From positions 5,828,001 through 5,892,000 of the forward strand of contig OZ059895.1 in the NCBI GenBank assembly GCA_964057225.1: 64,000 nt of DNA. The letters run 5' to 3'. Under the pieces are notes generated by a model, which made no database searches, was not told where the DNA came from, and was given only the letters and a program-made list of their open reading frames with translations. Of the stretch, positions 1-64,000 are shown one piece after another. The translations under genes and the position numbers were made by a program. The stretch comes from Auanema rhodensis. Taxonomy: Eukaryota; Animalia; Nematoda. The stretch's first letter is position 1; each line of letters starts with the position of its first letter.

Positions 1-402
1 TTTATAAAAATAGATAAAAAGTTTTCTTTAGAAGCATACTGTATATCAAAATTTTCATGTGTTTCTGTCCTCATACATAAACTTTATTATTTTCTTTTCA
101 TGGTGATACATTTCAGCATAATAGCGAAGAGAGCACATTTACCTAGCAAGATTTCTCGAATTCTGATTCTTGCTTAAAAACCATTTGCTGAGTACTTGAA
201 ATAGCCACAAGTTGCCTCACAACCCGACCCCAAAGCTACTCCCCAGTGAATAAAAGGATCGGCAGCCGAGTTGATAAATGAGTCAAGTTGGAAAGTTGCT
301 TAGAGAGCTCATATATCAGCTAATCGATGTCAATTCCCATGCTGAGCATAATTTCCTAAAATGCATCCTGACTTCTATATTACTGTTAAGAAACTTCAGA
401 AC

Positions 403-855
403 TCATGCACTATGACGGATGAGCTGTCTTACGGCCGCTGAGGTTGATTTGGTTTCCTCTTCAAAAAATGCTACCCATGCCAGCCAACTACGAAAACAGT
501 CATGTAAAAAATCCCAAAAGGGTTTGCTATAGTTTTGATGCAATTTTTTTTTGGATTTTAAGATCATGATCAATTGATTTGCATTTCGAAGGCGATGAAA
601 TGGCCAACCATAAGCTTTCAATGCCGGTGTCATAGTTGTGCACGTAAATTTATTGGTCCCATAACGAAAAGTGTTGCCATGTACATATGCTTTCATCTTT
701 CCGCAACTGAGGCTAAATTCTTTAATATAAATCACATTTAATATCTGGTTTCCGCCTATTGGAATCATAGCATCTAAACATGAAACGAACCTCACGCACA
801 TGTCTTTGCCGCATTTTCCAAATTTGAATATATCCCTTAAACAATCAAGAATCAT
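403..855 (-). pseudogene. Unidentified intronless 150-aa ORF, probably a degenerate coding relic (TE- or virus-derived?)
   Basis: Longest ORF in the window and less AT-skewed than its flanks. The frame continues past the stop as VLKFLNSNIEVRMHFRKLCSAW, and a paralogous fragment (EVRINFRRLCSAW) lies inverted at 1004-1044. No family recognised. Confidence 0.3.
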
Positions 856-1507
856 GATCTCAATACTAACAAATGTGAGATTGGAACTACATGAATCTGG
901 GTGATGTTATTCACTTTAATCGAAAAGATTTCGATGTATATGGTTATAATTATTTTCAAGAGATAAACATAAGAGGAGGAGGAGGAGGAGGAGGCACTAA
1001 TTCAGAAGTGAGGATAAATTTTAGGAGATTATGCTCAGCATGGGGCTGGGAGAATCAGTAAGCTACTAACATCTCAAGAATACAATATACAGACACGGAT
1101 TAACACAAAACATTTCTATCGAATTCACTTCAATGTTAATTATTTTCAAAATATATTTAGTAATATCATTTTCTTGTATTTTCCTGTTGCACTTCTTCCA
1201 GCCCTATAGTACAATTCGCTCCTGTTTCTTTCTTTCCCCCTCTTTTTCTCTCGTTCGCTTTCTCATTTTCGTTTTTCATTTATTCATTTTCTCTCCTTAA
1301 ACCCATGTATGTATAAGGAAGCTTTAACTTATCTACTGATGATAATGTAATTATGCCAACACAACCATTCTTTATTGCTTCAATGTCTCAGACTCTCTTC
1401 TCTGTTGACTACTTAGTTATCTAAGCTTCGTCTCCAATCCCCCACCCCCTACATGTTCCAAAGACAATTTTTTCATTTTCAAATACAAAGCATTCAATTC
1501 TCTCCCT

Positions 1508-1511
<4 letters not shown>

Positions 1512-1574
<63 letters not shown>
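1512..1574. repeat. (CT)n microsatellite
   Basis: Uninterrupted TC dinucleotide run of ~60 bp. Confidence 0.95.
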
Positions 1575-1576
<2 letters not shown>

Positions 1577-3864
1577 CCAGATTTCTTTCAGTTCTTCTAC
1601 ATTTCCTTCATAGTTTTAAGAAATCTTTGTAAATTAAATTAAAGCTTCCTAGTTAGTTCCTAAGCTCTTATTTTTACATCAAAGTGCTTCGGAGTCGTTT
1701 GACCTTTCCGTTTTTCGTTTTTTCTTATGCCAACATTGAAATTTCCTTAAAGTTTTTTTGGTTGCTAGCAAAGTTAGGAAAAAAAAACTTTTTTTGTGGT
1801 TTCTGTTCAAACGCTTTTACATTCAACTACAGTATTCAAACATGGAATAGAGGCTAGATGATTAGAACATTACATGTCTTCTGTTGATGAGCATAGCTTT
1901 CTATAGAAGGAAGGGGGATTGAAGCTTAAATTTTGAAAAACTGAAATAGATACTGTTGTTTCAATAAAATGAAATGAAAGATCAAAAAAGAATAAAGAAG
2001 AAGACAGCAAGACTGAAGATTCCTTCGTACAAATTTTTGAAGTTTATTTTAAGATTTTGAATCAAAAATGTTTCTTAAAAGTCTCAGAGGCTTTGAGTTT
2101 GAAAGTTGGAAGTCAAACATTTCTATAAAGTTCTATTGTGCTTGATTAGACGACAGAAGAGATGAATCGAATGAAGAAAGCGAATGGATAGAATAGACAG
2201 ATAGAAGGCTAACATTCCAGAAATAAAAGTTTTTCATTCACTAAAATATTTTTGACAATAAGAATACATTAAGAATTCAATCTTTTGATTAAACGTTCAA
2301 ATGATTTTAAATTCAGAATTTTATTAAAAAAGATTACCAGTCATATATTCAAAATAACAGGAAAATCTTAATTTTATTAAATAATTAAAATATATAAATT
2401 AATATTTTTTTGATAAAAAACTAAATATTAAAGAAAGATGAGTTGAAAGGGCCTTACTTTGACATTGCAGTCAAATGGATTGGATGGAAGGTCAAGAGGC
2501 TTAAAAACAATTCTCAAGAAATTCTAGGCAGGTATTTGAATGAAGTACCGAAAAAATCTAAATAATATACTTAGGCAGATGTTTAAGTGGATTTCATAGA
2601 TACAAATGTATAGTAAAAAGGTTTGAGAATAAGGTTTGAGAATAAGGTTGAGAATATAATTCGTTAAGAAATAACCGTTTATGCTATAACAATCTCATGA
2701 AAATAATGATTCAGTTACATGGAAATTTTGAATAATGTATAATACCAAATTCATTTTTATATTTATATTGAAATAATCTGCTTGTTCATCAGTTGATTTT
2801 TCTGTTTCTTGTGATGAACTCAACTACTTTCGTCATTTTTCCTTCGAACTGCTGGATGCTTTTGACAAATAGGTCCGATTTCGCTGATAAATGATCGAAG
2901 TCGGCGAAGAGTAGATACTGCTCGCTCAGGTCATCTAGTCAGACAGCACCAAGCTTTCTCATACCCTTTCTACACTCGTACATCATTCCCTCATTTATCA
3001 AGAGAGATAGAGAGATAAAGGAGAGAGTGTATGCTTCAGAGAGATTGAAATGAGAAATAGAATTCTTCACAGTGTTCATGTAAAAATTAATTTGAGGAAG
3101 ACAAGGGAGAGAGAGAGAGAGAGAGAGACAGGGGGAAGAATATCATTGTAACCTTTCCATTTCTTCTCTTCTTCCTCCCTCGTTTGGATCTCACTGTTCA
3201 TCATTTTGTACATAATGTTGCAACTCTTCATCATCATCATTATCGACATCGGCTGGTATACCGAGCCGTGTGCAGTATATCGTATCGTTCCTTTTTGATC
3301 TTGACTCTCTCTTTTTCTTATTCCCTCTCAATCACTACATTTTCATCTCTTCAACCTCTAAATGACTCCGCCTACTACAGAGGTCAGACAGTAGATGAGA
3401 TAGAATAGATTGATGAGAGATATCAGACTTGGAAATAGATGACTTTTACCAGAGAAAGACGGTTTTGACGTAAGTACAGAGAGGGAAGTAAGATGAGAAG
3501 AGGGAGGGAAGTATGAGGAATGAGTGAGATGAATCCAGCAGCCGGCAGGTCTTCTTAGTGGTTGGATGATGACCAGACCAGCTCTTTGAAGGTCTTCATA
3601 CTTTACTAAGTGTGTAGTGGTAATAGCAATGTCTAGTTTTGTCTCGTTTTCTTGCTCACATATCCGATTCTTTATTCTATTTTTCTCAATTTCTCTGTCT
3701 CTCTCAATCTCTTTCTTTAAAATTTAAAAAAATCTACATCTTCTCTTTATTTTTTTACTTTATCAATAATTTTCTTTCTCTCTATCTTTCTATTTTTTCC
3801 TATCTCTGCAACTCTCCTCATATCGCATGTTCCGTCTTCAGTTTTAAGCTCCACCCATTGTCCA

Positions 3865-3972
3865 ACGAGGAGGCACACAGGACCCCCGGGCCGGTCGGTC
3901 GGCGATCGGTCTAGAACTGCTGTCCTGCTGCTGGCGTTGCCTCTGCTGCTGCTGCTGCTGCAGTGACTGCTG
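3865..3972. promoter_or_regulatory. GC-rich patch and (CTG)n tract ~350-460 bp upstream of the mig-1 ATG; candidate promoter element
   Basis: GACCCCCGGGCCGGTCGGTCGGCGATCGG followed by CTG repeats in otherwise very AT-rich DNA. Regulatory role is inferred from position only. Confidence 0.3.
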
Positions 3973-4327
3973 TTCAACTTTATTCCATAAAACAATTATT
4001 TTATAGTTTACAAGTGTGCCACTAAGTATTCAAGCTATTATTCTAATTATTTTTTATTATATACATATAGTTAACACATCTTATACTTAATGTAATATTT
4101 CTTTTATCTATCTTTGCATTGTCTTTCATTACCATCTGCATTATACACATCGTATTTCTCATTCTATTTGTTCTTTTTCTATATATTTATCTTAACTTAT
4201 ATGATATATCTAACTATTTCTAGTAGTACACAACAAGCTAAATATTCTACAAACTTCGTTATTCACTTCATCGCTATTGTCATAGTTGTGCTTATCTTCT
4301 GAAGCTCAACCCTCTGACGACGTTGAA

Positions 4328-5745
4328 ATGAATATTCTCTATCAATCACTTACGTGTATACTTCTATTTCACGTGGTAACATCTGTCAAATCACGTGGAA
4401 AAGCAGCACGTTGTGAGCTAATAACTTCATCAATCTGTCGTGATTTACCTTATAATACAACCAGGTATGTTCTATAGTGTATTTTTATTATTTTGTTTGA
4501 TATAGTTATATCAAATTCTTATCATTCATATACTTTCTATTTAACGTTTTTCTTTTTTCATTCATTTTATATCCGGATATATATACTTTATTAATTTATA
4601 TTTTATTACTATTCAAATAATAAACTACATAAGTAGATTGAGATGGTTAAGGTTTAAGATTTGATCTTCTGCAATCGATTTGATTGTCTTATCGACCTAT
4701 CATCTATATCGGGGTGCCTTTCTTCGAACAAAGATTCTTGAGATGGCACAATTGAAATTACAAAATGATCTGATGAAACATTTAGAATCAGAACATTATT
4801 TTGCAAAAAAATTTGTTGAAAACTTTGCATTTTGGATGATATATATCATCCGATGTAATTGATGTTGTCTTTTATTCCCATAAATCACCTCATATTTTGT
4901 TTATTCAATGCTAATCATAAACTATTTTCATTAATATTTTATTGTATAAACAGTAAAAGAAGTTTTGTTCTCTATTTTTTGGTCATTTTTGAGCATTTTC
5001 TAACACTTTCATCTTAACAGTAGCAGATAGTTATCAGACTAAAAAGCAATCCGGGCCATATAATTCAGTCTTATGCGTAGTTCTTTTGCTTTTTCCTTTC
5101 TCGTGCTGCTTGTTTGTCTCTATTTGATTGAAGAACTTTTAACTGTATTCTCTCTTTATGATGCTCTGTTTCTTCCTTTCTTTTCTATTCCCACCTCTCT
5201 CTCTATTTCTCTATCACTCTCTCTCTCTCTCTCTCTTTGCCTCTTTACTGTTTGGTTACCTAATCGATAATTGATAAGAAATAATGCATTACTACTGATA
5301 AGCTGACTTTTGAAGTCAACTGGCTTTTAGAAAACCAAAGAGAGAGAGAGAGAACAAGAAACTTTTCTTAGGGTTAAACCACATATCATTCAGAAATTTA
5401 TTCATTTTCATTAACTGAAAACTTCATTTTGAAGTATGATTTTCAAATTTTGGCGGAAAAATTGTGACATGTCGTTAAAGCCTGCTTGACATGTTTTGAG
5501 TTTTTGAAATGTGAACTGAGATTAGACATGAGGTTAGAAGTTAAGTAAATGATTGAAAATTTTTGTTCTTCTGTTCACAAGAATACTAGTTTAACATATA
5601 CAAGAAGTGAATATATGCATACAAACTTACGCTCTACATTGATACCAGCTGTTCTAACTATGCACACATATTTTTGATTTGAATATTACTATGTGATAAT
5701 CTGTATTGATACAATAATAATAATAATCTCATTATAGTTCATAGT

Positions 5746-5781
<36 letters not shown>

Positions 5782-8700
5782 TCATCATAAATATTCATTA
5801 TATTCTCACATAATACATATAAATACTTGAATGTATTATGAACAAAAAAAAACGAAGAGAAATTGAGATAAAAAAATATTCCAGATGATGAGCAGATTCG
5901 TCATTTCATTAAGAAATGTGAAAAAATAATTTTGTCTTCTATCTCAACAATAAAAAAGAAATTCTTTTTCTCCTTTTTTTCCATAAATGATATGAAGAAC
6001 GAATACAATTTCTGATTGTTTGACTCATATACATTTTTCTTTCACGTCAAACGTGCAATTCACATGCAATCAAGTAATATTAAGTTCATTTCAATGAATA
6101 TGAATGATGTGAACGGTTGTTATCTCTTTTATTCTGTTTATATATACTTATATCCTTATTACATTAAATATATAAAAGAGAAATATTGTTTATAGCGTCA
6201 TTACTGATTTAATTTCCAACCACAACTTATTATTATCATTATTATTATTCTTATAGCACTAATATATATATATATATAGCATATAGTATATAGAATATTA
6301 ATATAATTGTATAAATTTATTTTTTCTCAACATCATGACGTTTCAGTCAATTTTATTTTTGACACATCAAGCATCTCATCTGAATGAACTTGGTTCGTTG
6401 AATCTTTTTGAGCGACAAGCCTATTCAACTTCTATTCTCCTTCAGATGCTTTATGTTGACAGCTTTACCATTTGAAGCACAATGGCCATGGTCACCATGG
6501 TCATTACAGACCTTACAGACCTTACCGATCTATAATTTGATAATAAAATTCTGGTTAAAACATTGAAGCAGTCAGCTTAAATACATGATTTCATTTATTG
6601 TTATCAAGATAAACTATGATTATTTGATATTATAATTAAATATATGAATAATTAAGTTTATTATTTATATAATTATAGAAATATATAATTATATTTTTAT
6701 ATAATTTATAAATATATTTATTTTTAAAATAATATTTCTTCATATCATTTGCCATATATGTATTATATAATATCACATTATCTTGTATCTTTTTCTACTT
6801 CTTCCACTTTTCTGGTAACAAATAATATTTACTTCATTCTCTTCTTTACAAGCCACACATAGCACACAGACCGTCGTCCGTCCGTAGTTCTTCTGACCAG
6901 ATGATATATTACAGACGACGGCTGTCTGATGTGATCTGCAAACATACTAGCCCAACCAACCAACCCACCAGCTTGCTTTTCTTTTCCTCTTCTTCTTCCC
7001 TTATTTCCCAAACTTTCTATTTCAAAAAGATTTTGTGGGTATAATATTAAGAAAAAAAAATTTCAATTTTAAATTATACTTTACGTATATTTAAAGATCA
7101 AAATATTTGAATATAGAAATATGGAATGAAAAAAATGAAGAAGTTATTCAAAGATTTAGATAATCAATAGTAGAAATCATGCAAATATGATGAAAATCAA
7201 AAATAGCTGAGAATTTTCTCATTTCACATATGAACTAAAGTTTTCTTGAAAATTGTAAAATATTCTGAAGATATAGAATAGGAGAGAGGATTGCTGACCG
7301 TCTGCTAGCCCTGTTCGAATAAAGAATTTCCCTTGAGAATGATGTTACGAGACAAAATGTGAAAAAGTGAAGAAAAGGGCCAGTCTAAGTGCAGAAGAAG
7401 GGAACGAATCATGAAGAGTCACTTTTTTCATTTCAAAGTTTCAGAATTTGTGAGAACTTTTATCTGATTCTTTGAGGTCGATTCAACAATTTTCTTTTCT
7501 CCTTCTTCCTCCTCGTGTTGATTTGCGCACTGTGCTTACATCATTGATGTTGTAACGCTTACAATATATTCAGCAACATAGATTGAGTTGATTGTACAAA
7601 TTTCTTTTTTTTTTCTTTTCGAATTGGAAGAATATGAGAACAACAAGTACATTTATCTTTCATTTTTTGACATATTTGAGTTATTTTCTTGTCAATTAGT
7701 TGAATTAGACGATAAATAAATAAATAATAAGAAAGAAGAAACTAAGAGAGAGAGAAGGGGAGAGAGAGAGAATAAGAGAAAAATAGAGAGAAAAGTTAAG
7801 CTGAGGAGGAAGACGTTCCACCTGGATAGTTTGTTGTATCAAAACGACTGTTCACCTTCTTCTTCTTCTTCTCTCATATGAAGTCTGTCGTGTGTCTTCT
7901 TTAAATCATTCATTAATCATCAGAATCGAATCATCGTTGGTTGTAGAGAGCTGACTATTCACAACGACAACGTGTCTTCTCCAAACTAACACATACATCA
8001 TTCTTCTCCATCTCTTTCACCTCTTTCTCTATATTATTTCAATAATCATTCGAATATCCTTTGAGTAATATCATCATCATCATCAGCATCATTTGGTATT
8101 TCAAAAAGTTTTCTTTTCTTTTTCTTCGAAGAAAAAAAACAATTCTTTCTCTCAACAGTTCATATCGGATAAAGGAAAAGTGAAGAGGAACTATAAAAGA
8201 AATGAAAAAAAAACTTTTTTCTTCATTCAACAACGTTTTTGACTGAAGAAATGTTCGTCATGATCCTGATATGTGTGGTCTGGTAGTCTCTGATTCATAT
8301 CCAAATCCTTCAATCATAGATGAGCTAAGGGACTTGACTTCAACATTTGAAGATTCTGAAGATTTAATTAATGGTATTACGAATAAAATATCTACAATCT
8401 TGAATATAAAATAAGCAAATGAAGAATATGCTGTCGATATTGAATATAAATGGAAATGAGAGACAGCTGATAATCAAATATTCCATGTCAAAGCTCATCC
8501 ACCTGATGATTGACGACGACGTCTACATAGCAGCACGTCATTCAGTGATGATTCGTTACTGTCTTGTTTACATAACAGGAGGTCAATGAATCAAATCTCA
8601 TGAGGGAAGTGGATATATCATATACTATTACTGTATAATAGAATAGTTAAATGATCTTTTAAGTAAATGTTATGAATAAACAATCATAAAAATGCTTAAT

Positions 8701-9298
8701 GATCTAAGTTTTCTTTTTTCTAAACATAGCATATTCTTCTATTCTGAAAAAAAAACTTTAAGAATCCCCCGTCTATAAGAAGTCAATTTGATTTTTCGAA
8801 TAAGAAGTTTGTTAGAGGAATCCTCATATCTTATTATATTGTATGCCCTGATATTATAGGTCATTATTATAATAAATATTATATGATATAATATAAATAT
8901 TATAATCTATTAATATTTACATATAGTTAAAAAAATAATTTATTATATCATTTACTATATAAACAATAATTATATTATATTATAGATTATAAATTTATAT
9001 TCAAGTTTTCATAGTATATTGAAACTATTTATTCCTTTTTTTCTTTTTTTTTTCATACAAAAAAATGAAAGACAACTAATGGCAACTTTTCTTTTTTCCA
9101 TCTTTCAAATCTGTTTTGTCTAATAGTCTGTATACTCTCATCAATTTATATAATGTTTCATCTTTTGTCTTCTAACGTCTGTTATATTATAAATCAACTA
9201 AGTAGGAGAAAAGCGATTGGACTATACAATAGGCATACTACGTATAGAAAAAGAATAAGGTGTTAGTATATATAACAACAGGGTTTTAAAACAAAACC

Positions 9299-9373
<75 letters not shown>

Positions 9374-12300
9374 TCTATTTCGAAACTTTAGGGAAAATTG
9401 TATGCAAACTTTCTCCGTTTATCTGATGACAAACTATGTTACATCATTAATTTTTTTCAGTTTTCCAAATTTGGTCGGAGATGAATTAGCTAAGCAAGCT
9501 GAAGCTGCACTTAATACGTTTCAACCATTGATTACAAGCCAATGTTCAGAACAACTCAAATTTTTCCTGTGTTCTGTTTATTTTCCTATGTGCAATGAGA
9601 AAGTAAGTTTAATAATTTTAGTTTTAATTTAAAATAGTCTTGACATGAAAATATAAATTACAATGAATTCAAACTATGTGGAGAATTGATATTGATGTTC
9701 TCAATTACACATGTAGTATTGAAGCATAGTCTACTGTATTTCGTGCAAGCTGTTGGAAATAAACGATGGAAACGCTTGTGAAGTTCCTTCTTTCTCTCAT
9801 TTGTTGTTTCTCTTCTTATCTTAACAAAGAAAAAGAACTTAGATAAGAAGGTTCAATGAGAAATCTTCTGCTCAAATACGTTTTTTCATTCTCTCATCCT
9901 CTCCCTTCCTTGATAGTTGACTTGAGCAAGGTTTCTATCAAAAATTGGACAGCAAAAGAGAAAAATGAAGAAAATCTGTATGAGAAGTAACGAAGCCAGG
10001 GGGATCTGGAGCTTTTCTGCAGTCTGGTTATTTGATGTCATTTATCAGGATTTGACGTCAAATTCTTCGTTCATTGTCGTTCTTTTGGACACAACGGGGT
10101 CCTTCTTCTCTTTCCTCGTTTTTCTGTCATCTATGGCAAATGATGGCGAGAAATGAAAGATGAAGAAGGATTAAAGAGAGATAAATCGTTGTCATCGTAA
10201 TCTAGATTCTGAATTCTTCAGCTTTTACAAATCAGCTGAGATGAGTTAGATAAATTTGAAAGTTCAACAATTTGCTCTATATGAAATTCAAAAAACTATA
10301 TGAATATAATATTATATAATATCTGAGCTATTACAGATTCCACAACCAATTGGACCATGTCGGCCATTATGTGAGTCGGTACGCGAAAAATGCTTTCCAT
10401 TACTGAAAGATTTTGGCTTTCCATGGCCTGAGCATATGAATTGTTCTAAATTTATATTAGGTAATTAACTATAACATATAATTAACATATTTATTTTAAT
10501 TATAATATTATAGAAAATAATAACGATAATATGTGCATGAAAGGACCAAATGAAAATGGAGCCATATCAACTGCTCCAAATACGGATGATAATCTGGATG
10601 ATTATTCTTCCTCATTACATCATTATGGTAAGAAATATTCTTTTTTTTTAATTTTATAATTATTTTAATATATTACTATATAGAATATATATTTTAATTT
10701 AAAAAAAATAATTGAATGACATTACATGTCAAGTTAAATACTGTCATGTTTTACGCTTTTTTTTAAAACATTGTTGTCTAAGTGTCAATCAAAATTCAAA
10801 ATAAGAATATTTCAAAGCTTTTTATGAAATTTATGATTGATTTGAATTTTTTCAGGTCACAACACCTGTCCTCAGGAACATATTTATCTTAATCGTACAG
10901 GACAATGTGTGCCAATCTGTGTAGCTGGGCAAGGCATTAAACAGGTGAAATTTAATGAAAAAATTTTTAATTTAACTAAATAATATATTTTATTTATTAT
11001 ATGTTAATCATTATATATGTTTTCAGCAAGATCGTGAATCAGCTTCAACCTCATTGTTTGTGCTGTCCTTAATCAGTGTTGTTATGACTTCTGTTTGTCT
11101 TTTAACATTTTTTATGAGGTACAACTTTTGTTTTTTTCTTATATTTCATAATGAAAATTCTTTAAACTATATGATAATTTTATTTTTTTGTAATTTAGAC
11201 GACACTGTCTATCAGCTTTACCTGAAACATCTCTACTATGGGCTTCTCTATCATTTGCTCTATCAGCTATTGTCTCATTATTCTCCTTACTATATCGTGA
11301 ACAGGTTTGCATTTAAAATATAATATTTTACTTAATTAACATAAATATATACGTTACAATGTACGTGTAAAAACGTGTACTTCATTGATTAACGTGTTAT
11401 TTTAACTTAATGTAGTTCGAGTAATCGGTTGTATACCTTTCTAATCAATTAACATAAATTATTTAATTATATAAATATATCATATTATACATTTTTCAGA
11501 TTAGTTGTACTGATTATTCAAATCATTTATTATTTGTTGTTCAATCTATACCACATGCTCCATGTTCAACCGTAGCTGCTCTTCTATATTATTTTGGAAC
11601 TGCTGGACGTTTATGGTGGCTCATTCTATGTTATACATGGAACCAACAAACAGCACGTGCTACACGTATTGTAAGTTTTTTTTTATAATAAATTGCATCA
11701 TAATATCACATTAATTATGAAAATGTTATATCTAAATATATGAATTCAATAATAATAATTTAACTTTCAGGAAAAATATCGGGCAGAAGTTCATATGGTT
11801 GCTTGGGGTGTACCATTGTTGGCTGTTATGCTAGGATTGGTAGCACAATCTATTTCAGCTGATCCATTGAGCGGTATATGCAGTATTGGAAGTGGTAGTC
11901 GGGTACTAATTATTCATTTATAATTAAATATATTATCTTTATAATTTTATAGGCTTTGGATTTAATATTTAATTTGACTCGTGAAGTTATTCTATTAGTT
12001 GCTTGTTCAATTCCATTGTTTTTGGGATGCTTCAGCGGCTTAAATGTTGAACGTGAAAATCACTCTGTGTCATCAGGATTTGTCGGCTTTCTTTATCCAA
12101 TTGCAGCTCTATTTTTCATGTACTTAGACTTTTATATTCTATATACTATATATATTTATTTATTATAGGTTAAGCTTTGCTAATGATGCTGTACAGCCTG
12201 CAATGCAATGGAGTAAAAGTTGGAATCTTGTGTCAGCAATTAAGATTTTGATGGATCCAATTCTTGGAGTTATAGCAGCATTTTGTTGCTTAATGCACAT

Positions 12301-12502
12301 CATAATTAATCTTTTCCGTAGTGTCAGGTAAACAGAATATTATATATATTATAATTAATTTTCTTTATTGTTCTTCAGATCACCTATTTCCGATAAAAAT
12401 GGTTATCAATCTGGCATCCCACGTATTCCGCAGCCATCCATTCCGGCTAGTGTACGATCGCATAACACGTATGCATCAGCTTTACGAGTTCCAATGATAT
12501 AA
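4328..12502 (+). CDS. mig-1: Frizzled family Wnt receptor, MIG-1 type (~518 aa, 12 exons)
   Basis: GT-AG exons in consistent phase: 4328-4464, 9461-9602, 10337-10460, 10514-10627, 10856-10944, 11027-11118, 11199-11304, 11500-11670, 11771-11902, 11953-12119, 12169-12327, 12379-12502 (1557 nt incl. TAA). Signal peptide; CRD ([15 protein letters not shown]...[20 protein letters not shown]...IGPCRPLC...FGFPWP...MCMKGPNE); TM region ([32 protein letters not shown]); tail [20 protein letters not shown]. All match C. elegans MIG-1 as recalled. Confidence 0.93.
9303..9370. repeat. (GA)n microsatellite in mig-1 intron 1
   Basis: GA run with one interruption. Confidence 0.95.
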
Positions 12503-13743
12503 ATGATATATTTTAACTATTACATTCACTGATTTAAATATTTTTCTCATCTTACTGCTGTTGAAAGCTTCTAAGTTTACATAATGCTTTCATTGTGTCA
12601 TTTGAAACTTTTTTTCACAAACTTGATTAACATAGTTGTAGCAATTTTAGGATAGACTTCTAGTTATATCATTTGCATCTTCTTAATAATATATGATTTT
12701 ATAACATTTTTTAGTAGAGAATATTGTAATTTGATAATTCTACTACTACTATAAACTCTCAAGCAAAATCAATCCTTCACCACCCCATCCTCATCCAAAT
12801 GATCTCATTCTCACTCTGCTTGAAAAATAGTTCAAAAATCTTAATTCGTACATAGTTTTTTTAAAAATTTATTAAAGAAACAAAAACTATAATAAATAAT
12901 TCTCATTTATATGATTCTAAGATTATATAATCTCGAGAGTATTGTACAAATTTATTTGTTTTTAACATTTGTCTTCTTTTTTTTTATTCTCTGCCCAATA
13001 TTTTGCTCTCAAACAAGGTATCAGCATGTCATTTACCAATTTTCTCGGTCTACAATCTCTTTATATATATATATTATATATATATACATAGTAAATAAAT
13101 ATTTATTCATTATATATAGTAATCTTTTTTTTTCTTTTATTATAAATTAAATAATATTTTTATTATGACTCTAATTTGAGAAATTTGTTGATGATTGAAG
13201 TATGTATGTAGTACAAGCTTTATAACATCATTTATAATTAAAATATATTTATAAATATGCAAAAGTTAAATTATAATTTACCAAAATATAGATAATATTA
13301 TAGAATAATAGAATTTAGCTTCTAAATTATTAAATCCCAACGGGAAAACTGTTTATCAGAAATGACTAGTTCTTCTGATAGTATGTGATATTTGAAGTAA
13401 CATTTGCCTTTTTTAATGATTAATGTTATTAAGAGAATATCTTAAATAATATTTTATTCTCAAATTCATACACTATGTCTCAATATTTTAAAAAAAAATT
13501 CAAATCTTTCTATAGTATATGTATGTATGTGTATATAGGTAAGTAGGATAAGATATAATCAAAGAAACTCTTTTGTTTTCATTTTTTAAATTATTTTCTT
13601 TGAAAACAAAACATAGTATTAGTTTGTCATAATACTTTATTCTTATTCTTATAGTTAGAGAATAATTGAAGATTTTCATTATTATACGGTTTTGAAAACA
13701 GCTTTCTTTTCATACTCGTTTTTTAAAAAAAAAAGTTTTCAGA

Positions 13744-15144
13744 ATGTATCGAAGATTTTTATATATTTTCTATGAATCTCCATTTATGATATATTATATT
13801 TATATTATTTATATTATAAATAAAAATTGGTTACAATTTAATTCAATTTTTTTTCGTCTTTTATTTATTCAAGCAATTATTGTAAGTTTATTTTATTTTT
13901 ATTTATTTTCACTTATTCCTGTCAAGATTCTATTTTTTTGAGTATTTGATATTGTTTATATGATTTTTCCTCATATATAAAAAAATTATAAACATTTATG
14001 TGTAATTCCTTTCTTTTCTAAAGAAAACTAGAGTTAGAAACTTAAGTTGATCATGAAAGATTGATGACGGCGCGAGGGAGTAGAGAAAAAACATAAAGAT
14101 TTTCACTATTTCCATTTAATTTTATTATTTTATAATATTTATAAATTAATTATTAATTTATTATTCCAGAGCTTTACCTATTATATTATTCGAAATATCT
14201 TTGTTCGAGTTCCACGTTTGACATGTTCAACATGTATTTTCAGTAATATTTTTGCTCATACACATATCTATGGCTTAGAAATTTTTAATTTTTTTTATAT
14301 TCATTTATTTATAATTCAAATGGGTATAATATGTTTATTATCATTAAATCGTTTAACAACATTCTTATATTATACCAAAAGTGAAACGGTAACTATTAAA
14401 AAAATATTTTTATAATGAATAAACTTAAATTAAAAACTTAATAGATATGGCAATATGCTCTTGTTCCATTAATGTTTATTATTATTAATTGTTCATCGTT
14501 AATTGATTTTCAGTTATTATTTAGTAAATCATATTATGTTTATAATAAAGAACAAGATTATTTTGTTTTAGAATCAACTGCTGTATGTTATTTTACTTTT
14601 CTTATTTCGTTTCAAAACCATTTTATTCTCATTCTTTAAATTACAGTATACAACATCAAATATAATTCATTATATTATATATTATGTAATTTTAACTACA
14701 GTATTTAATCTTTTTATAAATTTATTAATTTTAACCTTTATAATTACTCGAAAGGTTAGTTTATTTTAATTGTAAATTTAAATTTTTAAATGTTTTTATA
14801 AAATTTTACAGAGTAAATTAGATTATATACATACATCTGAAACACGTTTATGTATTTTACCCGTTTCATATTTATTAGCACAAATTTATTTATCAATTAC
14901 ATGTGTATGTATTTATTTATATTTATATTTATAATAATTATTATTATTTCAGTTTAAAATGGTTTTTAATACCAATGATGATATAAGCACAAGTAATCAA
15001 AAACCATTCATTTTCTTTACAGATTTTACAATATTTTTTACTCCAATTATATTAACTATATCATCTAAACGTCTTAGTCGTTTAGTTATACCAATTAGAA
15101 TTAAAACTCAACAAAAGTCAATAAAAGCTGCTGAAAGGTCATGA
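13744..15144 (+). CDS. Serpentine chemoreceptor GPCR, srg-like (~295 aa, 6 exons)
   Basis: Phase-0 exons 13744-13881, 14170-14388, 14445-14582, 14647-14754, 14812-14904, 14953-15144. Multiple hydrophobic helices; motifs FNSIFFRL, SLNRLT..IW, SETRL, PFIFFTD...PIIL...S typical of the Srg superfamily. TTTTCAG just before the ATG is a likely trans-splice acceptor. Confidence 0.8.
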
Positions 15145-15277
15145 TGATGTTGATGATTATGATGATGATAATGATGTCATTTTGTATGTTACAGTATGTT
15201 ATGTATATATATTTTGAATAATAAATTATAAATAAAGAAATTTAATATAATATTTATATTAAATATTAGAAAAATAA

Positions 15278-16307
15278 TTAGAAAAATGAATCAGGACGAG
15301 CTTGAATATAAGGTCTAATTGTTGGTAAAGATTCAAAACGATCACAATAGCTTTTTAAATTTGGAAAATGAGCCAAAAAATAACTATCATAACAACATTG
15401 GAAACGTGTAACCATTTCAATAAGAGCTATATCCGCCCAACAAATCTAAAAAAATTAAAATTTTGAATTTAAAATTTTAAAATAAATATTACCGTATTAC
15501 CAAAAAGATAAGTTGAAGTGGCAAGTCTAGTATCATATTCTGTAAGTTGTGGTACTAAAGATTGATTTTTAAAAATATCCCAACACGATTTCTTAAAAAA
15601 TATCAGAAAATTAAAATTAAAAAATAATTAATAAACTCTTTGCTCATAATTTTTGGTTAAAGTTGCTCTTATAATTGGATTAAGCTGACTATTTAATTGT
15701 TCCAATTCATTAATGATTTCATTAATTTTTTCTTGATCAGCAGAAGATTTACCATATAATCCTAAATATAAAATTCATTATAATACTTTATATTTTCAAT
15801 GAAATATCGCTTTTTGAAATTTCAAGCTTAAATATAGAACATGCTTAGGTTATTAAGCTCGAAAAGGTTTAACCTTATTTTAGTTAAAAGAACTCAAAAA
15901 AAAGCATTTTACATTGAACATATTTTTGTTTAATTAAAGTATAAAAAATAAAAAAAACTAGATTATACGTATAAATAAAGATATTTGTACATATATGAAA
16001 GTTATATTTGTATTTACCATAGTGCAAAGCCACATATCGACAGATGTCAATCACACCAATAATTGTTTTGGTTGAATTGATTTTCATTACAGGTAGCTTT
16101 GTATCATCATTAAATCCTTCTAAATATAAAATAATTTATAATTAATATAATTATTATAAACATACGCATCTTTCGACGAGCTTTCCATTGTGCTATAGTA
16201 ACTCTTGTATCATCATACTGTTGAGCACAGAAGACAAGCATAAGACGTATAGCTTCAGCTCTTCCACGTCCTGGCAATGATATAAGCTCCAATTGATCTT
16301 TAGGCAT
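15278..16307 (-). CDS. Glutathione S-transferase fold protein, sigma/nu-like (~211 aa, 5 exons)
   Basis: Exons 16307-16166, 16119-16018, 15761-15637, 15591-15493, 15445-15278 splice in frame. Motifs RGRAEAIRLML, KLPV, ICRYVA..YGLYGKS, YLFGNTICWADIAL, FPNLKSY...LPTIRPYIQARPDSFF*. Confidence 0.9.
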
Positions 16308-17102
16308 CTATTAATTTAAAAAAATACACATATAATATATAAACAATATAATGAAAAAACAATAAATTTGAAAAACTGTTTGTATGAAATGGAAATACGA
16401 AAATCATCGAAATGAAACGGAGAAGAGGAGATGAATGATGATTTGATGTGCGTATAGCAAATGAAAAGAGAGAAAAAACTTATAAAAACAAAAGAAAATT
16501 AAATAAAATTAAGTTAAATAATAAAAATTCAAAATACTTATTAATGAATTAAAAATCATTTGTGTTAAAATATTTCAAATAAAAACTGAAGAAATGAGAA
16601 ACACTAAGGGAACTTCTTCAAAATGACAAAAAAAAGAGTGAATAGGATGAAGAGAATGTAGAGAAAGTCAACATACAAATTTAAAACAAATATTTATCTG
16701 TAAGGATTCTTCAAGGCTTTTAAAATATTTTTTTTAAAGTCTGAAAAATGTTCTTTTTCTAAGGGAATTCAATATCTCTGACTGATTTTGATGTAAGACA
16801 TCATATGGTACTACTCTAACAACATTCCTCATTCAATGACTTCACTTTAACTTTCTCAAATAGATGATTTCTTAAAAAAATATTGAAAAACGAATATACA
16901 AATACTATGGAAAACAATAAATTTGAGAGAATTGTATTCTATATAAGACGTTTGGTTAAGCCTTCTTGTGCTTTTCAATGTCAAAAGACTGTTGGTCAAG
17001 TATCTTCAGTGCTTATACACACAAATCTTGAACGGTATGCACTTCAGTCAGTTCGATAGTTGCAACTTTCACTATAAAAATAGCATTTTTTGGTATAAAA
17101 AT

Positions 17103-17673
17103 ATATTTTTTAAAGATTTTTCTGATTGATAACAATATACTAAAATTCAAAAATGTTTCATTTTTTTAAATTTTTTAATAAAAAATTCAAAAAAAAAAAA
17201 GTTTTACATGTAGGAAAGAATGAGTTTTATTAAAAACAAAAAAAATAATATTTTATGGAAATAATTCAATTTTATAAGTTTTAGTTGATTTTGTATTCAT
17301 CTATTGAGTTATTCTATTCGTTCGCTACGAAATCGCAACAGTTGTTGCGAATATGAAGTTCTGTATTACATCAGAAAGCACTATGACATGTCCGTTGTGG
17401 TCTAGTGGTTAGGATTTATGGCTCTCACCCATAAGGCCGGGGTTCGATTCCCCGCAACGGAATAACTTTTCAAATTTTTTTTGTGCTTCAAACTCAACCG
17501 AAATACGGAAAAAAGAATATACATTTTCCAAATAATCATCTATCTGCCTACCTTAAAGAATTTAAAACCATTGATGAAGACAGAAAGATGACGAGTCATA
17601 ACACTAGTTGATGATACCGAGGCATTTGTCTGAGTTGGTTCTCTTTCCTCAACCAAACCAAGTTTTTGCTTAT
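17103..17673 (+). repeat. Left arm of 571-bp long inverted repeat (partner 49653-50223)
   Basis: Reverse complement of 49653-50223 with only 2 mismatches seen by eye; even the A12/T12 homopolymer matches. Contains the tRNA-Glu gene. Confidence 0.95.
17391..17462 (+). tRNA. tRNA-Glu(CTC)
   Basis: Acceptor stem TCCGTTG/CAACGGA, A box TGGTCTAGTGG, anticodon arm TATGG-CT-CTC-AC-CCATA, B box GGTTCGATTCC, downstream T-runs as Pol III terminator. Confidence 0.97.
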
Positions 17674-19653
17674 AAGCTCTGCTATTAGGATTTGAATGGT
17701 TTTGCTTAGAAACTTTATTCGAATGATTTAAATGGTTTTGCTTAGAAGCTCTGTTCTTTTGGCTTGAATAACGTTAAAAATATTTCTAGAAAAGCTCGGA
17801 AGACCGAGGTTCGGATCCCTTCAATGAAATATGAGTTTCGAAGTGTTTTGTGGTTCAAACTCAACCGAAATACGGAAAAAAGAATATACATTTTCCAAAT
17901 AATCATCTATCTGCCTACCTTAAAGAATTTAAAACCATTGATGAAGACAGAAAGATGACGAGTCATAACACTAGTTGATGATACCGAGGCATTTGTCTGA
18001 GTTGGTTCTCTTTCCTCAACCTAACCAAGTTTTTGCTTATAAGCTCTCCTATTTGGATTTTAATGATTTTGCTTAGAAACTTTATTCGAATGATTTGAAT
18101 GGTTTTGCTTAGAAGCTCTGTTCGTTTGGCTTGAATAACGTTAAAAATATTTCTAGAAAAGCTCGGAAGACCGAGGTTCGGATCCCTTCAATGAGATATG
18201 AGTTTCGAAGTGTTTTGTGGTTCAAACTCAACCGAAATACGGAAAAAAGAATATACATTTTCCAAATAATCATCTATCTGCCTACCTTAAAGAATTTAAA
18301 ACCATTGATGAAGACAGAAAGATGACGAGTCATAACACTAGTTGATGATACCGAGGCATTTGTCTGAGTTGGTTCTCTTTCCTCAACCTAACCAAGTTTT
18401 TGCTTATAAGCTCTCCTATTTGGATTTTAATGATTTTGCTTAGAAACTTTATTCGAATGATTTGAATGGTTTTGCTTAGAAGCTCTGTTCGTTTGGCTTG
18501 AATAACGTTAAAAATATTTCTAGAAAAGCTCGGAAGACCGAGGTTCGGATCCCTTCAATGAGATATGAGTTTCGAAGTGTTTTGTGCTTCAACTCAACCG
18601 AAATACGGAAAAAAGAATATACATTTTCCAAATAATCATCTATCTGCCTACCTTAAAGAATTTAAAACCATTGATGAAGACAGAAAGATGACGAGTCATA
18701 ACACTAGTTGATGATACCGAGGCATTTGTCTGAGTTGGTTCTCTTTCCTCAACCTAACCAAGTTTTTGCTTATAAGCTCTCCTATTTGGATTTTAATGAT
18801 TTTGCTTAGAAACTTTATTCGAATGATTTGAATGGTTTTGCTTAGAAGCTCTGTTCGTTTGGCTTGAATAACGTTAAAAATATTTCTAGAAAAGCTCGGA
18901 AGACCGAGGTTCGGATCCCTTCAATGAGATATGAGTTTCGAAGTGTTTTGTGCTTCAACTCAACCGAAATACGGAAAAAAGAATATACATTTTCCAAATA
19001 ATCATCTATCTGCCTACCTTAAAGAATTTAAAACCATTGATGAAGACAGAAAGATGACGAGTCATAACACTAGTTGATGATACCGAGGCATTTGTCTGAG
19101 TTGGTTCTCTTTCCTCAACCTAACCAAGTTTTTGCTTATAAGCTCTCCTATTTGGATTTTAATGATTTTGCTTAGAAACTTTATTCGAATGATTTGAATG
19201 GTTTTGCTTAGAAGCTCTGTTCGTTTGGCTTGAATAACGTTAAAAATATTTCTAGAAAAGCTCGGAAGACCGAGGTTCGGATCCCTTCAATGAGATATGA
19301 GTTTCGAAGTGTTTTGTGGTTCAAACTCAACCGAAATACGGAAAAAAGAATATACATTTTCCAAATAATCATCTATCTGCCTACCTTAAAGAATTTAAAA
19401 CCATCGATGAAGACAGAAAGATGACGAGTCATAACACTAGTTGATGATACCGAGGCATTTGTCTGAGTTGGTTCTCTTTCCTCAACCTAACCAAGTTTTT
19501 GCTTATAAGCTTTGCTATTTGGATTTGAATGATTTTGCTTAGAAACTTTATTCGAATGATTTGAATGGTTTTGCTTAGAAGCTCTGTTCGTTTGGCTTGA
19601 ATAACGTTAAAAATATTTCTAGAAAAGCTCGGAAGACCGTAGGTTCGCGTCCC
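17483..19653 (+). repeat. 367-bp tandem repeat, ~5.9 copies
   Basis: Unit starts at 17483, 17850, 18217, 18584, 18950, 19316 (two units are 366 bp). Internal 36-bp sub-repeat TTTTGCTTA(T/G)AA at 17664/17700/17736. B-box-like GGTTCGGATCCC once per unit. Confidence 0.97.
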
Positions 19654-19677
19654 AAAATTTATCTAGAAAATTTTCTG

Positions 19678-19704
19678 TTGCCGCACCCATATCAGATACG
19701 GCAA
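19678..19704 (+). promoter_or_regulatory. Candidate snRNA proximal sequence element (PSE)
   Basis: TTGCCGCACCCATATCAGATACGGCAA at -62 to -36 of U1, the expected PSE position; loosely resembles the bipartite nematode PSE as recalled. Confidence 0.45.
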
Positions 19705-19739
19705 TGAAATTAGTATGCCCAAGCAGTGATTCTACCATT

Positions 19740-19900
19740 AAACTTACCTGGCTGGGGGTTGTCCACGATCAACAAGGCGGACTCCCTACGAAGAGGCCTG
19801 ATCATTGCACTTTAGATTGGGCTGACCTGTATGGCAATCTCGAGTTGAGATTCGCCAACAGCTAAATTTTTGCGTTTGGGGACGCGTTCGCGCGTCCCTT
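19740..19900 (+). ncRNA. U1 snRNA (possibly a variant)
   Basis: 5' AAACTTACCTGG splice-site recognition end; SL1 loop GATCAACAAG; SL2 loop ATTGCAC (U1A site); SL3 GGCAATCTCGAGTTGAGATTCGCC; Sm site AATTTTTG; SL4 GGGACGCGTTCGCGCGTCCC. Confidence 0.95.
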
Positions 19901-20019
19901 ACAAGAGTATGGGCCGAAGAATTTTCACTCAACGAAAACTAAGTTTCTATTTCTTCTATCCGATTTTAGAAAAATTCGCTAAGAAGGAGTCTCGAGATTT
20001 TTTATTAAAATAGCAGATC

Positions 20020-20233
20020 ATAAGCAAAAACTTGGTTAGGTTGAGGAAAAAGAACCAACTCAGACAAATGCCTCGGTATCATCAACTAGTGTTATGACTC
20101 GTCATCTTTCTGTCTTCATCAATGGTTTTAAATTCTTTAAGGTAGGCAGATAGATGATTATTTGGAAAATGTATATTCTTTTTTCCGTATTTCGGTTGAG
20201 TTTGAACCACAAAACACTTCGAAACTCATATCT
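20020..20233 (-). repeat. Inverted 214-bp fragment of the 367-bp unit
   Basis: Near-identical reverse complement of 19293-19506; abuts the first 200-bp monomer directly. Confidence 0.93.
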
Positions 20234-23200
20234 ACCTTTTTTCCGGAAACAGGAGAATTCCTGGTGAAATCTCACTAAGAATTTCAGAATCTACACATCT
20301 GAATACCTAACCTTAAAGTATTTTTATTTGATTTTAGTTGATGATCTTTAAGTAAATCGAACATTCACCGGGCACAACGTGCCTACAGCCTGAACGTTTT
20401 TGTGAACAAAGCATGTGGATGGGGTCCAGATAAACCTTTTTTCCGGAAACAGGAGAGATCCTGGTGAAATCTCACTAAGAATTTCAGAATCTACACATCT
20501 GAATACCTAACCTTAACGTATTTTTATTTGATTTTAGTTGATGATCTTTAAGTAAATCGAACATTCACCGGGCACAACGTGCCTACAGCCTGAACGTTTT
20601 TGTGAACAAAGCATGTGGATGGGCTCCAGATAAACCTTTTTTCCGGAAACAGGAGAATTCCTGGTGAAATCTCACTAAGAATTTCAGAATCTACACATCT
20701 GAATACCTAACCTTAAAGTATTTTTATTTGATTTTAGTTGATGATCTTTAAGTAAATCGAACATTCACCGGGCACAACGTGCCTACAGCCTGAACGTTTT
20801 TGTGAACAAAGCATGTGGATGGGCTCCAGATAAACCTTTTTTCCGGAAACAGGAGAATTCCTGGTGAAATCTCACTAAGAATTTCAGAATCTACACATCT
20901 GAATACCTAACCTTAAAGTATTTTTATTTGATTTTAGTTGATGATCTTTAAGTAAATCGAACATTCACCGGGCACAACGTGCCTACAGCCTGAACGTTTT
21001 TGTGAACAAAGCATGTGAATGGGGTCCAGATAAACCTTTTTTCCGGAAACAGGAGAATTCCTGATGAAATCTCACTGAGAATTTCAGAATCTACACATCT
21101 GAATACCTAATCTTAAAGTATTTTTATTTGATTTTAGTTGATGATCTTTAAGTAAATCGAACATTCACCGGGCACAACGTGCCTACAGCCTGAACGTTTT
21201 TGTGAACAAAGCATGTGAATGGGGTCCAGATAAACCTTTTTTCCGGAAACAGGAGAATTCCTGGTGAAATCTCACTAAGAATTTCAGAATCTACACATCT
21301 GAATACCTAACCTTAAAGTATTTTTATTTGATTTTAGTTGATGATCTTTAAGTAAATCGAACATTCACCGGGCACAACGTGCCTACAGCCTGAACGTTTT
21401 TGTGAACAAAGCATGTGAATGGGGTCCAGATAAACCTTTTTTCCGGAAACAGGAGAATTCCTGGTGAAATCTCACTAAGAATTTCAGAATCTACACATCT
21501 GAATACCTAATCTTAAAGTATTTTTATTTGATTTTAGTTGATGATCTTTAAGTAAATCGAACATTCACCGGGCACAACGTGCCTACAGCCTGAACGTTTT
21601 TGTGAACAAAGCATGTGAATGGGGTCCAGATAAACCTTTTTTCCGGAAACAGGAGAATTCCTGGTGAAATCTCACTAAGAATTTCAGAATCTACACATCT
21701 GAATACCTAACCTTAAAGTATTTTTATTTGATTTTAGTTGATGATCTTTAAGTAAATCGAACATTCACCGGGCACAACGTGCCTACAGCCTGAACGTTTT
21801 TGTGAACAAAGCATGTGAATGGGGTCCAGATAAACCTTTTTTCCGGAAACAGGAGAATTCCTGGTGAAATCTCACTAAGAATTTCAGAATCTACACATCT
21901 GAATACCTAACCTTAAAGTATTTTTATTTGATTTTAGTTGATGATCTTTAAGTAAATCGAACATTCACCGGGCACAACGTGCCTACAGCCTGAACGTTTT
22001 TGTGAACAAAGCATGTGAATGGGGTCCAGATAAACCTTTTTTCCGGAAACAGGAGAATTCCTGGTGAAATCTCACTAAGAATTTCAGAATCTACACATCT
22101 GAATACCTAACCTTAAAGTATTTTTATTTGATTTTAGTTGATGATCTTTAAGTAAATCGAACATTCACCGGGCACAACGTGCCTACAGCCTGAACGTTTT
22201 TGTGAACAAAGCATGTGAATGGGGTCCAGATAAACCTTTTTTCCGGAAACAGGAGAATTCCTGGTGAAATCTCACTAAGAATTTCAGAATCTACACATCT
22301 GAATACCTAACCTTAAAGTATTTTTATTTGATTTTAGTTGATGATCTTTAAGTAAATCGAACATTCACCGGGCACAACGTGCCTACAGCCTGAACGTTTT
22401 TGTGAACAAAGCATGTGAATGGGGTCCAGATAAACCTTTTTTCCGGAAACAGGAGAATTCCTGGTGAAATCTCACTAAGAATTTCAGAATCTACACATCT
22501 GAATACCTAACCTTAAAGTATTTTTATTTGATTTTAGTTGATGATCTTTAAGTAAATCGAACATTCACCGGGCACAACGTGCCTACAGCCTGAACGTTTT
22601 TGTGAACAAAGCATGTGAATGGGGTCCAGATAAACCTTTTTTCCGGAAACAGGAGAATTCCTGATGAAATCTCACTGAGAATTTCAGAATCTACACATCT
22701 GAATACCTAATCTTAAAGTATTTTTATTTGATTTTAGTTGATGATCTTTAAGTAAATCGAACATTCACCGGGCACAACGTGCCTACAGTCTGAACGTTTT
22801 TGTGAACAAAGCATGTGAATGGGGTCCAGATAAACCTTTTTTCCGGAAACAGGAGAATTCCTGGTGAAATCTCACTAAGAATTTCAGAATCTACACATCT
22901 GAATACCTAATCTTAAAGTATTTTTATTTGATTTTAGTTGATGATCTTTAAGTAAATCGAACATTCACCGGGCACAACGTGCCTACAGTCTGAACGTTTT
23001 TGTGAACAAAGCATGTGAATGGGGTCCAGATAAACCTTTTTTCCGGAAACAGGAGAATTCCTGGTGAAATCTCACTAAGAATTTCAGAATCTACACATCT
23101 GAATACCTAATCTTAAAGTATTTTTATTTGATTTTAGTTGATGATCTTTAAGTAAATCGAACATTCACCGGGCACAACGTGCCTACAGCCTTAACGTTTT

Positions 23201-26200
23201 TGTGAACAAAGCATGTGAATGGGGTCCAGATAAACCTTTTTTCCGGAAACAGGAGAATTCCTGGTGAAATCTCACTAAGAATTTCAGAATCTACACATCT
23301 GAATACCTAACCTTAAAGTATTTTTATTTGATTTTAGTTGATGATCTTTAAGTAAATCGAACATTCACCGGGCACAACGTGCCTACAGCCTGAACGTTTT
23401 TGTGAACAAAGCATGTGAATGGGGTCCAGATAAACCTTTTTTCCGGAAACAGGAGAATTCCTGGTGAAATCTCACTAAGAATTTCAGAATCTACACATCT
23501 GAATACCTAACCTTAAAGTATTTTTATTTGATTTTAGTTGATGATCTTTAAGTAAATCGAACATTCACCGGGCACAACGTGCCTACAGCCTGAACGTTTT
23601 TGTGAACAAAGCATGTGAATGGGGTCCAGATAAACCTTTTTTCCGGAAACAGGAGAATTCCTGGTTAAATCTCACTAAGAATTTCAGAATCTACACATCT
23701 GAATACCTAACCTTAAAGTATTTTTATTTGATTTTAGTTGATGATCTTTAAGTAAATCGAACATTCACCGGGCACAACGTGCCTACAGCCTGAACGTTTT
23801 TGTGAACAAAGCATGTGAATGGGGTCCAGATAAACCTTTTTTCCGGAAACAGGAGAATTCCTGGTGAAATCTCACTAAGAATTTCAGAATCTACACATCT
23901 GAATACCTAACCTTAAAGTATTTTTATTTGATTTTAGTTGATGATCTTTAAGTAAATCGAACATTCACCGGGCACAACGTGCCTACAGCCTTAACGTTTT
24001 TGTGAACAAAGCATGTGAATGGGGTCCAGATAAACCTTTTTTCCGGAAACAGGAGAATTCCTGGTGAAATCTCACTAAGAATTTCAGAATCTACACATCT
24101 GAATACCTAACCTTAAAGTATTTTTATTTGATTTTAGTTGATGATCTTTAAGTAAATCGAACATTCACCGGGCACAACGTGCCTACAGCCTTAACGTTTT
24201 TGTGAACAAAGCATGTGAATGGGGTCCAGATAAACCTTTTTTCCGGAAACAGGAGAATTCCTGGTGAAATCTCACTAAGAATTTCAGAATCTACACATCT
24301 GAATACCTAACCTTAAAGTATTTTTATTTGATTTTAGTTGATGATCTTTAAGTAAATCGAACATTCACCGGGCACAACGTGCCTACAGCCTTAACGTTTT
24401 TGTGAACAAAGCATGTGAATGGGGTCCAGATAAACCTTTTTTCCGGAAACAGGAGAATTCCTGGTGAAATCTCACTAAGAATTTCAGAATCTACACATCT
24501 GAATACCTAACCTTAAAGTATTTTTTTTTGATTTTAGTTGATGATCTTTAAGTAAATCGAACATTCACCGGGCACAACGTGCCTACAGCCTGAACGTTTT
24601 TGTGAACAAAGCATGTGAATGGGGTCCAGATAAACCTTTTTTCCGGAAACAGGAGAATTCCTGGTGAAATCTCACTAAGAATTTCAGAATCTACACATCT
24701 GAATACCTAACCTTAAAGTATTTTTATTTGATTTTAGTTGATGATCTTTAAGTAAATCGAACATTCACCGGGCACAACGTGCCTACAGCCTTAACGTTTT
24801 TGTGAACAAAGCATGTGAATGGGGTCCAGATAAACCTTTTTTCCGGAAACAGGAGAATTCCTGGTGAAATCTCACTAAGAATTTCAGAATCTACACATCT
24901 GAATACCTAACCTTAAAGTATTTTTATTTGATTTTAGTTGATGATCTTTAAGTAAATCGAACATTCACCGGGCACAACGTGCCTACAGCCTGAACGTTTT
25001 TGTGAACAAAGCATGTGAATGGGGTCCAGATAAACCTTTTTTCCGGAAACAGGAGAATTCCTGGTGAAATCTCACTAAGAATTTCAGAATCTACACATCT
25101 GAATACCTAACCTTAAAGTATTTTTATTTGATTTTAGTTGATGATCTTTAAGTAAATCGAACATTCACCGGGCACAACGTGCCTACAGCCTGAACGTTTT
25201 TGTGAACAAAGCATGTGAATGGGGTCCAGATAAACCTTTTTTCCGGAAACAGGAGAATTCCTGGTGAAATCTCACTAAGAATTTCAGAATCTACACATCT
25301 GAATACCCAACCTTAAAGTATTTTTATTTGATTTTAGTTGATGATCTTTAAGTAAATCGAACATTCACCGGGCACAACGTGCCTACAGTCTGAACGTTTT
25401 TGTGAACAAAGCATGTGGATGGGGTCCAGATAAACCTTTTTTCCGGAAACAGGAGAGATCCTGGTGAAATCTCACTAAGAATTTCAGAATCTACACATCT
25501 GAATACCTAACCTTAAAGTATTTTTATTTGATTTTAGTTGATGATCTTTAAGTAAATCGAACATTCACCGGGCACAACGTGCCTACAGCCTGAACGTTTT
25601 TGTGAACAAAGCATGTGGATGGGGTCCAGATAAACCTTTTTTCCGGAAACAGGAGAGATCTTGGTGTAATCTCACTAAGAATTTCAGAATCTACACAACT
25701 GAATACCTAACCTTAAAGTATTTTTATTTGATTTTAGTTGATGATCTTTAAGTAAATCGAACATTCACCGGGCACAACGTGCCTACAGTCTGAACGTTTT
25801 TGTGAACAAAGCATGTGAATGGGGTCCAGATAAACCTTTTTTCCGGAAACAGGAGAATTCCTGGTGAAATCTCACTAAGAATTTCAGAATCTACACATCT
25901 GAATACCTAACCTTAAAGTATTTTTATTTGATTTTAGTTGATGATCTTTAAGTAAATCGAACATTCACCGGGCACAACGTGCCTACAGCCTGAACGTTTT
26001 TGTGAACAAAGCATGTGGATGGGGTCCAGATAAACCTTTTTTCCGGAAACAGGAGAGATCTTGGTGTAATCTCACTAAGAATTTCAGAATCTACACAACT
26101 GAATACCTAACCTTAAAGTATTTTTATTTGATTTTAGTTGATGATCTTTAAGTAAATCGAACATTCACCGGGCACAACGTGCCTACAGTCTGAACGTTTT

Positions 26201-29200
26201 TGTGAACAAAGCATGTGAATGGGGTCCAGATAAACCTTTTTTCCGGAAACAGGAGAATTCCTGGTGAAATCTCACTAAGAATTTCAGAATCTACACATCT
26301 GAATACCTAACCTTAAAGTATTTTTATTTGATTTTAGTTGATGATCTTTAAGTAAATCGAACATTCACCGGGCACAACGTGCCTACAGCCTGAACGTTTT
26401 TGTGAACAAAGCATGTGAATGGGGTCCAGATAAACCTTTTTTCCGGAAACAGGAGAATTCCTGGTGAAATCTCACTAAGAATTTCAGAATCTACACATCT
26501 GAATACCTAACCTTAAAGTATTTTTATTTGATTTTAGTTGATGATCTTTAAGTAAATCGAACATTCACCGGGCACAACGTGCCTACAGCCTGAACGTTTT
26601 TGTGAACAAAGCATGTGGATGGGGTCCAGATAAACCTTTTTTCCGGAAACAGGAGAGATCTTGGTGAAATCTCACTAAGAATTTCAGAATCTACACAACT
26701 GAATACCTAACCTTAAAGTATTTTTATTTGATTTTAGTTGATGATCTTTAAGTAAATCGAACATTCACCGGGCACAACGTGCCTACAGTCTGAACGTTTT
26801 TGTGAACAAAGCATGTGAATGGGGTCCAGATAAACCTTTTTTCCGGAAACAGGAGAATTCCTGGTGAAATCTCACTAAGAATTTCAGAATCTACACATCT
26901 GAATACCTAACCTTAAAGTATTTTTATTTGATTTTAGTTGATGATCTTTAAGTAAATCGAACATTCACCGGGCACAACGTGCCTACAGTCTGAACGTTTT
27001 TGTGAACAAAGCATGTGAATGGGGTCCAGATAAACCTTTTTTCCGGAAACAGGAGAATTCCTGGTGAAATCTCACTAAGAATTTCAGAATCTACACATCT
27101 GAATACCTAACCTTAAAGTATTTTTATTTGATTTTAGTTGATGATCTTTAAGTAAATCGAACATTCACCGGGCACAACGTGCCTACAGCCTGAACGTTTT
27201 TGTGAACAAAGCATGTGGATGGGGTCCAGATAAACCTTTTTTCCGGAAACAGGAGAATTCCTGGTGAAATCTCACTAAGAATTTCAGAATCTACACATCT
27301 GAATACCTAACCTTAAAGTATTTTTATTTGATTTTAGTTGATGATCTTTAAGTAAATCGAACATTCACCGGGCACAACGTGCCTACAGCCTGAACGTTTT
27401 TGTGAACAAAGCATGTGGATGGGGTCCAGATAAACCTTTTTTCCGGAAACAGGAGAGATCTTGGTGAAATCTCACTAAGAATTTCAGAATCTACACATCT
27501 GAATACCTAACCTTAAAGTATTTTTATTTGATTTTAGTTGATGATCTTTAAGTAAATCGAACATTCACCGGGCACAACGTGCCTACAGCCTGAACGTTTT
27601 TGTGAACAAAGCATGTGAATGGGGTCCAGATAAACCTTTTTTCCGGAAACAGGAGAATTCCTGGTGAAATCTCACTAAGAATTTCAGAATCTACACATCT
27701 GAATACCTAACCTTAAAGTATTTTTATTTGATTTTAGTTGATGATCTTTAAGTAAATCGAACATTCACCGGGCACAACGTGCCTACAGTCTGAACGTTTT
27801 TGTGAACAAAGCATGTGGATGGGGTCCAGATAAACCTTTTTTCCGGAAACAGGAGAATTCCTGGTGAAATCTCACTAAGAATTTCAGAATCTACACATCT
27901 GAATACCTAACCTTAAAGTATTTTTATTTGATTTTAGTTGATGATCTTTAAGTAAATCGAACATTCACCGGGCACAACGTGCCTACAGTCTGAACGTTTT
28001 TGTGAACAAAGCATGTGGATGGGGTCCAGATAAACCTTTTTTCCGGAAACAGGAGAATTCCTGGTGAAATCTCACTAAGAATTTCAGAATCTACACATCT
28101 GAATACCTAACCTTAAAGTATTTTTATTTGATTTTAGTTGATGATCTTTAAGTAAATCGAACATTCACCGGGCACAACGTGCCTACAGCCTGAACGTTTT
28201 TGTGAACAAAGCATGTGAATGGGGTCCAGATAAACCTTTTTTCCGGAAACAGGAGAATTCCTGGTGAAATCTCACTAAGAATTTCAGAATCTACACATCT
28301 GAATACCTAACCTTAAAGTATTTTTATTTGATTTTAGTTGATGATCTTTAAGTAAATCGAACATTCACCGGGCACAACGTGCCTACAGTCTGAACGTTTT
28401 TGTGAACAAAGCATGTGGATGGGGTCCAGATAAACCTTTTTTCCGGAAACAGGAGAGATCCTGGTGAAATCTCACTAAGAATTTCAGAATCTACACATCT
28501 GAATACCTAACCTTAAAGTATTTTTATTTGATTTTAGTTGATGATCTTTAAGTAAATCGAACATTCACCGGGCACAACGTGCCTACAGCCTGAACGTTTT
28601 TGTGAACAAAGCATGTGAATGGGGTCCAGATAAACCTTTTTTCCGGAAACAGGAGAATTCCTGGTGAAATCTCACTAAGAATTTCAGAATCTACACATCT
28701 GAATACCTAACCTTAACGTATTTTTATTTGATTTTAGTTGATGATCTTTAAGTAAATCGAACATTCACCGGGCACAACGTGCCTACAGCCTGAACGTTTT
28801 TGTGAACAAAGCATGTGAATGGGGTCCAGATAAACCTTTTTTCCGGAAACAGGAGAATTCCTGGTGAAATCTCACTAAGAATTTCAGAATCTACACATCT
28901 GAATACCTAATCTTAAAGTATTTTTATTTGATTTTAGTTGATGATCTTTAAGTAAATCGAACATTCACCGGGCACAACGTGCCTACAGCCTGAACGTTTT
29001 TGTGAACAAAGCATGTGAATGGGGTCCAGATAAACCTTTTTTCCGGAAACAGGAGAATTCCTGGTGAAATCTCACTAAGAATTTCAGAATCTACACATCT
29101 GAATACCTAACCTTAAAGTATTTTTATTTGATTTTAGTTGATGATCTTTAAGTAAATCGAACATTCACCGGGCACAACGTGCCTACAGCCTGAACGTTTT

Positions 29201-32200
29201 TGTGAACAAAGCATGTGAATGGGGTCCAGATAAACCTTTTTTCCGGAAACAGGAGAATTCCTGGTGAAATCTCACTAAGAATTTCAGAATCTACACATCT
29301 GAATACCTAACCTTAAAGTATTTTTATTTGATTTTAGTTGATGATCTTTAAGTAAATCGAACATTCACCGGGCACAACGTGCCTACAGCCTGAACGTTTT
29401 TGTGAACAAAGCATGTGAATGGGGTCCAGATAAACCTTTTTTCCGGAAACAGGAGAATTCCTGGTGAAATCTCACTAAGAATTTCAGAATCTACACATCT
29501 GAATACCTAACCTTAAAGTATTTTTATTTGATTTTAGTTGATGATCTTTAAGTAAATCGAACATTCACCGGGCACAACGTGCCTACAGTCTGAACGTTTT
29601 TGTGAACAAAGCATGTGGATGGGGTCCAGATAAACCTTTTTTCCGGAAACAGGAGAATTCCTGGTGAAATCTCACTAAGAATTTCAGAATCTACACATCT
29701 GAATACCTAACCTTAAAGTATTTTTATTTGATTTTAGTTGATGATCTTTAAGTAAATCGAACATTCACCGGGCACAACGTGCCTACAGCCTGAACGTTTT
29801 TGTGAACAAAGCATGTGGATGGGGTCCAGATAAACCTTTTTTCCGGAAACAGGAGAGATCTTGGTGAAATCTCACTAAGAATTTCAGAATCTACACATCT
29901 GAATACCTAACCTTAAAGTATTTTTATTTGATTTTAGTTGATGATCTTTAAGTAAATCGAACATTCACCGGGCACAACGTGCCTACAGCCTGAACGTTTT
30001 TGTGAACAAAGCATGTGAATGGGGTCCAGATAAACCTTTTTTCCGGAAACAGGAGAGATCCTGATGAAATCTCACTAAGAATTTCAGAATCTACACATCT
30101 GAATACCTAACCTTAAAGTATTTTTATTTGATTTTAGTTGATGATCTTTAAGTAAATCGAACATTCACCGGGCACAACGTGCCTACAGCCTGAACGTTTT
30201 TGTGAACAAAGCATGTGGATGGGGTCCAGATAAACCTTTTTTCCGGAAACAGGAGAGATCCTGATGAAATCTCACTAAGAATTTCAGAATCTACACATCT
30301 GAATACCTAACCTTAACGTATTTTTATTTGATTTTAGTTGATGATCTTTAAGTAAATCGAACATTCACCGGGCACAACGTGCCTACAGTCTGAACGTTTT
30401 TGTGAACAAAGCATGTGGATGGGGTCCAGATAAACCTTTTTTCCGGAAACAGGAGAGATCCTGATGAAATCTCACTAAGAATTTCAGAATCTACACATCT
30501 GAATACCTAACCTTAAAGTATTTTTATTTGATTTTAGTTGATGATCTTTAAGTAAATCGAACATTCACCGGGCACAACGTGCCTACAGCCTGAACGTTTT
30601 TGTGAACAAAGCATGTGGATGGGGTCCAGATAAACCTTTTTTCCGGAAACAGGAGAGATCCTGATGAAATCTCACTAAGAATTTCAGAATCTACACATCT
30701 GAATACCTAACCTTAACGTATTTTTATTTGATTTTAGTTGATGATCTTTAAGTAAATCGAACATTCACCGGGCACAACGTGCCTACAGTCTGAACGTTTT
30801 TGTGAACAAAGCATGTGGATGGGGTCCAGATAAACCTTTTTTCCGGAAACAGGAGAGATTTTGGTGAAATCTCACTAAGAATTTCAGAATCTACACATCT
30901 GAATACCTAACCTTAAAGTATTTTTATTTGATTTTAGTTGATGATCTTTAAGTAAATCGAACATTCACCGGGCACAACGTGCCTACAGCCTGAACGTTTT
31001 TGTGAACAAAGCATGTGGATGGGGTCCAGATAAACCTTTTTTCCGGAAACAGGAGAGGTCCTAGTGAAATCTCACTAAGAATTTCAGAATCTACACATCT
31101 GAATACCTAACCTTAAAGTATTTTTATTTGATTTTAGTTGATGATCTTTAAGTAAATCGAACATTCACCGGGCACAACGTGCCTACAGCCTGAACGTTTT
31201 TGTGAACAAAGCATGTGGATGGGGTCCAGATAAACCTTTTTTCCGGAAACAGGAGAGATCCTGATGAAATCTCACTAAGAATTTCAGAATCTACACATCT
31301 GAATACCTAACCTTAACGTATTTTTATTTGATTTTAGTTGATGATCTTTAAGTAAATCGAACATTCACCGGGCACACCGTGCCTACAGTCTGAACGTTTT
31401 TGTGAACAAAGCATGTGGATGGGGTCCAGATAAACCTTTTTTCCGGACACAGGAGAGATCCTGATGAAATCTCACTAAGAATTTCAGAATCTACACATCT
31501 GAATACCTAACCTTAAAGTATTTTTATTTGATTTTAGTTGATGATCTTTAAGTAAATCGAACATTCACCGGGCACAACGTGCCTACAGCCTGAACGTTTT
31601 TGTGAACAAAGCATGTGGATGGGGTCCAGATAAACCTTTTTTCCGGAAACAGGAGAGATCCTAGTGAAATCTCACTAAGAATTTCAGAATCTACACATCT
31701 GAATACCTAACCTTAAAGTATTTTTATTTGATTTTAGTTGATGATCTTTAAGTAAATCGAACATTCACCGGGCACAACGTGCCTACAGCCTGAACGTTTT
31801 TGTGAACAAAGCATGTGGATGGGGTCCAGATAAACCTTTTTTCCGGAAACAGGAGAGATCCTGATGAAATCTCACTAAGAATTTCAGAATCTACACATCT
31901 GAATACCTAACCTTAAAGTATTTTTATTTGATTTTAGTTGATGATCTTTAAGTAAATCGAACATTCACCGGGCACAACGTGCCTACAGCCTGAACGTTTT
32001 TGTGAACAAAGCATGTGGATGGGGTCCAGATAAACCTTTTTTCCGGAAACAGGAGAGATCCTGGTGAAATCTCACTAAGAATTTCAGAATCTACACATCT
32101 GAATACCTAACCTTAAAGTATTTTTATTTGATTTTAGTTGATGATCTTTAAGTAAATCGAACATTCACCGGGCACAACGTGCCTACAGTCTGAACGTTTT

Positions 32201-35200
32201 TGTGAACAAAGCATGTGGATGGGGTCCAGATAAACCTTTTTTCCGGAAACAGGAGAGATCCTGATGAAATCTCACTAAGAATTTCAGAATCTACACATCT
32301 GAATACTTAACCTTAAAGTATTTTTATTCGATTTTAGTTGATGATCTTTAAGTAAATCGAACATTCACCGGGCACAACGTGCCTACAGCCTGAACGTTTT
32401 TGTGAACAAAGCATGTGGATGGGGTCCAGATAAACCTTTTTTCCGGAAACAGGAGAGATCCTGGTGAAATCTCACTAAGAATTTCAGAATCTACACATCT
32501 GAATACCTAACCTTAAAGTATTTTTATTTGATTTTAGTTGATGATCTTTAAGTAAATCGAACATTCACCGGGCACAACGTGCCTACAGCCTGAACGTTTT
32601 TGTGAACAAAGCATGTGGATGGGGTCCAGATAAACCTTTTTTCCGGAAACAGGAGAGATCCTGGTGAAATCTCACTAAGAATTTCAGAATCTACACATCT
32701 GAATACCTAACCTTAACGTATTTTTATTTGATTTTAGTTGATGATCTTTAAGTAAATCGAACATTCACCGGGCACAACGTGCCTACAGTCTGAACGTTTT
32801 TGTGAACAAAGCATGTGGATGGGGTCCAGATAAACCTTTTTTCCGGAAACAGGAGAGGTCCTAGTGAAATCTCACTAAGAATTTCAGAATCTACACATCT
32901 GAATACCTAACCTTAAAGTATTTTTATTTGATTTTAGTTGATGATCTTTAAGTAAATCGAACATTCACCGGGCACAACGTGCCTACAGCCTGAACGTTTT
33001 TGTGAACAAAGCATGTGGATGGGGTCCAGATAAACCTTTTTTCCGGAAACAGGAGAGATCCTGATGAAATCTCACTAAGAATTTCAGAATCTACACATCT
33101 GAATACCTAACCTTAACGTATTTTTATTTGATTTTAGTTGATGATCTTTAAGTAAATCGAACATTCACCGGGCACACCGTGCCTACAGTCTGAACGTTTT
33201 TGTGAACAAAGCATGTGGATGGGGTCCAGATAAACCTTTTTTCCGGACACAGGAGAGATCCTGATGAAATCTCACTAAGAATTTCAGAATCTACACATCT
33301 GAATACCTAACCTTAAAGTATTTTTATTTGATTTTAGTTGATGATCTTTAAGTAAATCGAACATTCACCGGGCACAACGTGCCTACAGCCTGAACGTTTT
33401 TGTGAACAAAGCATGTGGATGGGGTCCAGATAAACCTTTTTTCCGGAAACAGGAGAGATCCTAGTGAAATCTCACTAAGAATTTCAGAATCTACACATCT
33501 GAATACCTAACCTTAAAGTATTTTTATTTGATTTTAGTTGATGATCTTTAAGTAAATCGAACATTCACCGGGCACAACGTGCCTACAGCCTGAACGTTTT
33601 TGTGAACAAAGCATGTGGATGGGGTCCAGATAAACCTTTTTTCCGGAAACAGGAGAGATCCTGATGAAATCTCACTAAGAATTTCAGAATCTACACATCT
33701 GAATACCTAACCTTAAAGTATTTTTATTTGATTTTAGTTGATGATCTTTAAGTAAATCGAACATTCACCGGGCACAACGTGCCTACAGCCTGAACGTTTT
33801 TGTGAACAAAGCATGTGGATGGGGTCCAGATAAACCTTTTTTCCGGAAACAGGAGAGATCCTGGTGAAATCTCACTAAGAATTTCAGAATCTACACATCT
33901 GAATACCTAACCTTAAAGTATTTTTATTTGATTTTAGTTGATGATCTTTAAGTAAATCGAACATTCACCGGGCACAACGTGCCTACAGTCTGAACGTTTT
34001 TGTGAACAAAGCATGTGGATGGGGTCCAGATAAACCTTTTTTCCGGAAACAGGAGAGATCCTGATGAAATCTCACTAAGAATTTCAGAATCTACACATCT
34101 GAATACTTAACCTTAAAGTATTTTTATTCGATTTTAGTTGATGATCTTTAAGTAAATCGAACATTCACCGGGCACAACGTGCCTACAGCCTGAACGTTTT
34201 TGTGAACAAAGCATGTGGATGGGGTCCAGATAAACCTTTTTTCCGGAAACAGGAGAGATCCTGGTGAAATCTCACTAAGAATTTCAGAATCTACACATCT
34301 GAATACCTAACCTTAAAGTATTTTTATTTGATTTTAGTTGATGATCTTTAAGTAAATCGAACATTCACCGGGCACAACGTGCCTACAGCCTGAACGTTTT
34401 TGTGAACAAAGCATGTGGATGGGGTCCAGATAAACCTTTTTTCCGGAAACAGGAGAGATCCTGGTGAAATCTCACTAAGAATTTCAGAATCTACACATCT
34501 GAATACCTAACCTTAACGTATTTTTATTTGATTTTAGTTGATGATCTTTAAGTAAATCGAACATTCACCGGGCACAACGTGCCTACAGTCTGAACGTTTT
34601 TGTGAACAAAGCATGTGGATGGGGTCCAGATAAACCTTTTTTCCGGAAACAGGAGAGATCCTGATGAAATCTCACTAAGAATTTCAGAATCTACACATCT
34701 GAATACCTAATCTTAAAGTATTTTTATTTGATTTTAGTTGATGATCTTTAAGTAAATCGAACATTCACCGGGCACAACGTGCCTACAGTCTGAACGTTTT
34801 TGTGAACAAAGCATGTGGATGGGGTCCAGATAAACCTTTTTTCCGGAAACAGGAGAGATCCTGATGAATTCTCACTAAGAATTTCAGAATCTACACATCT
34901 GAATACCTAATCTTAAAGTATTTTTATTTGATTTTAGTTGATGATCTTTAAGTAAATCGAACATTCACCGGGCACAACGTGCCTACAGCCTGAACGTTTT
35001 TGTGAACAAAGCATGTGGATGGGGTCCAGATAAACCTTTTTTCCGGAAACAGGAGAGATCCTGATGAAATCTCACTAAGAATTTCAGAATCTACACATCT
35101 GAATACCTAACCTTAAAGTATTTTTATTTGATTTTAGTTGATGATCTTTAAGTAAATCGAACATTCACCGGGCACAACGTGCCTACAGCCTGAACGTTTT

Positions 35201-38200
35201 TGTGAACAAAGCATGTGGATGGGGTCCAGATAAACCTTTTTTCCGGAAACAGGAGAATTCCTGGTGAAATCTCACGAAGAATTTCAGAATCTACACATCT
35301 GAATACCTAACCTTAACGAATTTTTATTTGATTTTAGTTGATGATCTTTAAGTAAATCGAACATTCACCGGGCACAACGTGCCTACAGCCTGAACGTTTT
35401 TGTGAACAAAGCATGTGGATGGGCTCCAGATAAACCTTTTTTCCGGAAACAGGAGAATTCCTGGTGAAATCTCACTAAGAATTTCAGAATCTACACATCT
35501 GAATACCTAACCTTAAAGTATTTTTATTTGATTTTAGTTGATGATCTTTAAGTAAATCGAACATTCACCGGGCACAACGTGCCTACAGCCTGAACGTTTT
35601 TGTGAACAAAGCATGTGGATGGGGTCCAGATAAACCTTTTTTCCGGAAACAGGAGAGATCCTGGTGAAATCTCACTAAGAATTTCAGAATCTACACATCT
35701 GAATACTTAACCTTAAAGTATTTTTATTTGATTTTAGTTGATGATCTTTAAGTAAATCGAACATTCACCGGGCACAACGTGCCTACAGCCTGAACGTTTT
35801 TGTGAACAAAGCATGTGGATGGGGTCCAGATAAACCTTTTTTCCGGAAACAGGAGAGATCCTGGTGAAATCTCACTAAGAATTTCAGAATCTACACATCT
35901 GAATACCTAACCTTAAAGTATTTTTATTTGATTTTAGTTGATGATCTTTAAGTAAATCGAACATTCACCGGGCACAACGTGCCTACAGCCTGAACGTTTT
36001 TGTGAACAAAGCATGTGGATGGGGTCCAGATAAACCTTTTTTCCGGAAACAGGAGAATTCCTGGTGAAATCTCACTAAGAATTTCAGAATCTACACATCT
36101 GAATACCTAACCTTAAAGTATTTTTATTTGATTTTAGTTGATGATCTTTAAGTAAATCGAACATTCACCGGGCACAACGTGCCTACAGTCTGAACGTTTT
36201 TGTGAACAAAGCATGTGGATGGGGTCCAGATAAACCTTTTTTCCGGAAACAGGAGAGATCCTGGTGAAATCTCACTAAGAATTTCAGAATCTACACATCT
36301 GAATACCTAACCTTAAAGTATTTTTATTTGATTTTAGTTGATGATCTTTAAGTAAATGGAACATTCACCGGGCACAACGTGCCTACAGCCTGAACGTTTT
36401 TGTGAACAAAGCATGTGGATGGGGTCCAGATAAACCTTTTTTCCGGAAACAGGAGAGATCCTGGTGAATTCTCACTAAGAATTTCAGAATCTACACATCT
36501 GAATACCTAACCTTAAAGTATTTTTATTTGATTTTAGTTGATGATCTTTAAGTAAATCGAACATTCACCGGGCACAACGTGCCTACAGCCTGAACGTTTT
36601 TGTGAACAAAGCATGTGGATGGGGTCCAGATAAACCTTTTTTCGGGAAACAGGAGAGATCCTGGTGAATTCTCACTAAGAATTTCAGAATCTACACATCT
36701 GAATACCTAACCTTAAAGTATTTTTATTTGATTTTAGTTGATGATCTTTAAGTAAATCGAACATTCACCGGGCACAACGTGCCTACAGTCTGAACGTTTT
36801 TGTGAACAAAGCATGTGGATGGGGTCCAGATAAACCTTTTTTCCGGAAACAGGAGAATTCCTGGTGAAATCTCACTAAGAATTTCAGAATCTACACATCT
36901 GAATACCTAACCTTAAAGTATTTTTATTTGATTTTAGTTGATGATCTTTAAGTAAATCGAACATTCACCGGGCACAACGTGCCTACAGTCTGAACGTTTT
37001 TGTGAACAAAGCATGTGGATGGGGTCCAGATAAACCTTTTTTCCGGAAACAGGAGAGATCCTGGTGAAATCTCACTAAGAATTTCAGAATCTACACATCT
37101 GAATACCTAACCTTAAAGTATTTTTATTTGATTTTAGTTGATGATCTTTAAGTAAATGGAACATTCACCGGGCACAACGTGCCTACAGCCTGAACGTTTT
37201 TGTGAACAAAGCATGTGGATGGGGTCCAGATAAACCTTTTTTCCGGAAACAGGAGAGATCCTGGTGAATTCTCACTAAGAATTTCAGAATCTACACATCT
37301 GAATACCTAACCTTAAAGTATTTTTATTTGATTTTAGTTGATGATCTTTAAGTAAATGGAACATTCACCGGGCACAACGTGCCTACAGCCTGAACGTTTT
37401 TGTGAACAAAGCATGTGGATGGGGTCCAGATAAACCTTTTTTCCGGAAACAGGAGAGATCCTGGTGAATTCTCACTAAGAATTTCAGAATCTACACATCT
37501 GAATACCTAACCTTAAAGTATTTTTATTTGATTTTAGTTGATGATCTTTAAGTAAATCGAACATTCACCGGGCACAACGTGCCTACAGCCTGAACGTTTT
37601 TGTGAACAAAGCATGTGGATGGGGTCCAGATAAACCTTTTTTCCGGAAACAGGAGAGATCCTGGTGAATTCTCACTAAGAATTTCAGAATCTACACATCT
37701 GAATACCTAACCTTAACGAATTTTTATTTGATTTTAGTTGATGATCTTTAAGTAAATCGAACATTCACCGGGCACAACGTGCCTACAGCCTGAACGTTTT
37801 TGTGAACAAAGCATGTGGATGGGGTCCAGATAAACCTTTTTTCCGGAAACAGGAGAGATCCTGGTGAAATCTCACTAAGAATTTCAGAATCTACACATCT
37901 GAATACCTAACCTTAAAGTATTTTTATTTGATTTTAGTTGATGATCTTTAAGTAAATCGAACATTCACCGGGCACAACGTGCCTACAGCCTGAACGTTTT
38001 TGTGAACAAAGCATGTGGATGGGGTCCAGATAAACCTTTTTTCCGGAAACAGGAGAATTCCTGGTGAAATCTCACTAAGAATTTCAGAATCTACACATCT
38101 GAATACCTAACCTTAAAGTATTTTTATTTGATTTTAGTTGATGATCTTTAAGTAAATCGAACATTCACCGGGCACAACGTGCCTACAGTCTGAACGTTTT

Positions 38201-41200
38201 TGTGAACAAAGCATGTGGATGGGGTCCAGATAAACCTTTTTTCCGGAAACAGGAGAATTCCTGGTGAAATCTCACTAAGAATTTCAGAATCTACACATCT
38301 GAATACCTAACCTTAAAGTATTTTTATTTGATTTTAGTTGATGATCTTTAAGTAAATCGAACATTCACCGGGCACAACGTGCCTACAGTCTGAACGTTTT
38401 TGTGAACAAAGCATGTGGATGGGGTCCAGATAAACCTTTTTTCCGGAAACAGGAGAGATCCTGGTGAAATCTCACTAAGAATTTCAGAATCTACACATCT
38501 GAATACCTAACCTTAACGAATTTTTGTTTGATTTTAGTTGATGATCTTTAAGTAAATCGAACATTCACCGGGCACAACGTGCCTACAGCCTGAACGTTTT
38601 TGTGAACAAAGCATGTGGATGGGGTCCAGATAAACCTTTTTTCCGGAAACAGGAGAGATCCTGGTGAAATCTCACTAAGAATTTCAGAATCTACACATCT
38701 GAATACCTAACCTTAAAGTATTTTTATTTGATTTTAGTTGATGATCTTTAAGTAAATCGAACATTCACCGGGCACAACGTGCCTACAGTCTGAACGTTTT
38801 TGTGAACAAAGCATGTGGATGGGGTCCAGATAAACCTTTTTTCCGGAAACAGGAGAGATCCTGGTGAAATCTCACTAAGAATTTCAGAATCTACACATCT
38901 GAATACCTAACCTTAAAGTATTTTTATTTGATTTTAGTTGATGATCTTTAAGTAAATCGAACATTCACCGGGCACAACGTGCCTACAGCCTGAACGTTTT
39001 TGTGAACAAAGCATGTGGATGGGGTCCAGATAAACCTTTTTTTCCGGAAACAGGAGAGATCCTGGTGAAATCTCACTAAGAATTTCAGAATCTACACATC
39101 TGAATACCTAACCTTAACGTATTTTTATTTGATTTTAGTTGATGATCTTTAAGTAAATCGAACATTCACCGGGCACAACGTGCCTACAGTCTGAACGTTT
39201 TTGTGAACAAAGCATGTGGATGGGGTCCAGATAAACCTTTTTTCCGGAAACAGGAGAGATCCTGGTGAAATCTCACTAAGAATTTCAGAATCTACACATC
39301 TGAATACCTAACCTTAACGTATTTTTATTTGATTTTAGTTGATGATCTTTAAGTAAATCGAACATTCACCGGGCACAACGTGCCTACAGTCTGAACGTTT
39401 TTGTGAACAAAGCATGTGGATGGGGTCCAGATAAACCTTTTTTTCCGGAAACAGGAGAGATCCTGGTGAAATCTCACTAAGAATTTCAGAATCTACACAT
39501 CTGAATACCTAACCTTAACGTATTTTTATTTGATTTTAGTTGATGATCTTTAAGTAAATCGAACATTCACCGGGCACAACGTGCCTACAGTCTGAACGTT
39601 TTTGTGAACAAAGCATGTGGATGGGGTCCAGATAAACCTTTTTTCCGGAAACAGGAGAATTCCTGGTGAAATCTCACTAAGAATTTCAGAATCTACACAT
39701 CTGAATACCTAACCTTAAAGTATTTTTATTTGATTTTAGTTGATGATCTTTAAGTAAATCGAACATTCACCGGGCACAACGTGCCTACAGTCTGAACGTT
39801 TTTGTGAACAAAGCATGTGGATGGGGTCCAGATAAACCTTTTTTCCGGAAACAGGAGAGATCCTGGTGAAATCTCACTAAGAATTTCAGAATCTACACAT
39901 CTGAATACCTAACCTTAAAGTATTTTTATTTGATTTTAGTTGATGATCTTTAAGTAAATCGAACATTCACCGGGCACAACGTGCCTACAGTCTGAACGTT
40001 TTTGTGAACAAAGCATGTGGATGGGGTCCAGATAAACCTTTTTTCCGGAAACAGGAGAGATCCTGATGAATTCTCACTAAGAATTTCAGAATCTACACAT
40101 CTGAATACCTAACCTTAACGTATTTTTATTTGATTTTAGTTGATGATCTTTAAGTAAATCGAACATTCACCGGGCACAACGTGCCTACAGTCTGAACGTT
40201 TTTGTGAACAAAGCATGTGGATGGGGTCCAGATAAACCTTTTTTCCGGAAACAGGAGAGATCCTGATGAATTCTCACTAAGAATTTCAGAATCTACACAT
40301 CTGAATACCTAATCTTAAAGTATTTTTATTTGATTTTAGTTGATGATCTTTAAGTAAATCGAACATTCACCGGGCACAACGTGCCTACAGTCTGAACGTT
40401 TTTGTGAACAAAGCATGTGGATGGGGTCCAGATAAACCTTTTTTCCGGAAACAGGAGAATTCCTGGTGAAATCTCACTAAGAATTTCAGAATCTACACAT
40501 CTGAATACCTAACCTTAAAGTATTTTTATTTGATTTTAGTTGATGATCTTTAAGTAAATCGAACATTCACCGGGCACAACGTGCCTACAGCCTGAACGTT
40601 TTTGTGAACAAAGCATGTGGATGGGGTCCAGATAAACCTTTTTTCCGGAAACAGGAGAATTCCTGGTGAAATCTCACTAAGAATTTCAGAATCTACACAT
40701 CTGAATACCTAACCTTAAAGTATTTTTATTTGATTTTAGTTGATGATCTTTAAGTAAATCGAACATTCACCGGGCACAACGTGCCTACAGCCTGAACGTT
40801 TTTGTGAACAAAGCATGTGGATGGGGTCCAGATAAACCTTTTTTTCCGGAAACAGGAGAGATCCTGGTGAAATCTCACTAAGAATTTCAGAATCTACACA
40901 TCTGAATACCTAACCTTAACGTATTTTTATTTGATTTTAGTTGATGATCTTTAAGTAAATCGAACATTCACCGGGCACAACGTGCCTACAGTCTGAACGT
41001 TTTTGTGAACAAAGCATGTGGATGGGGTCCAGATAAACCTTTTTTCCGGAAACAGGAGAGATCCTGATGAATTCTCACTAAGAATTTCAGAATCTACACA
41101 TCTGAATACCTAATCTTAAAGTATTTTTATTTGATTTTAGTTGATGATCTTTAAGTAAATCGAACATTCACCGGGCACAACGTGCCTACAGCCTGAACGT

Positions 41201-44200
41201 TTTTGTGAACAAAGCATGTGGATGGGGTCCAGATAAACCTTTTTTCCGGAAACAGGAGAGATCCTGATGAAATCTCACTAAGAATTTCAGAATCTACACA
41301 TCTGAATACCTAACCTTAAAGTATTTTTATTTGATTTTAGTTGATGATCTTTAAGTAAATCGAACATTCACCGGGCACAACGTGCCTACAGCCTGAACGT
41401 TTTTGTGAACAAAGCATGTGGATGGGGTCCAGATAAACCTTTTTTCCGGAAACAGGAGAATTCCTGGTGAAATCTCACGAAGAATTTCAGAATCTACACA
41501 TCTGAATACCTAACCTTAACGTATTTTTATTTGATTTTAGTTGATGATCTTTAAGTAAATCGAACATTCACCGGGCACAACGTGCCTACAGTCTGAACGT
41601 TTTTGTGAACAAAGCATGTGGATGGGGTCCAGATAAACCTTTTTTCCGGAAACAGGAGAGATCCTGATGAATTCTCACTAAGAATTTCAGAATCTACACA
41701 TCTGAATACCTAATCTTAAAGTATTTTTATTTGATTTTAGTTGATGATCTTTAAGTAAATCGAACATTCACCGGGCACAACGTGCCTACAGCCTGAACGT
41801 TTTTGTGAACAAAGCATGTGGATGGGGTCCAGATAAACCTTTTTTCCGGAAACAGGAGAGATCCTGATGAAATCTCACTAAGAATTTCAGAATCTACACA
41901 TCTGAATACCTAACCTTAAAGTATTTTTATTTGATTTTAGTTGATGATCTTTAAGTAAATCGAACATTCACCGGGCACAACGTGCCTACAGCCTGAACGT
42001 TTTTGTGAACAAAGCATGTGGATGGGGTCCAGATAAACCTTTTTTCCGGAAACAGGAGAATTCCTGGTGAAATCTCACTAAGAATTTCAGAATCTACACA
42101 TCTGAATACCTAACCTTAACGTATTTTTATTTGATTTTAGTTGATGATCTTTAAGTAAATCGAACATTCACCGGGCACAACGTGCCTACAGTCTGAACGT
42201 TTTTGTGAACAAAGCATGTGGATGGGGTCCAGATAAACCTTTTTTCCGGAAACAGGAGAATTCCTGGTGAAATCTCACTAAGAATTTCAGAATCTACACA
42301 TCTGAATACCTAACCTTAAAGTATTTTTATTTGATTTTAGTTGATGATCTTTAAGTAAATCGAACATTCACCGGGCACAACGTGCCTACAGTCTGAACGT
42401 TTTTGTGAACAAAGCATGTGGATGGGGTCCAGATAAACCTTTTTTTCCGGAAACAGGAGAGATCCTGGTGAAATCTCACTAAGAATTTCAGAATCTACAC
42501 ATCTGAATACCTAACCTTAAAGTATTTTTATTTGATTTTAGTTGATGATCTTTAAGTAAATCGAACATTCACCGGGCACAACGTGCCTACAGTCTGAACG
42601 TTTTTGTGAACAAAGCATGTGGATGGGGTCCAGATAAACCTTTTTTTCCGGAAACAGGAGAGATCCTGGTGAAATCTCACTAAGAATTTCAGAATCTACA
42701 CATCTGAATACCTAACCTTAAAGTATTTTTATTTGATTTTAGTTGATGATCTTTAAGTAAATCGAACATTCACCGGGCACAACGTGCCTACAGCCTGAAC
42801 GTTTTTGTGAACAAAGCATGTGGATGGGGTCCAGATAAACCTTTTTTTCCGGAAACAGGAGAGATCCTGGTGAAATCTCACTAAGAATTTCAGAATCTAC
42901 ACATCTGAATACCTAACCTTAAAGTATTTTTATTTGATTTTAGTTGATGATCTTTAAGTAAATCGAACATTCACCGGGCACAACGTGCCTACAGTCTGAA
43001 CGTTTTTGTGAACAAAGCATGTGGATGGGGTCCAGATAAACCTTTTTTCCGGAAACAGGAGAGATCCTGGTGAAATCTCACTAAGAATTTCAGAATCTAC
43101 ACATCTGAATACCTAACCTTAAAGTATTTTTATTTGATTTTAGTTGATGATCTTTAAGTAAATCGAACATTCACCGGGCACAACGTGCCTACAGCCTGAA
43201 CGTTTTTGTGAACAAAGCATGTGGATGGGGTCCAGATAAACCTTTTTTTCCGGAAACAGGAGAGATCCTGGTGAAATCTCACTAAGAATTTCAGAATCTA
43301 CACATCTGAATACCTAACCTTAACGTATTTTTATTTGATTTTAGTTGATGATCTTTAAGTAAATCGAACATTCACCGGGCACAACGTGCCTACAGTCTGA
43401 ACGTTTTTGTGAACAAAGCATGTGGATGGGGTCCAGATAAACCTTTTTTCCGGAAACAGGAGAGATCCTGATGAATTCTCACTAAGAATTTCAGAATCTA
43501 CACATCTGAATACCTAATCTTAAAGTATTTTTATTTGATTTTAGTTGATGATCTTTAAGTAAATCGAACATTCACCGGGCACAACGTGCCTACAGCCTGA
43601 ACGTTTTTGTGAACAAAGCATGTGGATGGGGTCCAGATAAACCTTTTTTCCGGAAACAGGAGAGATCCTGATGAAATCTCACTAAGAATTTCAGAATCTA
43701 CACATCTGAATACCTAACCTTAAAGTATTTTTATTTGATTTTAGTTGATGATCTTTAAGTAAATCGAACATTCACCGGGCACAACGTGCCTACAGCCTGA
43801 ACGTTTTTGTGAACAAAGCATGTGGATGGGGTCCAGATAAACCTTTTTTCCGGAAACAGGAGAATTCCTGGTGAAATCTCACGAAGAATTTCAGAATCTA
43901 CACATCTGAATACCTAACCTTAACGAATTTTTATTTGATTTTAGTTGATGATCTTTAAGTAAATCGAACATTCACCGGGCACAACGTGCCTACAGCCTGA
44001 ACGTTTTTGTGAACAAAGCATGTGGATGGGCTCCAGATAAACCTTTTTTCCGGAAACAGGAGAATTCCTGGTGAAATCTCACGAAGAATTTCAGAATCTA
44101 CACATCTGAATACCTAACCTTAACGAATTTTTATTTGATTTTAGTTGATGATCTTTAAGTAAATCGAACATTCACCGGGCACAACGTGCCTACAGCCTGA

Positions 44201-47200
44201 ACGTTTTTGTGAACAAAGCATGTGGATGGGGTCCAGATAAACCTTTTTTCCGGAAACAGGAGAATTCCTGGTGAAATCTCACTAAGAATTTCAGAATCTA
44301 CACATCTGAATACCTAACCTTAAAGTATTTTTATTTGATTTTAGTTGATGATCTTTAAGTAAATCGAACATTCACCGGGCACAACGTGCCTACAGCCTGA
44401 ACGTTTTTGTGAACAAAGCATGTGGATGGGCTCCAGATAAACCTTTTTTCCGGAAACAGGAGAATTCCTGGTGAAATCTCACTAAGAATTTCAGAATCTA
44501 CACATCTGAATACCTAACGTTAAAGTATTTTTATTTGATTTTAGTTGATGATCTTTAAGTAAATCGAACATTCACCGGGCACAACGTGCCTACAGTCTGA
44601 ACGTTTTTGTGAACAAAGCATGTGGATGGGGTCCAGATAAACCTTTTTTCCGGAAACAGGAGAATTCCTGGTGAAATCTCACTAAGAATTTCAGAATCTA
44701 CACATCTGAATACCTAACGTTAAAGTATTTTTATTTGATTTTAGTTGATGATCTTTAAGTAAATCGAACATTCACCGGGCACAACGTGCCTACAGTCTGA
44801 ACGTTTTTGTGAACAAAGCATGTGGATGGGGTCCAGATAAACCTTTTTTCCGGAAACAGGAGAATTCCTGGTGAAATCTCACTAAGAATTTCAGAATCTA
44901 CACATCTGAATACCTAACCTTAAAGTATTTTTATTTGATTTTAGTTGATGATCTTTAAGTAAATCGAACATTCACCGGGCACAACGTGCCTACAGCCTGA
45001 ACGTTTTTGTGAACAAAGCATGTGGATGGGGTCCAGATAAACCTTTTTTCCGGAAACAGGAGAGATCCTGGTGAATTCTCACTAAGAATTTCAGAATCTA
45101 CACATCTGAATACCTAACCTTAACGAATTTTTATTTGATTTTAGTTGATGATCTTTAAGTAAATCGAACATTCACCGGGCACAACGTGCCTACAGCCTGA
45201 ACGTTTTTGTGAACAAAGCATGTGGATGGGGTCCAGATAAACCTTTTTTCCGGAAACAGGAGAGATCCTGGTGAAATCTCACTAAGAATTTCAGAATCTA
45301 CACATCTGAATACCTAACCTTAAAGTATTTTTATTTGATTTTAGTTGATGATCTTTAAGTAAATCGAACATTCACCGGGCACAACGTGCCTACAGTCTGA
45401 ACGTTTTTGTGAACAAAGCATGTGGATGGGGTCCAGATAAACCTTTTTTCCGGAAACAGGAGAATTCCTGGTGAAATCTCACTAAGAATTTCAGAATCTA
45501 CACATCTGAATACCTAACCTTAACGAATTTTTATTTGATTTTAGTTGATGATCTTTAAGTAAATCGAACATTCACCGGGCACAACGTGCCTACAGCCTGA
45601 ACGTTTTTGTGAACAAAGCATGTGGATGGGGTCCAGATAAACCTTTTTTCCGGAAACAGGAGAGATCCTGGTGAATTCTCACTAAGAATTTCAGAATCTA
45701 CACATCTGAATACCTAACCTTAAAGTATTTTTATTTGATTTTAGTTGATGATCTTTAAGTAAATCGAACATTCACCGGGCACAACGTGCCTACAGCCTGA
45801 ACGTTTTTGTGAACAAAGCATGTGGATGGGGTCCAGATAAACCTTTTTTCCGGAAACAGGAGAGATCCTGGTGAATTCTCACTAAGAATTTCAGAATCTA
45901 CACATCTGAATACCTAACCTTAAAGTATTTTTATTTGATTTTAGTTGATGATCTTTAAGTAAATCGAACATTCACCGGGCACAACGTGCCTACAGCCTGA
46001 ACGTTTTTGTGAACAAAGCATGTGGATGGGGTCCAGATAAACCTTTTTTCCGGAAACAGGAGAGATCCTGGTGAATTCTCACTAAGAATTTCAGAATCTA
46101 CACATCTGAATACCTAACCTTAACGAATTTTTATTTGATTTTAGTTGATGATCTTTAAGTAAATCGAACATTCACCGGGCACAACGTGCCTACAGCCTGA
46201 ACGTTTTTGTGAACAAAGCATGTGGATGGGGTCCAGATAAACCTTTTTTCCGGAAACAGGAGAGATCCTGGTGAAATCTCACTAAGAATTTCAGAATCTA
46301 CACATCTGAATACCTAACCTTAAAGTATTTTTATTTGATTTTAGTTGATGATCTTTAAGTAAATCGAACATTCACCGGGCACAACGTGCCTACAGTCTGA
46401 ACGTTTTTGTGAACAAAGCATGTGGATGGGGTCCAGATAAACCTTTTTTCCGGAAACAGGAGAGATCCTGGTGAAATCTCACTAAGAATTTCAGAATCTA
46501 CACATCTGAATACCTAACCTTAAAGTATTTTTATTTGATTTTAGTTGATGATCTTTAAGTAAATCGAACATTCACCGGGCACAACGTGCCTACAGCCTGA
46601 ACGTTTTTGTGAACAAAGCATGTGGATGGGGTCCAGATAAACCTTTTTTCCGGAAACAGGAGAATTCCTGGTGAAATCTCACGAAGAATTTCAGAATCTA
46701 CACATCTGAATACCTAACCTTAACGAATTTTTATTTGATTTTAGTTGATGATCTTTAAGTAAATCGAACATTCACCGGGCACAACGTGCCTACAGCCTGA
46801 ACGTTTTTGTGAACAAAGCATGTGGATGGGCTCCAGATAAACCTTTTTTCCGGAAACAGGAGAATTCCTGGTGAAATCTCACTAAGAATTTCAGAATCTA
46901 CACATCTGAATACCTAACCTTAAAGTATTTTTATTTGATTTTAGTTGATGATCTTTAAGTAAATCGAACATTCACCGGGCACAACGTGCCTACAGCCTGA
47001 ACGTTTTTGTGAACAAAGCATGTGGATGGGGTCCAGATAAACCTTTTTTCCGGAAACAGGAGAGATCCTGGTGAAATCTCACTAAGAATTTCAGAATCTA
47101 CACATCTGAATACTTAACCTTAAAGTATTTTTATTTGATTTTAGTTGATGATCTTTAAGTAAATCGAACATTCACCGGGCACAACGTGCCTACAGTCTGA

Positions 47201-49505
47201 ACGTTTTTGTGAACAAAGCATGTGGATGGGGTCCAGATAAACCTTTTTTCCGGAAACAGGAGAGATCCTGGTGAAATCTCACTAAGAATTTCAGAATCTA
47301 CACATCTGAATACCTAACCTTAAAGTATTTTTATTTGATTTTAGTTGATGATCTTTAAGTAAATCGAACATTCACCGGGCACAACGTGCCTACAGCCTGA
47401 ACGTTTTTGTGAACAAAGCATGTGGATGGGGTCCAGATAAACCTTTTTTCCGGAAACAGGAGAATTCCTGGTGAAATCTCACTAAGAATTTCAGAATCTA
47501 CACATCTGAATACCTAACCTTAAAGTATTTTTATTTGATTTTAGTTGATGATCTTTAAGTAAATCGAACATTCACCGGGCACAACGTGCCTACAGCCTGA
47601 ACGTTTTTGTGAACAAAGCATGTGGATGGGGTCCAGATAAACCTTTTTTCCGGAAACAGGAGAGATCCTGGTGAATTCTCACTAAGAATTTCAGAATCTA
47701 CACATCTGAATACCTAACCTTAAAGTATTTTTATTTGATTTTAGTTGATGATCTTTAAGTAAATCGAACATTCACCGGGCACAACGTGCCTACAGCCTTA
47801 ACGTTTTTGTGAACAAAGCATGTGAATGGGGTCCAGATAAACCTTTTTTCCGGAAACAGGAGAATTCCTGGTGAAATCTCACTAAGAATTTCAGAATCTA
47901 CACATCTGAATACCTAACCTTAAAGTATTTTTATTTGATTTTAGTTGATGATCTTTAAGTAAATCGAACATTCACCGGGCACAACGTGCCTACAGCCTGA
48001 ACGTTTTTGTGAACAAAGCATGTGGATGGGGTCCAGATAAACCTTTTTTCCGGAAACAGGAGAATTCCTGGTGAAATCTCACGAAGAATTTCAGAATCTA
48101 CACATCTGAATACCTAACCTTAACGAATTTTTATTTGATTTTAGTTGATGATCTTTAAGTAAATCGAACATTCACCGGGCACAACGTGCCTACAGCCTGA
48201 ACGTTTTTGTGAACAAAGCATGTGGATGGGCTCCAGATAAACCTTTTTTCCGGAAACAGGAGAATTCCTGGTGAAATCTCACTAAGAATTTCAGAATCTA
48301 CACATCTGAATACCTAACCTTAAAGTATTTTTATTTGATTTTAGTTGATGATCTTTAAGTAAATCGAACATTCACCGGGCACAACGTGCCTACAGCCTGA
48401 ACGTTTTTGTGAACAAAGCATGTGGATGGGGTCCAGATAAACCTTTTTTCCGGAAACAGGAGAGATCCTGGTGAAATCTCACTAAGAATTTCAGAATCTA
48501 CACATCTGAATACTTAACCTTAAAGTATTTTTATTTGATTTTAGTTGATGATCTTTAAGTAAATCGAACATTCACCGGGCACAACGTGCCTACAGTCTGA
48601 ACGTTTTTGTGAACAAAGCATGTGGATGGGGTCCAGATAAACCTTTTTTCCGGAAACAGGAGAGATCCTGGTGAAATCTCACTAAGAATTTCAGAATCTA
48701 CACATCTGAATACCTAACCTTAAAGTATTTTTATTTGATTTTAGTTGATGATCTTTAAGTAAATCGAACATTCACCGGGCACAACGTGCCTACAGCCTGA
48801 ACGTTTTTGTGAACAAAGCATGTGGATGGGGTCCAGATAAACCTTTTTTCCGGAAACAGGAGAATTCCTGGTGAAATCTCACTAAGAATTTCAGAATCTA
48901 CACATCTGAATACCTAACCTTAAAGTATTTTTATTTGATTTTAGTTGATGATCTTTAAGTAAATCGAACATTCACCGGGCACAACGTGCCTACAGCCTGA
49001 ACGTTTTTGTGAACAAAGCATGTGGATGGGGTCCAGATAAACCTTTTTTCCGGAAACAGGAGAGATCCTGGTGAAATCTCACTAAGAATTTCAGAATCTA
49101 CACATCTGAATACTTAACCTTAAAGTATTTTTATTTGATTTTAGTTGATGATCTTTAAGTAAATCGAACATTCACCGGGCACAACGTGCCTACAGCCTGA
49201 ACGTTTTTGTGAACAAAGCATGTGGATGGGGTCCAGATAAACCTTTTTTCCGGAAACAGGAGAGATCCTGGTGAATTCTCACTAAGAATTTCAGAATCTA
49301 CACATCTGAATACCTAACCTTAACGAATTTTTATTTGATTTTAGTTGATGATCTTTAAGTAAATCGAACATTCACCGGGCACAACGTGCCTACAGCCTGA
49401 ACGTTTTTGTGAACAAAGCATGTGGATGGGGTCCAGATAAACCTTTTTTCCGGAAACAGGAGAATTCCTGGTGAAATCTCACTAAGAATTTCAGATTCTA
49501 CACAT
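20234..49505 (+). repeat. 200-bp satellite array: 146 full monomers plus a partial one (~29.3 kb)
   Basis: Monomer ACCTTTTTTCCGGAAACAGGAGAATTCCTGGTGAAATCTCAC...GGGGTCCAGATAA. First monomer starts at 20234 and last at 49441; the difference 29207 = 146x200 + 7 single-T insertions. Only a few substitutions per monomer and no ORF >=60 aa. Confidence 0.99.
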
Positions 49506-49652
49506 TCAGATCAGATTTATGATCTTTGAGAAAAACGGAGATTCACTAGGAGTATGGGCTGAAGAATTATTGAATTATTCTTCGCGATTTTTGAAAAATT
49601 AGAAAGCGCTAAGAAAGAGATTTTCGAGATTTGTTTTATTAAACAGCAGATC

Positions 49653-50223
49653 ATAAGCAAAAACTTGGTTAGGTTGAGGAAAGAGAACCAACTCAGACAA
49701 ATGCCTCGGTATCATCAACTAGTGTTATGACTCGTCATCTTTCTGTCTTCATCAATGGTTTTAAATTCTTTAAGGTAGGCAGATAGATGATTATTTGGAA
49801 AATGTATATTCTTTTTTCCGTATTTCGGTTGAGTTTGAAGCACAAAAAAAATTTGAAAAGTTATTCCGTTGCGGGGAATCGAACCCCGGCCTTATGGGTG
49901 AGAGCCATAAATCCTAACCACTAGACCACAACGGACATGTCATAGTGCTTTCTGATGTAATACAGAACTTCATATTCGCAACAACTGTTGCGATTTCGTA
50001 GCGAACGAATAGAATAACTCAATAGATGAATACAAAATCAACTAAAACTTATAAAATTGAATTATTTCCATAAAATATTATTTTTTTTGTTTTTAATAAA
50101 ACTCATTCTTTCCTACATGTAAAACTTTTTTTTTTTTGAATTTTTTATTAAAAAATTTAAAAAAATGAAACATTTTTGAATTTTAGTATATTGTTATCAA
50201 TCAGAAATATCTTTAAAAAATAT
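49653..50223 (-). repeat. Right arm of 571-bp long inverted repeat (partner 17103-17673)
   Basis: Reverse complement of 17103-17673. Confidence 0.95.
49864..49935 (-). tRNA. tRNA-Glu(CTC)
   Basis: Exact reverse complement of 17391-17462, with the same terminator. Confidence 0.97.
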
Positions 50224-50987
50224 TTCAAAGTTTTCGTCTGTTGTTTATTCATTCTAAACACATTAGATAATTAAATCCTTAATTATGTGACATAAAATAG
50301 AAATTTGACGACGAAAAAACCAATCTTGATCATGATCATCTGTTCATTAGAATCTCATATAGACATGGTCTGTTCTTTTCTCATTTTCCATATCTGGGCT
50401 CTATTCAAGCCTAATCCTGTTACCACGGAGTGCAACCATCTGGCGCTCGTATGACCATTTACGGTTTGCTCTTTTTCTCTGTTTCTCTTTCTCTCTCTAC
50501 GTATTTTCCATATATTTCATATTCGTTACTCTAGATGATGTTCATAAGAAGAAGAAAATAGTGCTAGATGATGGTTGAAAGACATTGAATAAGTCATAGA
50601 GTATATAAGAAATAGAATGATGAAAACAGAGAGGGTACAGAAAAAGAGAAACCACAGCATAGTGAGGGAAAGGGCAAAGAGAAGCTTACAGCCTCTTACT
50701 GAATGATGATCCAGAGAATTGCCATACGATGAAGAGTAGTCAACAGTCCTCTTCTATTTGGGGCTTTGTGGCAGCTTCTCTAATCCTACACTCTATACTG
50801 CATGACCGTCTGCCGGTCTAGGCTCTTTTGATCTGGAAAAACAGACCAAGCTGGCTTAGGGTAGATGAGCATAGCCAACTACCCTATATCGTCAACAACG
50901 AGTTCGAGCTCCAATCATGAGATTGATCTTCTCTTTTCTTATTTCTTGTAGCCGCTGGTTTGCCCATAGAGCATTCACACTCCCCCA

Positions 50988-50991
<4 letters not shown>

Positions 50992-51066
<75 letters not shown>
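50992..51066. repeat. (CT)n microsatellite
   Basis: ~75-bp CT run. Confidence 0.95.
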
Positions 51067-51070
<4 letters not shown>

Positions 51071-53219
51071 TCACTCTTTAACCTTCTCTCTATTCATTTC
51101 TTAGCTGTCTGTGTTTGGTATGACAGCCGGAGAATATAATGAGAAAGACAGTTAGTTTAAGTAATCGTTGTCTTCGTCATCAGCGTTGGTCAGTTTCCAA
51201 GAAATGAGAGAAAGGCAAGAGACTAATTGATTTGTTATGCAGCTCCAGCATTAAAAATTCTCCACAGTTTATTCTCCCTATGACTTCAATTTCTTATATT
51301 CTTCTTCTGAATAAACTAGTTTTTCTATTTTATTTCTTCAAAATCTTATTTTTCTTACTTTTAATATAAGAAAATTATAAAATATACATCAATCTATATA
51401 TATATTATTCATTTTTATTAAACTTTATAGTATAAGCTGTTGCTCTTTTAACAATAAATAATAAAATATATATTATATTCTTATATTTATAACCAAAAAA
51501 ATATATTTTTTTCAAATATATTTAAGTATTTGCTGAAAAATTCAACATCTTGCTATAAGCTTTTCAATTTATTCTTCTCTTCTCATGTACTTTCCACATT
51601 TCAAAGTAGGGTTGTTCAACTAAATTCAACTTGAGCACTAGCTTCTATAAACTTTTTCTTATTCAAATATAATCATTTTTATATTTTCAATCATTGAATA
51701 TATATATATATATACATATAAATTGTGTTGAAAACTTAATTCTCAGCTTACTTTCCTTCAAAGTTTTTCATGAAAATTGAAAGAAAAAAATAAGAAAAAG
51801 TTGAAAACAAATATTTTAACCTTTTGAAACATACAATGAATTATTGTAATTTATCTTTTATTATATATATATACAAGTTATCCTATTTCTTTTCCTATTT
51901 TTTCGTTGAAGAAATAACAGATAAATACTGACGTCTGTTTCATTTTCACCTAATATTCTCTACTTGACATTAACTTCTGGTCAGAAGATATTTTTTCTTT
52001 AATAGTATTTTAACCTTATAATATAAACATTCATTATTTTATATTTCTATGTATATATGTGTATACTATTCATACCATATAACCGTTAATTATATGAGAA
52101 TGGTCACGGCTGGCTGTTGACTGACCTCATCATCATCAGCATCATCAGCATCATCATCTTCCTGCTTCACCACATAGACTTACATATACACATAGACACA
52201 TCATTCAATGTTTTCTTATGTTCTTTCCTTAATTTTTTTTTATTTCTTTTATAAAGATTATATTTTATTTCAAATCTTTCTTCAGCTTTTTCAATATTTC
52301 TTCATCAAATAATTGATTTTCTCTTATTTTATCTCTCGAAACTTGATCAAAAAACATTTTTTAAACTGAATTTTTACATAAAAAATGAAATAAAACAGCT
52401 TTTCATAGCATTTTCCTCACATTTTTCTGCAACAATAATTTAAAGATAAATCATGAATAATAGATTTTCGACTGAAATAGATGACAATATCTGGCAATAT
52501 GACAGCACAAGCTTACATTAACTAAGTCAGCGACTGACCATCAAAGAGCTCTAACCTAGGTCATGGAAAATTGCTCCAGTTCCTGCTATTAGATCTAAAG
52601 CTATAACTATATGCTCAAAGTAATATAACCTATATTTAAAACTTTTTCTCATCATTATCGAAGTTTTAAAAAAAGAAATTAAGCAGCTGATGTTACAACT
52701 TCATTTATAATTTTTTTTTTGTAAAAGTAAATTTGTTGAAAGAACATGAAATATCTTTACATCTTTCACATCATTTTCATTTCATCTCATTTTATTTTTA
52801 TTTTGACATGTTCAGACATATATACACGAAGCAAATATGTGATGCCTTCTTTCTGATAGACATCTGCCGTTTCTTCATTAATTTTGCCTCAGGGGTTCTT
52901 TTCTCATGCTTCTTCATTCTTTTCATCGTCTCGTCTGTCTTCCTCATCCACAATTCACCTCAAATGAATTCTTTTTCTGTTGTCATTTCTCAACAAAAAC
53001 TTTTTATAATGGCTAATACTCAACCTATGAAATATGTTTTCAAGAGTATATGATAAGTTTAATCATAAGGTATATCTAATGATATTGGTATTTCAACTTC
53101 ATATAGCTTTCTATTATCTTCAATGAAATATTTTTTTGCTTTTATTCTTATTGGAAATCTTGAAAAATTCATTTCTTTAAATCTACTCAAAGCTTTTTGT
53201 ATCTACTACATCTACGCTC

Positions 53220-53260
<41 letters not shown>

Positions 53261-53909
53261 TCTCATTAGAGAATGGAGCAAGTAACATGATTATGCATTG
53301 ATGCTGAATTATGTGAAACATACTTCTAAAGCTTTTTTGTTTCCTTATAGTAGTTATTCCAAATAAATTAAATTTTTGAAACAAAACACATTCATTCAGT
53401 TGTTTTACGATATATTTTATTTTTTATTTTGATCAATCAAATATCTTAATTATTATCATTTTATTAAATAAAAATTAAAGTTTATATCATATACAATGAC
53501 TATTTTAACTGACCATTAGTGGTCTTGTGAAGAAACGATGATGCAATATATCATATAGTGTTGCTATAAGAGACATGAACAATGATTCATTGTTTCTAGC
53601 AGAGTAACTTGCTCTAAGCTTCATCGACTCTGAGTCATTTGCTGAGACAAAGCTTTGTTGAAGCGCATTGCACGACAGCTATCTTCAGAATATCCGGACT
53701 TCAAGAAACGAATCCTTCTTTGCTGACTTTCCTAAGTTTAGCCGACAGGAACTTTCCTGAAGTTCTTTCATCTTCTTCTTTCACTTCAGTTCCTTCATAC
53801 TTTTACTAATGATCGTTAGCCAACTTTATAAATAGAATTTATAACTTTCTTCCATTAATAGAAGGAAAAACTGAGAAAAAGAAAATTGAAGAAGCCAGCT
53901 GGTATCTCA

Positions 53910-53946
<37 letters not shown>

Positions 53947-55626
53947 GCTTATACCTACCTTCTCTGTTCTTTTAACATTTTTTCAAAAATTTGTTTCTTT
54001 TCGCAACTTTCCTCTTCAAGATCTATGCTGACCAGATCAAAGTTTTTTTTATCTTTTTTGGAGGCAAAATTCATTTATAGTTTGTTTGTATAATTAGTTT
54101 GTCAAACTCTCATTATAATTATTCATTTTTATATAGTTTTTGTTAATTATAAATCATTTTTTATGGAAAAATGAGAAAATGAATGTGAGGAGAGATAGAG
54201 TAAATGAATATGAGCAAATCAGTAAGTAAGTAAGAGCAAGAGAGAGATAAAGAAAGTGAAATAAGAAAAATCGAAAAGTCACTTCTATCTAGTGTGTGCA
54301 AAAATAATTGCCAATTAAGCCTGAGGTTATGTAAGCACAAATTTCTAAAATAGCTCATTTCATGTGAAATGTGCAATGCTTGAACTACAATATATATTCT
54401 GAAACTTATTCAAATACATCTACATATGTCATCGTCTTAATTAAGTTAAGTTTATTCAACACAACTGACCACAGGTTACAAGGAAAAATTGGTTGTTGTA
54501 GTTTCAAGTTTCGATGTAGCTTATTCAGCACACTGTACTGCGTTTGATGATGATGCTCAGGTCAGTAGCAGCAGCAGCACTAAACATGTTGACCCGTTGG
54601 CGCGAAGATTTGGAGTTAAGCTTCAACGCATTTGAACAGAACGACTTCAAACTTTGTATTTGCATCATTTTGTTGTTTCAGCAACTTTCTCATCTTTCAG
54701 CTTTCTTCATCAGTACCATCGTCTACGTCATTTTAATATTCAAGTTTCATAACAATGCAACCTTTTCGTAGCTTTAACCATACGTTTTCAACTTATTTGC
54801 ATTTCCTCTTACTCTCTCTTACTCTACATGTAGCTTCTTTGTTGTTGTTCCTTCTATCATCATTATTGTTTCTTCTTCCTCTTCCTCTTATACATCTTCA
54901 AGTCATCTTCAGATGACGTCAGACATACATATCTTGCATTCAATTTCTATCTGTTGCAACAGCAGTTTCTCATTAACCTACATCACTTTAATTCTTTGAA
55001 TCTCTTATTTTATTTTTATTTTTTGATTTACAACTGCTTTTTCTACCTATATCCATATATATTTATATATAAATTAGCATATTATATATCAAAATTTCCA
55101 CGTAAATTTCTAAAAGCAGACTTTTTTCTTTTTTTTTTTGAAATATTAGCATATTCTTAATAATTTTCATTTTTATTTTTAATTGTAGCAACAAACGGTT
55201 ATTGTTAGCATTAATTATATAAAATTTATCTTTAAGTAATTAATTCATATATTCTATACTATACGTATATTTAGGTTAGATAATCTTAGATGTTATCTTA
55301 GCTTTCTTAATTAGTTATACTAACTATATGACATTGTGAACATTTGAAAAGCTTATAGATAGCCAATCTCCGTTCTTCTTTTACCAATATCTCCAGTTTA
55401 GCCTACCATTCTTTAATATTTTATATTTAATATTATTAAATTATTATAACATAACATTACTTTATATATATATACATATGGTTATAATATAATAATATAA
55501 TTAATTATAAGTATATATTTATGGTTAAAACAAATGTTTCTCTTCAAATATTATAATTGAATTTCATATTTATTATATTAACTTCAAATATTTTATAATA
55601 TTTGAAATATTTATCTAAGAACGAAA

Positions 55627-55629
<3 letters not shown>

Positions 55630-55678
<49 letters not shown>

Positions 55679-55686
55679 AAGAGAGA
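55630..55686. repeat. (GA)n microsatellite
   Basis: GA run. Confidence 0.9.
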
Positions 55687-58253
55687 AAAAGGGATGTAGA
55701 GATTAAACCCTTAATTCCTGGAAAAAACATCAAAATAATTATCTTTCAAATGACCTGTTGTGTCGTACATCCTCATCTACTGCTAAATTCAAGTCCACTT
55801 GCTATCAACATCAAACAGCTCAACATAGCCTTTGGCCATTCCATAACTATTGGACAATTCATTTGGTCATCATCTTGATCTTTACTCCAGTCAAGCCCTC
55901 TTCTTTTATAGTCCCTGAGGCAATTTTGAAAGATAACAACTGTTGAGAAAAGGGTTGAAGAAAAAAACAAAATTGAAAATTATTCTGTTATTTTCTGTAG
56001 AAAAATTGATAACCAATAAAGAGAAGGAGTTAAAAGAATGAAATGGAAAGAACCTTCCTCCTCTCTTTCTCTCTCTCTCTCCCTCTCTCTCTCTCTCTCT
56101 TTCTTTCTCTCTCACTCTCTCTATGACTTTTCTCTTGTATGAATTTATATTCTTAAAATCATTAAGTTTTAACTTTTGTTACATCATTGCGTGTTAGAAA
56201 CTATAGTTTCATTCTAAAAGACGGAAATGGTACATATAGATGCGAGATATTAGCTTTTAGTCAGATTGTTGCATTTTCAAAGCTTAAAAGATGAATGAAT
56301 CTCATTCAAATAGTTTTTGAAAAATAAAAAGAAAATGATATTGAGATACTTTTCAATAATATCAATATCAAACTATATGTTTATATATACTAACTATTTA
56401 TTTATAATTTATGAATATATTATTATACATATAGTATATAGAATGGTGATGATACACATAATTATGTGCCACCTGGTCAAAGGAGGTTAGACTGTTGTTG
56501 CTGAATCAAAACAGTTTTGACGACGTCGCCATCGATGCATTCACGAGGCCGCTTGGCCTTTATTCATTTCATTTCTCTTCACCTCACCGCTTCTATCATC
56601 TATGCTGATGTCGTCAATCGGTTTTCTCATTGAATGTTCAACTTACATATAGTTAAAATCTTAATTATAATTGATTGATATAGTTATTTTGGATGATATG
56701 TATGTATGTAATAGCTTTCATATAAACTGTTTCAATGTTTGACAAGCATTTCTCTCAACAACTTTATAGCCTTAAGCAATTATTCAATCAGCATTTTGAC
56801 CTTTTATGATTCTTCCGGAAGTAATTCGATAATGCTTGTCTCCATTTAATAGCTATAAGAGACGAAAGAGAATGAATATCGTGTGAGTTGTAGCATCACA
56901 ATGACATTTCTGAACAGAATACATATTAAGAACATCACTTATATGAATATTTTAGCATAAAAATAAAAATATAATTATAACTAACTCTAGTATATAATAT
57001 ATAATATAATTTATATTATTATTATATATTTTTTAAATTTATTATCATATTCAATCAATTACGTGACAATTTCACGTGCGTGTTATATGGAAATGATGAC
57101 AAAACAACTTTATTTTATTTTTTTCGTTAACAACATATATGATACGAAAAGCTAGTTTATATTTATAAATATTTTATTTATTTATTTTTTAAAAAACTTT
57201 ATGTTTATCTCTGATTATTCTACTAAAAAGAAATAATGTTTGTTTCCAGTTCATACTTTAACTCAAACATGATGATCGTGTTTTCAAAATAAAATACTTT
57301 GGCATTTTAAATATATTCATATAGTTAGATATATGTATAATACATATACTTTTAAATATATATATAGTTTATTATATTCAAAATATAATTAGAATAATTA
57401 TTATTGTAAATAGAAAGAGAGAGAGAGAGAGAGTATGAATCTCTTTCAATTTTCTTTTCTTCCCACAAACCTTTCAATCTTCTTTTATTTCCTTTTCACT
57501 TCTTATATTCTTCTTCATACCTATTGAATATAGAATATACATCTATTCTTAACTTATAATTCATTCACTAACTATTCAATTTTTTCTTTGAAAACTTTTT
57601 TTTTTTCAAATAAATTTCTTGAAAATGAGATAATGACATTTACATTTACTTGTTACGTAAATTACATAGTATGTACTGTATGTATGAATTAGACTCATTA
57701 GATGTTAAAAAACTTTCAAAACTATTTTACTATACATATAGTTAGATTTAGTTATATATAAATGTGAACAAAAGACTATTTTATCATTTAACTATGCCAT
57801 TTTCAAATCATTTCTCAATTATATTGAATCATTTCTCGTCAATTTACATGAACATTTCTAAATTAATTTCACTTTTGATTGCTTTTAGTCATAACAGCCA
57901 CTCAACTCATCTAATCAACCCTTCATGTCTTTCATTTTCTTCTTCGTCCTTGCCATCCCTCAATTCTCCTGTTCGTCTATCTCGTACAATCTCTTTCTCT
58001 CTCCCTCTCTCCCTTTCTCTCCGTTTTCCAGCTTTTAACAGCTTTTGACGGTTAGCCGGAAAATGGTAAGACAATCCGGACTATCTCATTCTAATTCTGG
58101 AGACGGTTCACGTTTGAGAAGCGATTGACCTCTTACTCTTACATCATTTCCGTCATCTATAATAGATATTCGAATTGAAATAGTAAAAGCTATTATGAAT
58201 ATCTCTATTCAACCTTTACCCAATCATACACTTCCATACTCTAACTTCCTTTT

Positions 58254-58256
<3 letters not shown>

Positions 58257-58323
<67 letters not shown>
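58257..58323. repeat. (CT)n microsatellite
   Basis: ~65-bp CT run. Confidence 0.95.
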
Positions 58324-58326
<3 letters not shown>

Positions 58327-61300
58327 TATTCCTTTATTTAGGATTTTATTTTGAGTAGTTTTACCAGGAAAATATTCCTTTATCAATCTTCTTTCATTGG
58401 CCTTCATTTCATTTAAACTGTTCAAATTTGGTTAAATGTACATCCGGACCTTTTGAATATAATATGGAATATAGATGTATTCTCATTCAGTTATGACCTA
58501 TTTAGGTTATCCTTCATTACAGAAGGGTCGAACATAGAGTGTAGACAGAAGGAGAGAGAAAGATGGAAGGTAATGAGAAGAGAAGAGAGCAAGGACAGAC
58601 GGCTGGTCAGCCAGTCAAGCATCCATGATTGTCTTGCTATGTCTAGCTAGATTCTAACGATGATGCCATCATATCCTGACTGATTATAATCATATGAAGA
58701 GATGATTAGTGAGCCATCTCCTTGTTTATCATCTTTTCTTTTCATTACATCATCATGCAATAAGATATTAAAAGATATTTTAGAGCATAATATATAGATA
58801 AAACTACATAGTTAACTAATCACTTTATAAATAATAAAATTGATAATATTATTATTTATAAAAGAAATTAATTTTTTCTTTCTTTTTCTCATTTCCTTTC
58901 ATGTATTTCTAATACAATATATTGATACAGCCTTATCCTGCATAATCTGCATATAGTTTAATATGATATCTATGTATTTCTGGTATTTGATTTAGCTGGT
59001 ACTCAACTACCCCCCTTTCCCTCCTTTCTCTTTCTCTTATCTCTATCTCTCTCTCTCTATCTCTCTCTCTCTCTCTCTCTCTTGCTCTGTTTCTCAATCT
59101 CTCTCAGATACCGCTTCTTCGTATGTATTCTGTCATCATGTAAATAGGTCGATTGAACCGGCTGCACAAGCTTCGCGGCTCTTGCTGAAGCTTAGGCTCC
59201 TCTGTTGTTTTCACCGGAAAAGATTCTTCTTCATTGACCTACCATCTCTTACAGTCTGCAACCTCTCTCTCTTTATCTCTTTTATCGTCGGATTTTCCTT
59301 CAATATGTTCGATCAAATAGATAATTCTCTTAACAATTTTAATTATTTTCAGACATGAAATCATCAAATCTCTTTTATGTGCTTGTCTCACATGTCTCCA
59401 TCAACGTTACGTTTTCTGATTATGTAAACGAATTTCGATGCTTTTCATCAAAAAGTTCTTTTTATCCGACCGATCATTGAAATCGTAACAAGATCTAGCT
59501 CTATTTGTGTTCACTTTATATCCACAAGAAGATATTTTCGTCCAAGAAGTATACTTATCATAATCATTTTTTTCATTTTGGATCATTTAAAATTATAAAA
59601 AATATATTTTTTTATTACAAAAATTAAAAATATATCATATAGTATAGTTAAATATAATTATATCTTTATATATACATATCTATATGGCTTATTTTCAACA
59701 ACATAAACAACAACAACAACAACAATAATTGATATGAGAAGCATGAGCATGAAGATAAGAGAACAGGGCTGACCAAAGGAGGATAATCAACAGATGGTGT
59801 TTATTTCGCTTATATCCACCTTTGCTTATATCCATCTCTTCTCCCTGTCTCAATCGTTGTTCTCTTTCTCTCTCCCTTTCTGTGTTGTTCCCTCTATCTT
59901 TCTCTCTTATTTCGTCGTGTGTACATATAAACAATAGAGCCTTCAGAGTGTCTCAATCATGCTTAAGCTACTAGCTGAAGCTCAAACCCAGCTCTATTCT
60001 CATTGTGTAGGGTACGCAATAGGCGGAGAGTCATGAGAAAAGCAGTGGGGGCAACCCGTTCACCTGCACATGTCTGCCCTTTCAATCTTTTGCTTTTGCA
60101 CCTTTCTCTCTTCATTATTCAGCTTATTCTACTCCTTCAAGGCTAATTAGCATAGAGCTTGAATGAGTTACACGCTTTGTATATGTACGTCAACTCACGT
60201 TTCAAGGAGTGCAGTTGTTGAATTGAGCTTAGGTTGTATTTCCCGCATTTTTTAAAACAAAAATATTTGTTTGGTTATATATTCTTGGTTAATTATATAC
60301 TAATAACATTTATGATATAGTATAGTATATATTTTTAAATATTTAAAATAAGAAAATTTAAAAATGTACAGGTAAAATATTTAATTTTAAATTAAATTTT
60401 ATTATAATATTATATAATTTGTTTCATTTTAATTAATTAATTCATTGATTATTAACATATAGTTATTATAATTATTATTTATTTATTATTCATGAAAAAT
60501 AATTTATTATGCTTTCCATATTGCTCTCATACATGTTCTGATGCCTCATGCTCATATGCTTCTTCATCTTCTTTAGCATATTTCAACTTATTTTCTTTGA
60601 CTTTTCAACTTGATATAAGTAAACTTTTCATTATTTTGCAAACTTTCCTCTTTGTGTACATGTTTCTGTCATTATGATCATCTTTCCTTCAGAATATCAC
60701 TTACAATTTAGTTTTTTAGAAAATTTACTATGACGTCAGAAGCATCATACCTCATCCTAAACATGAACTTGTTTTTCTTTTCTTTTATTTTTTTTTGCTT
60801 TTTTTCAATAACCATATGTCTTTGTGATCAAATTACTTTTTTCCTTATTTCTGGTTTATGTTCTAGAAAGCAAGCTATATAGACAAGCATACATACATAG
60901 TTGTAGCTTTCTTGTAATAGCTCATAGGAATTTCTTTTTACCTTTTCTCCCTCTCTACCTCTCTCTGTTTATACCTCCTTTTCTCTTTTTCTCTCATATT
61001 TTCTTACTTTCATTGACTTTTCTTCTATATGTTGGGCATTTTTTCTCGTTTTTCCCCCTTCTTCCTCAATTCCTTCTCAACTCCCTCTCAACCTTCGTTT
61101 AATCTTTTTTACTTTTTTTCTCTCTTTCTCCTCTCTTAAGAATCATCTAACGAAAATGATTTATTTTCTATTTATACAACTTTTCTTTATGTTAACCTGC
61201 TTGGCATATATTCTCTCTCTCTCTCTCTTTCTCTCTCTCTGTTAAAGCTACTGATAGTATCAGTTGTGATGACATTAAACAAGCTTGATGTGTTTCTTTT

Positions 61301-62346
61301 ATTCAAATTAATGTCTCATAAAACACTGATAAGTCTATTTTTCCTGTTCACATTGATTGAATCAATCATATTCTTTCTTGTTAAACTATCTTATATATTT
61401 GTTGTTTGATCTAATTTCAATTGTGAATTTATTCAAATTTCCTCATAAAAGTTTTCTTCTATTTTTTTTGATAAAAATAGAAAGAATGGTTAATTTTTTC
61501 TGTTAATTATGTATATAATTTTAATTAATTAATATAATTCTTCATTTTTTTTACTTATTTAAGTCAATTATTTCATATAAAATATGAAAGAAGAGTAACC
61601 TGTTTTCATTTTCTTCTCATTATTTCTATTTTCTACTATATAACTATACGTATATTTAGAATAATTATCATATATATAATATTAAAATAAAATTATAAAG
61701 AAGAAGAAGAAGAAGAAGTATACTCTCTTATATAGTTATTTAACTATATGTATCATCATCTATCATATATTATATTTCTTTTTTTTTTGTTATTTTCATG
61801 TTATTCAACTAATGCTATTGCTTGATTCAACTTGTTACTTGTCGTTTGAACTCTTCTCACTTACTATAACAAGCATGATTTCCTTAGTTTCACATTCTTT
61901 TCTTATTTTCTCTTTTCTATTGAACATCTTCTTTTCAATTTCTTTTATAATCAGGAACACAACAATCTTTTAGTATCAATGTTGTTAAACAACAATTCCT
62001 ACGGTTACAATGAGCTAATTTCTTCATGATTTTCCTTATTGACTACTTTCAAGTCTCAGTATTTATTGAAATTAGACATTTTCTTCTCTCTTCCTTCTTT
62101 CTTCCTTCTCTCTTCCTTCTCTCATTTTCTTCTTTTTCTTTTTTTTTTGGCCCAAAATTCAATCCAAATACTTATGGAGGTCTTAAAATGAATAATTATT
62201 TGAAGTAGTTTTTCCTTCCGATTCCGCCTTGTTTTCCAACCATCTTCTATGTTTGAGCCTCAGTCATGCCAGCATTCTTTGCATGTTTAATGGATTTCAC
62301 ACCTTCTAGACACAAAATGAAAATGAGAAATATATGAGAGAGAAAA

Positions 62347-62349
62347 AGA

Positions 62350-62398
<49 letters not shown>
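62347..62398. repeat. (GA)n microsatellite
   Basis: GA run with one interruption. Confidence 0.9.
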
Positions 62399-62408
<10 letters not shown>

Positions 62409-62754
62409 GGTTATATAGGAAAATGGAATCAGCAAATGGAGAGAGTTGTTATGAGAAGAAGAAATCATGAAATGTGGAAAGAAGATTTCAGTAGCCACAT
62501 TGGAATGAATGATTCTAAAAGATTTTTTCAGAATTTTAATTTCTTTAAAGAATTTATGATTAATGATTTATGTTTTAAGAATTAAATAATATTTCAATTG
62601 AAAACGGAAATGAATTTTTTTTGAAAATCAAAAAAATTCTAAAATTCGGTGATGCAGACATATGAATACTTATATATTCTCCCCCGGAAACATCAGACGA
62701 TACCTCTCTTCCTCCTCATCCCCTTTACCTGTCTCTCTCTCACTCTCTCTCCTC

Positions 62755-62786
<32 letters not shown>

Positions 62787-63967
62787 TGTCTACTATACCT
62801 ATTTTCATCTTCAAACACTTCGAACTAGCTACAACATTCTCATTCTGTCACAATGTTTTACCAAAATGTCAATTGACATACCTGTAGTAAAACGATTTTT
62901 GAAAACTTCAACCTTGCATATGATGAAACTTTATTTCATAAATATACTATACATATAGTATTCATAGCTATTTTCTCATCCTTCTATCTGTCAGCTAGAC
63001 AAGGTTTGCCAACCAATCAGCCATAGCCAATTTCGATTTAGCTCATTCTCAAAATTGTTTTTTTGACGTCAAATACGTTATGTCAGTAAAGATGATTCTG
63101 ATGATGAGATAGTCCATAAACTGGTTCTTCAGTTCAACTTGATGATGATGATGATGATGATCATCATCATCACTCATAATCGAAATTTTCAGAGTTCTTT
63201 AACTATACTATATAATCTATACTATATATGTATATATTAACTATACACCTTTATATAATATGAAATATGATGATTCATCTTCTAAACTTAATAACAAGAT
63301 TATCTAATCATTATAAGCTCATTATTTTATCTTTTTTTTTCAAATTTTTCTCCATTTTAAACTAATTTTTCTTTTTTTTTTTTTAAATTCAAAGTTTCCA
63401 CAAAAAAAAAACTTTGGAAAAGTAAATGTAATATAATCATTTTTTCGTTTCAAAAAAGATTCTGAAATTCTGAAATTTAAAGAATCCACATGTTTTCATC
63501 GTTTTCTGATTGAAAATCTTATCATGTAGACATTTCTTCAACAAAAAAAAGTAAAACGATGTTGTAAATGATGTTTCTAGAATCGTGTGCTCTTCCATAC
63601 TTTTATTCTTTTTTTGTCTGCCAACACAGTTTTCTACACCCCCCCCTCCTTCCGTTCTTCTCTCTCTCTCAATGTGTTTCTCTCTTAACAACCACTTTCT
63701 TTCATTTATTTTTATTCCTTTCCTTACTTATTTCTTGAAATTTTCATTTTCTTATTTTGTTTTATAAACCGACCGAACCAGTCATTCCGATAAAGGCTTA
63801 TTTTCTTTTTTTTTGGTCAAAAAAAAAAATAAAGATCCAACCTGCTTTTGTTCTTTACTTCATGTATATTTTTGTTCTTTTATAGCAGCTGCTGTGAAAA
63901 TGGCTATTCTGTTGAAATAATACAAGTTGTTTGTCCTAAAAAAAGTCTTTTTATCTCTTCACCCTCT

Positions 63968-63970
<3 letters not shown>

Positions 63971-64000
<30 letters not shown>
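63971..64000. repeat. (CT)n microsatellite running off the window end
   Basis: CT run. Confidence 0.9.

Follow-up and report, generated by a model that had tools for sequence, protein, structure and literature searches.

In fission yeast, the silent mating-type region is bordered by the boundary repeats IR-L and IR-R, and tRNA genes or IRC repeats act as barriers at the centromeres. The primate sex chromosomes carry large palindromes with gene-bearing arms that are kept identical by arm-to-arm gene conversion. Long inverted termini are found in the Drosophila foldback (FB) elements and in FB-flanked giant composite transposons. IRC repeats are mentioned in PMC3778242. In A. rhodense, tandem tRNA, 5S and U2 arrays and satellites of 167-504 bp make up blocks of megabase size in the germline-restricted DNA, with a 29-bp palindromic break motif at their borders (bioRxiv 10.64898/2026.08.27.747507). 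No island of the type analyzed here is described in that paper.

The window (the whole stretch of Auanema rhodensis DNA that was analyzed, 64,000 nucleotides) contains at positions 17103-50223 a block of ~33 kb that consists of small-RNA genes and satellite DNA, with inverted, near-identical arms at both ends. Between the arms, a 367-bp array, a U1 gene, an inverted fragment of the 367-bp unit and 146 monomers of 200 bp had been noticed in a first-pass annotation, and all of them were re-found by repeat search, blastn and Rfam. The features of the block and of its flanks are:

15270-16309, minus strand: sigma-class GST gene, with a spliced RNA contig and 4 introns
16979-17046: left-flank block conserved with Auanema sp. 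JU1783 (locus L001, 9421-9484), with weak homology on to ~17098
17103-17673, plus strand: left inverted arm, 2 mismatches relative to the right arm
17391-17462, plus strand: intact tRNA-Glu(CTC) gene, Rfam 65.3 bits, with T4 and T8 runs behind it
17479-19647, plus strand: 367-bp tandem array, 5.9 copies, 99%
17546-17638, plus strand: C/D-box snoRNA-like gene (U15/SNOR75/ceN23-1 type), first of six direct copies
17913-18005, plus strand: snoRNA-like direct copy 2
18280-18372, plus strand: snoRNA-like direct copy 3
18646-18738, plus strand: snoRNA-like direct copy 4
19012-19104, plus strand: snoRNA-like direct copy 5
19379-19471, plus strand: snoRNA-like direct copy 6
19740-19900, plus strand: complete U1 snRNA gene, 109.2 bits against an Rfam cut-off of 69.5
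19901-20014, plus strand: F, the U1 3′ flank, with a diverged direct copy (F′) at 49547-49641
20015-20233, minus strand: inverted B core with a snoRNA copy, between F on one side and the end of a 367-bp unit on the other
20055-20147, minus strand: snoRNA-like copy in the inverted B core
20234-49546, plus strand: satellite array of 200-bp units, with 146 full monomers, one partial monomer of 65 bp and a decayed edge piece at ~49515-49546
49547-49641, plus strand: F′, diverged copy of the U1 3′ flank, which begins exactly where a U1 gene would end
49653-50223, minus strand: right inverted arm
49688-49780, minus strand: snoRNA-like copy in the right arm
49864-49935, minus strand: tRNA-Glu(CTC) gene in the right arm, identical to the left copy, Rfam 65.3 bits
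50336-50462: right-flank block also present in JU1783 (L001, 9137-9278); three more collinear blocks follow, the last of them reaching 59981

The arms had been described as reverse complements with ~2 mismatches, each with an intact tRNA-Glu. Base-by-base alignment over 17103-17673 gave exactly two mismatches, at 17118 and 17655, and the Rfam scores confirmed both tRNA genes. Slightly longer pairs were obtained by repeat search (17103-17678 with 49648-50223, 576 nt, 99% complementary) and by blastn (584 bp, 98.97% identity). From its outer end, the left arm comprises 288 bp of AT-rich upstream sequence, the tRNA-Glu gene and a core of ~200 bp, here termed B, with the snoRNA-like gene. Both tRNA genes have canonical A and B boxes and terminators, and they point inward. 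The outer termini of the arms are plain AT-rich sequence, and the inner ends fall where the B repeat, common to the arms and the 367-bp array, stops. The arms are an inverted duplicate of a gene pair, tRNA-Glu plus snoRNA, which had been overlooked in the first-pass annotation.

The snoRNA-like gene, of which the block has eight copies including one per arm, shows a C box (TGATGA), a D box (CTGA), two guide blocks that are conserved and a short stem at its ends. All these features are shared with the U15/SNORD15, plant SNOR75 and Caenorhabditis ceN23-1 families (Rfam RF00067, RF02539, RF01623). However, the gene of the block is tandemly arrayed, and its scores (32.4 bits for ceN23-1, 31.1 for SNOR75 and 22 for the guide part of SNORD15) fall below the cut-off of each Rfam family, which is 40 bits for ceN23-1. 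Each 367-bp unit is made of B and a segment C, which ends in the decayed 3′ part of a tRNA with the B-box-like sequence GGTTCGGATCC; a B-box match of 10/11 is kept in every unit. Since each unit holds a snoRNA-like gene, the "367 satellite" is an array of snoRNA genes. In the arm, the snoRNA lies 83 bp behind the tRNA gene with T runs in between, which rules out a dicistronic tRNA-snoRNA unit of the plant type. The earlier statement that the block has no transposase or other gene needs one correction: the ORF search detected no ORF of at least 65 aa within the block, but the eight snoRNA-like copies lie inside it.

The U1 gene of the block is a minority sequence variant genome-wide, as most U1 word depth differs from it at 19772, 19781, 19785 and 19814. 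Alignment of F with F′ gave 79 matches, 7 mismatches and 32 gap positions, i.e., a difference of ~8% plus many indels. The eight copies of B are mutually 98.5-100% alike, and their neighbours are tRNA and C in the left arm, unit end and C in the array, unit end and F in the inverted fragment, and tRNA and F′ in the right arm. The occurrence of all four combinations is expected from exchange between inverted copies, and this mosaic around the snoRNA core suggests that the block was shaped by recombination among repeats. In the regular part of the 200-bp array (20234-49505), all monomers run in the same direction; 139 of them have 200 bp and 7 have 201 bp. The array contains structured, ordered variants and local block duplications, which argues that it is real.

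Copy number was evaluated from the depth of assembler contigs of older runs on bulk DNA, a rough measure, which was 241-282 for the arm and 110-178 for flank contigs (arm ~1.8x flank). A contig spanning 16966-17148 bridges the left outer junction at flank depth (159 versus 157-178), and this junction is crossed by contigs from two independent studies. From these values it can be deduced that the arms are two-copy, locus-specific and undepleted. For the F contig (19929-20048), the depth is twice that of the flank, though there is one exact copy in the window, a hint that a second U1-F unit exists or that a duplication was collapsed. The summed word depth was ~1,400x flank for tRNA-Glu and likewise for U1, and 3,600-6,300x flank for the 200-mer, so that the latter family must lie mostly elsewhere in the genome. 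Depths of this order fit published data on A. rhodense, for which 19,554 tRNA genes and arrays of ncRNA genes are reported (bioRxiv 10.64898/2026.08.27.747507).

The 5′ end of the GST gene is ~0.8 kb from the left arm, in agreement with the ~800 bp given before, and the spliced minus-strand RNA contig confirmed that this gene is expressed and spliced. Its best match is an 86% identical protein of the sister species Auanema sp. JU1783, with exons only 72-74% identical at the DNA level. In JU1783, locus L001 retains the Frizzled-GST synteny, and five non-coding blocks are collinear with the window, where they lie at 16979-17046 to the left of the block and within 50336-59981 to its right. There, the homologues of the two flanks are separated by 139-143 bp. 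The left-flank homology extends to ~5 bp short of the arm start (z=4.3), and the ~90-110 bp adjacent to the site are different in the two species, with no relic of the block. The sequence of L001 has no N, and no tRNA, Rfam match, tandem repeat or match to any piece of the block was detected in it. The JU1783 Frizzled-GST locus is an empty site. A search for such a site in a sister species had been proposed as a check on the earlier view of the block as a discrete unit, and this view is borne out. Also as noted before, no target-site duplication (at least 3 bp) was found at the block ends. The sequences of the AT-1 and XR-1 FISH probes were not present in the window by sequence search. Inside the block, divergence is 8% between F and F′ and 0.35% between the arms; because the GST exons are only 72-74% identical, these internal duplications postdate the species split by a wide margin.

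Like the fission-yeast boundary regions, this locus is a repeat domain of tens of kb with near-identical inverted repeats that have Pol III promoter elements (B boxes or tRNA genes), and ordinary genes adjoin it. In yeast, however, barrier function and TFIIIC binding have been demonstrated, whereas any such role of the Auanema arms is putative; these arms, moreover, contain a snoRNA gene and go back to a recent duplication that is specific to the species. With the A. rhodense arrays it shares the sequence classes, the satellite size range and the AT-rich genome, but it is a 33-kb island among conserved genes, with inverted-repeat ends and without the motif core. The primate palindromes likewise have genes in their arms, an arm identity far above that of adjoining older duplicates, and a unique spacer that can be inverted. 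The Auanema arms measure 0.57 kb, against 9 kb to 1.45 Mb in the primates, though, the spacer is mostly satellite, and conversion is what we infer. The FB elements likewise have long inverted termini around an interior that is large, variable and in part repetitive and that lacks its own transposase. Their arms are made of short tandem subrepeats, are multi-copy and are associated with a 9-bp target duplication, whereas the Auanema block has no target duplication, a two-copy outer arm, and arms of host RNA genes.

We conclude that: i) the block is a real, lineage-specific island that arose from insertion, tandem amplification and repeat-mediated recombination, and ii) it resembles a single insertion that recombination has reshaped, rather than a transposon family or a DNA-elimination unit. 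On balance we consider it probable, by a modest degree, that this island of small-RNA genes and satellite was gained at an intergenic position upstream of GST after the split from JU1783. Kinds of repeated DNA that are hugely amplified in the genome (tRNA-Glu, U1 and the 200-bp satellite) would have been captured at a break together with a snoRNA unit, and then remodelled in place. The snoRNA unit would have been tandemly amplified into the 367-bp array, the 200-bp array would have expanded and become locally homogenised, and inverted copies of the ~200-bp B core would have exchanged. The 99.6% likeness of the arms may reflect recent duplication or arm-to-arm gene conversion. If the two tRNA genes insulate at all, they would do so incidentally.

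Deletions are known to concentrate at long inverted repeats, and an ancestral cluster might instead have been cleanly deleted in the JU1783 lineage, e.g., if the inverted arms recombined or were processed as a hairpin; an empty site in a comparison of two species gives no polarity. Such a loss is unlikely, because the internal duplicates are far younger than the species divergence, the sequence at the site differs in both species with no relic, and the sequence classes of the block are expanding in this genome. Near-perfect arms of 571 bp, a left insertion boundary within ~5 bp of the arm end and an empty JU1783 site might also be produced by a giant non-autonomous terminal-inverted-repeat element (foldback-like or composite) that transposed in with satellite and RNA genes, an option raised in the first-pass annotation. 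We find this quite improbable: the block lacks a target-site duplication, a transposase or any ORF, the outer arm is only two-copy in the genome, the arm termini are plain AT-rich sequence, and the arms consist of host genes (tRNA, snoRNA) with inner ends that match the B repeat end. An assembly artefact at the right arm or at the array join is very improbable, even if satellites are difficult to assemble and read/contig support covers the left junction only. The arm depth is near two copies, JU1783 synteny makes the right flank the true neighbour of the left one, and the right arm has a private context (F′, decayed edge monomer) and its own variant (at the equivalent of 17655). Moreover, the array variants are ordered, and the interior is not palindromic, so a fold-back read artefact is not expected. 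Least credible is the other option of the first pass, a germline-limited segment lost from somatic cells in which identical arms show the break signal, although the species group massively eliminates satellite blocks rich in tRNA/snRNA arrays. Elimination breaks in nematodes are healed with telomeres and, to our knowledge, the flanks are never rejoined. Neither the Oscheius/Auanema break-motif core GGC-N3/4-GCC, whose sole match is at 3933 in CTG-rich sequence, nor TTAGGC telomere repeats are present in the block or arms. The published motif is found at all 28 internal sites, all beside megabase repeat blocks, and in bulk DNA the junction contig was at flank depth and the arms at ~1.8x flank, against a published 29-fold coverage of eliminated and 236-fold of retained DNA (bioRxiv 10.64898/2026.08.27.747507).

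A proposal that is compatible with the gain of an island, and that we see as possible but doubtful, is that the two inward tRNA-Glu genes and the B-box-like remnants of the 367-bp units bind TFIIIC as paired barriers that confine satellite heterochromatin, and that a 29-kb satellite is thereby tolerated at a distance of 0.8 kb from an expressed gene. A tRNA-gene-insulated satellite domain agrees with the geometry and with A and B boxes that are intact: both tRNA genes, with their terminators, mark the borders between satellite and ordinary DNA, the adjoining GST is expressed, and the 10/11 B-box match is kept per unit. PMC6950938 places C. elegans TFIIIC sites in clusters near heterochromatin boundaries, and the eliminated repeats of A. 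rhodense carry H3K9me3 (bioRxiv 10.64898/2026.08.27.747507). Nevertheless, inverted duplication explains the symmetry more simply, and on the left, other genes take up the 2.8 kb between the tRNA and the satellite. There are also ~1,400 further identical tRNA-Glu copies, hence nearness to one of them is not special here.

In its present form, the block provides additional tRNA-Glu, snoRNA and U1 genes, and its arms are substrates for inverting the 32-kb interior.

The 33-kb block (17103-50223) is closed by inverted arms, 17103-17673 on the plus strand and 49653-50223 on the minus strand, which the first-pass annotation described as near-perfect, 571 bp long and with about two mismatches. Base-by-base alignment gave the same picture: across 17103-17673 the arms differ at 2 positions (17118 and 17655; 99.65% identity), and past 17673 the match between them decays within ~13 bp. 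An inverted-repeat search of the window paired 17103-17678 with 49648-50223 (576 nt, 99% complementary, spacing 31,969 nt), and blastn aligned the arms over 584 bp at 98.97% identity. The elements found in the block are as follows.

17391-17462, plus strand: tRNA-Glu(CTC) of the left arm (ARAGORN and Rfam, 65.3 bits)
17479-19647: 367-bp array, 5.9 copies (TRF)
17546-17638, plus strand: C/D-box snoRNA-like gene of the left arm (C box TGATGA, D box CTGA), within the ~200-bp core B
19740-19900, plus strand: complete U1 gene (Rfam 109 bits, cut-off 69.5)
19901-20014: F, the U1 3′ flank, followed by an inverted B, both preceding the 200-bp array
20055-20147, minus strand: snoRNA-like copy in the inverted B
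20234-49505: 200-bp array, single orientation (TRF)
49547-49641: F′, a diverged copy of F, followed by an inverted B, both following the 200-bp array
49688-49780, minus strand: snoRNA-like copy of the right arm
49864-49935, minus strand: tRNA-Glu(CTC) of the right arm (ARAGORN and Rfam, 65.3 bits)

The intact tRNA-Glu gene, the 367-bp array and the U1 gene reported from the first reading were thus all recovered. The two tRNA-Glu genes are identical, each lies 288 bp from the outer border of the block, and both keep the A and B boxes of the Pol III promoter intact (the B box is GGTTCGATTCC). From outside to inside, each arm runs through an AT-rich upstream stretch of 288 bp, then the tRNA-Glu gene, then B, and its inner end is the end of the B repeat. 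Since B carries a snoRNA-like gene, the arms, as predicted genes, are best described as one tRNA-plus-snoRNA gene pair duplicated in inverted orientation.

The snoRNA-like gene resembles the U15/SNOR75/ceN23-1 type, and in its predicted fold a short stem pairs its two ends. Its guide blocks, GAUGACGAGUC and GAGGCAUUUGU in the alignment to ceN23-1, SNOR75 and SNORD15, are common to Caenorhabditis ceN23-1, plant SNOR75 and the guide part of human SNORD15. None of the three models reached its Rfam gathering score (ceN23-1, 32.4 against 40; SNOR75, 31.1 against 50; SNORD15, guide part only, 22 bits against 75), and the E-value was 1.7e-4 with 281 bases searched. The gene is named snoRNA-like because these scores fall under the curated cut-offs. 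The block has eight copies: six direct, one inverted and one in the right arm. Every 367-bp unit begins with B, and its remainder, C, terminates in a decayed tRNA 3′ part (B-box match 10/11). With such a gene opening each unit, the "367-bp satellite" would be a tandem array of a putative snoRNA gene, its score below the Rfam cut-offs. No ORF of at least 65 aa is present in the block, which agrees with the earlier statement that it holds no transposase; the further statement that it holds no other gene gives way to the eight snoRNA-like copies.

All eight B copies are 98.5-100% identical, and their flanks occur in four combinations (tRNA/C, unit-end/C, unit-end/F and tRNA/F′). These are the products that flank exchange between inverted B copies would be expected to yield. 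F and F′ align with 79 matches, 7 mismatches and 32 gap positions (92% identical), and the first base of F′ is the point where the U1 gene would end. A feature expected of a homogenised inverted duplication is therefore present: the arms are 99.65% alike against 92% for F and F′, with recombinant flanks around B.

Read depth is given by the word depth of contigs assembled from older sequencing runs, over window positions 15200-20900 (5,701 bases); it is a rough measure and covers the left side of the block only. In run X1, flank contigs had a depth of 110-178, the left junction was crossed by a contig (16966-17148) of depth 159, and the arm contigs had depths of 241 and 282, ~1.8x flank. A 634-nt contig (16760-17378) from X10, a low-depth run of another study, had zero differences. 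We conclude that: i) the left junction is real; ii) the outer arm is, by rough contig depth, about a two-copy sequence, with both copies at this locus; and iii) by the same rough measure, the left junction and arm are not depleted in bulk DNA.

Summed X1 depth was ~1,400x flank over tRNA-Glu and over U1, and 3,600-6,300x over the 200-mer, so that all three are massively repeated elsewhere in the genome; no more than a few percent of the 200-mer family lies in the local array. X1 contigs exit tRNA-Glu (17391-17462) into many different flanks, and the tRNA-Glu(CTC) of the arms is one of the genome's highly amplified tRNA genes. A contig joining 17264 back to 15607, with ATTATA between, was seen in X1 (depth 124) and X10 (4.6); both ends of the join are in AT-rich low-complexity sequence, and it may stem from a paralogue of the locus or be an artefact of mapping. 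In the 2024 runs X9-X11 (organism C) the unique flanks of the window were found at 2-5-fold without differences, tRNA-Glu at >17,000-fold, and the satellite-to-flank ratio was several-fold below that of X1. These runs may be mixed samples, or may differ in tissue or stage composition.

The depth of ~1,400x flank over U1 points to a large array of this gene at another place in the genome. Nearly all of this depth differs in sequence from the U1 of the block at 19772, 19781, 19785 and 19814, so the latter is a minority variant; the majority form also has an extra T after 19810. The sequence TGTTGCCGCACCC, which we take to resemble the proximal sequence element of nematode snRNA genes, sits ~64 bp upstream of U1 (19660-19700), and this candidate element would suggest that the gene has its own promoter. 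A 120-nt X1 contig matching 19929-20048 exactly (F running into the inverted B) had a depth of 322, 2x flank, while the window has just one exact copy of this stretch. This suggests either that another U1-F unit, which could be the donor, exists elsewhere or that a duplication was collapsed.

Cutting the 200-bp array into monomers yielded the 146 full units claimed for it (139 of 200 bp and 7 of 201 bp), plus one 65-bp partial. Variants occur in ordered blocks, such that monomers 55-63 recur as 64-72 and 133-139 recur as 140-146, a pattern that, judged from the monomer sequences, marks a real, locally duplicating array. The array trails off at its right edge, where the final monomer passes into decayed sequence (25/31 matches, z=5.6). 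This edge monomer (49515-49546) gave the sole significant alignment of the 200-mer, which aligned locally no better than shuffles did with the arm, the 367-bp unit or the U1 region (z at most 2.1). Rfam returned no match for the 200-mer at E up to 10, and its fold is not unusual. The A. rhodense FISH probes AT-1 and XR-1 have no match in the window with up to 3 mismatches allowed, so the family is neither of them; probes XT-1 and XT-2 were compared by eye only. Each monomer carries CCTAACCTTAAAG (e.g., 20300-20345), with TGATGA ~29 nt further on. This resembles CCTACCTTAAAG, the element ahead of the snoRNA C box in B (17546-17575), which is part of the 5′ end of the ceN23-1 model. The resemblance hints that the satellite might descend from a snoRNA gene unit, with an alignment score not above chance (z=1.7) and no Rfam match.

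An empty site had been proposed as a check in sister species, and one was found in Auanema sp. JU1783. The spliced protein of the sigma-class GST gene on the left of the block, its exons defined by an RNA contig, has its best match in this species (86% identity), followed by Caenorhabditis bovis (65%). The Frizzled-GST arrangement is kept in the orthologous 21-kb JU1783 locus (L001), with which the window shares five collinear blastn blocks. Two of them bracket the site, and the remaining three extend to window position 59981.

Window 17046-16979, L001 9421-9484: left-flank block (blastn)
Window 50462-50336, L001 9137-9278: right-flank block (blastn)

The flank homologues are 139-143 bp apart in JU1783. 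The 21 kb of L001 contain no tRNA, Rfam match, tandem repeat or N, nothing in them matches any part of the block, and no relics of the block were found in the gap. Left homology runs to ~17098, 5 bases from the arm (z=4.3), and clear right homology restarts at 50331, 108 bp past the other arm; within this 108-bp stretch just the first ~20 bp align to the gap, weakly (z=0.3 overall). On these alignments the entire 33.1-kb block, arms included, is present in one lineage and absent from the other. GST exons are 72-74% identical to JU1783 at the DNA level, and the internal duplicates have diverged by 0.35% (arms) and 8% (F/F′). The duplicates arose long after the two species separated, which in this two-species comparison favours gain of the block over its loss in JU1783.

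The surrounding DNA is partly conserved as well. A Frizzled-family receptor gene (window 9100-12500, plus strand; L001 13208-18623) adjoins GST in both Auanema species, and some of its non-coding blocks, e.g., 6893-6937, are 85-94% conserved. The right flank (50800-63000) has >8 kb without clear exons, many (GA/CT)n microsatellites, and short JU1783-conserved blocks (e.g., 56777-56841, 91%) that may be regulatory DNA or belong to a long intron.

The first-pass annotation offered a germline-limited segment as one reading of the block, and we now regard DNA elimination of the Oscheius/Auanema type as extremely unlikely here. In these nematodes the break motif, at which telomeres are added, is palindromic, 29 bp long and built around a GGC-N3(4)-GCC core (PMC13060919; bioRxiv 10.64898/2026.08.27.747507). 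A scan of the 64-kb window built on this description (GGC-N3-GCC, GGC-N4-GCC, telomere repeats and 29-mers palindromic with one mismatch) found neither the motif nor telomere repeats in the block or at its borders; the only core match, at 3933, lies in CTG-rich sequence and is not palindromic. Eliminated DNA has 29-fold coverage against 236-fold for retained DNA (bioRxiv 10.64898/2026.08.27.747507). At this locus the junction depth of 159 and the arms at ~1.8x flank are at the level expected of two retained copies, a test made on junction and arms since the satellite family lies mostly elsewhere. Nematode elimination yields telomere-capped ends and does not join the flanks again. A giant foldback-type or terminal-inverted-repeat element, also offered at first, is very unlikely too. 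The outer flanks read ...GGTATAAAAAT and TTCAAAGTTTT..., and, as first noted, they show no target-site duplication: there is no direct repeat of at least 3 bp between them, though the repeat would conceal one of just 2 bp (TA). The block has no coding capacity, its arms consist of host genes and stop inside where B stops, and the outer arm, at about two copies by rough word depth, both of them here, argues against a family sharing these termini.

A further reading, which concerns an added function, is that the arms may act as tRNA-gene/TFIIIC barriers. Intact Pol III promoters stand where the repeat domain meets the genes, and the geometry fits; in C. elegans, borders of heterochromatin are marked by TFIIIC sites (PMC6950938). 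We hold this added function to be unlikely. More doubtful still is the wider conjecture that the inverted tRNA-Glu and snoRNA arms might be working boundary elements, an animal counterpart of fission-yeast IR-L/IR-R, letting germline-type satellite and amplified RNA genes persist in gene-rich, somatically retained DNA. If it were true, islands capped by inverted repeats could be a route by which satellite seeds colonise new Auanema chromosomal sites.

On balance we favour a one-off, lineage-specific island. Repeated DNA would have been captured at an intergenic break, after which the snoRNA unit would have been amplified in tandem, the 200-bp array would have grown and inverted copies of B would have undergone exchange; the likeness of the arms may be maintained by recency or by gene conversion. 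Fission-yeast IR-L/IR-R with their tRNA barriers are closest in architecture. Gene-bearing palindromes homogenised by conversion are closest in arm identity, and Drosophila foldback-flanked composite elements are alike in form, but the block lacks their defining features. Closest in content are the ncRNA and satellite arrays of Auanema itself: in the A. rhodense germline assembly, as here, tRNA copies number in the thousands, ncRNA genes are arrayed and satellite units are of similar size (bioRxiv 10.64898/2026.08.27.747507). An island of this kind was not found described in that paper or in the literature searched.

Even if the block is a one-off rearrangement, it adds to the annotation eight snoRNA-like genes that had not been annotated, a pair of tRNA genes and a U1 variant. 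The difference between germline and soma genomes in Auanema is among the most extreme known, and its eliminated DNA comprises satellites and amplified tRNA and snRNA genes, ingredients that are present in the island. The island is a small, datable case of such ingredients landing in conserved gene-rich DNA, with the empty site intact in a sister species. It offers a locus for asking how arrays of satellites and RNA genes become seeded at new sites, how inverted gene-bearing repeats remain identical, and whether Pol III genes shield their neighbours from repeat chromatin in a nematode.
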